64,000 bases of DNA. It comes from a virus. Position numbers and translations under genes: made by a program. The stretch is from the IMG/VR virus record IMGVR_UViG_3300050821_001343, positions 35,182-99,181 of that record. The stretch is one strand, 5' to 3'. Every line of letters starts with the position of its first letter. Position 1 is the first letter of the stretch. Of this stretch, positions 1-64,000 are shown in pieces. Under the pieces are notes generated by a model. The model was not told where the DNA came from, did not search any database, and was given only the letters and a program-made list of their open reading frames with translations.

Positions 1-2
1 CG

Positions 3-668
3 GGACCGTATAGCGCACACGGACAACTTCAACAGGCCATCCTTAATGGCACCCTTTACTATGTAGGTGGCTACGATACGTCAGTTTTCTATCCTACCCT
101 GTACGCTTATACTGCTTCAACGAACTCATGGTCTAGCCAATTGGCTGAGTTAAGTCAATGGCGAGATGGTGTGGTAGGAGGGTTCATTGGTAGCGAGTTG
201 TATGTGATTGGGGGACGTAACGCTAACTCACCAAATGTATTCGGAATGACCGAGAATGAATACTTTGCTGTTGGGTCAACTCCGATTACATCGACATTTA
301 CTAAGATTCAACTTCACTACACAGGTAGCCCCTCTGGTACGGTTCGTCTGGGAATTTATTCAGACTCCGCTGGATCACCCGGTTCTTTGATCCTTGATGC
401 CGGAACAGTGGCTATGGTCAACGGATGGGCCGTGATTACCGGACTCAGTGTATCTTCGCTAGTCCTCGGCACACACTATTGGTTAGTCTTCCTGCAAAAT
501 GCATCGGCTTCGGTATCATATACGGCTGGTGCTCCGACTGGATCAGCGAGCGGTGCTCATTGTAGCAATAATACTGTGACTTATGGAGCACTGCCATCCA
601 CTTTCCCAAGTGGCGGTATATCCTGCCAAGTTGGTAGTATGTACGCGGAGAGGCTCACAGTTAACTAG
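3..668 (+). CDS. Kelch-repeat-containing tail/receptor-binding protein, C-terminal part (5' truncated by window)
   Basis: Frame is open from nt 3. Kelch-like GG motifs (LYYVGGY...NSW, LYVIGG) are followed by a beta-rich domain, in a structural gene block. Confidence 0.55.
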   Translation, partial: GPYSAHGQLQQAILNGTLYYVGGYDTSVFYPTLYAYTASTNSWSSQLAELSQWRDGVVGGFIGSELYVIGGRNANSPNVFGMTENEYFAVGSTPITSTFTKIQLHYTGSPSGTVRLGIYSDSAGSPGSLILDAGTVAMVNGWAVITGLSVSSLVLGTHYWLVFLQNASASVSYTAGAPTGSASGAHCSNNTVTYGALPSTFPSGGISCQVGSMYAERLTVN

Positions 669-676
669 GAGAATAC

Positions 677-973
677 ATGAACTGGCAATGGCTTAAATCA
701 ATTTGGAGCGAGCCAAATGGTAACGGATCGTCTACACGAATCCATATGACTGTCTTGATTGCATTCATAATCGGAGTAGGGATTTCGTTTGGCGTTGCGA
801 CCCATCAGAAACGCTTTTCTATCGAACAGTTCGATAACTTTCTGAACGCAGGAGCAACTTTTATCGTGACCACGTGCGGTCCTCTTTATGCGGCCAATAA
901 GGTAGCGGATTGGGGCAAGAACCACGACAATCAACCAAACCAACCAAACCAACCAAACCAACCCGGAGCCTAG
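677..973 (+). CDS. Holin-like small membrane protein
   Basis: Two hydrophobic segments, a phage-holin-like 'SSTR' motif and a C-terminal QPN repeat. Confidence 0.45.
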   Translation: MNWQWLKSIWSEPNGNGSSTRIHMTVLIAFIIGVGISFGVATHQKRFSIEQFDNFLNAGATFIVTTCGPLYAANKVADWGKNHDNQPNQPNQPNQPGA

Positions 974-976
974 AAT

Positions 977-1327
977 ATGTCAACAGTAAATCAGATCGTA
1001 AATGGGGCGTTTCAAGACCCCGAAGGCAACCCTCTTGCGAATGGTTTTTTACTGTTTGAGTTAAGTCAAGACGGTGTTGTAAACACAAGCACTCGGGTAT
1101 GCGCGGGGCATACCATACGTGTCCCGCTTAACTCAAGCGGAGATGTTCCATCATCGCCTATTTATAGCCTGTGGCCGAACACGGTGATAACACCTTCGAC
1201 TACATTCTATACTCTGTCTGCGTACTCGTCTACGGGACAACTTGTTTGGGGGCCGAATCCAGTTTCAATCACAGCATCCCCAAGTCCTCTTGATTTGGGC
1301 ACCCTAATACCGGGAGATATTAACTAA
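977..1327 (+). CDS. Putative tail/virion protein
   Basis: Beta-rich 116 aa ORF tightly packed in the structural operon. Confidence 0.4.
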   Translation: MSTVNQIVNGAFQDPEGNPLANGFLLFELSQDGVVNTSTRVCAGHTIRVPLNSSGDVPSSPIYSLWPNTVITPSTTFYTLSAYSSTGQLVWGPNPVSITASPSPLDLGTLIPGDIN

Positions 1328-4300
1328 ATGCCAAACAGTCTATCCCTTGCTGGCGCACAACCCCAGAAACAACCCCGCTTTGCTCCGATTTTCACATCGA
1401 GGTTTTTCTCGGGTATATGGACAAATCGTAGTCCTCTTAGAGACGCAACTACCTCTCGTATTGTCGAAAAATTCTACGGCCAAGCCGGGGATGCCATCAT
1501 TGCCGGGACCAACATCGAGATTACGAATAAACTGACTTTTGCTCGCAGACCCGGCACTTCTGTGTATGATTCCAACAGCTATACGGACCCAGATCGGTAC
1601 TACGAGTTTCGTTTGTTCAACTCCACTACTGAACAGATTGATGTGATGATAGACCAAGCCAATGCTTTGTATTCTCTACATGGCGGCGTAAAGACATTGG
1701 TATTCACAAAGAGCACAGGCTCGGGACAGACTTACATGCAGTCTGTGGGCAACGAGTTATATTTTGCAGACGGTGTGGACAACAAGAAATGGCTTCAGAG
1801 TTTGTTCATTCGTTCCAACAGCACCTTGATCAACACAAACGTTAACCCATTCTTCACCACTTTCCTCATAGACCCGAACGGTAACATTCAACAGTTAACG
1901 GGATCATACGTTACGGCAAATGCTGTGAACTGGGGCGATGGCCTTCTTATCATCACTACTGACCAAACCAACTTGCTTACATCGGGAGTTGTAGCCGTTG
2001 GGGATAGCATCACCTTCCCTAATACTATGACTGCAACACAGTTGGAGGGGTTGACACTTGAAGTCACCGGAATAGCCGCCAACGAACTAGAGTTCTCTTA
2101 CATCAATTTGACAACTCCTACCTACAGTGGCGCAGAAAGTCACGTAGTTTTGGAGAACATTGGATCGGGAACTCCTACTACCGGATCAGGTACTCCAACG
2201 TGGAGCACAGTTGTACCTTCTCCGTCTAATAACTTTGCCGGTGGAGTCACACTTGATGGCTCGGCTCTCTGGACAAACAGAGGATTGCCGGTAGAGAATT
2301 GGGGAATTGATATAAGCAACGGCAAGCAATTGGCTAAACCATTGCCTGTTTCTCCGTCAGTCTCCGAAACCATTGCTGGTGGCAGTTCAAGTTCATCTCA
2401 AACTGGCCCCGGTTCAAATATTACATCTAATACTCTATCAGGTTTTGGATCATCACCTGTATCTGAAAACGTCACTTTGAATATGACGTTCAATGCGACC
2501 TCAACCTTCAACTTTACAGTATTGGCCGGTGGACCTGATCCTGCCAATTACGCACAGATACTTGTGTCTCCTGATGGCGGTGCGTCTTATATTTCTTTGT
2601 ATACGCAAACGTTTCAAACTCCATTTGGAGCAACTTCACCATACACAATCGCAGTGAGCAACATCCCGTTAAGCACGGTTCTATCCGGCGTGAGCAACTT
2701 GAATAACATTCAGGTCAAGATCATTACGGAATCTTTCGGAGCGAATGCAGGCGATGTGGCGAATTTTACTGTCACGCTTGGAGCTATCACTGTAGCAACG
2801 GGAAACAACGCATTACCATGGACCGCCAACACTGCATACAGCTTGGGTCAGGTTGTAATTGACAGCAACAACAACCTCCAAACCGTTACGGTAGCTGGTA
2901 TATCAGGACTAGTACAGCCAAATTGGAATACCATTCTAGGAGGTACGACGTTCGACAACTCTATAACTTGGGAGAATACATTCATCCAAGCCATCTCTGC
3001 ATTCAACGGCGGGTTTGAGTACAGCATTGCTCTCGTCAACAGTTTGGATGCAACCGTATCAAATGCTACTCCTTTGTCAGTGGCTACAGGCAACTTTGTT
3101 GGGGCTCAAGGTGTAGCAATTCCAGCAGGAGCCGGACTGCCTCCGTTGAGTCAGATTGACCCGCAAGCGGACTATGTGGATATTTTCAGAACAGTTGATG
3201 GCGGCTCTGTGCCGTTCTTAATTAACGGTCCCGGAAACTTTCCGTATACAATACCACTTGCTCAATACATTGCCGAGGGGTATGTAGATAATACTCTCGA
3301 CACTCAGTTGAACAATCAAATATCGGGAGCTATTGCTGGAGAGAACACTCCGCCCGGCATCGGAGCAATCAACCTTACGTATCACCTTAGCCGAATCTGG
3401 TACAGCATTGGAAATGTAGTCTACTGGACTACTGGGCCAGATACACCAGTCGGCAACGGAATCAACGGCACATCACCTTTGAACTTCGCCGCTATGCCAT
3501 CATTGGTCAAGAGAATTGTACCAACGACAAGCGGGGCACTCATCTTCACTGTGTCCGACGTGTATATCATTCAAGGAAACGGAACGACTAACAATCCAAT
3601 TCAAGGAGCATTACCATTGCTTCCGGGTATTGGACTGTTGAGCTACAATGCGTTGGATCAGAACGGACCGACTATTGGATTATTTACGACCGACAATCAG
3701 TTTATCATACTTGATCCCTCATCAGGAACAACGTATGCTGGATTTCCCATTGGCGATCAGCTAAGGCAGAATAACGGATCACCGGGCACAAGCTGGAATC
3801 CAGCCAATGTATATGTCGCATGGCATGTACAAGGCGAAGACCAAGCTTGGTATGTTTGTGACGGTACTAATGGATGGTACAGATTAATGTCCACACCGGC
3901 TCCTGAAAGCGGTTACACATGGTCGCCATTTGCAACCATCACAGGCGGGGCCGGTGCCGTGCAGAGCGTCGAGGTAACCCCCGGAGTTCATAGACTTCTC
4001 ATTGGACCCACGGGAACAGGTGAACTACTGCAACGAGATTTGACTGTGTTTACCGACAATGGAACAACCTATCCTGCTAACGCAACGATTGGCTCTCTAG
4101 TGCTGGCACAACCGGGTCAAGTAGCAGAAGTCGCTCACATTGTTTGCGAATCAGCCAAGGTCGGTGCCCCTGTAGAACTTGGATTCTTGACCGACGAGGC
4201 ATTTCCTTATTACACAGGACCGATTGATATTCTTAAGGAATGGACATCTGATCCTCCGAATTTGTCACCTAGCCAATCACTGTATAGTCAACGTTTCTAT

Positions 4301-4435
4301 TTAGCAAATATAGACGATGACGACGCAGCGGTGATGCGACATTGCCAAATTCAGATCATATTCTCACCTTATGATACTGTGCAAAATGAGATGCTAACCC
4401 TCACGGTTTTTGGGGCCTATTCGCAGGAGGTATAA
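1328..4435 (+). CDS. Tail nozzle / tail tubular protein B-like virion protein with inserted accessory domains
   Basis: 1035 aa. N-terminal 'N..I......RRPG' pattern typical of podovirus stabilization/nozzle proteins, internal W-x-A-x-T-x-Y...DxNxNxQ...W modules, located before the ejection genes. Confidence 0.55.
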   Translation: MPNSLSLAGAQPQKQPRFAPIFTSRFFSGIWTNRSPLRDATTSRIVEKFYGQAGDAIIAGTNIEITNKLTFARRPGTSVYDSNSYTDPDRYYEFRLFNSTTEQIDVMIDQANALYSLHGGVKTLVFTKSTGSGQTYMQSVGNELYFADGVDNKKWLQSLFIRSNSTLINTNVNPFFTTFLIDPNGNIQQLTGSYVTANAVNWGDGLLIITTDQTNLLTSGVVAVGDSITFPNTMTATQLEGLTLEVTGIAANELEFSYINLTTPTYSGAESHVVLENIGSGTPTTGSGTPTWSTVVPSPSNNFAGGVTLDGSALWTNRGLPVENWGIDISNGKQLAKPLPVSPSVSETIAGGSSSSSQTGPGSNITSNTLSGFGSSPVSENVTLNMTFNATSTFNFTVLAGGPDPANYAQILVSPDGGASYISLYTQTFQTPFGATSPYTIAVSNIPLSTVLSGVSNLNNIQVKIITESFGANAGDVANFTVTLGAITVATGNNALPWTANTAYSLGQVVIDSNNNLQTVTVAGISGLVQPNWNTILGGTTFDNSITWENTFIQAISAFNGGFEYSIALVNSLDATVSNATPLSVATGNFVGAQGVAIPAGAGLPPLSQIDPQADYVDIFRTVDGGSVPFLINGPGNFPYTIPLAQYIAEGYVDNTLDTQLNNQISGAIAGENTPPGIGAINLTYHLSRIWYSIGNVVYWTTGPDTPVGNGINGTSPLNFAAMPSLVKRIVPTTSGALIFTVSDVYIIQGNGTTNNPIQGALPLLPGIGLLSYNALDQNGPTIGLFTTDNQFIILDPSSGTTYAGFPIGDQLRQNNGSPGTSWNPANVYVAWHVQGEDQAWYVCDGTNGWYRLMSTPAPESGYTWSPFATITGGAGAVQSVEVTPGVHRLLIGPTGTGELLQRDLTVFTDNGTTYPANATIGSLVLAQPGQVAEVAHIVCESAKVGAPVELGFLTDEAFPYYTGPIDILKEWTSDPPNLSPSQSLYSQRFYLANIDDDDAAVMRHCQIQIIFSPYDTVQNEMLTLTVFGAYSQEV

Positions 4436-4438
4436 TCA

Positions 4439-5152
4439 ATGCCCGATTTAGCAAGTAGAACAGGTGTGGACCTTGATGGATATACTCCGATAGCTCCCGT
4501 CTCTGGATCACCAGTTCCGGCTCAAGGTACATCATCACCCAATACTGTTGAGCCGGGATTGAATCCATTTTTACGATGCCCAATACCTCCTATTTGGCAG
4601 TCATCACCAGATTCTTTGAGGCAGTTCTATCAGAACAATGTCGTTCCACAAACTAGATTGTTTAATCCTCCTCCGAATCAAAACGTATCTGTTGCCGCAG
4701 CCGCACCCGCTGCAAGCAATGTAACTAATGTTACTAACAACACAGTTGTCTCCGTAGCGGCTGCTCAGAATCCTAATTTGATTTCCAGTGACGGAACTAC
4801 AGGATCGCGTAGGTTTTTCCAAACTGCGAATCCAGAAACTACCGGCCCTACATCGAGTTATGTGTTTCAGAATTCCAATACCAGTCCCCTTTTAGTAGTT
4901 GTCTCTGCTGACGGCGGCGGCGGAGGATTTCACGGAGTAGTATATTGTGACATTACCACGACTCCCGTTACGAAAGTAGCACGACTATCTCGTGTCAACG
5001 CGGGGTCCAGTAATCCAAACTACTATCCCGGAAGCGTGATGTTTCTTGTTCCTGCTGGTTACTATTATGGGATCAGCGTGACAAGCGGCGGTGGCACGCC
5101 AGTCGGAGCTAATGCACTTGATTCATGGACTGAGTACACCCTTGGGAGTTAA
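4439..5152 (+). CDS. Putative tail fibre/virion protein
   Basis: C-terminal 'VMFLVPAGYYY' pattern resembles phage fibre tip domains; structural context. Confidence 0.4.
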   Translation: MPDLASRTGVDLDGYTPIAPVSGSPVPAQGTSSPNTVEPGLNPFLRCPIPPIWQSSPDSLRQFYQNNVVPQTRLFNPPPNQNVSVAAAAPAASNVTNVTNNTVVSVAAAQNPNLISSDGTTGSRRFFQTANPETTGPTSSYVFQNSNTSPLLVVVSADGGGGGFHGVVYCDITTTPVTKVARLSRVNAGSSNPNYYPGSVMFLVPAGYYYGISVTSGGGTPVGANALDSWTEYTLGS

Positions 5153-5569
5153 ATGATTACCAACCGATTTATCACCGACAATGATTACTCTATTCTTGCT
5201 GGATCGTTGCTACTGGATGAGTATCACAAGGACACACCAGCCGGTTTCTTTTATGCAGACGGAACGGTTTGCTCTGTTTATGAAGACGAAAATGGTCCCA
5301 TTTGTTTTGTACGAGGAAAGCCCATTACACAAGACAAAGTGGCGATTATACAACTAGATATTCAATATGTCAACAATCGAGACGCTCGACGTAACATGAG
5401 AGCGATGCTTGAAGGATTACCAGAATTGGAAAAGAAAGCGCGTGAAAATGGTTTTTCTGGCTTTTTCTTTGTGAGTAATGTTCCTCTGCTTAGACAGTTT
5501 TGCATAAAGCGACTTGGATTCGAGGCTTATGGGGAAGATTGTCTGGTTAAAGTTTTGCAGGAGAAATAA
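5153..5569 (+). CDS. GNAT-fold-like virion assembly protein
   Basis: 138 aa ending in a 'KRLGF' motif, placed between nozzle and ejection genes as in many podoviruses. Confidence 0.4.
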   Translation: MITNRFITDNDYSILAGSLLLDEYHKDTPAGFFYADGTVCSVYEDENGPICFVRGKPITQDKVAIIQLDIQYVNNRDARRNMRAMLEGLPELEKKARENGFSGFFFVSNVPLLRQFCIKRLGFEAYGEDCLVKVLQEK

Positions 5570-6387
5570 TGCGTATCTATACGAAGTTGCAATATAGTTG
5601 GGACGGTATTAAATACGCTCTTGACAAAGCCGAGTATTTCGAGTACAATGGAGAAGTAGCCTTATTGTGCGGCCCGTCTGCGCAGCAGACTCAACTTGCC
5701 AGCCAACAGGCAAGTTTCATGACTCAATTGCAGACTCAAGCTTCACAAGCTTTCGGAACCGCGTCAGCAGTTCTCAACTCATTGGTATCGACATTCACTC
5801 CGACGATTCAGGCTGGACCTAATCAACAGGGTATGTCACCGGCTGAACTTGCCGCCCGTAATGCTGCTGTTATTCAGAACGCCGGTATTGCGGCAAAGAA
5901 TGCAAAAGCAGCGGTCGGTAATGAAGAAGCTGCTGTAGGCGGGGGCAACGTCAGCCTGCCAAGCGGTGCCAAGATTGGTGCCGATCTGAGCGTAGCAGAA
6001 AACGCTGCTAACCAAACATCAACAGGGTTGAATCAAGTTGAGCAAGAGAATTACACACTTGGTCGAGAGAACTATGACAACGCAGTGAAGGGCCTTGAAG
6101 GATCAACCTCAGTCCTGAATCCGGTTACAAGTGCCGATAATGCTGCGAGCACTTCAGGCACCGTGGCGAGCAATCAAGCTAACGCAAACGAGCAAGCAAG
6201 TACAAGCTGGATGGCCCCAGTCGCTTCCGTTCTTGGAGATGTTGCTAGTGTTGCAACAGGCGGCATCATTAAAGGCATACAGAACCCAACGAGCAATGCT
6301 ACACAACAGCAACCCATCCCGAATTACGGTGCTAACCAAGGTAACCAAGGTAACATTGGCGAAGGCACGGTTGAAGAAGCGGCATAA
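5569..6387 (+). CDS. Internal virion (DNA ejection) protein
   Basis: Ala/Gln/Asn-rich helical protein with an N-terminal 'KIYT...EY.G.VA.LC'-type leader; first of three consecutive ejection-like genes. Confidence 0.5.
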   Translation: MRIYTKLQYSWDGIKYALDKAEYFEYNGEVALLCGPSAQQTQLASQQASFMTQLQTQASQAFGTASAVLNSLVSTFTPTIQAGPNQQGMSPAELAARNAAVIQNAGIAAKNAKAAVGNEEAAVGGGNVSLPSGAKIGADLSVAENAANQTSTGLNQVEQENYTLGRENYDNAVKGLEGSTSVLNPVTSADNAASTSGTVASNQANANEQASTSWMAPVASVLGDVASVATGGIIKGIQNPTSNATQQQPIPNYGANQGNQGNIGEGTVEEAA

Positions 6388-6397
6388 GGAATAACAC

Positions 6398-9223
6398 ATG
6401 GCAGACCCACAGACACCGAATACAGGAATATCGAACCCACCTAATGGTGGAGCGGTAACGGATGTAGCACTTCCAGATTCAAATGAATCGACCGTTTCGC
6501 AAGCATCTGCGCCCAATCAACCTGCACAACAGACACCGCAGGCAGCACCGGCTGCTAGTGCATCGTCTTCGGCTCCCCAAGCTTCACAGCAACCGCAAAC
6601 TCCCGGTCAGTCGCAACCGGCAAGCACGCCAGCGGCTTCCGGTCAGACGCCCGATTTGTCGAAACCAACGCCACAGCAAGCGGCTGCGCAAGTGCAACAA
6701 CAGGTGAAAGATGCCAAGGTACAGAAGGCCAGCACTTTCCACGACATTGCCGAAACCCTATCTGGTGGTCCTCGTTTTACCTACACCATCGATGCTAACG
6801 GTAACACCGTTAAGACCAAAATTCCTGTAAGTAATGCTCATCTTGCACTAGCAATTGCAATGGAAGCTTTGAGCGGAGCAGCGGCAGGAGTCGGTCAAAC
6901 TGGACCCGGCGCTGTAGGCAAAGCTGCGACTGCTGGACTAAAGCAAGGACAAGATCAGACCGCGCAGATTCAAAAAGGCGATCAAGAGGCGCAGCAACAA
7001 GCACAGGGAGATTTTGCCCGTAAAGCACAGATCACTGAAACTAATATGCGTCTGTACGCCAATGCTGTCAACTTAGGGCGCATGAGTGTAGAAGATCAGG
7101 ACAACTATATTAAATCAGTTGCTCCCGTCGCTACTAAGTTGCAGCAAGAACTTCCCGGCTTCCTGAAAGAAGTAGTCGGATACAAAGGGCTGTCTCAATA
7201 CAATGTCACTGAGAATACAGCACTACCTTACCGCCGTGTCGCCAGAATTGGTGCAGACGGTCAGCAGGCTGTAGACAAGAACGGAGTTCCGCAGTGGGAC
7301 ATGGATTATCTGATCCTTGATCCAAAGTTCAAGGTTTCTGGTTTATTCACACCGGAGATTAAGAAGGCGTTCAAAGAACAAGGACTCCCTTGGGCCGATA
7401 ATCCAAACATCGACAATACTCCGATGAACGCGTACACTGCTCTGAATCTCATTTCCCGCGCATCACAGTGGAATGTAGCTAAGGGTTATGTCAGTAACTT
7501 CTTTGACACAGTAGACAAAGCCACGAAGGAAGGTTCCGCGCCGAAGAACGCCGTGGATATGACTACTGCCGGATCACTTACGGCTCCTCCGATCAAGGAC
7601 AAGCAGATTTCAGGACTAGTTGACGCCGCTTCGAATAAGTACGCCTCACAGGTATCCGACATTGTATCACCTGATAACTTTAGAGCGATCATTCATGGAA
7701 TCGTCAATCAGGAACACGGGCTTCATGGAGAAGTAAGTTCTAAAGGCGCTCAAGGTCCAATGCAGCTAATGCCCGGTACGGCTACGGCGTTAGGTGTACA
7801 CAATATAAACGATCCCGCTGAGAATGTGGACGCGGGTACAAAGTATTTCACTCAGCTTTTGAAGAAATACAAGTCGCTCCCCAACGCATTAGCCGCCTAT
7901 AATGCCGGTCCCGGAAACGTAGACAAAGCAAACGGCGTGCCGAACATCCCCGAGACAAAAGGGTATGTTGCGAACATTAGCAAGATGCTTGGCATTTCAT
8001 CTGAGGACAACGCAGCACAGACTCCTAATCGTCCCGATATGGCGCAGTTTACGCAGTCCAACCCGACCTTTCCATCAGCGGTAGAGAAATTCAATGCATC
8101 TCTTGCCCACACAGATGGAAGCTATGGAGCCGCATTAAAGGACATGGAAGCCAAAGGATTCACAGATGATGTGAAAACAATGTCTGCATTCTTCAACAGT
8201 GACGGGAAAGACAATATCAAGGCTCATGATGATTATGTAAACACACAGGCCGAGATACGCAAGTCTGACATACAAACCCAAGCTATCGAAGACCGTGCGG
8301 CTAACAAAACAGCACAGGATTCTTTAGCTCAGAAGCAGGTACAAGATCAACTTGACTCTTTTCAAAGAGCTAAGATGCCTGATAATGCCTTGCAACTTTC
8401 ACCTAACGATTTGATTGCCAATTTAAAGGGTCAAGGAGTAACAGTTCCGTTTCAAGTTATAAGTGATGCCCAAAAGGTAGCTCGTTATGAGTTACCACTT
8501 AGTGTTGCTTCCAACAAGCTGTGGTTCAAAGACAAGAATGCGAACCAATCAGCTTTGGCAGCTTTGGCTACACAGCTTAATCCTGAATTTAATGCCGGTA
8601 ACTACGACAAACTCAAAGCAACGGAGATGCCGAACGGTAAAGCAATTAGAACTGTAGAGTCAGCCGCCGCTGTGTCAAATCACTTAAACGATTTGATGGA
8701 TTTGTCTAACTCGATTAAGTCAGGAAGAACGAACTATCCTCTATTGAACAAACTTGAGGGAGAACTTCAAACACACACTGGTGGAAGTGACTATCTAAGA
8801 CTACAATCTTTGACAGGCGCTATCAACGGAGAAATGGGACCCGTTCTCGCAGGCGGTTACGCCCCTCATGAAGCAGAAATCAACGGGCTAATTAAGAACA
8901 TGAATGCTAACAACGCGGACGATCAGATTCAGCAATTAGGTAAACTTTACACCGAAATTATGTACGGTAAAGTAGCCCCGTTTGATGAAGAGTATAATGA
9001 ACTGTCCGGCTCAGGGGATAAGCATTTGACGATTCCAGCTTCGTTTACTAGACTGGCACAACGAAATGGATATGATACCCCGTGGGAGAAAAAGCTTCCT
9101 CAGCAAAATCAACAGTTACCCGGTCAGCGGCCAAATGAGATACCACAGTATTTGAATGGTAAGTTGGTCGGATACACTCTACCCGGCAAAACAGGCATGA
9201 GGCCGGTAACACCACAACAATAA
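6398..9223 (+). CDS. Internal virion protein with soluble lytic transglycosylase (SLT) domain
   Basis: SLT motifs QEHG...SSKGAQGPMQLMPGTA...NVDAGTKY...LAAYNAGPGNV...ETKGYV. Confidence 0.8.
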   Translation: MADPQTPNTGISNPPNGGAVTDVALPDSNESTVSQASAPNQPAQQTPQAAPAASASSSAPQASQQPQTPGQSQPASTPAASGQTPDLSKPTPQQAAAQVQQQVKDAKVQKASTFHDIAETLSGGPRFTYTIDANGNTVKTKIPVSNAHLALAIAMEALSGAAAGVGQTGPGAVGKAATAGLKQGQDQTAQIQKGDQEAQQQAQGDFARKAQITETNMRLYANAVNLGRMSVEDQDNYIKSVAPVATKLQQELPGFLKEVVGYKGLSQYNVTENTALPYRRVARIGADGQQAVDKNGVPQWDMDYLILDPKFKVSGLFTPEIKKAFKEQGLPWADNPNIDNTPMNAYTALNLISRASQWNVAKGYVSNFFDTVDKATKEGSAPKNAVDMTTAGSLTAPPIKDKQISGLVDAASNKYASQVSDIVSPDNFRAIIHGIVNQEHGLHGEVSSKGAQGPMQLMPGTATALGVHNINDPAENVDAGTKYFTQLLKKYKSLPNALAAYNAGPGNVDKANGVPNIPETKGYVANISKMLGISSEDNAAQTPNRPDMAQFTQSNPTFPSAVEKFNASLAHTDGSYGAALKDMEAKGFTDDVKTMSAFFNSDGKDNIKAHDDYVNTQAEIRKSDIQTQAIEDRAANKTAQDSLAQKQVQDQLDSFQRAKMPDNALQLSPNDLIANLKGQGVTVPFQVISDAQKVARYELPLSVASNKLWFKDKNANQSALAALATQLNPEFNAGNYDKLKATEMPNGKAIRTVESAAAVSNHLNDLMDLSNSIKSGRTNYPLLNKLEGELQTHTGGSDYLRLQSLTGAINGEMGPVLAGGYAPHEAEINGLIKNMNANNADDQIQQLGKLYTEIMYGKVAPFDEEYNELSGSGDKHLTIPASFTRLAQRNGYDTPWEKKLPQQNQQLPGQRPNEIPQYLNGKLVGYTLPGKTGMRPVTPQQ

Positions 9224-9224
9224 G

Positions 9225-11435
9225 GTGAATATGGATGATACACAGAACACTCCGCAACTGGCAACCGGGACTAATGGAAGCAATCCAGCTAGTCCTGCTG
9301 CTCCTGACGAATACTCAACTCCTATTCCACAAGGGGCCACAAGTGCGCCTACTCAGCAGGATGAGTATTCTACGCCAATTCCACAAGGAGCTACAGCAAC
9401 GCCGTCGAACATCACACCACCAGAAACCGGACTCAATAAGTTTGTCTCGGGATTGGAAGCAGATAAAGACCCAACTAATCCCGCAGATGACCCCGATGCT
9501 TATGAACGAGGCATCAACCGAATGGCCGCTGGCGGAATCAAAGAAGCTGCCAACGGTGTCGGAAACATCCTCGACATGCTAACCAATCATGGTCAAGGTG
9601 GGCCGGGGCCTGTTAGCACTAAAGCGGCAGTTGCTTTGTACAAGGAGATTCACAAAGACGCTACGCCACAGCAGATTTCAGATTTTGCTAATAAGCAGAT
9701 TCGTGCTCCGCAAGCGTTTCAGAAACCAATACAAGAAGCTATTAGTTGGTTGCACTCAGGGGGACAGCCAGACGGGTTTTGGGAAACGGTCGGTTCACTT
9801 GGAGAACAAGCAGCAGAGTGGCTTGGCGGCGAAGAAGCATTGAAACTTGCATCAGCGCCGATCAAGATTGTTGAAGGAGCACCTGAAGCCATTGACACAG
9901 CAAAGCACATCGCTTCTGCAAAGAATGTCATGACTGTTCTAAAGCTTAATCCAAAGTTAGCAGGTATTGTAGCTATCGGATTGAAAGCAAGTCAAACCGC
10001 ATTAGGATCAGCCGCGCAGAATTATGTGCATACTGAAGACCCGAATTCGGCACTAAGAGCCGGTGAGATAGGAGAGGGACTAGGAGCACTTGGGGGAGCA
10101 ATTGCAAAGCCTATTGAATCCATTTCCGATCAACTTGGAAACGTTGGGCCTAAAGTTGCGCAGATCGCAGGCGAGGATGTTCCGGTCGCGGCTACCCATC
10201 CACAACTTACAGGAGCACCAGCAAATGAAACTGCTACTAGTGCATTGAACATCAACAATCCTGAGAATTTAGAAACGACTGTTGAACCGGCAGGTAAAAC
10301 CGATGCAGCAACCCCGGTAAAAAATACGCTACAGCATTTTTCCACACCAGCGGGAGCACAGAACTTTGTGGATACACAGGTACAGCCAGCCGCAAGGAAA
10401 GCACTTCAGGCAGGTCTGTCACAACCAGCGATTGATTCTGTAGACGCATTACGCACACTTCGTGGAGAGGCACCGCTAGCAGATGCTCCTCCGAAGTTGA
10501 AAACGACCGCCGCAATTGCGAAGTTCATGCAAGGTGAGGCCAAGAAAACTTACCAAACACTGGATGACGCAGCACAGCAGGACATTGATAAGTGGACCGA
10601 GCAATACGGCGAACAGGCACAGAGCAATGCTGTGAAAGAGGGTGCTCCTGATTTTGAGACGCAGTTTTCCAAGATGGGACAACCATCGACCGAGACTGCA
10701 CCTAAACCAAAGATCACGATTCCAGAGAAGCCAAAGCTATTTACGGAATTGCAAGATCAAGTTAGAGATGCAAAGGCGACCATTGGAAGCAAGGCTTCAT
10801 CTCAAGTAGACAAGCAAACTGCGATTCAGAATCTTCCAGTCTATGAGAAGGAAATGAAAGCATTCATGGCGAAGCATGGGGGTTTGGTTGATCCTGATGA
10901 GTTGTCAACTGCTAACTCTGTATACTCACAAAGTAAGAGATATGAGTGGTTGTCAAAGCAACTACAACGAGCAACGCAAGGTGCGGAAGGCGGGGGTCTA
11001 TTTAAAGGTGATACTTTGAAGTATAGACCACAGGCTCTTGAGAGTCTTGAACGCCAATACAACATCCAGTTTGGAAAGACTGACGGAGAAGATGCCTTCA
11101 AGAAACTATTGGGACCAAAGGCATACAACAACTATAACGATGTGGTTAATGCTTTGAAGCGTCCAAGCACGGGCGGTGGTACATTCGTGGAATGGTTAAA
11201 CAGTCTCCCATTAAAATCGGGAAAAGTGTTTGGCACAATCCCCGTGGGAGCATTGGCAGATCATTTACTGTTCGATCCAGATGCCGCGTCGGAAATTGCA
11301 GCGAAGTTTGAGGGTGCATCTAAACTTGCGAAGGCTGCGGGTGAACGAGTAGGTGCAACCACAGCGGCAACCGTGCGACCAAAGAACTCATCGTTGAACG
11401 ATTCTTTGCAATCGGCATCTGGTGCTTTTCAATAA
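9225..11435 (+). CDS. Internal virion (ejection) protein
   Basis: 736 aa Ala-rich protein with a duplicated N-terminal DEYSTPIPQGAT; follows the SLT protein. Confidence 0.5.
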   Translation: MNMDDTQNTPQLATGTNGSNPASPAAPDEYSTPIPQGATSAPTQQDEYSTPIPQGATATPSNITPPETGLNKFVSGLEADKDPTNPADDPDAYERGINRMAAGGIKEAANGVGNILDMLTNHGQGGPGPVSTKAAVALYKEIHKDATPQQISDFANKQIRAPQAFQKPIQEAISWLHSGGQPDGFWETVGSLGEQAAEWLGGEEALKLASAPIKIVEGAPEAIDTAKHIASAKNVMTVLKLNPKLAGIVAIGLKASQTALGSAAQNYVHTEDPNSALRAGEIGEGLGALGGAIAKPIESISDQLGNVGPKVAQIAGEDVPVAATHPQLTGAPANETATSALNINNPENLETTVEPAGKTDAATPVKNTLQHFSTPAGAQNFVDTQVQPAARKALQAGLSQPAIDSVDALRTLRGEAPLADAPPKLKTTAAIAKFMQGEAKKTYQTLDDAAQQDIDKWTEQYGEQAQSNAVKEGAPDFETQFSKMGQPSTETAPKPKITIPEKPKLFTELQDQVRDAKATIGSKASSQVDKQTAIQNLPVYEKEMKAFMAKHGGLVDPDELSTANSVYSQSKRYEWLSKQLQRATQGAEGGGLFKGDTLKYRPQALESLERQYNIQFGKTDGEDAFKKLLGPKAYNNYNDVVNALKRPSTGGGTFVEWLNSLPLKSGKVFGTIPVGALADHLLFDPDAASEIAAKFEGASKLAKAAGERVGATTAATVRPKNSSLNDSLQSASGAFQ

Positions 11436-11444
11436 GGAGGATAT

Positions 11445-11852
11445 TTGTTAAGACAAGATGATTTTTGCCGGTCGCAATTAGTCCTTGCAGGATGGAGACA
11501 CGGACATATCTATGGGGGGCATCTCGGAAGCTGTTTAATCATGAGTTGCCTCGCTAACCGCCAGAAAGCGGGATGGGGACCATGGCTAGAGATTTTAGAC
11601 ACAATACCAAGGTATGCTGCCACAATTGAACAGCCTGAAGGGATACCCTCGATTTGGGAACCTAACTTCGTGAGACTCTTGCACGAAGTTGAATCCATCT
11701 CGGAAGGCTCCAAGGACTATGCAAACGGAGCAATGTATTGGTTTGACTCTTCGAAACCTGTCACCAATGAATGGTTCAAAGAGAAGCTTTTAGATAACAA
11801 AGAATCACATCCAGTAATAGGGAACATGAATTCCCTAATGTTGTTAAGATAG
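11445..11852 (+). CDS. SleB/Hydrolase_2-like cell wall hydrolase homolog (divergent)
   Basis: 'LANR..AGW' and 'D.ANGAMYW' resemble the SleB catalytic-domain pattern; the expected catalytic Glu is not evident. Confidence 0.35.
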   Translation: MLRQDDFCRSQLVLAGWRHGHIYGGHLGSCLIMSCLANRQKAGWGPWLEILDTIPRYAATIEQPEGIPSIWEPNFVRLLHEVESISEGSKDYANGAMYWFDSSKPVTNEWFKEKLLDNKESHPVIGNMNSLMLLR

Positions 11853-11864
11853 ATTGGAGAATAC

Positions 11865-12227
11865 ATGATTGATCCCGTGACGATGGCAACACTTGTTACT
11901 CTTGGAAGTGAAATTCTGAAAATTTGGATACCAGCAGGGGCACTCTTGTTTGGGATATTCCGAGGATGGCTCTGGGTGAAAAATAAGTTTGTGAACATAG
12001 ATGCGAACGTCATTGAGATGAAGAAGTCTCTAGACACTCATTTCGATGCATTACGTTCGGATGTGCAAGACCAGACAAAGACAATTGCCGGGGCACTATC
12101 CGAGCAGCGTCAAGATTTTAGAACATTCTATGCTCCCATGTTCCTGATGCAACAGTCACAAGTACAACAGGCTGCGGCTCCGGTGCGAGCTAAGAAGGCA
12201 CCCCGAAAACCGGCCCGAAAGAAATAA
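11865..12227 (+). CDS. Membrane protein, holin-like
   Basis: N-terminal TM segment, coiled coil, basic C-terminus. Confidence 0.35.
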   Translation: MIDPVTMATLVTLGSEILKIWIPAGALLFGIFRGWLWVKNKFVNIDANVIEMKKSLDTHFDALRSDVQDQTKTIAGALSEQRQDFRTFYAPMFLMQQSQVQQAAAPVRAKKAPRKPARKK

Positions 12228-12228
12228 C

Positions 12229-12257
12229 TTGACAAATGGGCCAAACTATGGTAATAT
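12229..12257 (+). promoter_or_regulatory. Sigma70-type promoter
   Basis: TTGACA-17bp-TAATAT with extended TG, upstream of a GGAGG RBS. Confidence 0.7.
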
Positions 12258-12290
12258 AGGGATGTAGTCAAAGTTCAATCACGGAGGATA

Positions 12291-13622
12291 ATGTCTAATA
12301 AACTAGCGGATACCAGAGATGGTCTAATTGTTGATCTTAAGATCATGCTTAAGCAGTATGGAAAAGTAAGCCGAGATTTCTATAGACAGAAGGGGGCTTT
12401 TTCTGAAAAGGTTTGGAGTAAATATTTTCCAACCTTCAAAGATTTTCTAGCAGCGGCAGCACCAGAAGAAGCGAACAATACGGAAACTCATACTTCTGAT
12501 GGAGACAACTGGGACATAACCCTTAAGGGGACGACGATTCACACGCTGCCAGAGTTGTTGGAATACTGCAAGGTTGACTTAGGAATCTGGGAAGTCGAAC
12601 GCTTTGTTGTTAACAAATGGGAAATGGGTTATGCAACTGGACCCAAGGATGACCGAGAAGCGAAGTCACACCCATTGTTCCAAGTTAAAGCCACGCTTAT
12701 CAAGCGGAAAGAGGTAGTTGATGCTCGTGCAGAACTTGACCGTCTCAAAGACGAATTCAAACGTACAGCGCCTAAAGTCAAACGCGCATCAGCCAAATCA
12801 TTACTCGAATCTGGCAATATGTTAGAGGTAAACATTCCTGATGCTCATTTTGGGAAGATGGCTTGGGCAACAGAGACAGGTGGACGTAGTTATGACACTC
12901 CGATTGCTTCGGCAACGTTTCTCCGCGCACTTGATACGCTTATCGGGCTATCTCGCGGATTCGTCTTCGGAAAGATTCTTTTTGTTGTTGGGAACGATCT
13001 TCTCAACTCGGATGATGAACTTGGACGTACAACCAAGGGAACCTTTGTCAGTACGGATGGCCGGTATCAAAAGACTTTCTCAACAGTCCGCAAGACCGTC
13101 ACTGAAGCGATTCACAGACTTCGTGAAATCGCGCCGGTTGAAGTCGTAATGGTCAGCGGTAATCATGACAATCTTGGAGTATGGCATCTCGGAGATTCCC
13201 TTGAGTGCTTGTTTGAAGGTTATGAGGATGTGACCGTAAGGAATGAACCCACGGCACGTAAGTACGTTCGCCATGGAAATGTTCTATTGATGCTCACGCA
13301 CGGAGACAAAGGGAAACGTGAAGACTATCCGTTGCTCATGGCAACCGAAAGGAGCCAAGACTTTGGAGAAACCAAATACCGAGAAATTCACACCGGACAC
13401 ATTCACCAGACCAAACTTCAAGAATGGCATGGAGTTCGCGTTCGAATCCTACCGAGCCTTTCTCCCCCTGATGCGTGGCACAGTGAGAATGCCTTCGTCG
13501 GGCAACAACGCAACGCTGAGGCATATGTCTGGAATGAGGAACACGGTCTAATAGCAATGTTCTTCCATAACGATGAGACATTTCCAGAAATTACAACAGA
13601 TCGAATACTGAAAGTTGAGTAA
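12291..13622 (+). CDS. Calcineurin-like metallophosphoesterase (phage nuclease-like)
   Basis: Motifs DAHFG, GND, GNHD, HGD, GHIH. Confidence 0.8.
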   Translation: MSNKLADTRDGLIVDLKIMLKQYGKVSRDFYRQKGAFSEKVWSKYFPTFKDFLAAAAPEEANNTETHTSDGDNWDITLKGTTIHTLPELLEYCKVDLGIWEVERFVVNKWEMGYATGPKDDREAKSHPLFQVKATLIKRKEVVDARAELDRLKDEFKRTAPKVKRASAKSLLESGNMLEVNIPDAHFGKMAWATETGGRSYDTPIASATFLRALDTLIGLSRGFVFGKILFVVGNDLLNSDDELGRTTKGTFVSTDGRYQKTFSTVRKTVTEAIHRLREIAPVEVVMVSGNHDNLGVWHLGDSLECLFEGYEDVTVRNEPTARKYVRHGNVLLMLTHGDKGKREDYPLLMATERSQDFGETKYREIHTGHIHQTKLQEWHGVRVRILPSLSPPDAWHSENAFVGQQRNAEAYVWNEEHGLIAMFFHNDETFPEITTDRILKVE

Positions 13623-13825
13623 CATGCAACAAGTGTTTTGGAGAAACTATATCGCATATGTCTACACACCAAGTTCTGATCTTTACGATGTAGAGATTGG
13701 AGATGTATTTTTGCATCAAAATGGAAGACGATACAAACTGGTTGAGCGCGACATAATCAAATGTATCATCGTCAAGTGGACATGGTGGGATGACTTCAAA
13801 GCAAAATTAAGAGGAGAAAAAGTCA

Positions 13826-14176
13826 ATGTCATCAGCGCACCTACCAAGTGACGCACAGGCGCGGAAAGGAATGCCGATTTTCTCGGGAGTCCTCCGCTAT
13901 TTCCCAGATGCTATTGCAGAAATTGCAAGAATCTCAAAAGCAGGGAATGATCAGCACAACCCCGGCCAGCCCCTACATTGGTCAAGAGAAAAATCAGCAG
14001 ATCACCATGACTGCGCCTCACGGCATTTGATTGAATCCGGGACAGTCGATAGTGACGGATACCGCCATAGTGCCAAACTAGCATGGAGAGCATTAGCTAT
14101 CCTACAGCTAGAACTGGAAGCTGAATTCGCAGCTAACGCAAAGCAGGATGCAGCACAACCTTGGATTCAGTTGTAG
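13826..14176 (+). CDS. dATP/dGTP diphosphohydrolase (DUF5664-like)
   Basis: FPDAIAEIARIS..GN.QH...HW...KS.DH.D...RHL...H.AKLAWRALA pattern. Confidence 0.7.
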   Translation: MSSAHLPSDAQARKGMPIFSGVLRYFPDAIAEIARISKAGNDQHNPGQPLHWSREKSADHHDCASRHLIESGTVDSDGYRHSAKLAWRALAILQLELEAEFAANAKQDAAQPWIQL

Positions 14177-14204
14177 AGTCAAACCGGAATTTCAGGAGTA
14201 AAAT

Positions 14205-14348
14205 ATGCCGTTGGTCAAGAGCAAAAGCAAGAAAGCAATGAGCACCAATATACGCCGGGAAGTTGCAGCCGGTAAGCCACAAAAACAAGCCGTGGCGATT
14301 GCGTATTCAGTGCAACGTCGCGCAGGAAAGAAGCGCAAGGGGAAATAA
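14205..14348 (+). CDS. Small basic conserved phage protein (47 aa, not in ORF track)
   Basis: MPLVKSKSKKAMSTNIRREVAAGKPQKQAVAIAYS..., with AGGAG RBS; 'QKQAVAIA' is a widespread phage motif. Confidence 0.7.
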   Translation: MPLVKSKSKKAMSTNIRREVAAGKPQKQAVAIAYSVQRRAGKKRKGK

Positions 14349-14483
14349 TGTCGAAACTAAGCAAGCCAATCTCAGGTGATCCACTCCCCATGAAGGAAAA
14401 GAAAGAAGACGGCGGTTGGTCGCAGTTCGAAGCGTGGGCGGGACAGGAATGGTTTGGAGGAGACAATCCGTACAAGGAGCGTT

Positions 14484-15257
14484 ATGGCAGCAGCAACACC
14501 GTCAACACCACCAACATCAGTAATACCCCCAGTAAGTTCCCTAAGCCAAGTGGAAAGCGCAGCAACTAGTTGGTTTAAGACACACGAGACATTACTGATC
14601 GTGTTCATGTCCTTAATCGTAGGGACATTTCTGGTTTACAAAGGACTGGATATTGTATCCAGTTACGAGAATCACAAAGCCCAACAAGCCATCGCGGTCG
14701 TGCAGGCACAGAGCAATCAGAATGCTGCTGATTTGACCACAGTGAAACAAACACTTGCTGCCTATCAAACGGCTCTTGCGAACGCTACCACGGCCAATCA
14801 GACGTTAGCACAGGCTGTGACAGCACGTAACACAGTTGTAGTCAAGCAAGAATCGACCGACGCCACTCTTCCTCAGTCCGCATTAGGGCAGAGATGGGAA
14901 ACATTGGTAAACGATACGGGTGTGACTCCAACTCCTACTGGATTTGCGGTCCCGGAGAAAGCAGCCCTCGATACGGTACAATCTCTTGAGCAAGTTCCGG
15001 TTTTGACGCAGGATGTGAAAGACGCTCAGGCTCAGACGGCCAATGATCAAATCGCACTGACGCAGGCTAACAATGTAATAGATCAAGGAAAAACTTTGGT
15101 AACCGGCCTACAAAATCAGTTGACAGATGAGACGAAATCGTGTAGTATTCAATTATCGGCTGCAAAGGCAGCAGCGAATAAGGGCAAATTCAAATGGTTC
15201 GGTATCGGATACGTTTCTGGATTCGTTAGCGGACTAGTGGTAGCGATTGTAAAGTAG
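14484..15257 (+). CDS. Spanin-like coiled-coil membrane protein
   Basis: N- and C-terminal TM segments around a long coiled coil; AAGGAG RBS before ATG 14484. Confidence 0.4.
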   Translation: MAAATPSTPPTSVIPPVSSLSQVESAATSWFKTHETLLIVFMSLIVGTFLVYKGLDIVSSYENHKAQQAIAVVQAQSNQNAADLTTVKQTLAAYQTALANATTANQTLAQAVTARNTVVVKQESTDATLPQSALGQRWETLVNDTGVTPTPTGFAVPEKAALDTVQSLEQVPVLTQDVKDAQAQTANDQIALTQANNVIDQGKTLVTGLQNQLTDETKSCSIQLSAAKAAANKGKFKWFGIGYVSGFVSGLVVAIVK

Positions 15258-15258
15258 T

Positions 15259-15334
15259 GGGCCAGTAGCTCAATTGGGAGAGCAATCCCCTTGCACGGGA
15301 TAGGTTGCAGGTTCGATGCCTGTCAGGTCCACCA
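15259..15334 (+). tRNA. tRNA-Ala(TGC)
   Basis: Cloverleaf, anticodon loop CTTGCAC, G3:U70 pair, encoded CCA. Confidence 0.92.
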
Positions 15335-15342
15335 AAAGTTTT

Positions 15343-15419
15343 GCCCTGTTAGCTCAGTTGGTCAGAGCATAACTTTTACAAAGTTGGGGTCGGAGGTTCG
15401 AATCCTTCACGGGGCACCA
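15343..15419 (+). tRNA. tRNA-Val(TAC)
   Basis: Cloverleaf, loop TTTACAA, TTCGAAT T-loop, CCA. Confidence 0.92.
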
Positions 15420-15546
15420 AGAGGTTGTATGCATCATAAACACCATGTCGAGGATGTAGCTTGGGACATTTTCATAGGACCGTTCTACTTCACTTGGGGA
15501 ATCCTGAGATGGATTTTTGAGAACTGGGATTAACTGAAAGGGGCAT

Positions 15547-15723
15547 ATGGACGCAGCACGCGAGGAAGCACGGGCAGCACGAATTGAGCAGCGCCGAATC
15601 CTTGGGGACTACTACCGGGAGCTATCGGTCAACTATTTGGACTATGAGGTTCTAGCAAAAACCATTGGGCCAACTCTGGCATTTCCAGCGCGTCCAAATA
15701 TTCCAGAATACGAGAACGCTTAA
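15547..15723 (+). CDS. Hypothetical protein (58 aa)
   Basis: ATG 15547 to TAA 15723, MDAAREEARAAR...; below the ORF track threshold. Confidence 0.5.
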   Translation: MDAAREEARAARIEQRRILGDYYRELSVNYLDYEVLAKTIGPTLAFPARPNIPEYENA

Positions 15724-15918
15724 GGAAAATATGCGATCTACAACTTATTGTCGTAAACTAGAAGATGGAAGTGGCTTTGTCATTGTAAGAACCATTTTCA
15801 AGAGGTATAAGAATTTTAATACTCCTTCCTATATCGACCAGCAATGGGAAGAAGCTTTAGCGACGGGTACGACGAAAGACGAAGCATGGTCAAATTACCG
15901 TCTAAAGGTTTGAATTGT

Positions 15919-15992
15919 ATCGGGTTCGTTTAGTGGCAGGACGGCAGGCTTTGACCCTGCTCGCTGAGGTTCGATTCCTTGCCCCGGTGCCA
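15919..15992 (+). tRNA. tRNA-Gln(TTG)
   Basis: Anticodon arm GCAGG-CTTTGAC-CCTGC, TTCGATT T-loop, CCA. Confidence 0.88.
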
Positions 15993-16005
15993 AGATTGGA
16001 GAGAA

Positions 16006-16386
16006 ATGAAGAGACTGGCAGTATTTCTTATCGTATTGGTAACAATGTGTCTGCCCGATCTTGGCGGTCATCTTAACTGGTACGCTGAAAAACAGAATGC
16101 AGGATTCATGCCAGTATGGTGCTATGATACAGGCATGAAGATGTCGGTCGATGAAGATTCACGCCATGTGGAATTAACCAAATCGAGCAAGGTCCCATAT
16201 CTGTCCGATATTTTCCCCATGTATGTGTATTCATTTGAGGATAGCAAATTCGAATTAGATGGAGTAATGAGCATAGGCGATCTACTTCTATGGAGTGGCT
16301 ACGTCGGTTTCTTTTTCTCCCTGTTCTATTTGTTGGTGCTTTTGTTGGATGATTTGGTGACAGTTCTTTGCAGGTTTAGACATTGA
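16006..16386 (+). CDS. DUF5317-like membrane protein
   Basis: LN......N.G.MPV ... LSD ... SIGD motifs, hydrophobic segments, GGAG RBS. Confidence 0.6.
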   Translation: MKRLAVFLIVLVTMCLPDLGGHLNWYAEKQNAGFMPVWCYDTGMKMSVDEDSRHVELTKSSKVPYLSDIFPMYVYSFEDSKFELDGVMSIGDLLLWSGYVGFFFSLFYLLVLLLDDLVTVLCRFRH

Positions 16387-16463
16387 GCGGGATTGTTTTG
16401 TAATGGTAGCATATCGGTCTTCCAAACCGTAAGGTATAGGTTCAAATCCGGTATCCCGCTCCA
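16387..16463 (+). tRNA. tRNA-Gly(TCC), somewhat degenerate
   Basis: GCGGGAT/ATCCCGC acceptor, U73, loop CTTCCAA; imperfect D and T stems. Confidence 0.78.
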
Positions 16464-16464
16464 T

Positions 16465-16541
16465 CTACCAGTGGCGAAGGGGTTTAACGCGGTCGGCTGC
16501 AACCCGTCTATTCACAGGTTCGAATCCTGTCTGGTAGTCCA
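16465..16541 (+). tRNA. tRNA-Cys(GCA)
   Basis: CTACCAG/CTGGTAG acceptor, U73, loop CTGCAAC, CCA. Confidence 0.9.
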
Positions 16542-16554
16542 TTTGGAGGTACAC

Positions 16555-16743
16555 ATGACATACGTGGTGAAAGCACCGTCCAGCGCGGACGCAGGCAAGC
16601 AAATCCTCCTTAAGATCACAGGCGTTGATTATTTCGAGGTAAACGCAGGAACACTTTTGTTCTACAAACGTTCTAGTAAGAATCCGGTTAAAGCATTCGG
16701 TCCGGGTGGATGGTTTTACGTTCTTGAGAACGACAAGAAATAG
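16555..16743 (+). CDS. Hypothetical protein
   Basis: GGAGG RBS, ATG 16555. Confidence 0.55.
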   Translation: MTYVVKAPSSADAGKQILLKITGVDYFEVNAGTLLFYKRSSKNPVKAFGPGGWFYVLENDKK

Positions 16744-16750
16744 GAGATAC

Positions 16751-17179
16751 ATGAAGCACACAATTGAAAAACTACTTCTGACAGCAGCGTTGCTGTTCGG
16801 CTCACTCACTGTCCAAGCACGGGCACAAGCACCAACGGTCACCCTGCCAAGCGCAACCGCTAGTCAGAGTAATCTGTCATGGACTAACTCCGCAAATTGT
16901 ACGGCTGCTACCCCCTGTCTTATCAATCCGTATCGGATTGGTGGGCAATGTCCGGCGAATCTTGCAGGCACAACTGGCTGGACTCAACTACCCGCTACAG
17001 CGGCACAGGCAACTTCGGCAACGGACACAACCGTGGTAGCTGGTCAAACCTATAGCTACGTGGTTGAAGCAACATTTGTATCTGGCGGAAGTCCTAGTGG
17101 ACCGTCGAATTGTGTAACTGTTTCAATCCCAAACGTACCGGGCGTCCCAACGGGCCTGAACGCGACCGTCACAAACTAG
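16751..17179 (+). CDS. Secreted fibronectin type III-like protein
   Basis: Signal peptide (ARA-QA), LSW...Y.Y.V.A...SGPSN Fn3 pattern. Confidence 0.6.
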   Translation: MKHTIEKLLLTAALLFGSLTVQARAQAPTVTLPSATASQSNLSWTNSANCTAATPCLINPYRIGGQCPANLAGTTGWTQLPATAAQATSATDTTVVAGQTYSYVVEATFVSGGSPSGPSNCVTVSIPNVPGVPTGLNATVTN

Positions 17180-17364
17180 TATGTAGGGAAATTTGGACCT
17201 TTGGCGGTTGGGTGAAGGTCTGCGAAAATAAGTAATCGACATGTGCCCACGCAAATCCTCTGTGCCGTATCCGGGTCAAGGAGTTAGTACATGAAGCGTG
17301 CCCTTCCCTCTAGTCGGGGAGAAGTTGACCTATCCGATTAGCGGCTGGCGAGATGAAGGGATTT

Positions 17365-17441
17365 GCCACGGTAGCTCAGTTGGTTAGAGCGGCAGTTTTG
17401 TAAACTGCGGGTCGGGAGTTCGAATCTCTCCCGTGGCTCCA
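17365..17441 (+). tRNA. tRNA-Thr(TGT)
   Basis: Canonical cloverleaf, loop TTTGTAA, CCA. Confidence 0.95.
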
Positions 17442-17511
17442 TATTCCTACACCTTAGATGCATTCACTATTAGGTGTTTGTATGACAACGGAATGCTAAA
17501 TTGGAGGCAGT

Positions 17512-17847
17512 ATGGCGAAGCAGTTATTGTTTTCTCTTACTGCCAAGGATTTTGATTTTCAATACTTCACTGTGAGTGGTCACGGAGGGTCTGGAAAAGA
17601 TACATCCAACACAGGTGCACGGTGCATTCATCGTGCGTCCGGTGCGACCGGAGAAGGCCGAGAAGAACGTAGTCAACTCAAGAACAGACAAAGCGCATTC
17701 GGTAAGTGTGTAAAATCCAAAAAGTTTCAGGCATGGCACAAATTAGAAACTATGCGTCGTCTAGGGCTACTCAAAGACATTGAGAGTCGAGTTGATGAGC
17801 AAATGAAAGACAAGAACTTAAAGATTGAATACATCACAGGAGATTAA
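17512..17847 (+). CDS. Class I peptide chain release factor domain protein (ArfB/PrfH-like), GGS variant
   Basis: SGHGGSGKDTSNTGARCIH..SG......ERSQLKNRQSA matches the RF domain 3 pattern; GGQ is replaced by GGS (gga ggg tct). Confidence 0.8.
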   Translation: MAKQLLFSLTAKDFDFQYFTVSGHGGSGKDTSNTGARCIHRASGATGEGREERSQLKNRQSAFGKCVKSKKFQAWHKLETMRRLGLLKDIESRVDEQMKDKNLKIEYITGD

Positions 17848-17911
17848 GCTAGAGGGAAACTGACCGGCTCCAACCCGGTACTCAGAGGTTCAAATCCTCT
17901 ATCTCCTGCCA
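17838..17911 (+). tRNA. tRNA-Trp(CCA)
   Basis: AGGAGAT/ATCTCCT acceptor, G73, ACCGG-CTCCAAC-CCGGT, AGAGG-TTCAAAT-CCTCT, CCA; overlaps the last 10 nt of the RF-like ORF. Confidence 0.88.
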
Positions 17912-17925
17912 ATTTTAGAGGCACC

Positions 17926-18372
17926 ATGCAACTAAGCGATCAAGGGGCAGCATTTATTGCTAGCTTTGAAGGTATCAAGCTTGTACCGTATAACGATTCA
18001 AATGGATGGGCAACAGTCGGCATTGGACATTTGATCCGTAAAGGTCCGGTACTACCAACTGACCTACCGATCACACTGGCGCAAGCCTATGACTTATTCC
18101 GGCAGGATGCAAAAATTGAAATCTCTATCATTGGCATCTACGTTAAGGTTCCAATCAATCAGAATCAATTTGATGCCCTCTGCTCTCTTTCCTACAACAT
18201 CGGTGTCGGCAACTTTATGCGATCACCGATCCCATCCCTCATCAACAGCGGCCAGTTAGATCAAGTCCCCGCTGCGTTTCTCATCCACAACAAGGATGCT
18301 AAAGGCAACATCCTACGCGGCTTGACTCGTAGACGTGAGGCCGAAGTTGCAGTATTCAACAAACTAAGCTAA
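17926..18372 (+). CDS. Endolysin, GH24 phage lysozyme
   Basis: FEG...Y.D..G..T.GIGH catalytic E-D-T, QNQFDAL.S..YNIG, GLTRRREAE. Confidence 0.92.
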   Translation: MQLSDQGAAFIASFEGIKLVPYNDSNGWATVGIGHLIRKGPVLPTDLPITLAQAYDLFRQDAKIEISIIGIYVKVPINQNQFDALCSLSYNIGVGNFMRSPIPSLINSGQLDQVPAAFLIHNKDAKGNILRGLTRRREAEVAVFNKLS

Positions 18373-18400
18373 CCCACTGCTAGAAGATATAGCGGTCACT

Positions 18401-18428
18401 CCGGGTGCCTAAAAAGCACCCGGCTTTT
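18401..18428 (+). terminator. Intrinsic terminator
   Basis: CCGGGTGC/GCACCCGG stem followed by CTTTT. Confidence 0.6.
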
Positions 18429-18472
18429 CGTGTCTTTGTGGCACGTTGTATCAATTACCATCGGAGAAAGAA

Positions 18473-20134
18473 ATGCCAAGGGCCATAGACCCCAAGTTAC
18501 TTCAGTTCGGATCGTTATCCGAAACCATCATAAATTCTAAATACGCACAATTTCCAACACAACAAGATAAACAAACATGGCCCGAAATTGCACGCAGAGT
18601 TGCTAGCAGCGTTTTAAGTGCAGTTCCAGCGTCACAGTCTTTGATAGATGAGTTAACATACCGCATATCAATTCGTCAAATCATTCCCGGAGGACGTTAC
18701 CTGTACGCGGCAGGACGGGATTACCACCAAGTCCAGAACTGCCTGCTGATGAGAGCGGAGGATAGTCGAGAGGGTTGGTCCGAAATCATGCATAACGCGT
18801 CCATGGCCCTTATGAGCGGTGCAGGCATCGGAATCGAGTATTCGCCTGTCCGAGAGGCCGGGGCGCTTATAAAGCGAACTGGAGGTCAAGCAACAGGTCC
18901 TACAGCCCTCATGCAGATGGTCAATGAGGCAGGACGGCATATTATGCAGGGAGGCAGTCGCCGGTCGGCTATCTGGGCCGGTCTAGGATGGGATCACCCA
19001 GACATCTTCACCTTCATTGACATTAAGAACTGGTCACCTGAAGTACGAGCACTCAAAGCCAAGGACTTCAATTTTCCCGCTCCTATGGACGGAACAAACG
19101 TCTCGGTAAGACTTGATGGAGAGTTCTTCAAGGCGTATAATGACCTTGAGCACCATAAACACGACCATGCTCACTCGGTCTACTGGAAAACTATTCACCA
19201 GATGCTCAAGACCGGGGAACCGGGATTCAGTATTGACACAGGAGAAAACGAGGGAGAAACACTACGTAATGCTTGTACTGAAGTGTCTAGCTCTGATGAT
19301 TCTGATATATGCAATCTTCTCAGTATTAACATGGCTAGGATAAATACACTGGAGGATATGCAAGCCTGTGTGGAAGTGTCCACGGCTTTGCTAGTTGCCG
19401 GTACGGTTTACTCGCACGTTCCATACGACAAGGTTGCAGAGATTAGGACCCGTAATCGCCGCTTAGGTCTGGGTTTGATGGGACTCCACGAATGGTTGAT
19501 TAAGCATGGTAAACAATACGGGCCGGACGATGATCTGAAGAAGTATCTGGAGATTTATGAGCAAAGCACCCTACACGCCCATGGATGGGAACGAAAGTGG
19601 GGACTCTCTCTTTCTGCAAAGACTCGTGCAATTGCACCAACAGGAACTATTGGAATTGTGGCAGAGACAACTACAGGATGCGAGCCAATCTTCTGTGTGG
19701 CGTTCAAGCGGAGATATTTGCAGGGGAAGGTCTGGAACTATCAATACGTTATCGAATCCATCGCACAACGACTTATAGAACAGGATGGAATTGCACCAGA
19801 TCAAGTTGAGGATGCCTATTCGATCACGCCAGAACGCCGGGTAGAATTCCAGACGTGGCTTCAGCAATACGTTGACCATGGGATTAGCAGCACGATCAAC
19901 CTACCGGCATGGGGAAGTCCGACGAACAATGAAGACACAGTTACAGACTTCGGCAATATGCTTATGAAGAATTTGCCGAAACTTAGAGGGATCACGTGCT
20001 ACCCAGATGGAGCACGAAGCGGTCAGCCTCTAACGGCGGTCAGTTACAAGACAGCCATGAAGCACAAGGGACAGATATTTATTGAGTCTCAGGATGTGTG
20101 CGATTGGACAAAAGGCGGTACGTGCGGAAACTAA
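18473..20134 (+). CDS. nrdJ: Ribonucleotide reductase, class II (AdoCbl-dependent)-like
   Basis: PGGRYL, NCLL, GGSRRSA, GEPG, NACTE, APTGT, ISSTINLP, C-terminal Cys pair; no beta subunit nearby. Confidence 0.85.
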   Translation: MPRAIDPKLLQFGSLSETIINSKYAQFPTQQDKQTWPEIARRVASSVLSAVPASQSLIDELTYRISIRQIIPGGRYLYAAGRDYHQVQNCLLMRAEDSREGWSEIMHNASMALMSGAGIGIEYSPVREAGALIKRTGGQATGPTALMQMVNEAGRHIMQGGSRRSAIWAGLGWDHPDIFTFIDIKNWSPEVRALKAKDFNFPAPMDGTNVSVRLDGEFFKAYNDLEHHKHDHAHSVYWKTIHQMLKTGEPGFSIDTGENEGETLRNACTEVSSSDDSDICNLLSINMARINTLEDMQACVEVSTALLVAGTVYSHVPYDKVAEIRTRNRRLGLGLMGLHEWLIKHGKQYGPDDDLKKYLEIYEQSTLHAHGWERKWGLSLSAKTRAIAPTGTIGIVAETTTGCEPIFCVAFKRRYLQGKVWNYQYVIESIAQRLIEQDGIAPDQVEDAYSITPERRVEFQTWLQQYVDHGISSTINLPAWGSPTNNEDTVTDFGNMLMKNLPKLRGITCYPDGARSGQPLTAVSYKTAMKHKGQIFIESQDVCDWTKGGTCGN

Positions 20135-20136
20135 AT

Positions 20137-20168
20137 AGAAAGGCCCCGAATTAACGGGGCCTCTTTTC
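20137..20168. terminator. Bidirectional terminator between the convergent genome arms
   Basis: AGGCCCCG-AATTAA-CGGGGCCT with A-rich 5' and T-rich 3' flanks. Confidence 0.75.
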
Positions 20169-20353
20169 GAATGTCACAGCTTTGATTCGTTGTACTGCAC
20201 GATTGGTCAGTTCACTGAATAGTTTGACCATATCTATTGCCTCAAGATTGTATTTCTGTTCAATTTCCTCCACTGACCTGAGAAGATCAACCTTGGCTTG
20301 AAGCGCGTTATGCTCATGCTTGTACTTTTTTAACGACTGGGCCATGGTTCTCC

Positions 20354-21481
20354 TTAGTCATCGTACGCTAGGCTCTCGTACTTGGTGAAGTTGTTGACTT
20401 GCGCATAGACCTTACGGGTGAGAATCAAGCGATGCTCTGGCGTCCGATACTCGTAGACTCCCTTCAGACCGTTGAACGATACCAAGTTCTTCGGTTCGAA
20501 GTAAACTTCGTCGTATTCCTCGATAGGTTCTGCCGCCTTCTTGCCCTTGCCCACCTTGGGATGCACACGGTGGATGTACTCGATTCCGAACTGCCGGAAC
20601 GGGTTAACTCGAACTTCATTCTTTTCGTGATCCAGACGGACAAGTTCCTTTCCATTGAGAAGTTCAAACTGGGCCGTGTAAGTCTCGCTCCATTGCTGCG
20701 ACATCTTGACATTAAGCATTTCCATCGCCTTGACTGGAGTCTCATCGTAGCGATTGCACTCTTCTACGATGGCTTGTAGAATGTCGAAGCTAATTGGGTT
20801 GACCATGGAAGCGATTACGCCAAGGTTGCTTAAGTTCGCCTTGTTCTTGAGATTCTCCTTGCCATACTCCAAGATGAAGTCTCGGCTCAAACCGATGAAC
20901 TCAAGCGAGTAGTACAAGCGTCCCGGACGATTCTGAAGATGATCGTTGATCCCGAGATAGTTGTTAGTGGTCAAGACTAGCAGCTTCGTGGTTGTGAAGA
21001 ATCCATCGAACAGTGTCAAAAGACCTTGTTGATCGTCTTTGGTATACACCTTCTCGAACTCATCGAACAGAATAATGCAGGGCTGCGTGATGGACTGGAG
21101 AAACGTATTAAATGCGTCTCCGGTGTAACTGTTGTTGACAATCAGAGTCGGATAGCCGCGAGTGAGCCCTTCGATGGATAGCTTCTTTGCCAGTAAGGTC
21201 TTTCCGCTTCCCTTCTCGCCGCTCAGAAGCACGCCCGTGCTCTTGTGCTTACGATCCTCGAACGTGTTCAAGATGCGATCAGCCTTGTCGATCACGTCGC
21301 CGTAAAGACGGCTCGGCAATTCGAAGTCGGGAGCGATTCTCAAGAAGAACCCAATTCCCGGTGCCGCATCGACGAGATATGTGCCAACGGGAAGCTTGGA
21401 AAAACGCTGTCCCGGATTGTCTGCGCCAAGCATGAAAATGTCCTCACGCCTGAAAAATGTTGGTGCCTGTGGTTGACTCAT
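20354..21481 (-). CDS. AAA+ ATPase
   Basis: Walker A GEKGSGKT, Walker B ILFDEFEK, NRPGR arginine finger. Confidence 0.88.
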   Translation of the reverse strand: MSQPQAPTFFRREDIFMLGADNPGQRFSKLPVGTYLVDAAPGIGFFLRIAPDFELPSRLYGDVIDKADRILNTFEDRKHKSTGVLLSGEKGSGKTLLAKKLSIEGLTRGYPTLIVNNSYTGDAFNTFLQSITQPCIILFDEFEKVYTKDDQQGLLTLFDGFFTTTKLLVLTTNNYLGINDHLQNRPGRLYYSLEFIGLSRDFILEYGKENLKNKANLSNLGVIASMVNPISFDILQAIVEECNRYDETPVKAMEMLNVKMSQQWSETYTAQFELLNGKELVRLDHEKNEVRVNPFRQFGIEYIHRVHPKVGKGKKAAEPIEEYDEVYFEPKNLVSFNGLKGVYEYRTPEHRLILTRKVYAQVNNFTKYESLAYDD

Positions 21482-21730
21482 TTCAATTCCTTTCGTTGAT
21501 CGGTTAGATGTGCTTTACTGTTAATCCAAGCGCGCGTAGTGCGGCCTCTTGTATGGTCAGTTCCCCTTTAGGATTAATCCAACAAATGGATCGGTCCTTC
21601 TGTGATGCCAATGGTGATCCTACAATTGATCCGGTAAGAATCCCGTTGCAATCGCATTGTCCGACCCTCAGCTTCAAGGACAACTCTGGTTCATGCTCCT
21701 TTGGAGTTGGTGCTCCTACTGTGATCTTCA

Positions 21731-23230
21731 TCATCCCTCCAGCAATCTCTTACGAATTTCCGTTACGTTTTCGTAGCGGTGCATTTCCCCGTTCTTGAAT
21801 ACAGGCTTGTACAGACCTTCTTTTTCTTGCTCCTCGGTCTGATTTTCATATAGTACAAAGTTACCGTGCTCCTTCTCAACTCGCAGTAACCCACGGGCCG
21901 AATTCTTCATTCCGGTATCGGTCTTAGGCTGCTTGAATAGGGGCAACTTCTTTCCGTTTACCTGTCCCCATGTTGCCTTGATTGCTGTCCCAAGGCTGTC
22001 ACGGGTCACGTAGTTGTATGTGTAGCTCCCTATTCCGAACACGATGTTAGATGACGCGAATCCTTTAGCCTTCAGGCCCTCTAGGATTGCTTCTGCACGT
22101 GCCAGCGAGATACTATCGCCGTAGATCAGACCTACGTGGGGGTCAAGTTCTTTATAGCCCTTCTCGTTGATTGTCCCGCCAAACTCGTCCCAGAGACATT
22201 CGACTGCGCCTTTGAATTCTGGTAATTGCCAGTCATATCCATACTGGTCATCACCCACGATGATCTTTACAGGATCACCACTGTCCGGCCTGAAGACAAC
22301 CTTACCATCCCGGCTCACAATTTCATTGTGCAACTCGTGCGTGAATTCAGTCAGCACCTTCCAAAAGTCCCACGTATCAGATACGATGCTAACGATTCCT
22401 TCTGGATAGACTTTGTTAATCAACCTACGGAAAGTATTAATCTCCGTTTCTTCCCCACCCATGCACATCACTGAGTGTTCTGTTGCCGGTACACTGCCGC
22501 CAAGGAACGTGTCTGCTCCAAAGTAGTAGTCTTCCAGCAAATCCAGTGCGACAATCGTGTCGGTTCCTGTGAAACTCAACAGGTGCGCAGCCCCGGACGT
22601 TGCCGCGTCTTCAATCCCGCTCATACCACGGAAGGAGAAATCATGTCCCTGCCATGGTACGAATGCTTTGGGAGCACCAGTCTTATCCGCATAGTAGTCG
22701 AACATGCGCCGGTACTCATACGCCGTGGTTGCGGACGTAATCATTTTCCAGATTTCAGCAGACAACTGCGTTTCAATATAGTTTGTCAGCCAGCCGAAAT
22801 CCTGATGTGTGTTTTGGATCGTAAAGACCGGAACACGAATGTCTACTCTGGACCCTTCAGGTAGAGCCTTGATAAGCAATGGAAGGTAACCAAGGTCGTG
22901 CAGCTTTTCAATATGCTCCGTTGAAACCTTGTCACGACCAAGAGCAAGGTCCATACGCCGCTTGTACCGGGCAACAACCTTCTCCTTTGGTTCGTTGAAG
23001 AAGTTTGCTTCCCACGTGTCAATCAGCATGTTCTGGCAGAAGTATTGCAGGCCAAAGAACACCACTTTGTTGTCGAACCCACGGACCTCACCATCAATGC
23101 CGTTCCAATGCTGGAATAGCTTACCTGACCGGCAGGTAAAGTTCGAATATACCTTTTCGGTCTTGACCGGGTACTGTGCGTAGTGCCCGGTCTTGTAGAA
23201 GTCAGTTGCGTGTAGTGGGAAAATCTTCAT
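21731..23230 (-). CDS. Nicotinamide phosphoribosyltransferase homolog (Namat of NARP1-type pathway)
   Basis: TDFYK.GH..QYP, HDFSFRG, VPATEHSVM, SIVSDTWD, RPDSGDP, LIYGDSI, KNSARG. Confidence 0.92.
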   Translation of the reverse strand: MKIFPLHATDFYKTGHYAQYPVKTEKVYSNFTCRSGKLFQHWNGIDGEVRGFDNKVVFFGLQYFCQNMLIDTWEANFFNEPKEKVVARYKRRMDLALGRDKVSTEHIEKLHDLGYLPLLIKALPEGSRVDIRVPVFTIQNTHQDFGWLTNYIETQLSAEIWKMITSATTAYEYRRMFDYYADKTGAPKAFVPWQGHDFSFRGMSGIEDAATSGAAHLLSFTGTDTIVALDLLEDYYFGADTFLGGSVPATEHSVMCMGGEETEINTFRRLINKVYPEGIVSIVSDTWDFWKVLTEFTHELHNEIVSRDGKVVFRPDSGDPVKIIVGDDQYGYDWQLPEFKGAVECLWDEFGGTINEKGYKELDPHVGLIYGDSISLARAEAILEGLKAKGFASSNIVFGIGSYTYNYVTRDSLGTAIKATWGQVNGKKLPLFKQPKTDTGMKNSARGLLRVEKEHGNFVLYENQTEEQEKEGLYKPVFKNGEMHRYENVTEIRKRLLEG

Positions 23231-24042
23231 ATAATCTCCAATAGAGGGTTAGTTTCGTCCACATTGGGGAACGGAAAGGCTGTGAATACCTTGTTGAAGC
23301 AGCCTAGCGGTTCCAGTCCTTTCGAAAAGATACCATGTGTCACATAAAGATACACATAGGCATCCGTGAGGGGCCGAAGCTTCTTTTCTAGTTCTATGAA
23401 CGTTCGGCCCCCATCGCAAATGTCATCCACTATTAGGAAAGATTTATTCCCAATGTGGTCAGAGTAAACAACCGTATCGGTAATAGCCCCGGTGCTCACG
23501 TCTCGAATTTTGTCGGCACGGACCATTGGAAGTCCGGTCTTCTGTGATACTTTTAGAACCTTTTTGATTGCTCCTGCATCCGGGGCAACTAACACAACAT
23601 CTCCGCTAACTCCGACAAGACGTTCATTTAAAATATCCTGTACCTCAACATTCTTCACTCGATCAATCAGAGCGAGAGCTACATCACTATGAACATCACA
23701 GATTCGGACTACATCGAATTTTAGCGAATTGATGAATTGTGCGATGACTGCAAGAGAAAGAGATTCTCCCGGCGCACACACTCTATCCTGTCGTGCGTAG
23801 GGTAGATATGGAATGTACAATTCGATTTTAATTGACGCACCATATTGACGCCGTAGGGCATCTGTTATCATTGCAAGTTCCATGATCTTGTCCGATGACG
23901 TAAGAGCACTAGTAATCGTAAATGGACGAGTTAAGTCTCCATTGAAGTAAAGAGATGACTCAAGCTTCACGCTTACTTCTCCCCCGGAGAATGTGAAACT
24001 CTTGAATGGAATTAATTGTCCTGAATGCAGAATCGTTGTCAT
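23227..24042 (-). CDS. Ribose-phosphate pyrophosphokinase homolog (Adps of NARP1-type pathway)
   Basis: FSGGE, PYLPYARQDR, DVHS, APDAGA, IVDDICDGGRTF, VTHGIFSKG. Confidence 0.9.
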   Translation of the reverse strand: MTTILHSGQLIPFKSFTFSGGEVSVKLESSLYFNGDLTRPFTITSALTSSDKIMELAMITDALRRQYGASIKIELYIPYLPYARQDRVCAPGESLSLAVIAQFINSLKFDVVRICDVHSDVALALIDRVKNVEVQDILNERLVGVSGDVVLVAPDAGAIKKVLKVSQKTGLPMVRADKIRDVSTGAITDTVVYSDHIGNKSFLIVDDICDGGRTFIELEKKLRPLTDAYVYLYVTHGIFSKGLEPLGCFNKVFTAFPFPNVDETNPLLEII

Positions 24043-24049
24043 ATTTACC

Positions 24050-24078
24050 ACTCTACCACGGTTGTGTCCTTTTGTCAA
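24050..24078 (-). promoter_or_regulatory. Sigma70-type promoter, (near-)leaderless start of the prs-like gene
   Basis: TTGACA-17bp-TAGAGT, ATG 7 nt downstream of the -10 box. Confidence 0.65.
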
Positions 24079-24086
24079 GGACTATT

Positions 24087-24434
24087 TTACCGATTGTCTC
24101 CCTCAGATTTGACTACCCCACGTTCCCGGCGATCCGAAAGCTTGGCGATGTTGGCCGTAGCAATTTCCTCTAGAGGAATATTAAGTTCGTTCGCAATGGC
24201 CGCGATATACCAAAGAACATCTCCGACTTCTTTGATTAGTTCCGTCTTTTGTTCCGGCGTCAAGGTGTTCAAACTTGGAAAGATTCCGCTGTTTCTCCAC
24301 CATTTCTTTACTTTGTCAGCGGCCTCTCCGCTTTCCCCCGCCAACCCTAGTGCCGGATAGACAAGATTCTCTCCGATTAACGGGTAACCGGCTGTAGAGA
24401 CTGCTGCTTTTTCGTATTCGTCAAATGTCTTCAT
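24087..24434 (-). CDS. MazG-like nucleotide pyrophosphohydrolase
   Basis: LGLAGESGEAADKVKK...EVGDVLWY...NIAKL.DR. Confidence 0.9.
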   Translation of the reverse strand: MKTFDEYEKAAVSTAGYPLIGENLVYPALGLAGESGEAADKVKKWWRNSGIFPSLNTLTPEQKTELIKEVGDVLWYIAAIANELNIPLEEIATANIAKLSDRRERGVVKSEGDNR

Positions 24435-25276
24435 TTCTCTCCTTGTAAATTACAGAGGCAGGTTCCGTACAGCGGGGTCCTTACTTTGAATCCAGCGGCA
24501 TGTTTATGACCGCCCCCGCCAAGCTTCTTGGCAATTTCCGACACATCAAGTCCATTTTCATCTGATCGAAGACTGTACACAAAGCCTTCTCCATCATAAT
24601 AGAACGTCGAAGCAAAGGGTTCTCCTTTGGCTAGCAAGTTTCCCATATCACTTGAGAACGTATACGGTACGTTTACTGTCCACACATTATGCCCGTATAT
24701 ATCAATGCGGAACTTGTTGGCTGATAATTCGAGTGTATCTTTGGCCTTTGCTGCAAGAATCGCGGCCCCTGCGTCAGCTACTTTTGTGAATTGGAATGAC
24801 ACGTCTTCACTGAAACGATTCCAATTTTCAAAAGTGTAGTCAAGGCTAAATCCATAAGCAGAAACAACTCCGGTAGCTTTCAACTTAAAACGCCATAAAT
24901 CCCTATCCTCCACAAATTCTACAAGATGTGGAACTTTGTCGCTAGGGTGAAAGTATTCCCAAGTAATCCGTGCGCCGGATTTCTCCATGTTAAAATGTAC
25001 GGACACATTTGGTGCAAGTTCGCCAGCAAGGTCCGATTCAGCCGTTTTATGGTGATCCAGAATAACAATGTGCTCGGCTGTCAATGCCATGCCTAGAATA
25101 ACAGATCGCTTATAGCTGAAATCAACCATATATACTCGACGGCCCGTAACATCCGGGGGAGGGTCACCGTGTTTTGCGGGGTAAAACTCCCAGTCAGGAT
25201 GTGATTTCCATACAGCCCATGCTGCTGTAAATCCGTCTTGACAGTTGCCGTGATAAATTACCAAAGGTTTAGTCAT
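24431..25276 (-). CDS. DHH/DHHA1 family phosphoesterase
   Basis: YH.NC.DG, VDFS, LDHHKTA, DRDLW, GGGHKHAAG. Confidence 0.88.
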   Translation of the reverse strand: MTKPLVIYHGNCQDGFTAAWAVWKSHPDWEFYPAKHGDPPPDVTGRRVYMVDFSYKRSVILGMALTAEHIVILDHHKTAESDLAGELAPNVSVHFNMEKSGARITWEYFHPSDKVPHLVEFVEDRDLWRFKLKATGVVSAYGFSLDYTFENWNRFSEDVSFQFTKVADAGAAILAAKAKDTLELSANKFRIDIYGHNVWTVNVPYTFSSDMGNLLAKGEPFASTFYYDGEGFVYSLRSDENGLDVSEIAKKLGGGGHKHAAGFKVRTPLYGTCLCNLQGEK

Positions 25277-26216
25277 TTCTCTCCTTTGTTGACAGGTAAA
25301 CGGCCAGCCACCAAATCGCTGTGACAAATACGTTTACAAATGGTATGCTACTTATAAGCAGGTTGAACACCATCTCTCCGGTACTTGCGCAGCCGTCCTT
25401 CCTGTCGGCAGCTTGTAAAAACAGGAAGCTACCAAAAAAACTTCCAACCCACGCTAGCCCAAATAAAAATATGCTCATAGTCCCCTCACCTGTTCTAGCA
25501 AGTCCGCGACCGCTTCCTCAAAAGTATCGCCCAAACCCTCGATTGGATCATACATGGCTCCCATACCGTCAATAGTCAGATGGTATTCGTCGTCGTTCAC
25601 ATAGATTCGTATGTTACCTTCAAGTGTTAGCAAGTGGTGTCCCCCTTCCGCCTTCAATAGATGCCGGGTCCTTGGGAACTGAATTGACTACTCGATATAC
25701 GGAGTATTCCAAGTCTCGATCTGTCAACCCGTACATCGAATCCAGTGTTGCTTTCAGAACCTCGGCGGCTGTGTAAAATTTAATTAGCCGTTCCTTATCA
25801 TCTTTTGAGTAGACCCCACGCTTTCTCATGATCTGGAAACACGCATCGAGGGATTCCAGATAGTCACGGAGATGTTCTTCGCGGGTGCCTATGTCTTCAA
25901 GCTTGGGTTCCGGCTTCGGTTCCCGTATCGGTTGCTCCGGTACTTGCTCCATTTGGTTCCTCCCTCTTGAATTTGGAACGCGTTACTTTGCACGGTTGCT
26001 CACACTGACCGCACCGCCAGCTACCAAGCGGAGACTCACTAAACTTGTTCTCAGCTTTGTCCTCTGATTTCCGCGTGCAGGCGGGTTTCTTGGCCTGTAC
26101 CTTGCAACACACACTTGTGTACAAGAATACTGGGTCCTGTGGCTTTGACGCTGGCACATGCTTCTTGTGCCGTGCGTTCCGGTTTTTCTTATTCTGGTTT
26201 CCCACGTCTATCCCTT

Positions 26217-26576
26217 TCAGTTGCAGTCTGTGAATCCCCACTCCCGTTGCTTAGGCCCGGTCATAACTAATGACCATGATTTTCCATACGGGGTGATAAT
26301 ATTGTGCTTGAACGCTGCTGGTCTATAAAGCAAGCTACCAGCCCTTCTCCTGTCAAAATGCTTATCACTCTCTTCCAAGTAACCATTCCACAGAATCAAA
26401 GTCCAAAACCACCACGGATGATCGTGACAGTGTGGATGCCACTCTGGTGCAGTCAGTTCATGCAGATAGAGGTTGAACCATCTGGACTTGATGAGAGTGT
26501 ATCTGTAAAACACTTCACCCAGTTCAGTCCAGCCAATCTCTTTCCACGGAAGAAACTTACGCAGTAATTTGACCAT
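26217..26576 (-). CDS. Cupin-fold protein
   Basis: LYLH...HDHPW...GY.E...H motif. Confidence 0.6.
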   Translation of the reverse strand: MVKLLRKFLPWKEIGWTELGEVFYRYTLIKSRWFNLYLHELTAPEWHPHCHDHPWWFWTLILWNGYLEESDKHFDRRRAGSLLYRPAAFKHNIITPYGKSWSLVMTGPKQREWGFTDCN

Positions 26577-26822
26577 TTTACACCGTCAACAGTAACTTGG
26601 TTCCCTTGGGTAATGGAGTGCATCTCCAGCCCATCTTGCTGGCAGTCGAATGACTTAAGTGCTCACTCTGTCCAAGACTGGGCCAGATTTTCAGATACCC
26701 TCCAATGGTGTTCTTCCAAACCAGTAGACTCGAATCTCCATCTATCATTGCCAAAGTATCGGAATCGAGTTCCTCCAGAGAATAGGTTGCTTTAACAGAA
26801 GGGTCCTTTTGTAATTCTATTT

Positions 26823-27920
26823 TCATTTGTCCGCCTTTCGGATTTCGGTCACCTTGTCGGTGACGGCCTTCCTCAACTCTGAATCCAGCCTAACACACTC
26901 TATGACATTTGTCAAGCCCTGTGCAAGCTTTTTTTCACCAAAACTATAGTAACCGTTGTTGGTCTTGTCCAAGGCTCCTACCTTCACTGCATATTCGATG
27001 AAGTCAGTTTCCTTTTCGATTCCTAATCCGTACATCAATCGCACAGTGGTTGACCGCATTGGAGAGCCTACCTTGTTCTTTACAGCTTTAATCTCCAACT
27101 CGTGGCCCAATGGTGCATCCTTCTCACCGATAATAGCTCTACGGCGCACATCAAGACGAACACTGGCGAAGAACTTTAGAGCACGTCCCCCAGTGGTCAC
27201 TTCCGGCGATCCGAACATGACGCCGATCTTCTCACGAATCTGGTTAATGAAGACAATTGTGATACCATTCGCTGACGCCTTGCCACGAAGCTTGCGCATA
27301 GCTTGAGACATAAGACGGGCATGTAGGCCCATATTGGAGTCTCCCATTTCTCCCTCTAGCTCCGCACGGGGCACCAGAGCGGCCACAGAGTCAACGATGA
27401 TGAGACTGACAGCCTTGGAGTCAATCAGAGCCTCCACAGTCTCTAGAGCCTGTTCTCCGCTGTCCGGCTGTGCAATCAGCAGTTCGTTCACATTTACACC
27501 AAGCTTGGCCGCGTAATTAATATCGAGCGCGTGCTCGGCGTCCACGTATGCACAAATACTATCCGTAGCCTGTTGCTCACAGGCAACTAGATGCAGACAG
27601 AACGTTGTCTTACCAGATGACTCAGGACCATAAACTTCAATGATCCGGCCTCTAGGGATTCCACCACACTCAAGAACTCCATAATCAAGTGATGGAAGTT
27701 GTGTACTAATGACAGGAATATCCAGACCTAGACGTTTGCCTAGAATCTGGATTGATCCTGTCGTGTCGAATTGTTTGTTGAGAGACTTCTCTAACAGCCT
27801 AAGCTGCTCAAATCGGTCTGCCTTGGTTGCTGCTTTTGGTGCCTCGGTTTTACCTGCTTTGGCTTTTGGGGCCGCGTCTGCCCCGGCATGTGCCGCAGCT
27901 AGGTCTGATAGTACACTCAT
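26823..27920 (-). CDS. recA: RecA recombinase
   Basis: GGIPRGRIIEVYGPESSGKTT, DAEHALD, IVDSVAAL, FINQIREKIGVMFGSPE.TTGGRALKF. Confidence 0.97.
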   Translation of the reverse strand: MSVLSDLAAAHAGADAAPKAKAGKTEAPKAATKADRFEQLRLLEKSLNKQFDTTGSIQILGKRLGLDIPVISTQLPSLDYGVLECGGIPRGRIIEVYGPESSGKTTFCLHLVACEQQATDSICAYVDAEHALDINYAAKLGVNVNELLIAQPDSGEQALETVEALIDSKAVSLIIVDSVAALVPRAELEGEMGDSNMGLHARLMSQAMRKLRGKASANGITIVFINQIREKIGVMFGSPEVTTGGRALKFFASVRLDVRRRAIIGEKDAPLGHELEIKAVKNKVGSPMRSTTVRLMYGLGIEKETDFIEYAVKVGALDKTNNGYYSFGEKKLAQGLTNVIECVRLDSELRKAVTDKVTEIRKADK

Positions 27921-29187
27921 CTGTCCCTCAATAGTTGTGTTTGAAAAATTTCCACGTATCTCGGCTGCGTCGGTCTAGTTTTAGCCAATCGAGAATGAAA
28001 GAAAAATCGTACAGCTTCTTCATGGTCTTCGAAAAAATCTGTAGTCATACTGTCTTCCCAATGCGAGGAAACAGCCCATCCGTTTACAACCTTAATCGGT
28101 GGTAGTCTGTACTTCTGGGTTTTGATCTGTTGATCCCAACTCATTTTGCTCCTGTTCTTTTTGCTGCTCTGCTTGTTGCTTCCACTGTGCGACGGTGGAC
28201 ATGAATTGTAACCAGCGGCGGAAGAACTTCTCTCCCTGAAGTGCTACTATGATGTTGTCTTCATTCTTTACGTGCATCTCATCAAGCTGCTGGACTATCT
28301 TTCCGTTGTTGTTGAACCATGCAAACCAGCAGGTTTGGCAATTGCGCTGTCTGGGTTGCTTGTGCAGGTTCAATCGGTGACCGCATCCCGCTACACGTGG
28401 ATGGCGAACGGTCACGTATAGTTTACGCAGCTTTCGCGCTTCAGCGGGTGTAGGTGGTTTTTGATCAGTTGTGTCAATTAGCTCGTAGTGTTCTGCTGTC
28501 GGCTCCTCTGGCTTTACCTGCTCAATGGATTCGGTTGGCTCGTTCATGCTCCCTCCTCAGCAACATTATTCCAATTATCCAGAACCAGCTTTACTATAAC
28601 CTTTGGGTCCAACGGCTCTCTGCTGATAAATGGAACTATTCCTTCGGCTTCATATTCAATTAAACGTTGCTCTAACGGTGTCAGCTTCGGCTCAATAAAA
28701 CCGTATTTCTGAAGTAGCTGCTCTTTTTCTACTGCGTTAGCTGCTTCCTTAATCTCGGTAACAGCAAGGTCCAACTTTGTGTCTTTCATGGTAATCCTTT
28801 CATTGTTTGGTTACGGTGAAATAGCGTGAGACAGGACTGATTTTTCGTGCCACAAGAATCCTGCCAATGTATTGTTCCAATTCAGCTCGTTCCTTCTGAT
28901 TGAACATTGGCCCCGTTTCGAACCAATATGTTCCCAAAAACAAGACGTTAAGTGCTTTGCCGAACTCTGGGTGATGCTTCTGAAATACTGCCAGCCCATC
29001 ATCCACGGCTGAATCTACGTCACAAAAGAAATCAAGTTGATTCGGTCGTGCTTGGTTTACTGGACTCGGTGAGTCACGTTGAGGCTCTGCTACTGATAAC
29101 GAACTGCGCGATTTCAGTAATGAATAGTGACCTTCTATTGGCTCTGGATGAGCATATGGGTCGCCCAATACCTCGTCAAAAGCGGCC

Positions 29188-29619
29188 TTATATTTTGCGG
29201 CGAGTTCTGCTTTTTTGTTTTTCTTTTGTCCCATCCCCTTTCCCCGCTGCATTGAATTTCGCTAGCAGCTTTTTTCTAACTTTGGTCCCAACTTCTCCCG
29301 GTGCCGTGAATCGATGCTGTCTCAGAACTACCCAAAACGGCGGTTCCTGAAAATAAACTACCGCATTTTGCAACCGTTCCAAGCTGTCTCGAAACAGAGC
29401 AATGCCTTTGTTGCACGGCCAGCAAAGAAGTCCTCTTACTTCTCCAGTCTTATGGTCATGGTCTACTGCAAGCTTGAGAGGAATCCCTTTCTTGTTTAGT
29501 CGTTTCTTGCAGATGAAACATACACCTTGTTGATATTCCAATACTCTGTTGAACTCGGCTAGCGTAATGTGGAATTCTCGTCGCAACCGTAAGTCTTTGG
29601 CTCTCTCTTTAGCTGTCAA
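29188..29619 (-). CDS. Endonuclease VII-like (His-Me) nuclease
   Basis: Q.G.C.IC...LAVDHDH.TG.VRGLLC..CN. Confidence 0.88.
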   Translation of the reverse strand: MTAKERAKDLRLRREFHITLAEFNRVLEYQQGVCFICKKRLNKKGIPLKLAVDHDHKTGEVRGLLCWPCNKGIALFRDSLERLQNAVVYFQEPPFWVVLRQHRFTAPGEVGTKVRKKLLAKFNAAGKGDGTKEKQKSRTRRKI

Positions 29620-29621
29620 TT

Positions 29622-30134
29622 TTATCCCTTGCCGTAGTCTGAAAAGTATCCCAGATCAATCAGCTTTGGTTGTGCGTCATCCATTCCTATGTTGCCTGAG
29701 TGCATGTCCACGCCGCCAGTTCCTTCTGTTGCATAAGGCCAAATAGCATGAATCAAGTCGTTAATTACACTCGCCAGAACGTGACCGTGTGATCCTTTAA
29801 TCGGCTTGTAGAAATGCACAAGCATGATCCCGGTAGACTTGTCGCAGTAATAAATACGCGGCATATACTTCTTGAGCGGTGCGTAGACTTTGAATCTTTT
29901 AATGCTACGCACGGCTCTGTCTTCGGCTACAGAGTGACGCCTGCAATCTTGATGGTCTGTTGCAGGTATCTTTATCACGACCGGCAATCCTGTAATCTTA
30001 TGGGCTGTCCGATAAACACCACAACCAATTCTTCTGGTTTTAATTCCTAGAGCATGAATATCGTCCAGACTTTTTGGTTTATGCTTGTCAAACAGTCCCA
30101 CAAGTTTGCCTATTCTTGTTTCAGTCCGGCTCAT
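29622..30134 (-). CDS. Minimal protein-kinase-like protein
   Basis: IGCGVYR Gly loop, VVIK, DMHSGN catalytic loop, LIDLG. Confidence 0.7.
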   Translation of the reverse strand: MSRTETRIGKLVGLFDKHKPKSLDDIHALGIKTRRIGCGVYRTAHKITGLPVVIKIPATDHQDCRRHSVAEDRAVRSIKRFKVYAPLKKYMPRIYYCDKSTGIMLVHFYKPIKGSHGHVLASVINDLIHAIWPYATEGTGGVDMHSGNIGMDDAQPKLIDLGYFSDYGKG

Positions 30135-32161
30135 TAGATCACTATATCCCCGTCCACATCCTTCCACGTTCCATGGGCCGCTTTCAGTGCATCAAGAGGC
30201 ATCTGCTGATTTTCTAAGTTTGCCTCTTTCAACATTCCGTTGCCCATCGGCTCTTGCATTGCCTTGATCTTGCCTTCGTTCAACTGACTGAAGGTGCTTG
30301 TCGCCCCGTCACACCAGACGGTTGTCTCTCCTCCTGCACTGTATCGAGAGATTGCACACGTGACCAACGTTTCAGGTGCAAAGGTCACACTGCTCTGTGA
30401 GAATGCACCGGCTGCAAATGTCTCCTTGCTGATGCCTCCTATACGGTTACGGTTGAGAATAAGGGTACAGTCACAGTCTTTAGCGATCTGTGATGCACCG
30501 TCAATGTTTGGAATCGCCGTGAGTTTGTTTTCTCCAACGCGATTTGGTTGGAGGATTCTCACGATCTGCGCACCGTAGTCTTTACCGATCTGCGACGTGC
30601 GCTTGCTAATCTCTGAGAGCCACTGTGTTCTATTCTTGCTGCCAATAGTAATGTCACAAAACCGTTGAAGGTTATCCAACATGATCCATTTCACACCATA
30701 GCGTCTGATACAGTCGATAATTAACTTGTAAATGTCATCCATGGTTTGGAACTTTGGATAACATAGATACAAGTTGCCCGGTCTGTTCGCTGCTATCTCC
30801 TTGACTCCGGGAATTGCGGACTTGAATAACTGGGTTAACTGCTCTGCTTCGGCTGCGTCCTTTGGTAAGTTGTCCGCGATCTGCGCTTTGTGACTGACCC
30901 ATTTACGCGCCAGCTTTGCACGTGTCATCTCACCACAAATGATGATACCGTCTTCCCCATAGGTATCAACCATGTACTCGATAAGGTTCATACCGAACGT
31001 AGTCTTGCCAATTTTCTCTTCGGCAAGAATGTCGATCACATCGCCTTCGTCGAACTGTACGATACTTGACAGCAGAGGCCAAACGTATTTCTGTCCGGCT
31101 CCCTTTCCATCTAGCTCCTCGGTAAATTCGTCAAGCGCGTCCGTGGCTTTTGCTACTCCGTCAACATCGAATAGCTCGGCTTCAGTCTTTAGCTGTTCGA
31201 ATCCTTCAGCAGTCCCGCCGTGTGTGAACCACTCGTTAAGGTCCTTGCCGGGTCGTTCGTTCCCTTCCTCAGTTGTAACCATGAAGTAAGGGAGGGTAAT
31301 TTTCCAGCAACGTTCAATTCCGATTCTCGATGCCAGCGTTTGCGCTGCACGTTGCCCAACTTTGTCACTGTCGTAGCAGACATAGATTTTCTCCAATCCT
31401 AGTTTGTCGAGTGTTTCAATCCACTCCGCTTTCTTGATGTTCGCTCCGGGGACTCCGCAGATATTGGAAATCCCTTTGTCCATTGCTGCGATGCAATTGG
31501 CCTCACCTTCTACCAGAACAACATCCTTGATGCCGTCCTTGAGTGCCTCACCGTTGTAGAGAGTTGAATCCCATCCTTTTGGTGCTGCAAAATCCTTGGG
31601 AACTTTCTTAAGATCGTTCGGGTCCGGGAGTGTCCTGAAGTGTGCCCAAACCGTGTTTCCATTTACTAGGTACGGGTAGACAAGTGCGCGGGTATCCTTA
31701 CCAGTCGATTTGAAGTAGTGCTTGGTAAGCCCAAGCTTCTGCTGCTTGATGATGTTGAGGGAGAATCCCCTGATGTTGCACAGATAGTCAATAGCCTCCT
31801 CATCCGCAAGTAATGCCGCGTGACAAGCATCTGTATCGGGTAGCGGGTCGGTTTTCTTTTCACTGTTTCCCCAATCCTTCTGTGAACTTACGCCGGGAAC
31901 TACAAGACCCAGATATTGTTTAAGGGAATATAGGTTCCCTGACTTCCCACAACGTTGGCACAGAAACAAGCCGTCCCGGTTCTTCTGCTCATCTTCTGCT
32001 CCATGGACCTCCATGTAACAATGATCAGTCTTGCCACACTCTTTGAACGGACACTTGCCTAACAAGATTCGTATACTGTCCGTTACTTTCCAATCCCATC
32101 CTTGACTCTGCACGAATTGAAGGGCCGCGCTCCCGTTGAATTGCTCTGGAATCTGATTCAT
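30134..32161 (-). CDS. DNA primase-helicase (T7 gp4/Twinkle-like)
   Basis: Zn finger CPF...CQRC, TOPRIM VEGE...DSD..G, KDLNE, DnaB-like helicase with KIGKT and LDNLQ. Confidence 0.9.
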   Translation of the reverse strand: MNQIPEQFNGSAALQFVQSQGWDWKVTDSIRILLGKCPFKECGKTDHCYMEVHGAEDEQKNRDGLFLCQRCGKSGNLYSLKQYLGLVVPGVSSQKDWGNSEKKTDPLPDTDACHAALLADEEAIDYLCNIRGFSLNIIKQQKLGLTKHYFKSTGKDTRALVYPYLVNGNTVWAHFRTLPDPNDLKKVPKDFAAPKGWDSTLYNGEALKDGIKDVVLVEGEANCIAAMDKGISNICGVPGANIKKAEWIETLDKLGLEKIYVCYDSDKVGQRAAQTLASRIGIERCWKITLPYFMVTTEEGNERPGKDLNEWFTHGGTAEGFEQLKTEAELFDVDGVAKATDALDEFTEELDGKGAGQKYVWPLLSSIVQFDEGDVIDILAEEKIGKTTFGMNLIEYMVDTYGEDGIIICGEMTRAKLARKWVSHKAQIADNLPKDAAEAEQLTQLFKSAIPGVKEIAANRPGNLYLCYPKFQTMDDIYKLIIDCIRRYGVKWIMLDNLQRFCDITIGSKNRTQWLSEISKRTSQIGKDYGAQIVRILQPNRVGENKLTAIPNIDGASQIAKDCDCTLILNRNRIGGISKETFAAGAFSQSSVTFAPETLVTCAISRYSAGGETTVWCDGATSTFSQLNEGKIKAMQEPMGNGMLKEANLENQQMPLDALKAAHGTWKDVDGDIVI

Positions 32162-32176
32162 TCACCCCTTGTCTAA

Positions 32177-32317
32177 CTACTTTTCACCATGAAACTTATA
32201 ACGATGCTTAAGACAGGTCTTACACTGCTCGTGAAAATGGCACAGGTCTATTGGATTGTGACACTGGTATGGCTTCCATGCGTGTCCTTCTACCAAGCAA
32301 ATTATCCATGCAATCAT
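32177..32317 (-). CDS. Small Zn-binding phage protein (C-x3-GH-x-W...CxxC)
   Basis: MIAWIICLVEGHAW...CKTC; below the ORF track threshold. Confidence 0.45.
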   Translation of the reverse strand: MIAWIICLVEGHAWKPYQCHNPIDLCHFHEQCKTCLKHRYKFHGEK

Positions 32318-32613
32318 AGATGCTTCTCCATTAGTGTTTTCCACTCTCGTTCAAGTTCGTCCGCACCATCTCTGCGATATTCCATTTTTCTCATGTCATC
32401 CTCAATAGGCGTAGTCGTCGTGAATTTCTTTCTTTCGTGCTTCTTTCAAAACGGCTCGTTTGAACAGCCAGAGTAGAAACCGAGTCCACCGGGTTCCGTG
32501 ACATAGCGCCCTCGCACCTTTGTATTGAAACGAGTAACGAACTAGAAAAGCCGGGTCAGCTACAGAACCAAACAAGGGAACGTGAATTACATCCGGGTCA
32601 TGTTTTTGGTAGC

Positions 32614-33825
32614 TCATTTGCTATCCTTTTCTAGAAACTTATTCGATACGATTTTCAACTGCGCCCTACCTACTCCGCGCACATGACGTTCCGGGACAGA
32701 CTTAATGACTATGCCCTCACGGATATTGGTAGCACCTTTGACTTTCGACGGCCCATCTACAAGAGATTTGATCTTCTCAAGATCAAAGGGTCCTTGATAG
32801 AGAACAGGAACCGATCTACCAATTAACGATACTACTATATCCATGTAACGCTCATCTGTAGGGTCTAACCAGTTTCCATCTGGCTTTCTAATATCAAATG
32901 GGAAGAATTGTGGCTCCTTGCTGCCATATTCAAAGTTGCCTTGAGTGGGAGTAACTTCACCCCAAAGAACATAGCCCTCATTCACACGACACCATTCCTC
33001 GATCCATGGATTAGCTTTCAGCGCCTTCCTCCAGATGCAATTACTCGTTGGTGCTTTCCATAGTGTCCGTGATCCTGCATACATCACACCGTCAAGGAAG
33101 ATATATCGTGCATTACTTCCGTGAATCTTCTCAGTGACAATAACCGGCTCGTGTTCAGTAAACACGTTCGGGTAGTTCTTGAATGCATCTACATCGTAAA
33201 CCGGGATGCCAAGACTTACACTCTCTTCGGCTCCTCCAATCGCGTCATAGAATCCAAGCGCATTCTTTACGCGCCGGTAGATAAACTTGACCCATCCACG
33301 GACCGAACGTGGGTACTTACGCTTCAGCTTTGGTGCTCCGCTGTTGTCTCCTTTAGTTTCCTTTCCAGCATCCGGGTCGTAGTGAGTAATTCCCAACATA
33401 TTTGAAACGTCACCACCCGGTGCTAAGGACCAATACCCGGCACTTGGGTCCAATACCCACGAATAGCCATCTTTCTCATGGTCTATAGCCCAAAAATCGG
33501 TAACAGGTAGGAGAAGTCCTTCTGACCACTCTCCACGAAACTTGCGGACAGTAATACGTCTGCGCTTCTCTGGCACAACGAACGCCGCCGTTGAGTCTTC
33601 AGCAGGTACACACATATACGGTTCCCAAATGAACCGGAACGGCTCCGTTTGTGGGACAACGGAATCCGGCTGGATATACACAGCCAGATCGCCAACTTTA
33701 AACTGTCCGCTTTTGGACACCACTTGGTATTCCCCAATGGGGATAATATCTAGGGTATCTGCGTTGCCGTGCTTCAGCACTTCGGTGATCTTTACAATGT
33801 TAGCTTGATGGTTTGCTTTCGTCAT
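32614..33825 (-). CDS. RNA ligase, DRB0094/Rnl5-like family
   Basis: N-terminal OB-like H.NAD.L domain, TEKIHGSN motif I, GE, FDI, REGIV, LKIVS. Confidence 0.85.
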   Translation of the reverse strand: MTKANHQANIVKITEVLKHGNADTLDIIPIGEYQVVSKSGQFKVGDLAVYIQPDSVVPQTEPFRFIWEPYMCVPAEDSTAAFVVPEKRRRITVRKFRGEWSEGLLLPVTDFWAIDHEKDGYSWVLDPSAGYWSLAPGGDVSNMLGITHYDPDAGKETKGDNSGAPKLKRKYPRSVRGWVKFIYRRVKNALGFYDAIGGAEESVSLGIPVYDVDAFKNYPNVFTEHEPVIVTEKIHGSNARYIFLDGVMYAGSRTLWKAPTSNCIWRKALKANPWIEEWCRVNEGYVLWGEVTPTQGNFEYGSKEPQFFPFDIRKPDGNWLDPTDERYMDIVVSLIGRSVPVLYQGPFDLEKIKSLVDGPSKVKGATNIREGIVIKSVPERHVRGVGRAQLKIVSNKFLEKDSK

Positions 33826-34460
33826 GTCTCTTCCCTTCTAGGTAAAATGTGTCCATCAGTGAAGCGTCTTTGTTCCCGGCTTCAGGTTGCCATTCATGAG
33901 GAGGACGGTTACTAGCCAACAAGAAACTGTAACCGCTCCAATTTCTTAGAGCCTGCCAAAACCGTAGCTCTGGGTTCCCCATGCAGTACAGGAAAAAATC
34001 CCATGCGAGTTTAGAATTGCGCGTCTGTTTCATACCCACTGCTCCCGGACTCGGCTGCTTCGAGACTAGCCTCATCGACACTATAGCCTTCTCGTATTGC
34101 GGTTACAAATGCATTCAGGAATATTGAATCCTCGCCTCGTGCCTGTGCGTTCCTATAGCGGGTCTTCCAGCGGATCAATGATCCCAACGAAATCTCTTCA
34201 TGCATGAAATGCGCCATCAGTTTGGTACTCCCTCTGGCGGTGTGAACATCTGGATAGCTTGTTCGGTCAGCTTAAGCATCCAGTATGGACGCTTACCTTT
34301 CTTCAAATCTTGTTTCAGTTCTTTCTTGAATTCATTAGTTGCATCCACTATGAAACCAAGCTTCATAATAGCGTCCAGTGTCTCGGTATGAGATTTGATA
34401 ACCTCGGCCTCTTGTGCGGTATCGTCTGGCTGCGCCACAGGCGTAGCAATGAACTTCACT

Positions 34461-34925
34461 TTATTGTCGCACATCGTCTTCAGCAGTTTGAATTGGTCTT
34501 CCGTCAGTTCGATATGGTCGCTCATTTTTCCTTTCCTTGTGAGGACACACGCCATTGTTGATTCGTTTCCCACAGTTACAATTGAAACACAAAACTTGGT
34601 ATCCATCTTTCGGATACCCTCGTCGTTTAAGTGACCTATAAAAACTAAAACCAGACCCTACAAGTTTCCGTTCCTTTCCGCCTGAACCTTTAACGTGGTC
34701 GATAGTAAGGAACGCTAGGATTGTTTCTCCACAGCAGGTACAAATGCCGCCGTATTCCTTAATGACTTCACTCTTCAATAATACACTATTTCTATGCCTT
34801 TTGTCAAGACAAATCGTACAGGTCACGCGATTTTTCTTTGCTTTACGCGACCAACAACAGCCACAGTAACCCTCTTGGATGCGTTTTAATCTGTACTTTT
34901 TGTTATACGTTTTATGCTTTGTCAT
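34461..34925 (-). CDS. HNH-type endonuclease
   Basis: YGG.C.CCGE...LTIDH...QVLCFNCN. Confidence 0.75.
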   Translation of the reverse strand: MTKHKTYNKKYRLKRIQEGYCGCCWSRKAKKNRVTCTICLDKRHRNSVLLKSEVIKEYGGICTCCGETILAFLTIDHVKGSGGKERKLVGSGFSFYRSLKRRGYPKDGYQVLCFNCNCGKRINNGVCPHKERKNERPYRTDGRPIQTAEDDVRQ

Positions 34926-36610
34926 TCCTTTCCTGCTAATGCTGACCCAATTATCTTACTTGCGCTTCCTCTTGTCAAGTTGGTCGGGATTTGCTTTCCC
35001 TTGAACAACTTTTTAATCAGTTTCATCTGACCGTCCGTTGGCGCTAGCTGGTGCCACTCGGCCTCCCTCTTGACAACTTTGATGCATTCTGGTACGATCT
35101 TTCGAATCAAATCATCAGCGGCGGTAAAGGCTTCAGGGAGTGTGTCGCGTTCCCCTCTGTATTTCTTCCCTTTTAGGGTGCCCCTAATTTCCCACTTGTC
35201 AAGTAAATTCTGCTCGATCCGTACAGATTCCTTATCAGGAAGCATTAGTATATAGCCTCCACTGTAGGACGGGTGCCATGTGAACTCGCTGGCCGCTTCT
35301 ACTTCAGCCGGGAACTTGATTTCAAAGAGGTTAACGGCTTCTACGAACGCCTGAATCTCGTTAATGTCCTTTAACCCTGCAAAGTCTAGGTGAGGATACT
35401 TCGCTAGCTCCTCTTCAATCTCTTTAGCTGCCCATACAAGGCCCTTGCCGCGTAAATTGAGGCCAGAGGGTAGTCCAAGTAGCGTCGGCAGCGTAATGAG
35501 GCTGTGGCGGCTGCTCGCGTCACATACATCGAGCACGATACAGTCTATCTTGATCTGTGCTTCCGGCTCTATCATTAAGTTATGAAGATTGTCAACTCCT
35601 TCTGGAAGTCTTGTGCCTCGACCTACACGTTGACTAAATACAACTCCGCTTTTTGTAGGTGCAGCAAGTATGACACAACTAATCGTTGAAAGATCAAATC
35701 CTTCTACGAGAAGTTGTGCGTTAAATAGTACATCTATCTTACCTGCTCGAAACCGTGCGATCTTGTCATCACGGTCGGGGTCTGCTCCCCAGACTGCTTC
35801 CGCGTTAATTCCATTGTCAACAAATGTCTGTGCAAGGTTCTTAGAGTGCTGAATGTCTACACCAAAACCAATGGCTTGTCTGCCTGAACAATTGTCAAGA
35901 TATGCACGGGCTACGAGTTGGTTACGATACGGTGTGTCAACTGCGTCGGCCAGTTCTTTTTGGTCGTAGTCCCCGGCTGTAGTGCTTACCCCGTCCAGAG
36001 AAGTTTTTGTATCCACGCGGATACCACGAACATCTACCAGATAGCCGTCTTCTATGGCTTGACGGAGAGAGTAGGTGTAAACAATACGCTGGTAAAGCTT
36101 TCCCAATCCTTCCCCATCACCACGGGTCGGGGTCGCGGTGCAACCCAAGAGCAAACGGTTGCCGGGATTTTCAAGTAGTTTCGCTCCATTGTAGACGTTG
36201 TAGTAACTGTCTGCGATGCTGCGGTGAGCCTCGTCTACTATGTATTTGTCGATCTGGTGGAAGTTGAACTTTTTCAGGCGCTCGGTATTCTTGCGTCCAA
36301 GTGTTTGTACACTGGCTACAATAGCATCTGCTGTGGTAGGGTCACATTTCTCTGCCCCGGCCTCTTGTTGGACATTCATGCCGGGATTGCGCAGGCGTAA
36401 TTTGTTCATCGCCTGCTGTGCCAATTCGTCGCGGTGCAGGAGCACCATCATCTGTCCGGGAAGTTTGTAACGGAGTGTGTCAGGAAGAGTTGCGAAGACC
36501 TCAGTCTTTCCGGTGCCGGTCGCCATCACTAGGAGTTGACGGAGTATCCCATCGTTATGGGCTGTGTCAATCTTGTGCTTGGCTTCTTTTTGATATGGGC
36601 GATCAGGCAT
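34922..36610 (-). CDS. SF2 DEAH helicase (Irc3/ResIII-like)
   Basis: RPYQ, MATGTGKT, DEAH, TATP.R.D, EGFD, QRVGRGTR. Confidence 0.93.
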   Translation of the reverse strand: MPDRPYQKEAKHKIDTAHNDGILRQLLVMATGTGKTEVFATLPDTLRYKLPGQMMVLLHRDELAQQAMNKLRLRNPGMNVQQEAGAEKCDPTTADAIVASVQTLGRKNTERLKKFNFHQIDKYIVDEAHRSIADSYYNVYNGAKLLENPGNRLLLGCTATPTRGDGEGLGKLYQRIVYTYSLRQAIEDGYLVDVRGIRVDTKTSLDGVSTTAGDYDQKELADAVDTPYRNQLVARAYLDNCSGRQAIGFGVDIQHSKNLAQTFVDNGINAEAVWGADPDRDDKIARFRAGKIDVLFNAQLLVEGFDLSTISCVILAAPTKSGVVFSQRVGRGTRLPEGVDNLHNLMIEPEAQIKIDCIVLDVCDASSRHSLITLPTLLGLPSGLNLRGKGLVWAAKEIEEELAKYPHLDFAGLKDINEIQAFVEAVNLFEIKFPAEVEAASEFTWHPSYSGGYILMLPDKESVRIEQNLLDKWEIRGTLKGKKYRGERDTLPEAFTAADDLIRKIVPECIKVVKREAEWHQLAPTDGQMKLIKKLFKGKQIPTNLTRGSASKIIGSALAGKE

Positions 36611-36616
36611 TTGCTC

Positions 36617-37180
36617 CTAGCTAGGTTTTTCTAGTTCCCGAAATCGGCGGGATGGTCGTTCCTCTAATACTCCAGATTCCTCCGGGACTCGATTCTTATC
36701 CATGAAAAGAAGAACTGGGTTCGGAATGTTTGCCAAAAGTCTCATGAAACTAAGGCCCTCACGGATATGATCTGAGCCAAAAAGGGCTTGCCATACGATT
36801 CGTTCTTGGTCTGTAATGTTTTGTGGCAAATGCAATACAACGTGCCAGTGCTTGCCGCTGGTAGAATGAAATTTGTCCCATTGTACTGATCCTTGTTCAA
36901 ATCTTTCACGCAGAATGTCTAGGACTTCTTCAAATCGTTTAGGGATGTCCTCACAGTCGTAGTCTATTTGAATCTCATTAGGCTTGGCCGGAACAATCTC
37001 AAGGTTTGGGTTATGTTTCTTAGCTAGTTGTTCTAACGCGTTGTCCAGTTTATACTTCGGTGTCTTTTCAGGCTCGGGGTCTTTTTCATAAATAGGATCA
37101 CCCCAGTAGCCATAACCAATGATTTTTTTGGTAACAACGTCAGTAGGACTTTTCGTGATAACGAAGTCATCGAAACTCAT
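36617..37180 (-). CDS. Hypothetical protein with C-terminal SRRFR motif
   Basis: DYD...STSG.H.H.V pattern faintly primase/HUH-like; ends EERPSRRFRELEKPS. Confidence 0.5.
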   Translation of the reverse strand: MSFDDFVITKSPTDVVTKKIIGYGYWGDPIYEKDPEPEKTPKYKLDNALEQLAKKHNPNLEIVPAKPNEIQIDYDCEDIPKRFEEVLDILRERFEQGSVQWDKFHSTSGKHWHVVLHLPQNITDQERIVWQALFGSDHIREGLSFMRLLANIPNPVLLFMDKNRVPEESGVLEERPSRRFRELEKPS

Positions 37181-37190
37181 GGAACCCTTT

Positions 37191-37475
37191 CTACTTGGCT
37201 TTTCGTACCCGTGGTTTCTTGAAGTTCTTCTGTCCGTCCACGAATGCTGCTCGGAACTCTTGCAGCATTGAGATGGCTTTGTCGATCTTTACTACTGACT
37301 CAGGCTCGTTTCGGAACCACCAACTGATCTTTCGATTGCAGTCTGATAGGTCCACTTGGCCGGACAGTCTGGTGTGTTTGACTACCTTGTAGGATATGGT
37401 CGAATCACACCCAACCGGGTCTATCCATGCAGACCCGGTTGCGACAACCTTTGGATTTCTGCGAATACGTCTCAT
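37191..37475 (-). CDS. Hypothetical protein (paralog of the adjacent gene)
   Basis: Shares IDP..DS..SYK...SG.V.LSDCNRKISW.F with 37472..37750. Confidence 0.6.
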   Translation of the reverse strand: MRRIRRNPKVVATGSAWIDPVGCDSTISYKVVKHTRLSGQVDLSDCNRKISWWFRNEPESVVKIDKAISMLQEFRAAFVDGQKNFKKPRVRKAK

Positions 37476-37750
37476 GCGGCCTTCTTTTTTGGAAACCGTT
37501 TCCGTGCTTTAATGAATTCTCTGCGAAAGTTGCGCAAGATTTCTATGGCTTTGTCAACCTTGGTAATCGCATCGTCGTTATTACTAAAGTACCACGAGAT
37601 TTTCCGGTTGCAATCTGATAACTCTACGGACCCGCTTATATTTACATAGCTGTCCGTGGTGATCTTGTAAGAAACCATGGAGTCGCTGTCTAGAGGATCA
37701 ATGTAGTGAGCCTCGGTTGCTATCAACTCAGGTTTTTGTTTTTCACTCAT
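37472..37750 (-). CDS. Hypothetical protein (paralog of the adjacent gene)
   Basis: Tandem paralog of 37191..37475. Confidence 0.6.
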   Translation of the reverse strand: MSEKQKPELIATEAHYIDPLDSDSMVSYKITTDSYVNISGSVELSDCNRKISWYFSNNDDAITKVDKAIEILRNFRREFIKARKRFPKKKAA

Positions 37751-38003
37751 GATTTTGTTCCTTTTGCAAACTCCCAGATAAAGAGCGGCCACAAAAGGAT
37801 GCAAACTAATGCGATGGCCTGACTCGGTGAAAGATGCATGTTGTCAGCTTGGCGTATAAAGTATTCGTATGACTTCTTGTACGCCTGTCCATTCTCGGTG
37901 TCCTTTTCGATCTGACTCTCCACGTAGTTAAATAGAACCAAGAGTGCAATGTTGAGGACAATGCCGATTGTCAGATACAAAAGTAATGAGAATGCTAATG
38001 GAC

Positions 38004-38261
38004 TCATGTTGGCTTCCAGCCCTTCCTTCGTGTGAATTTAACTACAATGTTTGTGACCAGTTGAGATTCCACTTCGATCTTCAGATTCCCGTCATGGTGC
38101 GCTTTATGACATTGCGCACATAGTGTGATTAAGTTGTTGAGCGTGTCCGGCCCTCCATGGGAGCGGTACAGCACGTGGTGAGGATGCAAGGCATTGCGAT
38201 CATAGCAGTGTCGGCATTTCCACCCATCCCTAGCGAAACAAGATTGGTAGATAAGGTCCAT
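38004..38261 (-). CDS. HNH endonuclease
   Basis: RDGWKC..C...HH...RS.GG....NL.TLC..CH...H. Confidence 0.88.
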   Translation of the reverse strand: MDLIYQSCFARDGWKCRHCYDRNALHPHHVLYRSHGGPDTLNNLITLCAQCHKAHHDGNLKIEVESQLVTNIVVKFTRRKGWKPT

Positions 38262-38303
38262 AGTTGAGTAAAAACCAGTTCACGTTCAAGATCAGGTAAC
38301 GCA

Positions 38304-39014
38304 TTATTCTGCCTCTTCGTCTTCCAACGGTGTAGTTGCTAATACGCCGTTTGCGGGATCATTGATGAACGCCACGAATACTACCTCGGCTGCGGCTCCA
38401 TCTGATGCGTCTTGACTGATCCCTTCGTCATCCTTCTTAACCGATCCGATCTGCGCCTTTGCTAATTCCAAGGCCGGTCTTACTACTTGGTCAATTGCCA
38501 TTTGCTTCATGTACAGGTGAAGCCAGCCCATGGCGTCTTCTCCTATTAGACCCTTCAAGGTCTTTACATGATTCTTTATTTCATCAAGGGGCATATCTTT
38601 GCCATTATAAATGAAACCTTCAACGAAAGACTTAATCGGTATTTCTTCTTTAGTCTCCGGGTTGACCCATGTATCGTCCAAATTCAAGCTAGTAATTTCT
38701 CTCAGCTTGGCGATGCCCAGTGGTTCATACTTCTCTCGCGGAATCTGCATCACGTCCATAACTTCTGCTATGCGGCGAAGATATTGTGCCTTGCGGGGCT
38801 TGAGTTCCAATGTCTTGACGTACTCTTGGAAGGTTACGAAGCCTTCATAGAATCCGTTCTTCTTGATTGTGTGAAGAAGGTCCGCAATATCGAATGCCGA
38901 ACTGTTTACCTTCTTGATTAGTTGTTCCAGTTGCTTCCGAACCTTGGCCGATTCCCCGGCCACTTTCTGTCCCACGATATTAGGGGGACCGTTTTTATCA
39001 AATACTACTTCCAT
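38304..39014 (-). CDS. Putative DNA-binding protein (DUF3102-like N-terminus)
   Basis: 'TFQEYV..LEL..RKAQYL.RIAE' helical motif. Confidence 0.4.
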   Translation of the reverse strand: MEVVFDKNGPPNIVGQKVAGESAKVRKQLEQLIKKVNSSAFDIADLLHTIKKNGFYEGFVTFQEYVKTLELKPRKAQYLRRIAEVMDVMQIPREKYEPLGIAKLREITSLNLDDTWVNPETKEEIPIKSFVEGFIYNGKDMPLDEIKNHVKTLKGLIGEDAMGWLHLYMKQMAIDQVVRPALELAKAQIGSVKKDDEGISQDASDGAAAEVVFVAFINDPANGVLATTPLEDEEAE

Positions 39015-39421
39015 TCCTCTCCGTATTTCTCAATTGCCTGCACAAACTCTCCAAAGGACTTAAAATGGTAATTGCGTCCAATGTAATGGAACACGTTCTC
39101 CTTCGGCCCGATAATGTAAGCAGGTTTTCCAGTACCGATGGCATACCCGTGCTCAAAGTGCCTGCCGCCTCTCGGTACTCCGATCAGCGGATTCTCAGAG
39201 AAGAATACAATTGCATCAGCCCGATCAATGTCTTCAATGTCAAACGTGGCGAACTCTTTGTACTGCTCCTCTGGGTCATCGCCTAGTTGGGAGTTTAGCG
39301 GTAGCTTTTCTTCTAGCCAACGTGATGTAACTTCTATCCCTTGGTGGCGTAAATATGCCGCGTAGACTTTTAATTCGTCTCGACGCGGATACTGAGCGGC
39401 TAGGTAAAGTTTTAACGACAT
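39005..39421 (-). CDS. Nucleoside 2-deoxyribosyltransferase-like protein
   Basis: LYLA...D.EDI..AD....GGR..E.GYA.G..K. Confidence 0.75.
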   Translation of the reverse strand: MSLKLYLAAQYPRRDELKVYAAYLRHQGIEVTSRWLEEKLPLNSQLGDDPEEQYKEFATFDIEDIDRADAIVFFSENPLIGVPRGGRHFEHGYAIGTGKPAYIIGPKENVFHYIGRNYHFKSFGEFVQAIEKYGEEWK

Positions 39422-39846
39422 TCATCCTCCTGTACTACAACAGGGGCATCATCTATTCCATCTGCCCTCTGGCCGGTGTTCTTTATGATCTGGATTGCCC
39501 GATCATCCCAAACGGCCACACAGCCGTAATCTTTTATACACGTCACAGGCAGCGAAGTACCAAAGACTTTCAACGACCATTTAGCTATTGCGTCCAGTGC
39601 TACGAGTCGCTTCTGAGGATCAGGCTCGGAGGCCCTTGCTGTAAAGATTTTTACAATCTTACCCTCAGCAAGCCACTGAAATACACGATTGACCATAGGA
39701 CCAATCGGTTCTCCGATATGCTCGTGTCCATGGAACGTATCGTATACGGCCAAAGTTCCGTCCAAATCGACTGCAATCCATGGGGCTAGGTAATCCTTAC
39801 CCAACCTTTGTGCTTTCCGTGCTTCCTTCTCGCTGTCCGTTATCAT
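39412..39846 (-). CDS. HAD-family phosphatase (PNKP phosphatase-like)
   Basis: WIAVDLDGTLA, IFTAR, K, WDDRA. Confidence 0.8.
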   Translation of the reverse strand: MITDSEKEARKAQRLGKDYLAPWIAVDLDGTLAVYDTFHGHEHIGEPIGPMVNRVFQWLAEGKIVKIFTARASEPDPQKRLVALDAIAKWSLKVFGTSLPVTCIKDYGCVAVWDDRAIQIIKNTGQRADGIDDAPVVVQEDECR

Positions 39847-40810
39847 GGGTTCCTTTGTCGTAGTCCAGTAATGCAAAACATGTGGCTGTATACGGTTGGT
39901 TCTCTGGTTTCAGGAAGAACGCAGCAAATTCCTTCCGGCTAGTGCATGTTACTAGAGCGTCCTTGACAATCTCGGCGGCTCTGTTTCTGTGCGCCACTTC
40001 AATGCCGGGGTCCGGTAAATCTCGCAGGCGTTTCTGCTCGGCATAGAATTCCTTGCGGTTCTTGAGGAACGTAGGGAACTTTACTTTGAGTTTCAGGGGC
40101 ACAGTGCCGGGAATTCGGTATGAGACAACGTATCCTTCGGACTTGTTACTGTCTGCGTTTAGTGCATCCTTCAAGGAGAGATTGTTTATCTCTGCGGCCA
40201 TATCCAATTTGTTCTTGAAAGCATACTCGCTCACTATCCCCCCGTGAGCCTCTTCCCCTGTTTCAATGTTGATAAGGTCTAATAGGAACAGGCCGTCTTT
40301 AGGATATTTGATAACATGTGGCTGAATCTCTTGACAGATTATTTCGAACACCGGAGTATAACCATAGGGAAAGTCAATAAAGGCAGTCTGATCCAAATGA
40401 TTTTTCAACCATTGAGTAGCAAATTCAGCGTGCGGGGAATGGAATGATCCTTTAGTTGCGATCCCCCAGTGCTCTTTATAGCGCCACAGAATACCAAGAC
40501 ACCCGTTGATCTTCTCTGTGATAACTGGTGGGTTACCATTCGCCTCTTCAATCGCGGCTCTGTTTAACAAGTTTGGATACTGGTCGATGGAAAAGAATTT
40601 CTCATAAGGACGGGCAATGACATTTCCTTCGTCGTCTACAATCAAGCCTCGCGTGCGGCACGTAACGTCATCCCATACCTCATCATAAACTGCCCGTTTG
40701 CCGTAGCAGTAGATGGTTAAAGGTAGGGTGTTGTGTCGGCGTGCTGTGACAAGTCCACTAGTAACATACCAGCGGAGTTTGTCAACGTCAATGTAGTCAG
40801 AGAGTCTCAT
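39797..40810 (-). CDS. RNA ligase, T4 RnlA/Rnl1-like
   Basis: RGLI......ARPYEKFF, EKINGCLG, ATKGSF, FEII, EGYV, KVK. Confidence 0.88.
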   Translation of the reverse strand: MRLSDYIDVDKLRWYVTSGLVTARRHNTLPLTIYCYGKRAVYDEVWDDVTCRTRGLIVDDEGNVIARPYEKFFSIDQYPNLLNRAAIEEANGNPPVITEKINGCLGILWRYKEHWGIATKGSFHSPHAEFATQWLKNHLDQTAFIDFPYGYTPVFEIICQEIQPHVIKYPKDGLFLLDLINIETGEEAHGGIVSEYAFKNKLDMAAEINNLSLKDALNADSNKSEGYVVSYRIPGTVPLKLKVKFPTFLKNRKEFYAEQKRLRDLPDPGIEVAHRNRAAEIVKDALVTCTSRKEFAAFFLKPENQPYTATCFALLDYDKGTHDNGQREGSTESTKVG

Positions 40811-41066
40811 ATGTTCTTACCGTTCTGATTTTGATTCCAAAAGTTGGCCCATTGTTGTTAATTTGAAACCGCTCTCAGGTCCGATGTGAGGCTGACGATA
40901 AAAGCTACCATCATTTTTAATAGTGAATAGAGCCCAATCATCAGCGTCATTACGTGCCACAATGTCAACGCCATTTCCTTTTTTAACGGCAACGATTTCC
41001 CATGTGGGGTCGCTTGTGTGTTCTTTTACTACGAGATTAACTGCCATGATTCTCCTCCACGTGTCC

Positions 41067-41498
41067 CTACTTCTGTGAGTTGTTAGGTACCGGGAACGAA
41101 TTTCCACTTCCCGGCCCGTTCTGTTGGCACTCTGTCTGAGTGTCTACTGTGTCCTGTGCTAGTTGCGTGAGTCCGATGAATGTTTCAATTTCACGGGCTT
41201 GTTCTAGTTCGTTCTGCGCATCAGGGATACTTTTATACATGCCCCGGAGGTACTCGTAGTCAGCTTTAAACGTCTTTTCTGCGGCGGCAAACTCAGGTTC
41301 CGTACAGGGTGTATTCCCATACACTTGCAGGGCTTTATTCGTCTTGTCAACGTTCTCGTAGTACGTATCTGAGAAAGTTTTAATCAGTGCTTTCTCTGAT
41401 TTCACCGGGTCTACGTGAACCACATGAGTGGACGGTAAGGCGTGGGTGCTCGCTACGAACACCCCAATGGACAGTACAAGCGCCGTGATCTTGTTCAT
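41067..41498 (-). CDS. Secreted/periplasmic hypothetical protein
   Basis: Cleavable signal peptide MNKITALVLSIGVFVASTHA. Confidence 0.5.
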   Translation of the reverse strand: MNKITALVLSIGVFVASTHALPSTHVVHVDPVKSEKALIKTFSDTYYENVDKTNKALQVYGNTPCTEPEFAAAEKTFKADYEYLRGMYKSIPDAQNELEQAREIETFIGLTQLAQDTVDTQTECQQNGPGSGNSFPVPNNSQK

Positions 41499-42358
41499 TA
41501 AATCGTTATCTCCTGATCTGGCCCAACGTACTCACCTTCGACTACACCGTTCTCGATGCTCTCTTGAGCGGATTCGACTTCGGCTTCTGCTGCGGCCTGT
41601 GCTCTCTGTTGCTCTTTCTTCTCTTTAGATGCAATGTATTGCAAAAAGATTGCACCAAATTGCTCTCTTTCTTCAGGAGTGACAAAACGAAAGTCACTAA
41701 ACACGGGTACATAAGATACGAACTTTCCCGTGGTGATCAGCTTCGTTGTAAGCTTGAACTTCACATCGAAAATGTTCGGCTTAACACCCTCGGCTTCCTT
41801 CATCCACAGGATGCGCGTTAGATTCTGCATCCCGGCTTCGAAGTTCTGCTTCGCCTTGGACCGAATGAACATCTGCAACGGCATCTTGTACTTCGAATCA
41901 ATCAGAAGTGCCCGGTAGTGAGCATCACATGGAGGGATCAGGGCCTTGTTGGTCTGCCCATTGTTCTTTTCCTTGTACTCCCTCCACTGTGTCCAGTCCT
42001 GTCTTGCGCAGTTTGCACAATTCACGGCCTGCGGAATACGTGCCTTGGGATGTGGCACCTTCATGTCAGTGCTAAAGCACATCAGGTTCTCTGGTGTACG
42101 ATTCAGTTCTCCGGGGTTGCCAATGTGATATTGACGCTGCTCGGTCGGGTCTACTAGGAGTGTACACCACATCTCCTCGAATTGATCCCCTGTTTCAACG
42201 ATTCTCAGGTTTCCTTTAATGGCACCTTCAACTTGACTATTTGGTTGAACAATTGCTAGATTGGCTGGTTTCAGTTCGAACAGCGGATTGTTCCGGTTCA
42301 TTCCCAGACCGCCTGCCTGAATTGACGCATTGTTCAAAACGGTTAGTTCACTCGACAT
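41498..42358 (-). CDS. Putative ssDNA-binding/recombination protein
   Basis: C.S.D...P......P....CANC...W Zn motif and acidic C-tail; next to the exonuclease; AAGGAG RBS. Confidence 0.45.
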   Translation of the reverse strand: MSSELTVLNNASIQAGGLGMNRNNPLFELKPANLAIVQPNSQVEGAIKGNLRIVETGDQFEEMWCTLLVDPTEQRQYHIGNPGELNRTPENLMCFSTDMKVPHPKARIPQAVNCANCARQDWTQWREYKEKNNGQTNKALIPPCDAHYRALLIDSKYKMPLQMFIRSKAKQNFEAGMQNLTRILWMKEAEGVKPNIFDVKFKLTTKLITTGKFVSYVPVFSDFRFVTPEEREQFGAIFLQYIASKEKKEQQRAQAAAEAEVESAQESIENGVVEGEYVGPDQEITI

Positions 42359-42511
42359 GTTCTCCTTGTTTGAATTTGCATAAAAATTACTGTGTCGGGA
42401 ATTTATTTCCCCGAATCCCCTGCAAGGGCATGGGCTTTGCTCTGCATTAGGTTTGCAGACCCTTTGCTTTTCATTGTCCCAACGGAGCCTTTTACTCCAC
42501 ACATTAAGTAC

Positions 42512-42540
42512 AGTATACCACAACTAAGCTGATTTGTCAA
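42512..42540 (-). promoter_or_regulatory. Sigma70-type promoter
   Basis: TTGACA-17bp-TATACT with TGTGG extension. Confidence 0.8.
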
Positions 42541-43708
42541 GCAAATTCTGCAAGGCTGTCAGTAATTCAGGGGAGGATTTAACCTCTTTCTTTTCAACTT
42601 TTTGGTCCCTCAAGGACTCTAACGATGCCAGCCTATCGGCATATTTTTTCAAACACGTTTCACAGGGATTGCCTCCATTGCATTTCGGGCGTCTTACTCC
42701 CTTGTACGTCTTGGCTCCCTTGCAGGCAACCTTCAGGTCAGCCTCTTTGGTCGCCTTCTTCTCGGCCTTCTTAGCCGCCTTCCGGTGGTCCTTGGAATCC
42801 TCCATGGCTCTATTCAGGTCAGCCATTGACCGGCTCAGTTCTAAGGCTCGTAGAAAAGCTATCCATCCAAGCGTTGCTAGTTGACTGTCAACATGCCAAG
42901 CTTCGAACTCAGCGTCTTCTTTACCTAAACGTATAATCCAAATGTCTTCTACCTGCTCGCCTGTTTCTTCCTCATAGGCTTGCATGTATGCTGCCGTCTG
43001 TAGGATGAACTCGACATAGAGATAATTGCTTGTCTTCCAGTCGATGAGGGTTAACCTGTCCTTGAAATGTTCTTTGCAGCACAGTGGGTTGTTACAAGAA
43101 TCGGCTCGTGCCAGACCATCCATGGTTCCGGCGTACTTGTACCGTCTGCTGTAAATCTTACGCTCAGTACCAAGGAAACGCACGTTGTGATTCTGCGACC
43201 AATCCAACATAGCGACTACTGCATTTTGTGCTCTGGGCTCTACAGGAAAGTTGGATAGCTGGCTCTCGGTCGCGGCTGCGTCCTCGGTCAAGACTGTCCC
43301 GATGTACGTCTCGATCCAGTTATGGGCCTCAGTACCAACAGCCCCTGCGTCCTCAAGCTTGTCACGGTGTGCGGACTTGGCTTGCATGATCCATTTGGTA
43401 AATGCCGGTTCATGGAATGAGTAGTAATCCTTTACACCTTCAGGGGTGATGTTGTATCCTGTTGCAAAGTCTTTTGCCGTAGCAATCAGCTTTTGGGCCA
43501 TCATCTTTGATCCCCAAGGCAGAAGAATGCTGGACTTATCTAGGATGTGACAGATGTGGGTAACACCATCTTGCACTTCCAGACCATTGGGAGTCGCCAG
43601 CAGATACACATGGTTTTTAACATCGTACCTTAGCTCAACCGTGTTGTTATAAAACCAATAGCTCTCGGTTACTCCACCGAACTTTTGTATAAGGGATTCA
43701 AGACTCAT
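42524..43708 (-). CDS. PD-(D/E)XK exonuclease
   Basis: GT..H...E, E......YAGT.D, IDWKTS, Q.AAY. Confidence 0.85.
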   Translation of the reverse strand: MSLESLIQKFGGVTESYWFYNNTVELRYDVKNHVYLLATPNGLEVQDGVTHICHILDKSSILLPWGSKMMAQKLIATAKDFATGYNITPEGVKDYYSFHEPAFTKWIMQAKSAHRDKLEDAGAVGTEAHNWIETYIGTVLTEDAAATESQLSNFPVEPRAQNAVVAMLDWSQNHNVRFLGTERKIYSRRYKYAGTMDGLARADSCNNPLCCKEHFKDRLTLIDWKTSNYLYVEFILQTAAYMQAYEEETGEQVEDIWIIRLGKEDAEFEAWHVDSQLATLGWIAFLRALELSRSMADLNRAMEDSKDHRKAAKKAEKKATKEADLKVACKGAKTYKGVRRPKCNGGNPCETCLKKYADRLASLESLRDQKVEKKEVKSSPELLTALQNLLDKSA

Positions 43709-44059
43709 GTGCTCCTGTAACTTCTACCACCGATCCACTGCTTTTAAGTCCGACACAAGTATCCACTTTAACCGCGTTGGCTCCTCGTGTTTGTAAGTAC
43801 CAGCGGTCTTAATACCTGCATCGTTTCCACTAATCTCTACCAGAGTGCCAAACCTCCAGCCATTGGAATAATAAGATACCGGCTTGCCGATTTCAACACC
43901 AGCCGGTATAGGGGTCAGGTTTGTGTTACGTTTTCGGTTCTGCATGTGCATCCCCTCTCTCGTCCCCTACTGGATAACAGAACCATCGGTCATTCCACAG
44001 ATGATAATAACTTATAGACAGTTCGGGACGTGCGATTAGTTGGCCGCAATTCTTACAGA

Positions 44060-44296
44060 TCATTCTGCCTCTCGAAACTTCCTGCCTACTGATTCTTGTG
44101 ATAGCACCTTCGGGGTATGTTCTGTATGGTATTCTGCTATAAACTCGGCAACGTGGTTCATGGTGAAATTTATCCTCCCGGAAGGATCACCCCCACATGC
44201 CTTCATTACCGTCATTCTTTCTCCACGAAATCTAATAGTTTGTTTGAGCAGCCAATCGAGAGCCTGTTCTTTTTCTTCATCAGTAATCGGTGACAT
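44060..44296 (-). CDS. Hypothetical protein with C-terminal GRKFR motif
   Basis: ATG 44296 after a GAGGAG RBS; ends QESVGRKFREAE. Confidence 0.55.
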   Translation of the reverse strand: MSPITDEEKEQALDWLLKQTIRFRGERMTVMKACGGDPSGRINFTMNHVAEFIAEYHTEHTPKVLSQESVGRKFREAE

Positions 44297-44536
44297 GTCA
44301 TGACTCCTCGACTTTCTCCGGGGAATGGTGTAATGCTCTGTGTGACAATTCTTCTTCGTCCTTGTGTACACGACATACCGGCCTGCGAGAACTCTTGTCC
44401 GCATAGCCGAAGGTATCTAGTGAAAACCTCCAGAACGACGCATGTGCGTAGCACCCAAGTGAGTCAGTTCCGTTGTACTCGATGTGGCTGCACTGTCTCG
44501 GCGTACTAAACGCTCTGATTGGTTCGAAGATCACAT

Positions 44537-44851
44537 TCATGCTTCTGCCTCCTCGAACCCAATTGTTTCCAGAATCCTTGCACTGCGCCTAAGACCGTCG
44601 TTGAAATCGCGCTCTGCCCTCTTGAACCCACGAATCCATGCGGACTTGAGCGGGTTCTCCTTGTAAGGATTGTTGTAAAACTGAACGCGAATCTTGAATG
44701 CGCTCTCCCCTGCTTTGACTGCGGCTAACTCCGCGAGATGGGGAAACTTTGGGGCGAATTTCGGCAGGCTGATAAACTTCGGCCCGTTGAGCGGCTTCTT
44801 GCGGTTATCCCGCTGATTCCTTTGATTCTTCATGATTTGAGTGTGCCACAC
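44537..44851 (-). CDS. Rmf/CrpP-like small protein
   Basis: G..AF......NPY.......W..GF pattern. Confidence 0.4.
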   Translation of the reverse strand: MWHTQIMKNQRNQRDNRKKPLNGPKFISLPKFAPKFPHLAELAAVKAGESAFKIRVQFYNNPYKENPLKSAWIRGFKRAERDFNDGLRRSARILETIGFEEAEA

Positions 44852-44869
44852 TTTCCGGTAAAAGTCAAG

Positions 44870-45340
44870 TTATGCTGCGGGTTCGGTTACAGGTTCGGTT
44901 ACAGGCTCCATTGCGAATAGACCATCTGGATTGCTCTCGATTATATCTGCAATTTGGTCGAACGTCAACCCTTCGTCATTGTCGAAGGCCAGTGCTGCCT
45001 CTCTGCCGTCCGGTGTGGTATAATCACCCAGTGAGCTATTAATGCCGGACCACTTACGCACTTTACGCGGTAAGCCTGCTCTTTCTTGTTCCTCGTCCCC
45101 GTAGACGAAGGAAGGGCTCTCGCTTAGTAGAAATGGGGCTGCAATGACTCCCGCTTCAACGGCCAGTTCACATAATACTCCGAGACAACAAAAACCTTCG
45201 GGTATCTCTTTGCCGGTTAATTCTGACTTGTATGATCTGTTGTGCAGTGTAGTCTTGCCTTGTGGGTATTTACCACTGCGAAGTGCTGCTGTAAATGCAG
45301 TCCGTATCTCATCGCGTGTTGAATCTTTCGTTAATGCCAT
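44870..45340 (-). CDS. Conserved phage hypothetical protein
   Basis: ALRSG.Y.QG...FCCLGVLC...ND.G.TF.QIAD.IE. Confidence 0.6.
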   Translation of the reverse strand: MALTKDSTRDEIRTAFTAALRSGKYPQGKTTLHNRSYKSELTGKEIPEGFCCLGVLCELAVEAGVIAAPFLLSESPSFVYGDEEQERAGLPRKVRKWSGINSSLGDYTTPDGREAALAFDNDEGLTFDQIADIIESNPDGLFAMEPVTEPVTEPAA

Positions 45341-45346
45341 AACTCC

Positions 45347-45874
45347 TCATTTCCCGGCAAGTGCTCTCGCCGCTTTCCGACCTACTGCGTCTTCATCCGG
45401 TTTCAAGTATTCTCCGGTAGATGCAAGTGACTTGTGTCCGAGATACTTTTGTACCTCATGAATATCTAATGCTTCTATCAGCCTCATCGCGCATGAGTGT
45501 TTCAACACATGCGGGTGAAGTTTGTGGTGCGGAATACCTGCGAGTTCCCCGGCACGTTGCATCATCTTGTAGACCCCGTTACGGGTCATTGGAAACAACC
45601 GCTCTCCGTTTGACAAAGTACCAGCGAGTATTTTCAAGCCCTCTGCTTCGTCTAAGTCTGGGTCTTCACTCGCAACGTAGGGATGGATAGTCCCACGCGA
45701 TCCCTTCAGGCGATCCGTTCGCACATACCCATCCCTGATATTCTCTTTGGTCAGGCTAGTTAGCTCGGTGACCCTTAGCCCATGGTTGAATCCAACCTTG
45801 AGCATCAGCCTGTGTCTCGGATTAGAGACATTCTGGATCAGAGACTTGAACTCTTCTTGTGCTAGATGTTGCAT
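45347..45874 (-). CDS. Small tyrosine recombinase (FimB/FimE-size, catalytic domain only)
   Basis: GLRVTEL, LKG, HPHVLKHS, LGH......T..Y. Confidence 0.88.
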   Translation of the reverse strand: MQHLAQEEFKSLIQNVSNPRHRLMLKVGFNHGLRVTELTSLTKENIRDGYVRTDRLKGSRGTIHPYVASEDPDLDEAEGLKILAGTLSNGERLFPMTRNGVYKMMQRAGELAGIPHHKLHPHVLKHSCAMRLIEALDIHEVQKYLGHKSLASTGEYLKPDEDAVGRKAARALAGK

Positions 45875-45880
45875 GTATTA

Positions 45881-45909
45881 AGAGTACCACACTTTTACCC
45901 AGTTGTCAA
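45881..45909 (-). promoter_or_regulatory. Sigma70-type promoter, leaderless recombinase mRNA
   Basis: TTGACA-17bp-TACTCT; ATG 6 nt after the -10 box, no SD. Confidence 0.7.
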
Positions 45910-46163
45910 GTCTTTCAAGCTTTGAGCAAAACCTCAGTACCCTCGGGGGCGAGAATGAACTTCTCATTTGCATCTCTAAAAGCGACCCCAATTCGCCCTT
46001 GCTCAAACCATATAAGCTGCCCACTTATACCTAGCGTGTACACCGTTGGATAGTCATCCGGGGGAGCTAATTTATACAATGTACCCATCTTTAAGTCATT
46101 CCTTCTCAGGAATGGTCTGGCCGGTTCTTTGATATTCTTAACTTCAATGCTCATGGTTTCTCC

Positions 46164-46203
46164 TTGGTTGAGATTGGTTGAGATTGGTTGAGATTGGTTG
46201 AGA
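46164..46203. repeat. Tandem repeat (TTGGTTGAGA)x4
   Basis: Four perfect 10-mers directly upstream of the RBS of ORF 45915..46154. Confidence 0.95.
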
Positions 46204-46668
46204 TGTATCGACCAGTAGCAGGATCAATGCAAACAATGATAGACAGGTCAGCATGGAGTCCTCGTTTACTTCTTGGCGTTGTTTACTGATGTTGACTTAA
46301 ACAGGAAACCCGCTAGCAAATTTAGGCCCAAAGCCTTCCAGAATGTTAACTTAGCAGTACCAAAGATGGCAGCGATGATGGTAGGAGTAAATAATACGTT
46401 TACCAACAGCATCGTGAACCATGCAAAGAGTGCTGAGAACGCGAAGATCAATCCGGCTGCTAGCGCCAGTCCCAACAAAATCCCTAGTACATAAACTAAA
46501 ATCTTGACAAGTGTTTCCATATATCTCCTCATTTCTAGTTACGCCAACAACAGGCAGGCAAGAATGAACAGGATCGGATGCAGGGCGAACAAAGCCGCGA
46601 TCTGCGGACCAAATCCCAACAGGAATAGTACCACTAGGACTAGTAACATAGTTTCTCCTTTCTTGAAG

Positions 46669-46745
46669 TGGTGCCCAATGATGGGTTTGAACCGCCAACC
46701 TTTCGCTTATCAAGCGAACGCTCTTGCCAATTGAGCTAATCGGGC
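46669..46745 (-). tRNA. tRNA-Ile(GAT)
   Basis: Reverse complement GCCCGAT-TAGCTCAATTGGCAAGAGC-G-TTCGC-TTGATAA-GCGAA...TTCAAAC...ATTGGGC-A-CCA. Confidence 0.9.
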
Positions 46746-46777
46746 AGAATTGCGGGGAGTCCGCGTTTCCTCCCCAG

Positions 46778-46811
46778 TGGTGCCCTCACAGGTCTGGTGC
46801 CCTCACAGGTC
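46778..46811. repeat. 17-bp tandem duplication TGGTGCCCTCACAGGTC
   Basis: Two exact adjacent copies. Confidence 0.9.
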
Positions 46812-47754
46812 CACTTACAGGGCGGTGCGCTACTCCCGTCTTGTTAGAAACTTTCCACATTAACGCGAACGGTACGGCCATTCAAGATGTTCTTGATGCG
46901 CCGGATTTCGCCGCGAATGGTTTCCAGTTCCAGTTCCAAATCTTCTGGACTGCCTTGGACCGTGACTGCGGCCCATTCGTTGTGCTCGTTCTCAAGGTAC
47001 TCGTCAAAACTTGCCGCTGTTGACTTCGAGATGGAATTCAGATCGGCTTCCAGTTCAGTTACCAGCCAGTCACCAAGCAGCTTACCGGCAAGGGACAATT
47101 CCGGGAGTAGGATTCCCAAGGCGAGAGCGGATTTACGTACCAATAGTACGGCAACAGTACCTTCTCCGTTGAGTACATCACGCTCGGTCGTGAGAATGAA
47201 GTCCGTGTTGTTGGTTGCTTCATCGGCCACACGAGGGATGTAGTCATCCTCCGGGGTAGTGGCAAATTTGTATGTGTTTCGACTTGACATATTCTTCTCC
47301 TAAAGATTTTTATGAATCACTGACAGGGGCAGGCGATGCCCACCCCTGCCGGTAGTCTTAGACCACGGTGTAATATTTACGGAACGCATCCGCTCCGTCG
47401 CTGAAACTGCCATTCGTGTATACAACGTCCCTCGCCTTCTGATAGGCTTTACCTGCTCTGGTCTTCCCACCCCATGCCAAGGACTCTTTCCGTGTAGCTG
47501 TGTAGGTCAATCCTGTGGCCCAACTGTAGCCGTTTATCAATCCGGTAGTACGGTTAAACAACCAAGCCAGCCAAGAATATTTTGGGCACGTGTTGAATAC
47601 ACGCTTGAAACTCTTGCCCTTTGCCCAAGTCCTTGCTGACTCACATGCACCAAGCTTTTCCAATAGACCTTGAAACTCGGTCGGCTTGATGTTCTGCAAT
47701 TCGAACGGCACGATCTTCTTCGTACGCTTCCTGCTTGTCTTACTCTTAGTGCTT

Positions 47755-48138
47755 TTACTTGATTTTGTCGGCATTTTTCCTCCATACTCTTACGCCAGAT
47801 TGCTCTGTACGCAGTACCACTTTGAACCCTTGACGGTGAGCATAGGTACGGATGCTACCGGCAACTTTTGCTTGCTTCTCGCTCGATGAGGGGACCAGAA
47901 ACGAATCGTCTGTACCCGGTATCAGTGCAGCAATGGGAAAGGTAACGGTCCCTTTGCGGCCCTTGCGTCCGGGTATGGGGACCTTCTCAATCACATAGTC
48001 TCCCATTGAAACTATTCCAACTGCGTCAGCACTTTCGAGTACCAGTGCTGGATTCTCCTGTTCATCAAGTACCGGAGGGTTCGCTGGTTGGATCACAAAA
48101 TCTCCATCTGTAAAGCCTGTCTGACGTTTCTTTGACAT
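47755..48138 (-). CDS. Putative small DNA-binding phage protein
   Basis: IP...FP..L.PG.DSF.VP...GVRVWR motif. Confidence 0.5.
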   Translation of the reverse strand: MSKKRQTGFTDGDFVIQPANPPVLDEQENPALVLESADAVGIVSMGDYVIEKVPIPGRKGRKGTVTFPIAALIPGTDDSFLVPSSSEKQAKVAGSIRTYAHRQGFKVVLRTEQSGVRVWRKNADKIK

Positions 48139-48409
48139 ACTGAAAAATCCTTTCCCGTTATGCGTACCGCATTCCCATGTGGATCAATTGAGATTGTGTC
48201 GTGTAATCCGTGATCGTGTTGAAAATGCTTTCAGCCAGTAGTTTAAAGCGGGTATCTAATTCGAACCCAAAATCATCTCCACCCCGTGCAGCCACACGGT
48301 AATCGCCGGTAGTCAACTGGGTAATAAATATCCTGATTTTCCCGTTGTCCGTAGGATACCAATCTTCGTCGGTCTTCACGTATTTAGTACGTTTTTCCAT
48401 TACAACCTC

Positions 48410-48438
48410 ATAATACCACAGTTTCCGGGAATTGTCAA
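48410..48438 (-). promoter_or_regulatory. Sigma70-type promoter
   Basis: TTGACA-17bp-TATTAT with TGTGG extension. Confidence 0.75.
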
Positions 48439-48621
48439 GCACTTTCTATTACAAGCACAATTCTTTCTTTCCCGGCACATATGCACTGCTCGGCAAACTC
48501 TTGTGCCGAAACTTTATCAGCATCTTCCACTTGGAAGTGCCAGAGCAGCTTGCGCTGTTGACCAAGCGTTGCGAGCGTCGTTTTCGGCTTTTTGTAACTC
48601 TTCAATGTTCATTCTTCCTCC

Positions 48622-48650
48622 ATACTAACACACTTCCGTGTAATTGTCAA
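48622..48650 (-). promoter_or_regulatory. Sigma70-type promoter
   Basis: TTGACA-17bp-TAGTAT. Confidence 0.7.
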
Positions 48651-48964
48651 GGGGTGATTCGAAACTTTCTTCCCGTCTCTTCAACGGCGACTTGCGACAC
48701 CTGTTGGAACAGAACTTCTTTCACAGTTGCGTGCTCCTTGGGTGTAAACTCCCCCGGCTCGGCTAGCATGAATTCACAGACTTGGCCGTACTGTGTTGTC
48801 CCTTTAGGGTGTTTATACTTCGGACTGCCTATATCGTCGTTGGCATACTCACAGGTACGCATTGGAATACGCAGAGAATCTTTCCCGGAGTGCATATAAC
48901 CGCTTATGGCACGGACATAAGGACTTGCCTTTTCTATAGGCAGTCCACAATTTTTGCAGTTCAC
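48647..48964 (-). CDS. Zn-finger hypothetical protein with C-terminal GRKFR motif
   Basis: GTG start, CKNC...H...C, ends EETGRKFRITP. Confidence 0.55.
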   Translation of the reverse strand: MNCKNCGLPIEKASPYVRAISGYMHSGKDSLRIPMRTCEYANDDIGSPKYKHPKGTTQYGQVCEFMLAEPGEFTPKEHATVKEVLFQQVSQVAVEETGRKFRITP

Positions 48965-49254
48965 TGCGTCACCACCTTCGGAGTACCATATACAGTACCA
49001 ATATAGCATGGCGATACAGTATACACAACTTGCTCCTGATTGCACTTTTCTGCAATCTCCCCGCACACTTCAATTACAGTTGGCAGTGTTGTGTCAAAAA
49101 CTTCTATGATAAGAGAGTCCTCGGGAATGCCTCCGTAACTGCCAGCAGCAGACAAGATGGTGTATCCAGTAAAATGATATGCCAGAATGGAGTCGATCAC
49201 ATCCCGGTTCACATCCTCACAGTAGATTCGGTACAGCTTGTCATTCATTAGCAT
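48961..49254 (-). CDS. Small ferredoxin-fold protein, possibly SAM-lyase-like
   Basis: F.GYT....G.YGG..E.S..IE......IA...NQE.V pattern. Confidence 0.4.
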   Translation of the reverse strand: MLMNDKLYRIYCEDVNRDVIDSILAYHFTGYTILSAAGSYGGIPEDSLIIEVFDTTLPTVIEVCGEIAEKCNQEQVVYTVSPCYIGTVYGTPKVVTQ

Positions 49255-49256
49255 GG

Positions 49257-49814
49257 TTAGCTCCATTCCTGCTGAATTGTTAACCAGCATATTGCCTGCA
49301 AATCTCTTGGTACAAGTCCGACTACACTCGCGGCTCTTTGATACATCTCTTCAATCCTTTTGTACAATGACCCTGCCACAACATCAGGGGCCTTGTCAAT
49401 AGCGACCCTAGCAGCCCATATATCTACCGTAACCAGTTCGGTGTTGCCCAAGATATTAGCATAGAATCTTGGAACTTTCAACCATCGGTTTGGTCTGGTG
49501 GGAGTAAGTACCATAACCGGATCGGCTCCGTTCGCAATGTCCCATGCCTTCTGAATGTTTCGGTAGGTCCCTGCCACGGTCGGCACGATGGTACTGGAAT
49601 GCTGTGCGGCTTTAAGTATCTTTGCGGCTCCTGCTTTGTTTGTTTCCCAGTGTTGCCTTGGTGATAATGCAGCGATCACTCCCACGGCTCTTTCTGTGTT
49701 TCTGTCAAGACCTTTAGCATAAGCCAAGGCATCAGGATACCACTGTGTCCCGGCTGCGACTAATTCCGGGGTAGCCTTTTTGAACGTGTTTAGTATCCTG
49801 TGTAGACTTGACAT
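49257..49814 (-). CDS. Conserved phage protein (DUF7178-like)
   Basis: G..WY..A, AALSP...W..N, K...FY.NI, VTVD.W, QA..W. Confidence 0.6.
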   Translation of the reverse strand: MSSLHRILNTFKKATPELVAAGTQWYPDALAYAKGLDRNTERAVGVIAALSPRQHWETNKAGAAKILKAAQHSSTIVPTVAGTYRNIQKAWDIANGADPVMVLTPTRPNRWLKVPRFYANILGNTELVTVDIWAARVAIDKAPDVVAGSLYKRIEEMYQRAASVVGLVPRDLQAICWLTIQQEWS

Positions 49815-50816
49815 AACGGCTCCTAAAAGAACGGACTCGGTGAAACCTCTTCGTAACGGATTTTTGTGCAGCCCCGGATCAGCAAGTCCGAGAACTCATC
49901 GGTATACTGCTCGTTCAAATCGTCAACCTGCTTCGCTTGGTCGGTGTCGTCACATGTGCGAACGTAGAACTCCGCTCGGCATTCCTCACCCTGCTCATCC
50001 ACATAGAAGAACGTCCCTGCGTGGATTTCACACACTGCTACAGGCTCAGAGTACAGCAAGTGGTCAATGGTTTTCACATTTCCTCCAGTGTTGCTTTGAT
50101 CTGAGCGACGGTCGGGAGAACCTCCCCACTAGTGCGCGAACCTTTGGGATAGTATGCGAACCCATGGGGAGTCCTTTTGATTGTGCCTACATGTGTGTCT
50201 TTAAGGTAGACGTGTATAGGAACGTTGAGTGCCAGTGGTGCCTTGTAATTAACGTCCGCTCTCATGATTCCTCCACAGGCACTTCGAACAACAAGTGCTC
50301 GACTACGGTACCAAAGGCCAGTTCGCCGCCCTTACCGGCAAACCAGATATGCCAGTAGTGCTCCAATGTGTACCCGGCTGCGCCGAATAGGGCCAAGATA
50401 AAAACCTTGCGGGTGAGATACTTCTTCCAGTGAATCCGCCTCAAGTCCGCAAACTTGATCGTGTGAATGTTCTTCTTAATGTGTCCCATGTCCTTTTCTC
50501 CTCCTTTCTTTTAGTATCCCCGGAACGCTCCCTCTTCTTCAATGAAAGGCGCACTAGTGTTGACTAACTCTCTCGGAGCGATTCTGATAATCTCCTCGAT
50601 TGTTAGATAGCCTTCGACCGCCAACAGGTAGTACGATTGATTCTCCCAATAACGTTTGGAATTGGTGTAGGTCAGCCCACGTGCAATCTCGGCTCCGGTG
50701 ATAAGGCTTTCAGGATCATACCAGTTGCCCCGGCTGCGACGGATAGCGAAGTTGTCTTTCTCGAATTTCGATTGAAAATCAATTCCTGCGAACATTTGTC
50801 CCTCACTTTCAAATAC

Positions 50817-50845
50817 AGAGTACCAAACTTATTCCCAAGTGTCAA
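50817..50845 (-). promoter_or_regulatory. Sigma70-type promoter
   Basis: TTGACA-17bp-TACTCT. Confidence 0.7.
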
Positions 50846-51093
50846 GAGTTATTTTCAGTTTCTTTTGACTCGTTTGTGTTAGTACCACTGTTTCCAACTA
50901 TTCTAAAACGCCTGCCTGTAGGTTCCACTGCAACTATATTAGAAGTACGCCTCCATTTTGCTGGCGTTACCTTGCGCGTATGCGTCCAGTGTCCTACAAA
51001 CTCCAACGTGATCGTGTCGAGGCTGTATACGGCTCTATGCACGGGCTGTAGGCAATGACGGCAATGACGAATTAGCGGTTTGTCCTTGGGCAT
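50842..51093 (-). CDS. Zn-finger hypothetical protein with GRRFR motif
   Basis: CRHC...W.H, EPTGRRFR near the C-terminus. Confidence 0.5.
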   Translation of the reverse strand: MPKDKPLIRHCRHCLQPVHRAVYSLDTITLEFVGHWTHTRKVTPAKWRRTSNIVAVEPTGRRFRIVGNSGTNTNESKETENNS

Positions 51094-51478
51094 CTCAGTC
51101 CTACTCTGTAATCGCTTGCACGCTGAATGTATCGGCCTTGTGGCCCTGTGAGTACCACAGCGCGGTCAGTACCAACACACTTCAAGGCCACAGTCAGTAT
51201 GCGCCGTGCGAATTCGGTTTCTGGCCTGCCGTATTCTTTACGCAGATACCGGCAAGCATTCTCCAGTAGTTCTCTCGAGTCCTCGTCCATTTAGTCCGCC
51301 TTGCGCCAAGATTCATGGATAGCGTTATCCACGGTTGACTCTATCTCATCTATACGCTCTTCCAAGTCCTTCACTGTGCTGCTATCGGCCTTGTCGTCCA
51401 TGTCGGCACGCAGGGATGCAATTTCTCCCAGTAATTCTTTTCTCAGTTCGGCAAACGTTGCTTCGATTTCTTCCCGGC

Positions 51479-52243
51479 TCATTCGGTCCCCCTAAACCTT
51501 CGTCCTGTAAAGTATTCTGCGGTTGCGGTTTTAGAAGTAGCTTCTTTCTGCCTCTTCCACTCTGCGAACTCTTTGATTTCGTCTAACACTGAGATTGAAT
51601 GCTCGGTGGTTGCTGCGAGTGCTCCGTCCGTTAGACTGCCGGTGTCCGGCCATTCCCCTGTGATTGGGTTGTAGCCGTCCTCGTAGCTCTCACTTAATGA
51701 TCCCGCATTTTCGTACTTGTATTGACCTTCCGGTATCCACGTAGCAGGATGGGGTTTAGGGTATACACCCTCGACTGGTACAAACCATGCAGAAGAAAAT
51801 GTGCTCACATAACCTTTGAGCCTAATCCGTAGTAATTGATCCCCGTAGCTATTCTTCTGATCTTCGATTCCAAGGACTATTAGGTATTCATCTTTCGGAG
51901 AATAAGTCCACTTAGAAAGCGAACCATCCGTTCGTACGAAATCTCTGGGCAGTACAGCTTGTCCAACGGTGAATGTATGTCTAGTCGGTGTGACCTCGAC
52001 TGGCACAAACCATTCCTCAGAAAACTCTGCTAGAGAGCCGTTTATTTTGATTCTCAGTATATCATAACCCCTTGAGTTAGCCTCATTAAGAATTTCAAGT
52101 ACCGTAAAGGTTTCAGTCTTTGGCCCAAACTGCCACTCCATGAATATAGTACCATCCTCATCGAGCACATTAACGGGCCGCACAGTATCACCCACCTTAA
52201 ATCGGTGCTTCTCTGTCTGTCCTTTAATGCTACTATTTGGCAT
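51479..52243 (-). CDS. Hypothetical protein with two repeated small beta domains and C-terminal GRRFR
   Basis: H.F.VG..V.P...DG...W...PK.E...F.S.WFVPVE occurs twice; ends FTGRRFRGTE. Confidence 0.6.
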   Translation of the reverse strand: MPNSSIKGQTEKHRFKVGDTVRPVNVLDEDGTIFMEWQFGPKTETFTVLEILNEANSRGYDILRIKINGSLAEFSEEWFVPVEVTPTRHTFTVGQAVLPRDFVRTDGSLSKWTYSPKDEYLIVLGIEDQKNSYGDQLLRIRLKGYVSTFSSAWFVPVEGVYPKPHPATWIPEGQYKYENAGSLSESYEDGYNPITGEWPDTGSLTDGALAATTEHSISVLDEIKEFAEWKRQKEATSKTATAEYFTGRRFRGTE

Positions 52244-52402
52244 TGTCGAACTCCTTGGCAAGTTTGCGAAGTACCAAAACGATTACTACTGCTAGCAAGC
52301 CTAGCTCAATATGCTGCCATCTGTGCGTCCCAAACAAGGCCAGCACTAGCTGAATACTGGCATACAGTTTGCAGCACGCGATCCCATAGCCGTCAAGCTT
52401 GC

Positions 52403-52558
52403 TCATAAACTTTTTCTCCTTAACATACGGAGATAGAGCCAATATAGCCCTTTGGAATATCCTCGATTATACTGGCGCAATGCTTTAGCCGTATGCTGCT
52501 CGGTGCGCTGTGTATCCCCGTGCAATCCGTCAATGTACCCTCTTCTCCAAGGTGTCAT
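52403..52558 (-). CDS. Small hypothetical protein (51 aa)
   Basis: GGAG RBS, MTPWRRGYIDG...YNRGYSKG. Confidence 0.5.
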   Translation of the reverse strand: MTPWRRGYIDGLHGDTQRTEQHTAKALRQYNRGYSKGLYWLYLRMLRRKSL

Positions 52559-52573
52559 AATTTCTCTTTCTCC

Positions 52574-52699
52574 AATCGTGAGAGCTAGTAGCGGAGAACC
52601 GCTCTCTCAATATCCCTAGCGTCTTGCTCTGGGCCATTACTACACGGGCTTACCGTGGGTCATGGCATCCAATGCTGCTAGAGACTAGCTCTCACGATT
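52574..52699. repeat. Perfect 16-bp inverted repeat enclosing a 94-bp hairpin-rich segment
   Basis: AATCGTGAGAGCTAGT (52574-52589) / ACTAGCTCTCACGATT (52684-52699). Confidence 0.9.
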
Positions 52700-54561
52700 A
52701 GGGCACTCTCGTGCCCCGTTCGTTTACATCATACGCAGATACTTTCGCGTTGCGTGTGTGGCCTGCTCGTGTGGCATGTGCCGATGGAAGACCGCGTGGA
52801 CGTTGTGGAAAACGGCCTGCATACTGTCCATTCCTGCTTTGACGGCCTTGGTCAGTTGGCCTTTGAGTGCGGGAGTCATCTTCACAGGCACAGGCTCCTT
52901 GCGAGGGATGTATCCGCCTCGGGGGTTTCCAGTTGTTTGTGGAAGGTTACAGTCCGAGTGACTTCGACCAGTGTGCGCGTTGTCAGATCGGACCAGTTAA
53001 TGGCCTCTATGAAGCGGAGAGCATTTGCACGCTTCTCTGCGTCCATCTCTTCTTGGGTAAGTTTTGGAGTACCAGTAATACTGTCCATGTGGCTCCTTTC
53101 AAGCCTTCGGGGTTATTGTCCAGATACAAAAATCCAGACTGCAATTGTGACAATGAACAGGAGAATACCGATTAGAGCCCACGGTGTTTGGTAATCCAGT
53201 TCTAAACTTGGCACCTTTTCTCCTCCTGTAAAACGTTTATAAGTTTGGCTTAGGTTGAGGTCTGTGACGGGCCTCCTCAGCCTGCCAGTCTGCAATATGC
53301 TTTTGCTCGTCTGCGGCTTCTTCTGCTTGCCGCTTTACATCGGCCTCACGCTTCGCGTTGAGTGCCACAATCATTTCCAATCCGTGCATGATTAGACTGC
53401 CTCCTGCTTGGCAAGGTGCGCTTTACGCCAAGCTTTGAACGGTGGTTTTCTTGCTGGTGAGAGTTTACGCATACGTGGGGCTTTGTATTGCCGTGTACGC
53501 ATGGTCGGCTCGTTGTCGATACGATCCCACATTCCTGCAAATGTTTCTGCCAGAGTGGAGTCTGTCGGCATTGGCTCGTGATGGTCTGTCATTTGTAACC
53601 TTTCTGTAGCAAGTGCGCTACTGCAAAAGATTGGACTATAGCCCCATCGCTTGCAGTAAGGCACCTAGCCTACTGGGAGAGTCATTAACTCTCCTGTTGC
53701 ATAAGTCCTCCCGCGTATCTGATACGGTTGAACTACCCTGCCCGGTTCCGCCTACCAGTCCCTAGTTAATCAGGGAATCTGGCAATCCTTCAATCGACCC
53801 ACCTTGGCCGATGGTGTCATCGCCATCGGAATAGCCACTTTCGGCTTGAAGCTTCTGCGCCTGTTCGAGCAAACTGCCGTCTGCAATCCCACTGATGATC
53901 CGTGCGGTGATGTACAGGGTAAAAGCTGCCTCGGCAACCACACTCGTACCGATGCCGTTTTCTACAAGCTTGTCATGGAATGCGGCCAGAGTCTTGGAAA
54001 GTTGGACCGCTTCGGCTTCGAGTGCGATCAATTTCTCGGTCACATCTGCGGCGGTTTCCTGCTTCACAGGCTCGTTACTCTCCGGGTTTCCCGGCACTGC
54101 GTTTGGATTGTCCACTTTTCCTCTTTTCTTGGTTTCTTACTGCTGAAATGTTATAGATAGTACACGATTTCTTGGCGTCCTTGCCGCTCTTTCCGTGCAT
54201 TCCATTTGTTAATCAATTGGAATGCCTCTAGTACAGGCATCCCTGCGAGGGATGAAAACGGCACGCCAGCTTCTTTGTAGTGGTCTGCATCAAATGCCAC
54301 AAAGCTTTCAGACTGTACGAACGTTCCTAGAACCCGCTTTGTGAATCCTTTGAATCTCATTGTCCCTCTCTTTCAAACACAGAATAGCAAACAATCAAAA
54401 ACATGTCAAGAACTTTTTTACGGGTCCGGTAAAAAACATGAGTTAGGGGCGTTCGGAGATGCACATTTCAATTCTACTTCTATAGTCTTGTTTAACAAGT
54501 ACCATGCCAGTATTAGGCCAATAATGATTGCCGTTGCTGTTATGATCTTTGTCACAGTTGT

Positions 54562-54590
54562 ACAGTACCAAGTATCAAACCCAATGTCAA
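54562..54590 (-). promoter_or_regulatory. Sigma70-type promoter
   Basis: TTGACA-17bp-TACTGT; a second one with a 16-bp spacer lies at 54381-54408. Confidence 0.6.
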
Positions 54591-55026
54591 TAACTTTCTA
54601 GTACCACTTAGGTGTGAGTACCAAAGTACCAAACTAAAGTACCAAGTACCATAGCCTACACACTTGTAGATATGTGTAAAGGTTTTGTCAGTAAACGCCT
54701 GTGCGTGCTCGCTGGAATACTTTTTGCCGTTTCTTCGCTTTCGCTTTTTATTCCCTTTTGCCTTTTGTTCGCCTATTACTGTAAACGTTTCTCTGATAAT
54801 TCGTGTGCGGCCTGCATCCAAGTCATCCGGGGTAATTTCAGGTGATCCTGCAAACCCCTGTACAGGGAGTCTAAAAACGGCCTATACGTGACTCACATTT
54901 GACATGTAGCGCGTCCCCGTGCATCACTTGGGACCTAGATACCCCGGAATCAACCTACCCCGGAAAGAATGCGGGCGATAGCGTATTTAATACGCACGGG
55001 CTTTTTAGGATCACTAGCAGGCAGGC

Positions 55027-55057
55027 AAAAAAAAAGCCCCCGGACGAATCCGGGGGG
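55027..55057 (-). terminator. Intrinsic terminator
   Basis: CCCCCGGA-TTCG-TCCGGGGG followed by 9 U on the - strand. Confidence 0.9.
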
Positions 55058-55076
55058 TAAGGCCGTACACTTGCGT

Positions 55077-56081
55077 CTAGGAAACTGCCCTAAACTTTCG
55101 ACTAGGCATCTCTTCTACCAGATCGGCCAATTGTGACCCGAGAGATGCCATTGAAGCTTGTACCGATGACTTATAATCGGCATTCTTCTTTAATGCTTGC
55201 ATGTCCATGTCCGGGGTTATCAAGGCTTGCACATCGGCGGCAAGCTTGGCAAGGTCCTTATCCCCGGTAATGTTTCGTGCTTCGAACGTCTTGAGGAAAG
55301 CTTGTATATTCGTTACTGCCGATGTATGTAGCCGTTTGACGTTCCCATCTTCGCTCGGGGCCAATGCGTCTGCTAGATGATTCACCATCTCAGATAGGGT
55401 TTGACGCATGACTGCTGTAATTTCCTCAGTCACCACTGCCATTTTCGCCTGCATCTTCTCTTGCTCAGCTTCATACATGCCCATAGCCTTTAGGCTCTCC
55501 GGGGTTTGAAACGTCAAATACTGCCAGTCAAACCCGAAGCGATTACGGATTACATCAGGCGGAGGAAAGTCATTCGGATCAAGTAGAGTGCCTACTGGAA
55601 CTCCTAAGACTGTGGCAAGTTCGGCTAGGTTTTGCTCCGCCGTTTTCACCCGCTCGGGGTAGGCTATGGCAAACGTTTCTACCAGATCGGCACGAACTTG
55701 AGCATACTCACTCAGCAGGCCATTGACATGCTCTAACAGATCAAGAGGTAAGAGCATAACCCCCATGTCATACGGCAGGCAAAGGTCATACAACCTTGAA
55801 CGCATCTTCCCATCGGCTGATTTGATAGCCTCTAGCTCTGAGGATTCCAAGATGGTCTTTTGAATCTTCAAAAGCTTTTTCAAGCTTGCAGCCTGTGGGG
55901 GGTTCGATACCGGCTCTAGTGACTCAGAACTTTCCGGTACAGGTTCGCTTTTCGGGGTATCGTTCGAACCCCGTAAAACACTATTGGAAACCTTTTTCGA
56001 GTTTCCAAGCACTTTGAAACTCACGCGGAGAAACATACTTTTTTCAAGGATGTTTCCTGCAAGATGTGCTTTAATCGGCAT
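55077..56081 (-). CDS. DUF3150-like protein
   Basis: K.IL....L..I......R..L...LP...G..LLP...F...YP...D.P......RF.F.W helical pattern; ends EEMPSRKFRAVS. Confidence 0.6.
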   Translation of the reverse strand: MPIKAHLAGNILEKSMFLRVSFKVLGNSKKVSNSVLRGSNDTPKSEPVPESSESLEPVSNPPQAASLKKLLKIQKTILESSELEAIKSADGKMRSRLYDLCLPYDMGVMLLPLDLLEHVNGLLSEYAQVRADLVETFAIAYPERVKTAEQNLAELATVLGVPVGTLLDPNDFPPPDVIRNRFGFDWQYLTFQTPESLKAMGMYEAEQEKMQAKMAVVTEEITAVMRQTLSEMVNHLADALAPSEDGNVKRLHTSAVTNIQAFLKTFEARNITGDKDLAKLAADVQALITPDMDMQALKKNADYKSSVQASMASLGSQLADLVEEMPSRKFRAVS

Positions 56082-56161
56082 TTCATCCCCGTTTCTGGAG
56101 GCATAAGTCCCTGTGATGCTACTGCAAAAACATTACCAGATAGACGCGAACCCCGTCAAGT

Positions 56162-56494
56162 TTATAGAAAATATGCCTCAAGATATGCAATCTCCGCGTC
56201 TATGGCCTGTGACCTGTCCTTGTAAACTTCCGGTAAAATTGGCCCGTCAATAGGCGATAGATTCACTCTCCACAGGCAAGACCATGCGCGGGTAGACTCT
56301 GTAACCTTTCCGTACTCCCCAAACACGGCACGGGCCATATAAAAGGCTAGACGGGGCATCAGGCTAACAGGCTCTACATGTGAGGCCCGTTTAATTACGC
56401 TTGTCTCATCCAAGAAACAAGCGGAAAGCCCGTTAACTAAGAAACGGGCTTCGCCTGTGCTGTCATCAATCGAGATTGTTATGCGTTCAGTCAT
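56162..56494 (-). CDS. Conserved hypothetical protein (RASHVEP motif)
   Basis: KRASHVEP...W.V.LSP..GP.L...RS.A..AE..YLE. Confidence 0.6.
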   Translation of the reverse strand: MTERITISIDDSTGEARFLVNGLSACFLDETSVIKRASHVEPVSLMPRLAFYMARAVFGEYGKVTESTRAWSCLWRVNLSPIDGPILPEVYKDRSQAIDAEIAYLEAYFL

Positions 56495-56505
56495 GACTGC
56501 CCTTT

Positions 56506-57078
56506 TTACTTTGCAGATAATTGCTTTGCCATCTCTGTACATACGTCAATATATGCGCGGTATTCGGTGATTTGCTCTTTTGTATAACCGTGATCTTCCC
56601 CGATTGTTTGGTAATACTTGCGCCATTCTTTAATAGTATGCACTTCACAGCCGATAGCAATTTCACTGTGACTGCAAAGTGTTACCGCGTGGCGTGTCCC
56701 TTGAATGTAAAGAGGGGAAAAGGCCCATGCATCGCCACGAACCCGCGCATTACCGTAAACCCGCGCATTACCGTAAACCCGCGCATTGCCCCCAATTCGC
56801 GCATCGCCATAGACTTGAGCATCGCCATAGACTTGAGCATCGCCCGCTACCCACGCATTACCATAGACTCGGGCATTGGCATAGACTCGGGCATCACCAT
56901 AGACTCGGGCATCACCATAGACTCGGGCATTGTCATAGACAATGCTAGTTGCGGCCAGATAAGCCGATGGAGCAACGTGGGCAGTTTTATAAATCCAACC
57001 TTGCCCGTTTTCGTGTGCGTGCCAATCACTGTCAACTGACTGCCATACTCTGTCTAATACGTTTTGTGGCACTCTCAT
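56506..57078 (-). CDS. Hexapeptide-repeat (left-handed beta-helix) protein
   Basis: About 11 [AR]-V-Y-G-[DN] repeats (18-bp DNA units) plus an IGC..H....W C-terminal domain. Confidence 0.85.
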   Translation of the reverse strand: MRVPQNVLDRVWQSVDSDWHAHENGQGWIYKTAHVAPSAYLAATSIVYDNARVYGDARVYGDARVYANARVYGNAWVAGDAQVYGDAQVYGDARIGGNARVYGNARVYGNARVRGDAWAFSPLYIQGTRHAVTLCSHSEIAIGCEVHTIKEWRKYYQTIGEDHGYTKEQITEYRAYIDVCTEMAKQLSAK

Positions 57079-57085
57079 AAAAGCC

Positions 57086-57277
57086 TCATTGACCTTGTTT
57101 GACGTATTGGGTTTGAGTTTGATTGAACTCGGGTTTGTGAACTTCGCTTGTCACTTCGCCGATTTCGCCAAAAGCTTTGATGACTGCCGCACAGCCTTTG
57201 CCGTGAAATCCTTGCAAATCTACCGACGATTCGCCTGTGCTGTCATCAACCGTGATTCGTATCAATTCTCCGGCCAT
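57086..57277 (-). CDS. DUF2997-like protein
   Basis: I.ITV...GE..V...GF.G..C.........G.......KPEF. Confidence 0.75.
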   Translation of the reverse strand: MAGELIRITVDDSTGESSVDLQGFHGKGCAAVIKAFGEIGEVTSEVHKPEFNQTQTQYVKQGQ

Positions 57278-57319
57278 GTCTATCCATCCTTTCCGGGCAC
57301 ATAGCCCTATGACGGTGCA

Positions 57320-57763
57320 TTACGCTTTTACAAAAAGCATGTCAGTCTTGCCGTTCTTTTTAGGGCCATATCCGGCAAAGCGCAAACCTTGCTTTGCTGC
57401 TAGTTTCTGGTACTGGGTTCGCGTATATGCTGCCGTGAGTTTGCCCATGTACGCGGGGGTTAAGAAGTGAGAGTCATACTGCGAGATGAAAGCACTATAT
57501 GTGCCATCGGCCTGCAAACGAAAACCAAAGTCATTCGAGGCCCCCGAACCCATCACGCGATTAAATGGGCCTTTGCGAATCACGATATTCGCCTTATCCC
57601 CTGCCGCATCGGTGTAATGCGTGGCTTTGCCCGTGTAATCGTACAATTGAGCGGGGGATTCATGAAATTCAATGTCCTCACGGTTGAATCCCATTTCGAC
57701 TAGTGCTGAAATGAGGGTTTCCGGGTCTTTGAATTTCGTTTGGTTAGTCGAGTATTTAGACAC
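57320..57763 (-). CDS. DUF1257 (Ycf35)-like protein
   Basis: S.Y....T...D...L..AL..MG...DFGF....DGTY.....D......L...Y......A...G. Confidence 0.75.
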   Translation of the reverse strand: MSKYSTNQTKFKDPETLISALVEMGFNREDIEFHESPAQLYDYTGKATHYTDAAGDKANIVIRKGPFNRVMGSGASNDFGFRLQADGTYSAFISQYDSHFLTPAYMGKLTAAYTRTQYQKLAAKQGLRFAGYGPKKNGKTDMLFVKA

Positions 57764-57812
57764 CTGATTTGATCCTTTCCGGGGTATAAACCCCTGTTAG
57801 CTTGCACTTGAA

Positions 57813-57842
57813 AGCCTATCAGAAACGGGGCAAACTTGTCAA
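57813..57842 (-). promoter_or_regulatory. Sigma70-type promoter overlapping a hairpin
   Basis: TTGACA-18bp-TAGGCT, with the -35 box in the loop of AACGGGGCA/TGCCCCGTT. Confidence 0.5.
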
Positions 57843-57858
57843 GCCTGCCCCGTTCGGC

Positions 57859-59373
57859 CTAACGCATCATACGGCCTGTGCTTTCCTCTTCCACGTTCGA
57901 AGCTTGTGACACTCCGCCTGCGAACTGGTAGGCCCCCGGATAGGACGCTGATAGATACTTGCCGGAACTGCTACGCCGTAGGTTATCAATCCGCTCTGAT
58001 GCCGATACAGTCACAGGAATGATGTACTGTGCGGCCTGTGCCAGAGTCAAACCCAAACGATAGGCAGTGACGGCACAAGTCTTAATTTCGGCACCAGTCC
58101 ATCCCGTGTCATTCGGGGTAGACTCAATATCGGGAATCTGGTATTTCTCCCGGTAGATTTTCCAGATTGAGGCACGTTCGATTTGATCCGGTGCATCGAA
58201 AAAGAATATTGCATCCGCGAACCTACGCCGTAATTCCGGTGAAAGAGAATCGATGCTATTGCACGTTGCCAATGCAAAGATTTTACGATCTGAGATGGCA
58301 TCTAGCACGGCCTGTGCTTTACGCCAGTTTTCGTTCGAACTGCCGACAATCCCGGATTCCAGATCGGGGATTGAAAGAGAGATTACGGGCTTTTTATACT
58401 TGTTGCCAATGCCCTTGATAATCTCCGACTTACCTACTCCCGGCAAGCCTACCCCGATAGTTCCCCGCATCCCAATGTCTTGTGACCATGTGAGGAATCC
58501 ACCTATCAAGCCCGTTTTTACCCCGGACAATTCTGTGCCTGCCCCCGCCGCACCCTTTTCGATTTCATCCAAGAATAAAAGCACGTTTGGCGAGTCCTTG
58601 CCATTCATGACTCTATCAAGAAAAAGCTTGATTTCGCCAAGCCCCCCGATAGCGTCAAGGCTTGCCGTCGTCTTCAAAACCGATAGGCCGCGAGTCTGAT
58701 TGATAGCTTGCTCTTTCCGTTCCCAAAGTCCTTGAATGTCCATCTTCCCATTGGGAATGTCTAAGCACATAGCCGCACTTTGATCGGCGGGAAAGGCAGG
58801 CAGGCCGATTAGTGCGCGTGTGGCGTCTGCTAGCACTTCGCTTGATGGTTCGGGGAGTTTAGCGTCTTTAAAAGACGTTTTCACAATGGCCGTAATTTCC
58901 TCACTTGTGGGCAGGGGTTCGTCCAACACAAGGAAATCGTTAGCTAGTTCGTTCGGCAGGATGGCCCCGGAACTAGTCAAAAGGACTAGCATATTCCCCT
59001 TTGCCTTGTAGGGTTCGCGCAAGTTCCAAATCCCTTGGATAATAGGCGCATCAGTCCAAAACATGTGGGCATTGGCAAGAAACGTAATGCAATCGCCTTT
59101 GAGGAATGAGGCAACGCGCAAAGCTTCGCCAAGGTTCATTGTAGCCTCAATTGCCGTACCTGCCTTGCCCACTGCCGCGTTTAGCTCTGCTAGTGTGGGC
59201 TCGTGATACGTGTGCAAGCCTTTGACACAATCCCAGATAATGAAATGGGGCATTTTATCCTTTGCCCAAAGGGTTTTTACACGTTTGATTGTCGAATTGT
59301 TATCGAACGTGCGAACGGCTACCAGTGGAGTAGATACAGCGTGTGCAGCCTTAAAACTGTCCAAGAATTTCAT
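57859..59373 (-). CDS. Ycf46-like AAA+ ATPase with permuted motif order
   Basis: N-terminal degenerate AAA domain (WDC..GL, LP.EL, PLP...EI), IGGL..IK, LDEIEK, FLTW.Q, GLPGVGKS, ATCN, PEL..RF..IFFFD.P, GWTGAEI. Confidence 0.85.
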   Translation of the reverse strand: MKFLDSFKAAHAVSTPLVAVRTFDNNSTIKRVKTLWAKDKMPHFIIWDCVKGLHTYHEPTLAELNAAVGKAGTAIEATMNLGEALRVASFLKGDCITFLANAHMFWTDAPIIQGIWNLREPYKAKGNMLVLLTSSGAILPNELANDFLVLDEPLPTSEEITAIVKTSFKDAKLPEPSSEVLADATRALIGLPAFPADQSAAMCLDIPNGKMDIQGLWERKEQAINQTRGLSVLKTTASLDAIGGLGEIKLFLDRVMNGKDSPNVLLFLDEIEKGAAGAGTELSGVKTGLIGGFLTWSQDIGMRGTIGVGLPGVGKSEIIKGIGNKYKKPVISLSIPDLESGIVGSSNENWRKAQAVLDAISDRKIFALATCNSIDSLSPELRRRFADAIFFFDAPDQIERASIWKIYREKYQIPDIESTPNDTGWTGAEIKTCAVTAYRLGLTLAQAAQYIIPVTVSASERIDNLRRSSSGKYLSASYPGAYQFAGGVSQASNVEEESTGRMMR

Positions 59374-59410
59374 TGTCAAATTGTCCTTTTCTGCGTATCA
59401 GATACGCGGG

Positions 59411-60040
59411 TTATGGCTTGTGAAAGATTAATGATAACATGGGGGTGCGCACTCTTGAATCACTGTTATAGTAATCATCCTTAACATACTGCCAACCCCG
59501 TGATGTGAGTGCATACCGGAATGTCTTCTTAAACATTCTAGCTAAACTTTTACGGTAACGCAAAGGTACATCGGACGTTTCGCCCTTTTGCCGTATGCCA
59601 GCATATACCATGCAGTTGATGATGATTACAGTGTCAGACGGTGCGGCTTTGAAAAAACGATCTAGCCTTTGCTGATTGCAACCTTTTGATATTGTTTGAA
59701 ATTGGCACATCAGATCAAGATAGTACAAGCCCGAGATGCCGTCCTCAGCACATTCGGCTATATGTTTGATGGCATCTCCGCGTCTAAACTCCGCGTTAGG
59801 ATGATACCGTTTTAATCCCCGTTCGTGCCTTGGGTCCTTGTTGATGCCGATTACTCGATTGAAGCGATAGCTCCAACTTTCCAAGTCTTGACTCGGATGC
59901 AGACGGCGATATGCTTTAGGATCATACGTGTCAATGAGAGAAACAAGGGTTTCCCTGTGTGTATGGAGTCGTTGACATACAGGGATAAAAACCCTATTCA
60001 AGTGGGCTTGTTTCGTGCCGTGATGCGTCTGGTATGCCAT
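59411..60040 (-). CDS. Hypothetical protein
   Basis: 209 aa ORF in the early operon; weak Rossmann/methyltransferase-like pattern only. Confidence 0.45.
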   Translation of the reverse strand: MAYQTHHGTKQAHLNRVFIPVCQRLHTHRETLVSLIDTYDPKAYRRLHPSQDLESWSYRFNRVIGINKDPRHERGLKRYHPNAEFRRGDAIKHIAECAEDGISGLYYLDLMCQFQTISKGCNQQRLDRFFKAAPSDTVIIINCMVYAGIRQKGETSDVPLRYRKSLARMFKKTFRYALTSRGWQYVKDDYYNSDSRVRTPMLSLIFHKP

Positions 60041-60750
60041 TGTTAGTCATCCCACCTAACACGGTTATAGTGCTCAATTTCCTCTTGAGTCATCGCCTGT
60101 GCGTGATACTTGGCAGCATATGATTCGAGAGTGTGATGATTCGTTACAGGCACGGGCTTTGCACTAACGATCAAATACAGACCATATGTGAGCAAAGCCC
60201 CTGAAGTGAGTAAACCGCATATTACGAGAATGGTCATTTCAATAATTCTCCCGATAGGACAATTTTACCTGTAGTCGTATCAACGACTTGATGCAAGTCT
60301 GAATTGTACAGTGCGGGATGGTTTATCAAATCAGTAAGATAATCACTTTGCGCTGTAAGATCATCCCATCCCCCGAGTGGATAGTGCTTGTCAAAGCAGA
60401 ATAGTAAAAATCGTTTCATGTCATGCCCCTATTGTGAGGATTTCGCCAAGAATGTAGAGAGATGCGTAAACGATACGCATATAGAACTTTTCTCCCCCGT
60501 CTAAACGCTTGGCGATGTGAACGGCATAGAAAAAACTAATCATGGTGTGACCCTTCCCAGTGCTTTGTCCATGCGATCTTTGAGCATATCGGCTAGTTGT
60601 TTCGCGTCGTAGTACGCATCAACGCAGTCACGGTTTAAGGCTTGGCGCAGTGCATCTTTCAACCAATATGATGCGGATGCGCTGTTATAGACTTGCTCGG
60701 GAGTCGGTAAGTAAAGAGTCGCCATAGTTCCCTTTCCTGACTACTTAACT

Positions 60751-60779
60751 ACTATAGGAAAAATGTTTACCAGAGTCAA
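60751..60779 (-). promoter_or_regulatory. Sigma70-type promoter heading the early arm
   Basis: TTGACT-17bp-TATAGT upstream of ORF 60540..60725. Confidence 0.65.
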
Positions 60780-60861
60780 GCCTGTACAATATAAATACGC
60801 GAGACATTCAAACTATAGTAATACCTGATAGTAATATGGTGAATAAAATGAATCTTTCAGG

Positions 60862-61317
60862 GTGCCAGCACATCTAATAGACATGGGAGAATCACGAAAA
60901 TTATGTGCGGTATGTAATCGTCCGGTGTCCCGGATTCTAAAGAAACAAAGCAAGCTTTGCAAGTCATGTACCGATTATGTTCGCACCATCGGTATTAAAT
61001 ACGGTGTCACTCTTGATCGTTATTTATGGTTCTTAGAAAAACAAAAACGGCGATGCGCCATATGCGGGCTGTTAGATCATGAATGCGGCTCAAGGAATCG
61101 CCGTGGGTTAGTTGTAGATCACTGCCACGTGACAAATATAGTACGCGGTTTAATCTGTCAGCCCTGTAATACATTACTCGGGGGCGCTAAAGACAATGTG
61201 ATTGTTTTACAGAGTGCAATTGATTACCTAAATGCTCCAACTAATCAATTAGTTTCGGGTCAAATTTTACTCGAATTTGATGAAAATGAATATAAGTTGT
61301 TTATAATCAATAGCTAA
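60862..61317 (+). CDS. Endonuclease VII-like (His-Me) nuclease
   Basis: KYG.T......Q...CAIC...LVVDHCH....VRGLIC..CN..LG..KDN. Confidence 0.88.
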   Translation: MPAHLIDMGESRKLCAVCNRPVSRILKKQSKLCKSCTDYVRTIGIKYGVTLDRYLWFLEKQKRRCAICGLLDHECGSRNRRGLVVDHCHVTNIVRGLICQPCNTLLGGAKDNVIVLQSAIDYLNAPTNQLVSGQILLEFDENEYKLFIINS

Positions 61318-62327
61318 ATCGCTTTACTAAATTTTTGAATTTCATCTAGGACGCGCTGCAAGCCCCATGTACAGGTCATTACACGGCTAAATTCACTACG
61401 GACAAGGTAAAGCGATTTACCGACCAAATCCGTTTTTAGTAATCAATTAGTAAACTTTTCCTGTAATCTATTGATATTAAACGAGTTAACAGGTGATACA
61501 AAACCCCGCTAGTAAATCGCTTTACTAAATCACTCACTTATGAACACGTGTGCAACCCAATAGGCATAGTGGTCTGAGCGATTCGAGGCTTTTTATCCGT
61601 ATACATGTTACAGTCGGTCACAGATCAGGCATACAATCAGCCTATTACCTTAGTGCGTATTGTTTACTCGTTTACGTGAGTTTGGCACGTTACATGCTAG
61701 TCTGTTACCATGTGTAGCAGTTGATTACTAAAGTATCCTTGCATACTGTAAAAATCTCTGATGTAATGTAGTCATGAGTGGGTACGCGATTATCTGGTAC
61801 GGTACACACGGCCTGTTGATGGCTTGGCAATTATCGGGCTTGCTTGTCTTGGGACTTGCCCGGTATCGTTTCGCGCATCCGTTCAAATTCAATAGGGGAA
61901 TTGTCAAATGGACTCACACGCACAAGTCGTGGAATTGGTCGAGATAGTTCTACTCATGATGCGTATCACATCAGTAAGGTCACTCCGGGGTTACAGCGTT
62001 CAGCGGCTCAATTCTGATACGTGGAACGTTGACGGGGAGTATATGACTTTGACTGAGGCATCATGGAAGATTGCAAGTTATAACACTGTGGAACGCTAGT
62101 CTGTTACTTTAGTGCTCTTGCAACTGTAAAAACTTTTCTGGTAGTCTTTGGATGCATCATTGGAGGGTGCAAATATGAATATGCAAGCTTTTGTAAAACA
62201 AATCGCAGAGGTCGCAACGTGGCCGAACTCAAATGTGCAGTTAATCCCGATGCGCCAGTCTGATATGGTGCGCGGTTGCTTGATTCGGTTTCGACTTGGC
62301 ACACGGTAACGCATCTCTAACCTAAAC

Positions 62328-62353
62328 GGCCTGCCTTACGGGGCAGGCTTTTT
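62328..62353 (+). terminator. Intrinsic terminator
   Basis: GGCCTGCCT-TACG-GGGCAGGCT-TTTT after small ORF 62175..62309. Confidence 0.7.
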
Positions 62354-63193
62354 AGTGCCTGCGAGTTATCCGCCTGCGTATTGTTTACGTGTCCCCAGTG
62401 GCCCGGTATCGCGTCCAAGGTCATCCAAGCATATAGGAGAGCTAGAACGGCCTGCCAAGCCTTACACAAGCCTTATAAACGTATTGTTTACGCGGCCTCA
62501 CTAGTCGAGCATAGCGCCCCACAGCATAGCATATATAAGAGAGAATGCATAAAGGTCGTAACAGGCTTGTAACAGGCTTGTAACGTATACAATACACTTA
62601 TGTACTAACTACGCTCGGGTGATGGTCAGGCAATTAAAAATTATCAACTAATTTATTAGTTTGACGCTGCTATCCATTTCGTATTCATTACATGATAATG
62701 GATACTCGGAGGGTAACCCTCCATTTAATCAATAACTTACGGCCAGATCGAATTACAGCACACGTGTGCATACTGCATGAACAAAGGCGATAGGCCCTAA
62801 ACAGGTCACGCACGCGGATGCAACCCGTTTAGAATCAAAAGGATGCAAACCAACCCTGCCTTTGCCACGACGCGGCAGAGTCCGCCCACCCTTCCCTGCA
62901 AAGGCAGCGCAGGACCCGGCCAGCAAACGGACAGCTAGTTAACAGATATGGGACCCATCTACTAATAGATTAGTTGATACGTGGGACCCCTATTCTAATA
63001 GGTTTAAGTCCTATATAGGGTCCCATTTTTGTCCGGGAAAGGTCCGGGAAAGGTGGTATGTTAGTTTTATGCTAGATTTGGGAGGGTATTTAGACCTTTG
63101 TGGCAGGTTTTATATAGGACATTACAATAAAAACCAATAAAAAGGCCCCTTTGGAGGGCCTTGTGGGGTTACTCGACTTGTTTGCCCTTGAAT

Positions 63194-63209
63194 TGTTCCA
63201 CGTGGAACT
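63194..63209. promoter_or_regulatory. parS-like site
   Basis: TGTTCCACGTGGAACT, 15/16 match to palindromic TGTTCCACGTGGAACA. Confidence 0.6.
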
Positions 63210-63350
63210 TCTGGGAGGCTTTGATCTGCTGTGGAAGAGTTATTCCCTGTATGCCTTCTCGTAGGATAGCAAGAGTGCTGGCTTCGTATCCCTTCCTGCT
63301 GGCTAGAACGTAATAATACGCATCCCACAAGGTCTGTATGGTTTCAGAGG

Positions 63351-63998
63351 TCATAGAACCTTTATCGGGATACCGACAATGACTCGGCATTTGCTACATA
63401 TGGTCCCACCCATCTTTTTCTCCTTCAGTGCTTGGCAGCAAGTGGACAGGCTGTTGTACTTGGCACGGATCGCCGGACCGTCAACTTGTTCTTCATCTAA
63501 TTTCTGTAACGCATAAGTGAGTATAAAGAACCATCCATCATTGTCACTTAATCCATTATTACGTTGATCCTTATACTGCTTTTCTAAATATGCTCTGGCC
63601 GACCAAACCTTCCGATAAGCGTCTACTTTCATCTCCGCGTATTCTATACGCTCCTGTTGGTTCTTAATCGTCTCGTTGGCCTGCTGGAGACGCTCCTCAA
63701 GGGCTATCTCACGGGCGCTAACTGTCTCCGGGACTAGTTCAAGACTTGGCCCATTCGGTCCCATAACGGCCCGGTAAAGGGGAGTCGGTGTCCAGTTTCT
63801 TGGCACATTGGCATCCGGGATGACAGGAACACGATCATAGCTGCCGTCTTCCTTTCGGACAAGGGTACGTCCGCTTCCTTTTATACCATTACCGTTCCGA
63901 TACAATTCTGGTAAGCAACATGGGTCGGAACAGCCTTGATGTGCAGCCGTCCTACTGGCATTCGATCCTCCAGAAGCATTCTTCTCTGGCTCTGGGGT
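63351..63998 (-). CDS. Hypothetical coiled-coil/Zn-finger protein (5' end beyond window)
   Basis: Frame is open to the window edge; C-terminal CC...CSKC. Confidence 0.5.
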   Translation of the reverse strand, partial: TPEPEKNASGGSNASRTAAHQGCSDPCCLPELYRNGNGIKGSGRTLVRKEDGSYDRVPVIPDANVPRNWTPTPLYRAVMGPNGPSLELVPETVSAREIALEERLQQANETIKNQQERIEYAEMKVDAYRKVWSARAYLEKQYKDQRNNGLSDNDGWFFILTYALQKLDEEQVDGPAIRAKYNSLSTCCQALKEKKMGGTICSKCRVIVGIPIKVL

Positions 63999-64000
63999 TC

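Follow-up and report, generated by a model that had tools for sequence, protein, structure and literature searches.

A phage release-factor-like gene that ends inside a tRNA-Trp gene, in a compact array of tRNAs and ORFs

The ribosome-rescue factors ArfA and BrfA are both made from non-stop mRNAs, that of ArfA being cut by RNase III and that of BrfA ending at a terminator placed before the stop codon. ArfB/YaeJ combines, in one small protein, the catalytic domain of a release factor and a basic tail that probes the empty mRNA channel. In mitochondria, ORFs are butted against tRNAs, some of them without a complete stop codon, so that the ends of mRNAs are set by tRNA processing, and short proteins of the GGQ family (ICT1, C12orf65/mtRF-R) are found. 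An earlier note on the phage DNA analyzed here had proposed a counterpart of the ArfA and BrfA circuits, in which maturation of a tRNA-Trp by RNase P removes the stop codon from the mRNA of a release-factor-like (RF-like) gene, and thereby couples the level of this factor to tRNA processing and tmRNA capacity. Here we describe the joint between the two genes, the protein, its homologs, and the ORF-to-tRNA joints of unrelated genes.

The analyzed stretch, referred to as the window herein, makes up the right-hand 64 kb of a virus record that is complete at 99,181 bp and has direct terminal repeats. Its nearest cultured relatives are Tunturi_4 and Tunturi_3, phages of Tunturiibacter (Acidobacteriota). 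Between positions 15259 and 17911, ARAGORN and Rfam placed seven tRNA genes, all co-directional and with ORFs interspersed. The locus itself is very tightly packed and reads, on one strand, tRNA-Thr, RF-like gene, tRNA-Trp, endolysin, and terminator (Table 1). The terminator-like hairpin likely marks the end of the transcript that holds the two tRNAs, the RF-like gene, and the lysozyme gene, as judged from its consensus.

Table 1. Features of the locus, other ORF-to-tRNA joints of the genome, and related loci. Positions without a prefix are those of the window.
Feature	Position	Strand	Basis or remark
tRNA-Thr(UGU)	17365..17441	+	ARAGORN; Rfam tRNA 69.9 bits; upstream neighbor, same array
GGAGG, Shine-Dalgarno-like	17503..17507	+	4 nt before ATG; read from the sequence
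RF-like ORF, 111 aa, stand-alone release-factor domain 3 (GGQ domain), phrog_3122	17512..17847	+	PHROG, Pfam, homologs
GGS for catalytic GGQ (gga ggg tct)	17584..17592	+	residues 25-27; sequence and homolog alignment
tRNA-Trp(CCA)	17838..17911	+	ARAGORN; Rfam; A1-U72, discriminator G, encoded CCA
10-nt ORF/tRNA-Trp overlap	17838..17847	+	last base of Thr109 codon, Gly110, Asp111, TAA
Endolysin (Phage_lysozyme)	17926..18372	+	Pfam PF00959, E 4e-31; start 14 nt past tRNA-Trp
Terminator-like hairpin and T-run	18401..18433	+	consensus scan only
267-aa ORF	14454..15257	+	ends 1 nt before tRNA-Ala (15259-15334)
82-aa ORF	15665..15913	+	ends 5 nt before tRNA-Gln (15919-15992)
135-aa ORF	15979..16386	+	ends 0 nt before tRNA-Gly (16387-16463)
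93-aa ORF into tRNA-Met(CAU)	genome 5358-5381		overlap
174-aa ORF			ends 4 nt before tRNA-His
74-aa ORF			ends 6 nt before tRNA-Asn
Permuted tmRNA of this phage (L171)	genome G000 7321-7621	-	27.5 kb before the window
Permuted tmRNA of Tunturi_4	L001:2832-3241		Rfam 79.2 bits
Bridging contig, X2 record 15	17555-18100		spans the RF-like/tRNA-Trp joint
Bridging contig, X1 record 6	17801-18007		spans the RF-like/tRNA-Trp joint
Sister-clade split site	L160:1850-1890; L165:2144-2184; L220:1880-1920		
RF-like gene of L039	L039:708-1257		between tRNA-Gly and tRNA-Trp
tRNA-Gly(UCC) of L005	L005:3367-3441		27.2 bits; Rfam cut-off 29
Stop inside tRNA-Trp, this phage			10 nt
Stop inside tRNA-Trp, L039			22 nt
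Stop inside tRNA-Arg, L008/L251			15 nt
Stop inside tRNA-Gly, L247/L297			15 nt
Stop inside tRNA-Leu, L131			10 nt
Stop inside tRNA-Thr, L232/L260			27 nt
Stop inside tRNA-Ser, L024/L192			1 nt
Stop before tRNA-Gly, L005			gap 0
Stop before tRNA-Leu, L096			gap 1 nt
Stop before tRNA-Pro, L276			gap 4 nt
Stop before tRNA-Thr, L253			gap 5 nt
Stop before tRNA-Ile, L184			gap 6 nt

The last codons of the RF-like ORF are ATC ACA GGA GAT TAA, and its TAA (17845-17847) occupies positions 8-10 of tRNA-Trp, so the stop codon does lie inside the tRNA, as the earlier note had read from the letters. The third base of the Thr codon ACA, A17838, doubles as the +1 base of the tRNA. ARAGORN and Rfam both confirmed the tRNA, with the Rfam tRNA model aligning from 17838 to 17908 (model positions 1-71) at 51.2 bits, where the gathering score is 29. 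Its acceptor stem, anticodon arm, and T-arm are intact and the CCA is encoded, while the D-arm holds two non-standard pairs in the Rfam alignment. By established biochemistry, RNase P cleavage at +1 would cut the stop codon off the message, in line with the earlier note. Contigs from two further public soil runs span the joint with identical sequence, so it was not created by the assembly of this record. Two additional contigs of 1427 and 982 nt, from the same two soil runs, match only across the tRNA-Trp stretch (17835-17912) and with 12 differences; judging from this pattern, they carry a related tRNA-Trp of another phage or of the host.

Close homologs of the RF-like protein end in ...NLK[IV]EY-x, and the window protein has the residues TGD beyond that end. 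This implies that TGD is a non-conserved add-on supplied by the tRNA. The conserved core of the protein stops exactly where tRNA-Trp starts, and a product cut at 17837 would end in ...KIEYI, which is the native length of the close homologs. Given the phrog_3122 and Pfam RF-1 matches described below, the 113 homologs, and the GGAGG in front of the start codon, the ORF is a real gene.

The designation as RF-like, proposed earlier from the letters, was borne out by profile and structure comparisons. The window protein matched phrog_3122, 'RF-1 domain peptide chain release factor', with E 2.5e-19, and Pfam RF-1 (PF00472) with E 1.5e-6 and 28.6 bits, which is under the 35-bit cut-off. The window protein has 113 homologs in the protein collection searched, and the proteins of Tunturi_4 and Tunturi_3 are 55% and 48% identical to the window protein. 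When a family profile built from 46 homologs was compared with known structures, its best-supported fit was to the third domain of RF1/RF2, as seen in ribosome-bound structures, with E ~1e-13. Only domain 3 aligned (profile positions 11-84), and the codon-recognition domains 2 and 4 of RF1/RF2 (PxT/SPF) are absent from the 111-aa protein. The same profile matched mitochondrial C12orf65/mtRF-R over positions 5-109, nearly the whole length, with E 3e-8, and it also matched PrfH. The match to ArfB covered positions 14-38 only, around the GG motif, with E ~4e-3, and neither the profile comparison nor the model revealed a recognizable basic C-terminal tail of the ArfB/ICT1 type in the window protein. 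The AlphaFold model (pLDDT 86) consists of three strands followed by three helices, the modeled C-terminal helices spanning residues 55-68, 70-84, and 88-97 with the conserved end ...NLKIEY, and its Foldseek matches are release factors. In sequence and predicted fold, the window protein is a release-factor GGQ-domain protein.

In place of the catalytic Gly-Gly-Gln, the window protein has GGS. Among the 113 homologs, the third residue of this tripeptide is Q in 49, S in 42, G in 14, and A in 5. About half of the family thus lacks the Gln, and by this alignment the GGS of the window protein is no private defect. Homologs that do not have Q share a conserved GG[SGA]GKDTSNTG motif, so these forms are being maintained by selection rather than decaying, and the window protein keeps the 12 invariant residues of the family. 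Release factors with the Gln replaced retain part of their activity in vitro. The Foldseek matches of the model include PDB 9mtr, a complex of a GGS-mutant release factor. A literature search turned up no work on this family of phage RF-1-domain proteins or on its function.

To compare the joint across the family, we measured the distance from the stop codon to the next same-strand tRNA in 323 loci from IMG/VR, metagenomes, and GenBank phages, which comprise 200 distinct homologs. The stop lies inside a tRNA in 7 of the 200, with six tRNA species represented, and 0-6 nt before a tRNA in another 5, where the tRNA calls vary with ARAGORN thresholds and loci of one metagenome campaign may be related. 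One split gene (L160) ends 2 nt before tRNA-Gly. In about 93% of the homologs, the gene supplies its own stop and no tRNA adjoins its end, the mycobacteriophage copies have an ordinary stop with protein genes next, and a tRNA occurs within 2 kb of 51 of 164 distinct RF-like genes. The earlier note had made the presence of the overlap in close homologs a test of its proposal, and we found it largely absent: the closest relatives with known context, L005, L091, and L096 (63%, 65%, and 61% identity, against 78% and 72% for the two closest homologs overall, P0002 and P0003), keep their own stops. With 7 of 200 homologs ending in a tRNA and these relatives keeping their stops, we rejected a conserved ArfA-type processing site. 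A BrfA-like route was ruled out for the family as well, since a scan of the 3′ regions of 161 homologs showed no terminator ahead of the stop codon.

In the 98.6-kb phage of locus L005, the gene occupies another place in the array, flanked by tRNA-Asp and a weak tRNA-Gly(UCC), with its own TAA directly before the latter and a protein tail 15 residues longer. In the same phage, tRNA-Thr and tRNA-Trp are adjacent, with no gene between them. This arrangement, with its own TAA and adjacent Thr and Trp tRNAs, points to the joint of the RF-like gene and tRNA-Trp in the window as the derived state. The tRNA-Gly(UCC) of L005 has an unusual T-loop, UGCAACU, scores below the Rfam cut-off, and is missed by ARAGORN at default settings, which implies that phage tRNA counts made at default settings are too low. 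A distant homolog with 49% identity, L039, runs into tRNA-Trp in the same frame as the window gene. In that 53-kb IMG/VR phage, the gene is wedged between two tRNAs, and the preceding tRNA-Gly ends 3 nt before the likely ATG, so that any ribosome-binding site sits inside tRNA-Gly.

Unrelated ORFs beside tRNAs provided the background for these figures. This genome has 10 ORF-to-tRNA joints, counting each tRNA that has an ORF rather than another tRNA in front of it, with gaps of +6, +1, +5, 0, +185, -10, +98, +4, -24, and +62 nt; seven of them are at most 6 nt, and two overlap, namely the RF-like gene into tRNA-Trp by 10 nt and the 93-aa ORF into tRNA-Met by 24 nt. PHROG profiles align up to their last position with the 174-aa ORF in front of tRNA-His, which is thus a real gene. 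As a control, we took the non-RF ORFs of at least 80 aa in the 323 related loci, which are mechanical ORF calls and not curated genes. Their 115 joints divide into 23 overlaps, 40 gaps of 0-10 nt, 15 of 11-50 nt, and 37 farther, which places 63 of the 115 at 10 nt or less. Random positions treated by the same procedure fell into the 0-10 nt class in ~2% of cases, compared with 35-42% of joints, and about 20% of joints in the related loci overlap. Unrelated long ORFs (169, 186, and 199 aa) likewise have their stops in tRNAs, at depths of 15-34 nt. Overlaps of 10 and 15 nt are the most usual, as these lengths correspond to the first in-frame stops of tRNAs, notably U8-R9-R10. By gene order, the layout resembles that of tRNA-punctuated transcripts, with ORFs directly flanked by tRNAs; a literature search for CDS/tRNA overlaps in phages returned no study.

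The RF-like family itself contributed 23 joints. Of these, 8 overlap, one of them being the doubtful case of the Tunturi_4 tmRNA, and 5 have gaps of 0-6 nt. Overlaps were not significantly more frequent than among other ORFs (Fisher p = 0.12 for tight joints and 0.17 overall), nor did earlier, smaller samples ever reach significance (p = 0.07-0.49). Among tight joints, the ratio of overlap to gap is 8:5 for RF-like genes and 23:40 for other ORFs, a mild excess that a sample of this size cannot settle, and the last enlargement of the sample brought abutting cases only. A non-stop consequence of tRNA maturation that is not specific to the RF-like gene is plausible from these gene positions.

This phage also encodes a permuted (two-piece) tmRNA, which Rfam RF04321 scores at 51.8 bits (gathering score 47) and for which ARAGORN gives no call. 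Its tag frame reads ATSIYDKMIAAIPVSKDGVVRSNDLVLA. ARAGORN found permuted tmRNAs at most 2 kb from the RF-like gene in three loci, L001, L101, and L180. The first of these is Tunturi_4 (PP885687.1), in which the permuted tmRNA comes right after the RF-1-domain gene gp53 and has a tag that ends in ..NRYAVAA. Its start is placed 30 nt inside the RF-like gene by ARAGORN and 4 nt past the stop by Rfam, so the overlap is uncertain. The tmRNA carries no annotation in the PP885687.1 record. The paper that describes the Tunturi phages lists 'one tRNA (unknown)' and mentions neither the RF-like gene nor the tmRNA.

In a sister clade whose proteins are 80-93% identical to that of L005, the gene is split at one fixed site, which in L160, L165, and L220 alike reads ...GAG CAG TAT CTT TAA C AAG... 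Past this site, the +1 frame carries on the family alignment gap-free (..REQYL before it and NK[RQ]EAFRKC.. after it), and the flanks differ at many third positions. N-terminal fragments of 56-60 residues from JGI, ENA, and Logan form nine clusters (P0115-P0123), with ...Q[YH]L as their last residues. The site is like that of prfB (RF2), UAU CUU UGA C, with UAA for UGA, but unlike prfB the sister clade has no strong Shine-Dalgarno-like element upstream. The split looks like programmed +1 frameshifting, and we consider it a candidate for this mechanism. The window gene has no prfB-type site and is in frame at this point (CAA CTC AAG AAC). Our literature search found no study of frameshifting in phage RF-1-domain genes. 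The sister-clade site makes translational feedback on RF-like genes plausible in principle.

We consider it probable that the joint reflects a compact array of tRNAs and ORFs, in which a gene without its own stop borrows U8-A9-A10 of tRNA-Trp, and that it is not a dedicated switch. This reading is favored because TGD is not conserved, unrelated genes are packed alike, and relatives keep their stops. Under compaction, a genuine phage gene, of a family common in tRNA-rich phages, would have lost its own stop and would now read on to U8-A9-A10, thereby gaining the three non-conserved residues TGD. The joint would be one case of a habit of this phage group, whose ORFs of all kinds end near or inside the next tRNA. 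If the +1 base of a tRNA falls on the third base of a codon, positions 8-10 (U-R-R) would usually supply a stop, and losing the original one would thus cost little. A functional tRNA requires the RNase P cut at +1. Here, the cut between 17837 and 17838 would leave an mRNA that ends in ...AUC AC without a stop, presumably as a side effect. Ribosomes stalled at the cut end would be handed to trans-translation, and part of the protein may be made on non-stop mRNA. Conversely, on precursor not yet cut, ribosomes that travel as far as the TAA would open up the acceptor and D arms, which would delay the cut. The case of L039 speaks against compaction to the extent that a distant gene ending in tRNA-Trp in the same frame suggests that the arrangement can persist. 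To some degree, so do the mild excess of overlaps in the family, the ribosome-rescue parts that accompany it (a permuted tmRNA in this genome and beside the Tunturi_4 gene), and the frameshift-like site of the sister clade.

Several other explanations have to be weighed against compaction. A switch with the logic of ArfA and BrfA, in which RNase P strips the stop and the factor is tagged and degraded by tmRNA unless trans-translation is saturated, appears unlikely to us. The overlap is real and the truncated product would have the native length of close homologs, yet about 93% of the family has its own stop without a tRNA at the end, and the closest relatives with known context belong to this majority. 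The 7 homologs that end inside six tRNA species and the 5 that end just before a tRNA fit a switch, but overlap is no more common among RF-like genes than in unrelated neighboring ORFs (p = 0.12-0.17). The phage's own permuted tmRNA and the 79-bit tmRNA that follows the Tunturi_4 gene would provide the tagging machinery, and the prfB-type site of the sister clade would also tie expression to termination capacity. Counting against the switch, no terminator precedes the stop codon in the 161 homologs, and the window protein, with GGS rather than GGQ and no visible ArfB-like tail, is a factor by prediction. Of the earlier note, the RF-like identity and the geometry have held up; the overlap proved neither conserved among homologs nor specific to the gene, since unrelated ORFs overlap or abut tRNAs at a similar rate. 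The interpretation in the earlier note is in this sense partly supported, and what speaks for a selected ArfA-like switch is the geometry. We are similarly doubtful of a scheme for this group of soil phages in which interchangeable cis devices, namely the tRNA-internal stop in the window and six homologs and the CUU UAA C frameshift in the sister clade, would wire the level of the factor to the termination and rescue state of the host, so that the factor builds up on overload alongside the phage tmRNA.

RNase P cuts at tRNA 5′ ends could instead be a selected means of processing a polycistronic transcript, as in mitochondria, with the tmRNA and the GGQ-domain factor clearing the stalled ribosomes; many mRNAs would then finish at their stop codon or slightly ahead of it, and the RF-like gene would serve the system and would not be a regulated target. 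The enrichment of 0-10 nt gaps before tRNAs (35-42% against ~2% at random) and the ~20% of joints that overlap are consistent with such punctuation, although plain compaction also predicts zero-length spacers, since tRNA genes can do without a ribosome-binding site upstream. The tRNAs within 2 kb of 51 of 164 RF-like genes, the tmRNA in this genome and those near the gene in three other loci, and the fit of the family profile to mtRF-R over its whole length are further points in its favor. On balance, we regard selected processing as improbable. Least probable is that one partner is non-functional, with tRNA-Trp decaying or unprocessed, or the ORF untranslated, and the overlap thus without consequence. 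The two non-standard D-arm pairs and the weak tRNAs of related phages, such as the 27-bit tRNA-Gly of L005, would agree with this, but tRNA-Trp scores 51 bits with intact arms and an encoded CCA, and the ORF has a strong GGAGG and has kept the 12 invariant residues.

With compaction as the preferred explanation, the locus can be set against the systems described at the outset. Were it a switch, the overlap would add a third way of achieving the logic of ArfA and BrfA, one carried by a phage and triggered by RNase P, a prospect lowered by the finding that the overlap is not gene-specific. As with ArfA and BrfA, the cut at 17837/17838 would leave the mRNA of a rescue-type factor without a stop and with the whole conserved core kept. 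Unlike in those systems, the cut site is the 5′ end of a tRNA and is not conserved in the family, and the window product is a GGQ-domain protein and not a recruiter of RF2; regulation is hypothetical here. The likeness to mitochondria extends to ORFs butted against tRNAs, some without a complete stop, and to a short GGQ-family protein. In contrast to mitochondria, this is a bacterial phage, its stops are mostly complete, and there is no polyadenylation that completes stops. Similar to ArfB/YaeJ, the window protein is small and carries the release-factor catalytic domain on its own, whereas the basic tail is not recognizable and the C-terminal part is modeled as three helices.

The tRNA arrays of these phages have genes packed against tRNA 5′ ends, and at roughly a fifth of the joints the upstream gene has its stop codon within the tRNA, which means that tRNA maturation and upstream translation must interfere. 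The combination of a permuted tmRNA, a release-factor-domain protein with its Gln often replaced, and the apparent RF2 trick of the sister clade suggests that these phages manipulate ribosome rescue, an idea that can be tested. Taken together, a known phage family gains a further member here, set in a compact tRNA array of a known type. The phrog_3122 proteins of Tunturi_3, Tunturi_4, and many mycobacteriophages are of the same size (~110-125 aa) and likewise consist of a lone release-factor domain 3; in these annotated phages, the next feature after the gene is a CDS or a tmRNA and no tRNA overlaps it, whereas in the window it runs into tRNA-Trp.

Follow-up and report, generated by a model that had tools for sequence, protein, structure and literature searches.

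Docking tails of known AAA+ machines

Cells use shared docking tails to link clients with AAA+ machines, examples being the proteasome, p97, ClpX and Vps4. To our knowledge, such a code is undescribed for any phage-encoded AAA+ machine, and our literature search found neither a paper on a tail system like the one analysed here nor a functional study of the gene module that carries it, whose DUF families were mentioned only in passing. This phage module is widespread and has four genes, encoding a Cdc48/p97-like double AAA ATPase, DUF1257, DUF2997 and DUF3150. The ATPase and DUF3150 are the two largest proteins of the module and both bear the tail; DUF1257 and DUF2997 lie in between. We studied it in a stretch of 64,000 nucleotides (hereafter the window, positions 35,182 to 99,181 of IMG/VR record IMGVR_UViG_3300050821_001343) from a complete genome of 99,181 bp. 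The tail follows the pattern R-x-hydrophobic-x-(hydrophobic/acidic) family-wide, and is spelled E-x(2-3)-[GS]-R-[KR]-F-[RK] in the lineage of the window.

Proteasome activators dock by inserting C-terminal tails in the alpha ring of the 20S particle. These HbYX tails, carried by PAN, the Rpt subunits, archaeal Cdc48 and Blm10, resemble the phage tail in that one C-terminal address is common to proteins that are unrelated, a Cdc48-type AAA ATPase among them. Yet HbYX is a hydrophobic-Tyr-X sequence that enters pockets of the alpha ring from the extreme C-terminus, whereas the phage tail reads R-x-hydrophobic-x and lies 0 to 39 residues from the protein end. Identity with HbYX was rejected because of this variable position and because the phage tails lack the penultimate Tyr. 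No 20S or proteasome-like gene was found among the annotated proteins of the genome.

The p97/Cdc48 cofactor motifs VIM, VBM and SHP, and the XB tail by which SspB contacts the ClpX N-domain, are also short linear peptides with many carriers. Often rich in Arg, they tether unrelated adaptors or substrates to an AAA+ unfoldase at its N-terminal domain. The likeness extends to the machine, since the phage ATPase is predicted to have the p97 D1-D2 fold and our lead on the receptor, presented below, points to its N-terminal half. However, the phage tail has no sequence relationship with these motifs, the phage ATPase lacks the p97-type N domain, and it bears itself the motif that it would bind. 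In the Vps4 MIT/ESCRT-III MIM system, C-terminal tail motifs on partners or substrates likewise attract an AAA ATPase of the classical clade, but MIMs are helical or proline-rich and occur on homologous ESCRT-III proteins, whereas the carriers of the phage tail are unrelated; no MIT-like domain was detected in the phage system. Encapsulin cargo peptides place one short C-terminal peptide on unrelated cargo that is read by a single phage-related partner. The shell that they bind has the HK97 fold and its gene neighbours that of the cargo, whereas the phage tag is tied to the ATPase operon in the non-structural arm; an encapsulin-type cargo peptide was therefore discarded as an identity for the tag, whose genes cluster with the ATPase module and not with those of the capsid.

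The three families of the module core are the same as in the Ycf46 (AAA)/Ycf35 (DUF1257)/DUF2997 set of cyanobacteria and plastids, for which we know of no report of DUF3150 or of a shared tail. DUF1257 and DUF2997 are neighbours in cyanobacteria (PMC4284462).

The tag and its carriers in the phage genome

A whole-genome regular-expression search for [GS]R[KR]FR gave eight matches, six within the window and two just beyond it. All eight are in minus-strand ORFs, 3 to 19 residues before the stop, and none is internal. Seven of them were recovered in a set of 180 ORFs chosen greedily, all in the last 30 residues, against none in 26,359 internal residues. Residue shuffles produced 0.12 matches overall and 0.02 at C-termini, and never more than two in 2000 shuffles. 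Eight tags thus stand against about 0.02 expected. The six C-termini listed in the preliminary description were all found as it gave them, and its view that the peptide, not a DNA repeat, is shared was borne out: codons vary at every motif position between copies, with Ser taken from both codon families (TCC and AGT), and the DNA downstream of one copy is unrelated to that of the others, so the tag is not a DNA repeat. Selection on the tag acts at the peptide level. The tagged genes are located in the minus-strand non-structural arm, and the capsid genes are on the opposite strand.

The ATPase (506 aa; 57859..59379, minus strand, as are all genes below) ends in EEEST-GRMMR, with the motif at 57862-57876. 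It has a Walker A P-loop AAA domain (Pfam PF00004, 40.2 bits, cut-off 21.2), and its top PDB sequence matches are p97/Cdc48. The AF2 model (pLDDT 92.7) shows a disordered tail, with residues 489-506 below 50, and matches the D1-D2 domains of Cdc48/p97/Rix7 in Foldseek (E = 6e-14, about 570 columns, TM up to 0.52). Judged from its predicted fold, the protein is a classical-clade, Cdc48/p97-like type II ATPase with two tandem AAA domains in one chain. GRMMR, which had been described as a variant of the tag, is genuine: its Arg (R503) is invariant in a 50-sequence family alignment, and 150 representatives of the family end mostly in [GSA]R[KR]-hydrophobic-x. The AF2 monomer showed no docking of the tail in cis.

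The DUF3150-like protein (334 aa; 55077..56081) ends in LVEEMP-SRKFR-AVS (tag 55089-55103). Its tail is retained in 20 of 20 homologues at 34-82% identity, among which P326, R328 and F330 are invariant and K329 and R331 nearly so; the AF2 model has a helical body and a disordered tail (tail pLDDT 36). The match to Pfam DUF3150 (PF11348) is below the cut-off (17.7 bits against 24.9), but several homologues at 38-45% identity carry that domain. Three smaller genes lie between the two. The DUF1257-like protein (147 aa; 57320..57763) has no Pfam match, and PF06868 finds nothing in a six-frame search of the genome; its assignment comes from its relatives, as 12 of the 30 aligned match PF06868, and from ESM Atlas, which puts it in DUF1257 clusters (feature score 0.94, TM 0.83). 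The DUF2997-like protein (63 aa; 57086..57277) scores 21.8 bits with PF11211, under the cut-off of 24.1. An accessory protein (126 aa; 56162..56542) lacks the tail motif, and its family is present in 40 of the 80 ATPase loci discussed below.

Outside the core module, two carriers have orthologues that keep the tail. A 187-aa protein (36617..37180), encoded directly upstream of a helicase gene, ends in EERP-SRRFR-ELEKPS (tag 36638-36652); its three orthologues (50-56% identity) retain an R-x-F tail (GRKFK, ARKFR and IRKFK), with R178 and F180 invariant. A 260-aa protein (51479..52261) ends in EYFT-GRRFR-GTE (tag 51491-51505), and its three orthologues (48-51% identity) terminate in FTGRLFRGR[ED], with F251, T252, G253, R254, F256, R257 and G258 invariant. 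The tags of three further carriers are without orthologues to confirm them. The first (114 aa; 44060..44404) ends in QESV-GRKFR-EAE (tag 44072-44086) and has no match in Pfam or PHROG and no orthologue among the genomes fetched. The second (at most 139 aa; 48647..49066) ends in VEET-GRKFR-ITP (tag 48659-48673); its start codon is uncertain, and probably internal, since a conserved gene of 109 aa (48961-49290) overlaps the ORF in its upstream part. The third (83 aa; 50842..51093) has VEPT-GRRFR-IVG followed by 19 more residues (tag 50902-50916) and, having no available orthologue, is the least secure. Two more minus-strand ORFs with the [GS]R[KR]FR match lie outside the window, at 393-1433 and 1408-1887 of the genome. 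Overall, the tag persists between orthologues in five of the tagged families, at 34-82% identity. The C-terminus EEEGAFRGY (50511-50795), which had been proposed as another variant, was rejected because orthologues at 55-56% identity do not keep it.

The module and its tail across phage loci

DUF3150 lies less than 7 kb from the ATPase in 73 of 80 loci, DUF1257 is present in 71, and the DUF2997 family was found in at least 51 and is probably under-detected. The expected association of the tag with the AAA/DUF1257/DUF2997 module was recovered, in that both the ATPase and the DUF3150 families carry the tail across loci. In most lineages the tail is an alternating R-x-hydrophobic-x-hydrophobic and is not basic (for example R-A-I-S-F-E-E). 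In related complete phage genomes, GRKF[RK] occurs on 2-7 proteins, on the gene strand only, and was absent from reverse and control scans. The trailing residues change in concert within a genome while codons differ, giving endings such as GRKFR[DN]E, GRKFK[EK]xL or GRKFKE[AV].

The tails of ATPase and DUF3150 co-vary from locus to locus. Across the 80 ATPase loci the mean BLOSUM score is 7.6, against 3.3 in permuted pairs (z = 6.7, reached in 0 of 10,000 permutations, which ignore relatedness among loci), and the signal persists without the window's own clade (z = 3.9, relatedness again ignored). Pairs such as RAISL/RAISF, RQITMED/RAITFDD, RLYGDS/RAYGLE and RTIE/RVIEFE illustrate the trend. 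Additional ORFs carry the four-residue core of their own locus more often than the cores of other loci (20 against 2.6 expected), as in the two copies of PARLISLE at one locus and the three of PIRKFDL at another. We defined a shared module tail, for this analysis and not from the literature, as one that ATPase and DUF3150 have in a locus-specific form and that extra proteins copy. The genome of the window shows this arrangement, with GRMMR on the ATPase, SRKFR on DUF3150 and copies on at least six further proteins (at least four in the window and two outside). By sequence comparison, the tag is the form that the conserved tail of the Cdc48-like ATPase module takes in this lineage. The proposal of a C-terminal signal common to unrelated proteins and linked to the AAA/DUF1257/DUF2997/DUF3150 module is thus upheld by tails that are conserved, co-varying and copied.

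What may read the tail

The same peptide on eight unrelated proteins is the conserved tail of the module, which most likely addresses all of them to one putative docking site. We think it probable that a site encoded by the phage, within this module, reads the tail as a docking tag. The disordered C-terminal tail would act as a short linear tag that tethers the ATPase, DUF3150 and other, lineage-specific, phage proteins to one co-evolving site. Once they are docked, the ATPase may act on the tagged proteins or assemble with them. We infer that the tail binds, which protein receives it and what becomes of the tagged proteins, be it remodelling, unfolding, assembly or turnover.

As the site we prefer, with low confidence, the region of residue 96 in the N-terminal (D1-like) domain of the ATPase. 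In 91 non-redundant loci, tails with a basic residue at position +3 are accompanied by an acidic residue 96 in 24 cases, by a basic one in none, and by neither in one. In about 2,500 tests of column against position, run on five families of the module, this column is the one most strongly coupled to +3, but the pattern was chosen post hoc and corresponds to about nine independent origins on the tree, and a test of phylogenetically independent pairs was not significant (median p = 0.5). In loci that were not used for discovery, residue 96 is acidic for three of the three tails with a basic +3. An acidic residue 96 also accompanies non-basic tails, in 10 loci. D96 of the window ATPase is thus a candidate contact for tail position +3, a lead and not a proof, and the N-terminal domain near it can be named only tentatively as the specific site of the tail.

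The ATPase bears the tail of its putative clients, which is awkward for a simple substrate-tag model and fits a third-party platform of DUF1257/DUF2997 equally well. On such a platform, one or both of these small proteins would receive the tail, much as the 20S alpha ring takes up those of proteasome activators, and tagged proteins would meet the ATPase hexamer there or compete with it for the platform. This model differs from the preferred explanation only in the receptor protein; we regard it as unlikely. It would naturally explain the tail on the ATPase, the alternating R-x-hydrophobic-x-hydrophobic pattern fits a strand that joins the sheet of a small beta protein at its edge, and both families have the frequencies in ATPase loci given above. 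Yet among the 100 columns most coupled to the tail, DUF1257 contributes 8 against 11 expected and DUF2997 2 against 6, in what is a weak scan, and we found no solved or annotated peptide-binding fold for DUF1257.

A role of the tail as degron or engagement tag is less likely still. In that case the timing of phage protein removal would be set either by threading of the tail into the pore of the ATPase or by its recognition by an AAA+ protease of the host, such as ClpXP, Lon or FtsH. ClpX C-motif-2 degrons are C-terminal, disordered and basic, and the tail resembles them in this lineage; the ATPase also falls in an unfoldase clade. However, the variable distance to the protein end and the non-basic tails of most lineages fit poorly, and self-degradation would follow for the ATPase and for DUF3150, its constant partner. 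Besides, the tail is strictly tied to the module and its spelling shifts in concert from phage to phage, a change for which a conserved host protease has no need. A ClpX degron of the ssrA or MuA type (extreme C-terminal LAA or RRKKAI) was rejected: the distance to the stop varies, the sequence differs and it depends on the lineage. The host protease and host complex put forward as hubs in the preliminary description are weakened. A capsid-loading or other sorting signal (of the encapsulin cargo or T4 capsid-targeting type) or a basic patch binding nucleic acids would suit a short terminal peptide common to unrelated small proteins, Arg/Lys-rich in this lineage and present on several with Cys-rich zinc-ribbon-like motifs, but is very improbable, because the tail follows the ATPase module and not the capsid genes of the opposite strand, is borne by a 506-aa ATPase, and in most lineages continues after the Arg with acidic or hydrophobic residues, which means that its conservation does not concern charge.

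Returning to the docking tag, the tail offers a direct handle on the function of the module: it lists the clients in each genome and predicts a co-evolving receptor. The cultured Tunturiibacter phage Tunturi_3, a relative available with its host, has the module with tails on ATPase and DUF3150, which makes the system experimentally reachable. Possibly, although we hold this with reserve, many phage lineages encode a self-contained and re-addressable remodelling system, in which the N-terminal domain of a Cdc48-like unfoldase reads a C-terminal address of lineage-specific spelling on a changing set of the phage's own proteins. If so, small proteins of zinc-ribbon and DNA-metabolism-like type would make up most of the addressed set in this phage, the tail of the ATPase itself would serve as a built-in competitor, and the system would be a viral counterpart to the p97-cofactor or ClpX-adaptor codes.

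A C-terminal peptide common to unrelated proteins

The source record is a complete virus genome of 99,181 bp with direct terminal repeats, and the window covers its bases 35182-99181. We searched all its ORFs of at least 40 aa for the pattern [GS]R[KR]FR and found eight matches genome-wide, every one of them (8/8) in a minus-strand ORF and followed by a stop 3-19 residues downstream. They include all six C-terminal tags listed in the preliminary description, and two more in ORFs outside the window (genome positions 393-1433 and 1408-1887, minus strand), which extend the same minus-strand arm across the ends of the record. A greedy selection of 180 ORFs from the genome contains seven of these eight tags, each no more than 30 residues from the C-terminus, and its 26,359 internal residues gave no match. 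In 2000 per-protein shuffles the expectation was 0.12 matches over whole proteins and 0.02 for C-termini (maximum 2), so the supposed C-terminal excess is borne out (7 in the last 30 residues vs 0.02).

Alignment of the tag copies at the DNA level showed Gly codons GGA, GGG and GGC, Ser codons TCC and AGT, four different Arg codons and both Phe codons, in flanking DNA that is unrelated. The variety of codons and the unrelated flanks therefore indicate selection at the level of the peptide, which was also the claim of the preliminary description. A DNA repeat or regulatory element is ruled out by the codon differences at every position, the use of both Ser codon families and the same unrelated flanks. 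The tags are encoded in frame, and ARAGORN, which reported 15 tRNA genes in the whole genome, found no tmRNA even with circular topology; tags added by tmRNA were rejected. A two-piece tmRNA has been proposed near 7.6 kb of the genome, where there is also a 61-aa minus-strand ORF (7640-7825).

Conservation was clearest in the DUF3150-like protein (55077-56081), whose 20 homologues (34-82% identity) all keep a ..LV-x3-P-[GS]-R-K-F-[RK] tail; P326, R328 and F330 are invariant in it, K329 and R331 almost invariant. Three orthologues of the tagged protein at 36617-37180 (50-56% identity) end in GRKFK, ARKFR or IRKFK, and three of the one at 51479-52261 (48-51% identity) end in FTGRLFRGR[ED]. For the two tagged genes beyond the window, orthologues that also bear the tag occur in two related complete genomes, likewise positioned after a metallophosphoesterase gene. 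No orthologues of the tagged proteins at 44060-44404, 48647-49066 and 50842-51093 were found among the fetched genomes. Two other candidates were discarded. The ending EEEGAFRGY (50511-50795), previously listed as a variant of the tag, is absent from orthologues at 55-56% identity, and the relatives of an integrase-family protein ending in GRKAARALAGK (45347-45874, minus strand) have different C-termini. The latter protein, of 175 aa, matches the tyrosine recombinase ('Phage integrase') family only in the catalytic domain (E = 1e-23), and relatives of it sit at the corresponding site in several related phages with otherwise lytic-looking genomes.

The tagged proteins had no Pfam or PHROG match. 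The one at 36617-37180 (minus strand), encoded directly upstream of the gene for a 562-aa helicase (34922-36610), has invariant D-Y-D and S-x-K-H-W-H-V motifs in common with its orthologues, which look like archaeo-eukaryotic primase-polymerase motifs I and II. Its profile had no match in the PDB, and the likeness is unsupported by Pfam, PHROG or PDB profile searches. Reading by eye, we also noted near-consensus sigma-70-like promoters on the minus strand directly 3' of the stops of two tagged genes: TTGACA, 17 nt, TAGTAT (~48610-48646) and TTGACA, 17 nt, TACTCT (~50790-50841).

An AAA module with matching tails

The motif is a peptide-level, C-terminal and disordered element that is tied to an AAA module. 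When genes were clustered around DUF3150 in 19 loci, the AAA ATPase (57859-59379 in the window) was the one near-universal neighbour (18/19), with DUF1257-like and DUF2997-like genes located between the two. The ATPases themselves have tails related to the tag (GRKMR, GRKIR, GRRMK; GRMMR in the window). Searching the full library, we obtained 1,043 ATPase relatives with E < 1e-30. Of the 150 representatives listed, at 36-55% identity, most have a short C-terminal tail that includes [GSA]-R-[KR]-hydrophobic, and the tail Arg is invariant in an alignment of 50 sequences. Of 80 IMG/VR loci centred on the ATPase, 73 have DUF3150 at a distance of at most 7 kb, 71 have DUF1257, at least 51 have DUF2997 and 40 have a 108-aa accessory family. 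The window's module also includes a gene for a 190-aa protein with YdcK-type beta-solenoid/hexapeptide repeats (56506-57078, minus strand; E = 3.6e-17), which sits between DUF2997 and a 126-aa accessory gene and belongs to no family common to at least 4 of the 19 DUF3150 loci.

The ATPase was modelled with a pLDDT of 92.7, falling to 40-44 at residues 489-506. Its best fold matches are the D1-D2 domains of Cdc48/p97/Rix7, over about 570 columns, and it is therefore predicted to be a two-domain, unfoldase-type AAA protein. The family consensus places a Walker-B-like strand (DEIEK) ~35 residues N-terminal of the GxPGxGKS P-loop and shows no clear Walker B from the P-loop to the ATCN sensor-1 strand, a placement that bears on the proposed permuted AAA core. 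The AF2 model of the DUF3150 protein (pLDDT 71) is helical apart from a small sheet, and its tail is disordered (pLDDT 36); fold searches for its function returned only generic helical-bundle matches (best Foldseek E = 0.37, VIA Z at most 8.6). Because both tails are disordered in the models, they are predicted to be free linear peptides that do not dock in cis.

We found no close relatives by DNA in the phage GenBank set, and the only protein-level match there was the syntenic Tunturiibacter phage Tunturi_3, in which DUF3150-like gp96 ends in ..DAPDRKFH.. and the ATPase gp103 in ..GRIIR, with no other carrier of the motif in the 41 kb examined. In GenBank gp96 (PP885686, 19950-20909) is named 'HNH endonuclease'; the name looks wrong, because the protein lies in the same module and its alignment with the DUF3150-like protein of the window spans 99% of the latter (E = 1e-36). 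The DUF3150 family is overwhelmingly viral, because the only relatives found in 185,579 species genomes were two distant copies in Planctomycetes (25-27% identity; Rhodopirellula europaea 6C and a Pirellula MAG) and one at 42% identity on a single-cell contig of an uncultured bacterium. Synechococcus elongatus, used as a control genome, holds DUF1257.

An IMG/VR search with a single protein gave no match, and an alignment-based scan gave 21 loci. The closer ones carry GRKF[RK] on 2-7 proteins each, 0-6 residues from the end and on the gene strand only; a degenerate DNA pattern gave forward/reverse counts of 5/0, 6/0, 5/0, 0/2 and 2/0, with zero control matches. Residues after the core are alike within a genome (GRKFR[DN]E, GRKFK[EK]xL and GRKFKE[AV], each before the stop), with differing codons and unrelated downstream DNA. 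This likeness points to concerted evolution of a peptide, which would imply one common reader.

Across loci the spelling of the tail varies widely, and the ATPase and DUF3150 protein of one locus match, as in the pairs RAISL/RAISF, RQITMED/RAITFDD, RLYGDS/RAYGLE, RTIE/RVIEFE and RKFE/RKFDLE. We placed the tails independently, by HMM alignment on the invariant Arg, and so obtained 47 distinct pairs. Over positions +1 to +5 from this Arg, their BLOSUM scores averaged 7.6, against 3.3 ± 0.64 in permuted pairs (z = 6.7, 0/10,000), and the signal persisted when the RKF[RK] clade of the window was left out (z = 3.9, 1/10,000 permutations); both values ignore the kinship of loci. Such per-lineage likeness between two non-homologous proteins cannot arise by shared descent alone. 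The tail co-varies between the two main proteins of the module and is copied onto lineage-specific proteins: 20 extra ORFs have the four-residue core of their own locus no more than 25 residues from the end, a number to compare with the 2.6 that cores of other loci predict. One locus, for instance, has two copies of PARLISLE; in another, where the ATPase ends in HRKIDLN, three proteins carry PIRKFDL.

Candidate readers of the tail

The gene content of the loci was uninformative as a guide to the receptor, because the core genes are all near-universal. We therefore compared every column of five module families with positions +1 to +4 of the DUF3150 tail in 61 non-redundant loci. The ATPase contributed 62 of the 100 most strongly coupled columns, against 45 expected, and the strongest column coupled to +3 was D96 (window ATPase numbering), in the N-terminal domain. 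With Arg or Lys at +3 this residue is acidic; with an acidic or polar +3 it is Lys or Arg. A reordered alignment added 30 loci in which the DUF3150 tail could be read and the ATPase is less than 90% identical to the earlier ones; +3 is basic in three of them, residue 96 is acidic in all three, and none combines a basic +3 with a non-acidic residue 96. In the 91 non-redundant loci together, those with a basic +3 have residue 96 acidic in 24, basic in 0 and neither in 1. The character of the tail changes only about 9 times on the ATPase tree, and a test on independent pairs, consistent in direction, was far from significant. The pairing of residue 96 with +3 is a candidate contact, to be taken as a lead and not as a result.

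The main rival to the ATPase as reader is a DUF1257/DUF2997 platform, which would account more naturally for the ATPase itself bearing the tail. Yet columns of both these families, like those of DUF3150, were under-represented in the top 100, and we weakly prefer the N-terminal domain of the ATPase as the docking site. A host protease degron, capsid loading and nucleic-acid binding are less likely roles, because the tail tracks the module, is respelled in concert with it and is non-basic in most lineages.

Known systems offer parallels. The tail follows the same logic as the HbYX tails of proteasome activators, but lacks their defining sequence features, and its logic is also like that of p97 cofactor motifs, the SspB XB tail and Vps4 MIMs. 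It lacks the defining sequence features of ClpX degrons and is not a cargo peptide of the encapsulin type. In the literature retrieved on DUF3150, DUF1257/DUF2997, Ycf46 with phage and C-terminal motifs of phage AAA+ proteins, we met no account of what the module does or of the tail.

Overall, we infer that the tail is probably a tag by which proteins dock at a single phage-encoded site. The expansion of the tag in the window exemplifies what this module does generally, as seen from the ORFs of other loci that also bear the core of their own locus.

What the first reader, a model, noticed from the sequence alone, without database searches (positions are those of the whole stretch)
58170..58660. 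AAA+ ATPase with Walker B placed before Walker A (internal segment permutation)
Seen in sequence (- strand): IGGL..IK..., then PNVLLFLDEIEK (58555-58581) and the SG...GGFLTWSQD helix, then RGTIGVGLPGVGKS (58426-58449), the pore-loop segment GIVGSSNEN, and directly IFALATCN (sensor 1) and PELRRRF. Established: canonical AAA+ and Ycf46 order is Walker A, pore loop, Walker B (IDEIEK...FLTW.Q), sensor 1, Arg finger. Here the beta3-alpha3 block has moved in front of beta1 with all catalytic motifs retained in one frame. This non-circular permutation of the P-loop core should keep the 3D active site but rewire the topology.
Basis: partly seen in the sequence, partly recalled or inferred. Interest (0 to 1): 0.75.

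Follow-up and report, generated by a model that had tools for sequence, protein, structure and literature searches.

The report
AAA+ ATPase with swapped core segments
A phage gene encodes an ATP-driven motor protein of a very well-known type in which two neighbouring pieces of the catalytic core have changed places along the chain; all catalytic residues are kept, over a thousand sequence clusters share the layout, and I found no paper describing such a rewiring.

Summary

**The gene.** Window 57862-59373 (- strand) encodes a 504-aa protein of a complete 99-kb phage genome. It has a motif-less AAA-like N-domain and a classic-clade AAA+ domain.

**The swap.**
- The beta3/Walker B-alpha3 block (residues 264-301) lies before the beta1/Walker A-alpha1-beta2-pore loop-alpha2 block (302-360).
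- All 343 aligned relatives share this order.
- E270, K315 and N372 are invariant; R384 is in 342 of 343.

**Evidence that it is real.**
- Normal-order relatives on plasmids carry the same neighbour genes (DUF1257, DUF2997, DUF3150).
- The family profile hits them in four out-of-order pieces. With the two blocks exchanged it gives one end-to-end hit, 39-46 bits higher.
- AlphaFold2 is confident (pLDDT 90). The domain superposes on Vps4, spastin and p97 D2 (Z about 16) except for about 40 residues.
- Residue couplings pair the moved strand with the sensor-1 strand.

**Limits.**
- I could not inspect model coordinates.
- Activity, ring assembly and biological role are inferred.
- No paper describing such a permutation was found.

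This scan had already noted the family on other DNA. I re-tested that note's alternating arginine: R383 and R428 are mutually exclusive.

The parts
57859..59373 (-). Whole gene: 504-aa two-domain AAA ATPase (P0001), including the stop codon
   Evidence: Pfam AAA PF00004 scores 40.2 bits against a cut-off of 21.2. There are 1043 clusters at E<1e-30.
58669..59373 (-). Residues 1-235: N-terminal alpha/beta domain plus helical lid. It resembles an AAA D1 domain but has no Walker motifs (a pseudo-ATPase domain).
   Evidence: The whole model aligns to p97/Cdc48 D1-D2 (Z 18, about 399 residues). PHROG 8638 covers residues 11-252. It is homologous to the N-domain of normal-order relatives (133 bits).
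58585..58668 (-). Residues 236-263: GGL motif and helix alpha0 that open the active AAA domain, then new junction 1 (N263|V264)
   Evidence: Helix 246-257 in the model. G243, G244 and K249 are conserved. Breakpoint scan.
58471..58584 (-). Block B, residues 264-301, the moved block: beta3 with Walker B (D269, E270), the conserved EKxxAGxGTDxSG loop (pore loop 2 position) and alpha3 (FLTWSQD)
   Evidence: Strand 264-268 and helix 285-299, pLDDT 83-94. It matches the Walker B region of canonical proteins out of order. E270 is present in 343/343. Residue couplings to strand 365-371 rank 13, 20, 21 and 33 of 12,403.
58294..58470 (-). Block A, residues 302-360: beta1, Walker A (G309..K315 S316), alpha1, beta2, pore loop 1 (IVG 342-344) and alpha2
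   Evidence: Pfam AAA stretch 308-352 maps to profile positions 4-48. K315 and G344 are present in 343/343. Model: strand 303-309, helix 315-325, strand 330-333, helix 345-361.
58189..58293 (-). Residues 361-395: beta4 with sensor 1 (N372), alpha4 with the arginine-finger region (R382, R383, R384) and beta5
   Evidence: N372 is in 343/343 and R384 in 342/343. The region aligns to the sensor 1 / second region of homology of p97 and VAT.
57922..58188 (-). Residues 396-484: helical lid subdomain. The sensor-2 position is A428, within WTGAEIK.
   Evidence: Model helices 397-410, 427-440 and 454-469. Arginine at 428 and arginine at 383 are mutually exclusive across the family.
57320..57763 (-). Downstream partner gene, 147 aa, DUF1257 (Ycf35-like)
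   Evidence: Homologues were found in 52 of 81 phage loci scanned (80 IMG/VR plus Tunturi_3). 27 of 39 of them hit PF06868. The gene is annotated DUF1257 in the canonical-order plasmid module.
57086..57277 (-). Downstream partner gene, 63 aa, DUF2997
   Evidence: PF11211 at E 1.8e-4, below the family cut-off. Found in 44 of 81 phage loci scanned and 65 of 80 genome loci. Annotated DUF2997 next to canonical-order relatives.
56162..56542 (-). Conserved 126-aa gene of the module, no known family
   Evidence: Homologues in 35 of 81 phage loci scanned, in the same position. No Pfam or PHROG hit.
55077..56081 (-). Conserved 334-aa gene, DUF3150-like; the most constant neighbour of the ATPase
   Evidence: Found in 71 of 81 phage loci scanned and 56 of 80 genome loci. 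Weak PF11348 hit. The nearest Atlas clusters carry DUF3150 on 18-20% of members. AlphaFold2 pLDDT 90, but no clear fold match in the PDB.

Best explanation
**What it is.** The gene encodes a phage member of the Ycf46-like branch of classic-clade AAA+ ATPases. It has an inactive AAA-like N-domain followed by one catalytic AAA domain.

**The rearrangement.** In the catalytic domain two adjacent segments have exchanged places along the chain. The beta3 (Walker B)-pore loop 2-alpha3 block (residues 264-301) now comes before the beta1 (Walker A)-alpha1-beta2-pore loop 1-alpha2 block (302-360). The chain order of the strands is therefore 3-1-2-4-5 instead of 1-2-3-4-5.

**Why the fold can survive.** The three new connections are alpha0 to beta3, alpha3 to beta1, and alpha2 to beta4. 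Each shifts its target by only one or two strands, and all crossovers stay right-handed. The usual sheet (5-1-4-3-2 in space) and the usual ATP site can therefore form: K315/S316, D269/E270, N372, R384, plus R383 or, in other members, R428.

**Most likely origin (inferred).** A tandem duplication of the internal A-B stretch occurred in a normal-order ancestor that already sat in the DUF1257-DUF2997-DUF3150 module. The first A copy and the last B copy were then lost.

**Most likely activity (inferred).** It is an ATP-hydrolysing ring-forming remodeller, expressed from the phage's replication and nucleotide-metabolism gene arm. It acts on or together with the small module proteins.

**My odds.**
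- The swap is real and the fold is kept: about 0.85-0.9.
- The enzyme is an active ATPase: about 0.75.
- It works with the module proteins: about 0.5.
For: **Shown here**
1. The order is conserved in all 343 aligned relatives. E270, K315, N372, G312 and G344 are invariant, and R384 is in 342 of 343. The Walker B to Walker A spacing is 38-45 residues in all 317 pattern-matched sequences (40 in 234).
2. Family size: 1043 clusters at 50% identity with E<1e-30, 458 IMG/VR contigs and 533 places in bacterial genomes, mostly Acidobacteriota.
3. A normal-order homologue exists with a homologous N-domain and the same neighbours. The Ca. Manganitrophus plasmid ATPase has GGL at 224, Walker A at 249, Walker B at 304 and sensor 1 at 347, followed by DUF1257, DUF2997 and DUF3150 genes.
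4. The native family profile gives four out-of-order hits on three normal-order proteins. The block-exchanged profile gives one hit with +46, +39 and +45 bits. Breakpoint optima are sharp at 264, 301 and 360. Four control swaps lower the score.
5. The AlphaFold2 model has pLDDT 89.9 and pTM 0.77, with strands and helices as expected.
6. VIA-align second look at Foldseek's own PDB matches: Vps4 6bmf_B Z 16.6, rmsd 3.2 Å, 213 aligned; spastin 6p07_B Z 16.2, 2.9 Å, 210 aligned; p97 D2 6g2v Z 15.8, 2.8 Å, 200 aligned. These are out of about 255 domain residues, so roughly everything aligns except a stretch the size of the moved block.
7. Pseudolikelihood residue couplings (effective sequence number 228):
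   - moved strand with beta4: ranks 13, 20, 21, 33, in parallel register
   - beta1 with beta5: rank 28
   - beta1 with beta4: rank 81
   - moved strand with beta2: rank 148
   - moved strand with beta1 or beta5: none among the top 161
8. The module is syntenic in the phage loci scanned (80 IMG/VR plus Tunturi_3): DUF1257 in 52, DUF2997 in 44, DUF3150-like in 71 of 81.
Against: - I could not read the model's coordinates. That the DEIEK strand occupies the beta3 slot rests on couplings, which are modest for beta3-beta2 and beta1-beta4, and on aligned lengths.
- AlphaFold2 and my couplings use the same alignment, so they are not independent of each other.
- The beta4-beta5 pair also shows two strong couplings (ranks 11 and 145), although these strands are not neighbours in the canonical sheet.
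- There are no biochemical data on ATP hydrolysis, ring formation or partners.
- Pore loop 1 has an aliphatic residue (L/I-V-G) instead of the usual aromatic one, so classical substrate threading is uncertain.
- The duplication-and-loss origin is a model. I found no intermediate with two copies of block A or block B; one of 343 sequences matched a Walker-B-like pattern both before and after Walker A and I did not examine it.
Confidence: 0.85

Rival explanations
1. Assembly or gene-calling artefact: the order Walker B then Walker A arises from a chimeric or misjoined contig.
For: The window comes from a metagenome assembly. In the runs laid, no contig bridges junction 1 at 58584/58585.
Against: The same order is present in all 343 aligned homologues from hundreds of independent assemblies, at 35-91% identity. 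It is also present in the genome of the cultured phage Tunturi_3. Contigs identical to the window span junctions 2 and 3. The reading frame is open and conserved throughout.
Confidence: 0.01
2. DEIEK is not the working Walker B. It belongs to a separate degenerate element, such as the end of the N-domain, and the catalytic domain either lacks Walker B or uses another acidic pair. The protein would then be an ATP binder or pseudo-ATPase with an incomplete core rather than a permuted one.
For: The N-terminal domain is indeed a motif-less AAA-like domain. Sequence-order structural aligners leave about 40 residues of the C-domain unaligned.
Against: - DEIEK lies after the GGL/alpha0 element that opens the active domain in normal-order relatives.
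- The block is homologous to the beta3-alpha3 block of canonical proteins, including the FLTW-Q-D helix.
- D269/E270 are conserved as strongly as K315.
- The strand couples with the sensor-1 strand.
- No acidic hhhhDE strand follows alpha2. The next strand is ATCN, the sensor 1.
Confidence: 0.06
3. The swap is real, but the fold is substantially remodelled: a new sheet order and a new active-site geometry, so the protein is no longer mechanistically an AAA+ motor.
For: No coordinates were inspected. The unusual strong beta4-beta5 couplings, the aliphatic pore loop 1 and the frequent G-to-A/S change before the P-loop lysine show some departure from the norm.
Against: The rest of the domain superposes on Vps4, spastin and p97 D2 at 2.8-3.2 Å over 200-213 residues. 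All catalytic residues of the canonical site are invariant. The couplings fit the order 2-3-4-1-5 and give none between the moved strand and beta1 or beta5.
Confidence: 0.08

Closest known systems
Normal-order Ycf46-like AAA ATPases of DUF1257-DUF2997-DUF3150 modules on plasmids (for example WDT77853.1 on Ca. Manganitrophus plasmid CP114559.1; also Bacillus cereus and Treponema succinifaciens plasmid proteins)
   Same: The N-domain is homologous (133 bits) and every segment of the AAA domain is homologous. The neighbour genes are the same (DUF1257, DUF2997, DUF3150). Length is similar, 474-558 aa.
   Different: These proteins have the standard order Walker A, pore loop, Walker B, sensor 1. The window's protein has the Walker B block in front. 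Identity is only about 24-30% (tblastn, partial coverage for B. cereus). The arginine-finger stretch is two residues shorter here (ELRRRF against ELLRAERW or LLRKGRF).
Classic-clade AAA+ ATPases (Vps4, spastin, p97/Cdc48 D2, VAT; Pfam PF00004)
   Same: The fold of the large and lid subdomains (Z 15.8-16.6, 2.8-3.2 Å), Walker A, Walker B, sensor 1, arginine fingers and alanine at the sensor-2 position in this member. The tandem D1-D2-like layout resembles p97.
   Different: The linear order of the core elements; an inactive, motif-less first domain; an aliphatic instead of aromatic pore loop 1.
Circularly permuted GTPases (YlqF/RbgA, YjeQ/RsgA; from my own knowledge, not tested here)
   Same: They are a precedent that a P-loop NTPase core tolerates reordering of its motifs along the chain while keeping the 3D site.
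   Different: Those are true circular permutations, with new N- and C-termini of the domain (G4-G5-G1-G2-G3), in the GTPase class. Here the domain termini are unchanged, two internal segments are exchanged, and the protein belongs to the ASCE/AAA+ class.
IetA/IteA anti-phage AAA ATPase (PADLOC PDLC02196, NCBIfam NF042959)
   Same: Weak local similarity in the sensor 1-lid region (22-26 bits).
   Different: The scores are far below family level (NCBIfam cut-off 510 bits). I saw no IetS-like protease partner in the module, though I did not search for one. This is shared AAA ancestry only.

Membership tests
AAA+ classic clade (Pfam PF00004) | Walker A P-loop GxxGxGK[ST] | tested here: met
   GLPGVGKS at 309-316. 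G309 is in 342/343; G312 and K315 are in 343/343; position 316 is S or T in 343/343. The Gly before the Lys is G in 186, A in 82 and S in 64 members.
AAA+ classic clade (Pfam PF00004) | Walker B hhhhDE on a core strand | tested here: met
   LLFLDE at 265-270. Position 269 is D in 338 and E in 5; E270 is in 343/343. It is homologous to the Walker B strand of VAT and of the plasmid relatives.
AAA+ classic clade (Pfam PF00004) | Linear order beta1(Walker A)-alpha1-beta2-alpha2-beta3(Walker B)-alpha3-beta4(sensor 1) | tested here: not met
   The order here is beta3-alpha3-beta1-alpha1-beta2-alpha2-beta4. Profile hits are out of order, and exchanging the blocks restores one collinear hit.
AAA+ classic clade (Pfam PF00004) | Sensor 1 polar residue at the end of beta4, and arginine finger(s) in the second region of homology | tested here: met
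   N372 is in 343/343 and R384 in 342/343. R383 is in 271 members and replaced by R428 in 71.
AAA+ classic clade (Pfam PF00004) | Score above the curated Pfam threshold | tested here: met
   40.2 bits against a cut-off of 21.2, in two stretches.
AAA+ classic clade (Pfam PF00004) | 3D fold: five-stranded parallel sheet in spatial order 5-1-4-3-2, plus helical lid | tested here: inconclusive
   The overall fold matches (Z about 16, 200-213 residues aligned). Couplings support beta3-beta4, beta1-beta5 and beta1-beta4, and weakly beta3-beta2. Model coordinates could not be inspected.
Ycf46-like ATPases linked to DUF1257/DUF2997 | Homologous N-terminal domain and full-length relatedness | tested here: met
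   The N-domain scores 133, 91 and 74 bits against the three plasmid proteins. After the block exchange the full-length single hit scores 369, 253 and 240 bits.
Ycf46-like ATPases linked to DUF1257/DUF2997 | Gene neighbourhood with DUF1257 and DUF2997 (and DUF3150 on mobile elements) | tested here: met
   Window genes at 57320-57763, 57086-57277 and 55077-56081. Conserved in phage loci and genome loci, and present beside the normal-order plasmid gene.
Ycf46-like ATPases linked to DUF1257/DUF2997 | Direct relatedness to cyanobacterial or plastid Ycf46 itself | not tested
   No Ycf46 sequence or model from a cyanobacterium or plastid was compared. The name rests on recalled motifs (RKGRFDEIFFV type) seen in the B. 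cereus and Treponema relatives.
Circularly permuted P-loop NTPases (cpGTPase type) | Circular permutation: the domain's N- and C-termini are relocated | tested here: not met
   The domain starts (GGL/alpha0) and ends (lid) as in normal-order relatives. Only two internal segments are exchanged.
IetA/IteA defence ATPase | Family-level score | tested here: not met
   26 bits against an NCBIfam cut-off of 510. PADLOC gives 22 bits, partial.

The most novel reading that the evidence does not exclude
This family would be the first natural non-circular permutation of the AAA+/ASCE catalytic core. The chain order of strands is 3-1-2-4-5, folding into the usual 5-1-4-3-2 sheet. It arose once from a normal-order Ycf46-like ancestor and has spread to over a thousand sequence clusters in Acidobacteriota and their phages.

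The rewiring changes which elements are covalently linked. The pore loop 1 helix now feeds the sensor-1 strand, and the pore loop 2 helix now feeds the P-loop strand. It may therefore alter how ATP state is passed to the pore.

Within the family a catalytic arginine has moved back and forth about 27-31 times between a position beside the trans arginine finger (383) and the cis sensor-2 position (428). This would show that the two positions are functionally interchangeable.
Probability: 0.55. Interest if true: 0.85.

Novelty: new variant of a known kind. Interest (0 to 1): 0.8.

Why it matters
**A test of what the AAA+ fold needs.** To my knowledge (not checked here), the order of Walker A, pore loop, Walker B and sensor 1 is treated as a fixed signature of AAA+ and related ASCE ATPases, and is built into profile models and annotation. 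A large natural family that breaks the order but keeps every catalytic residue shows the core tolerates a rewiring that is not a simple circular permutation. It offers a natural experiment on chain connectivity. Swapped and normal-order forms sit in the same gene module, so folding, ring assembly and coupling between ATP site and pore loops can be compared directly.

**A practical point for annotation.** Collinear profile models see only fragments of such proteins. Pfam AAA matches residues 308-352 as its best stretch, so the Walker B block goes unrecognised.

**An unexplained module.** The family also marks a widespread module of unknown function (DUF1257, DUF2997, DUF3150) in soil Acidobacteriota and their phages. 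One cultured phage-host pair, Tunturi 3 on Tunturiibacter psychrotolerans, is available for genetics.

**The arginine exchange.** The alternation between positions 383 and 428 is a clean case of repeated relocation of a catalytic residue.

Tried and rejected
I took genomic context from the search for related loci instead.
- **Mean-field DCA** on 235 columns gave noise dominated by rare aromatic residues. I replaced it with a pseudolikelihood model on 161 columns.
- **Complex prediction**, ATPase with the DUF2997 protein: no verdict (score 0.00). This says nothing either way.
- **Fold of the DUF3150-like protein:** confident model, but Foldseek found nothing at E<=0.001 and VIA-align found only generic helical bundles with Z<=8.4. 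No functional clue.
- **PADLOC and NCBIfam:** only weak partial IetA/IteA hits. The module proteins have no defence-family hit.
- **Single-sequence Pfam search of the 147-aa neighbour:** no DUF1257 hit. The assignment came from its homologues.
- **Sequencing runs:** no RNA holder listed. The contigs laid do not bridge junction 1 and leave gaps.
- **Literature:** searches for a permuted AAA+ or P-loop ATPase, for Walker B preceding Walker A, and for DUF3150, DUF2997, and Ycf46 with phage found no description of this arrangement. The Tunturi virus paper does not discuss the ATPase. The library does not cover subscription journals.
- **Recombination as the cause of the R383/R428 pattern:** a tree of the C-terminal part alone needs as many changes (27) as the whole-protein tree, so I did not adopt it.
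- **Intermediates with two Walker B blocks:** one of 343 sequences matched a Walker-B-like pattern both before and after Walker A; I did not examine it. The 896-aa member is an intein carrier, not a duplication.
Full report
**Observation**

The - strand ORF at window 57862-59373 encodes a 504-aa protein, P0001.
- GGLGEIK (244-250)
- LLFLDEIEK (265-273, nt 58555-58581)
- GGFLTWSQD (291-299)
- GLPGVGKS (309-316, nt 58426-58449)
- GIVGSSNEN (341-349)
- IFALATCN (365-372)
- PELRRRF (379-385)

Pfam AAA matches above threshold but only in two stretches; the best is residues 308-352 on profile positions 4-48. No hydrophobic-DE strand follows Walker A.

**Where it sits**

The window is bases 35182-99181 of a complete 99,181-bp virus record with direct terminal repeats. 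The - strand arm that holds the gene also carries primase/helicase, a DNA helicase, RNA ligase, exonucleases and a nicotinamide phosphoribosyltransferase. The only cultured relative in the phage collection is Tunturiibacter phage Tunturi_3. It is a 97.6-kb podovirus of an acidobacterium, and its gp103 "ATPase" is 40% identical.

**Not an artefact, and a large family**

- A word-indexed search gave 1209 hits. The best 120 are full length at 44-91% identity.
- An exhaustive phmmer search of 1.84 billion representatives gave 1043 clusters at E<1e-30.
- 458 IMG/VR contigs encode a relative.
- 533 places in bacterial genomes do so. The best 80 are almost all Acidobacteriota MAGs (Terriglobia, Bryobacterales, Solibacter), often with several copies per genome.
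- In my alignment of 343 sequences, E270, K315, G312, G344 and N372 are invariant, R384 is present in 342, and position 269 is D or E in all.
- A motif pattern finds Walker B 38-45 residues before Walker A in 318 of 343 sequences, and in 77 of the 81 family ATPase ORFs of the genome loci, the other 4 missing the pattern.

**Homology test of the permutation**

- The family profile (A1) against PDB sequences hits the VAT D2 domain (5vc7_A) in this order: chain 321-373 with profile 304-356, chain 377-429 with profile 261-311, chain 424-501 with profile 366-438.
- A tblastn search of plasmids then found full-length but distant relatives.
- The Ca. Manganitrophus plasmid protein has the normal order: GGL at 224, Walker A at 249, Walker B at 304, sensor 1 at 347. 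It is followed by genes annotated DUF1257, DUF2997 and DUF3150. Bacillus cereus and Treponema plasmid proteins are also normal-order.
- Against these three, the native family profile gives four local hits each. The N-domain scores 133, 91 and 74 bits. Then profile 293-352 maps to target 242-301 (Manganitrophus coordinates), profile 255-292 to target 303-342, and profile 354-468 to target 343-457; the other two proteins show the same out-of-order pattern. The moved block scores 20.2 (Manganitrophus), 16.3 (Treponema) and 26.7 (B. cereus) bits.
- When I moved the alignment columns of the Walker B block behind the Walker A block, each target gave a single end-to-end hit with a higher score: 369 against 323, 253 against 214, and 240 against 195 bits.
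- A scan of breakpoints has sharp optima at block B = 264-301 and block A = 302-360. Four control swaps of other equally sized blocks lowered the scores.
- The event is therefore an exchange of two adjacent segments of 38 and 59 residues. The ends of the domain are unchanged.

**Structure**

- AlphaFold2 with 96 sequences gave mean pLDDT 89.9 and pTM 0.77. The elements are helix 246-257 (alpha0), strand 264-268 (Walker B), helix 285-299, strand 303-309 (P-loop strand), helix 315-325, strand 330-333, helix 345-361, strand 365-371 (sensor 1), helix 379-384, strand 388-392, then the lid.
- The whole model aligns to p97/Cdc48 D1-D2 (Z about 18, about 399 residues). The N-terminal 235 residues are therefore a second AAA-like domain, but without nucleotide motifs.
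- The C-domain alone aligns to Vps4 (Z 16.6, 3.2 Å, 213 residues), spastin (Z 16.2, 2.9 Å, 210) and p97 D2 (Z 15.8, 2.8 Å, 200). That is out of about 255 residues. A sequence-order aligner should leave out about the 38 residues of the moved block, and it does.
A pseudolikelihood model on residues 240-400 (343 sequences, effective number 228) gave these ranks out of 12,403 pairs:

| Strand pair | Ranks |
|---|---|
| moved strand with beta4 | 13, 20, 21, 33 (parallel register: 265-365, 266/268-367, 267-370) |
| beta1 with beta5 | 28 |
| beta1 with beta4 | 81 |
| moved strand with beta2 | 148 |
| moved strand with beta1 or beta5 | none among the top 161 |

- This fits the spatial order 2-3-4-1-5 with the moved strand as beta3.
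- Caveats: beta4-beta5 also shows two strong pairs, and AlphaFold2 uses the same alignment.

**How it most likely works**

- Shown: every residue of the canonical ATP site is kept under strong constraint, and the fold outside the moved block is that of a classic-clade AAA+ domain.
- Inferred: the three new connections (alpha0 to beta3, alpha3 to beta1, alpha2 to beta4) each shift by one or two strands and keep right-handed crossovers, so the normal site can assemble.
- Inferred: the protein hydrolyses ATP in a ring, with R384 (and R383) acting on the neighbouring subunit.
- The rewiring changes the covalent links. The helix after pore loop 1 now leads into the sensor-1 strand. The helix after pore loop 2 now leads into the P-loop strand. 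This could change coupling, but nothing here tests that.
- The simplest origin is duplication of the A-B stretch followed by loss of the outer copies. I found no intermediate with two copies of block A or block B; one regex double match was left unexamined.

**Module and function**

- In the 81 phage loci scanned (80 IMG/VR plus Tunturi_3), the ATPase is accompanied, usually downstream, by:
  - a 147-aa protein, in 52 loci; 27 of 39 homologues hit DUF1257
  - a 63-aa DUF2997 protein, in 44 loci
  - a 126-aa protein, in 35 loci
  - a 334-aa DUF3150-like protein, in 71 loci
- The same genes flank the chromosomal acidobacterial copies, often in the order DUF1257-DUF2997-x-ATPase-DUF3150. They also flank the normal-order plasmid gene.
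- In cyanobacteria DUF2997 and DUF1257 (ycf35) are a known gene pair (PMC4284462).
- The function is unknown. My best guess, at about even odds, is an ATP-driven remodeller that works on or with these small proteins during the replication phase of infection or in mobile-element maintenance.

**Arginine exchange**

I tested it.
- R383 is present in 271 sequences and R428 (the sensor-2 position, in WTG[A/R]EI) in 71. None has both and one has neither. The phi coefficient is -0.99.
- On a 326-leaf tree, parsimony needs 27 changes, against about 60 for shuffled labels.
- Trees of the N-terminal, core or C-terminal parts need 27-31 changes, so transfer of a C-terminal segment does not explain the pattern.
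- FastTree error may inflate these counts.
- This window's protein has the R383/A428 state.

**Comparison with what is known**

- It works like, and descends from, classic-clade AAA+ ATPases of the Ycf46-like branch.
- It fails one defining feature of the family as usually described, the linear order of the core elements.
- It is not a circular permutation of the cpGTPase kind.
- Full-text searches found no description of a permuted AAA+ or of Walker B preceding Walker A. That library lacks most subscription journals.
- I therefore class it as a new variant of a known kind.

This scan had already found the family on two other genomes.

Noticed in passing
Protein positions 383 and 428 (window nt 58223-58225 and 58088-58090); family alignment: Arginine at 383 (beside the arginine finger) and arginine at 428 (sensor-2 position in the lid) are mutually exclusive across 343 relatives: 271 have R383, 71 have R428, none has both, one has neither. 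About 27-31 switches are needed on the tree. This window has R383/A428.
   Followed up: yes
Family member P0162 (896 aa), from the representative search: It carries an intein of about 390 aa with a LAGLIDADG-type endonuclease region. The intein is inserted exactly between T and C of the sensor-1 motif ATCN (…FIAT|CLDGDTL…VHN|CNS…). Intein insertion in a conserved catalytic site is typical, and it fits this site being functionally important.
   Followed up: partly
Window 58669-59373 (residues 1-235): The N-terminal half is a second AAA-like alpha/beta domain plus lid, without Walker motifs. The protein therefore resembles a p97-type D1-D2 tandem with a dead D1. PHROG 8638 (unknown function) covers it.
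   Followed up: partly
Window 56506-57078 (- strand): A 190-aa YdcK-type beta-solenoid/hexapeptide-repeat protein sits between the DUF2997 gene and the 126-aa gene in this phage. It is found in only 3 of the phage loci scanned (beside the module in at least one) and looks like an insertion into the module. Its repeats also create long spurious ORFs on the opposite strand.
   Followed up: partly
Window 20354-21481 (- strand): The same phage carries a second AAA ATPase in normal order: Pfam AAA over profile positions 1-123, and PHROG 2376 'ATPase' at E 1.7e-86.
   Followed up: partly
Loci L088-L167 (bacterial genome contigs): The swapped ATPase and its module are very common in Acidobacteriota MAGs. 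Several copies occur per genome (for example at least 5 contigs of one MAG), some on megabase contigs. The gene order differs from the phage (DUF1257-DUF2997 upstream of the ATPase). Whether these are prophages or another kind of element was not examined.
   Followed up: no
Protein position 314 (window nt 58432-58434); family alignment: The glycine just before the P-loop lysine is replaced by alanine or serine in 146 of 343 relatives (GxxGx[A/S]K[ST]). Pore loop 1 has L/I-V-G rather than the usual aromatic-hydrophobic-Gly.
   Followed up: no
Window 21731-23230, 18446-20134, 32614-33825: The phage encodes a nicotinamide phosphoribosyltransferase, a ribonucleotide reductase large subunit and an RNA ligase (PHROG hits). 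These are ordinary auxiliary and nucleotide-metabolism genes of large phages.
   Followed up: no
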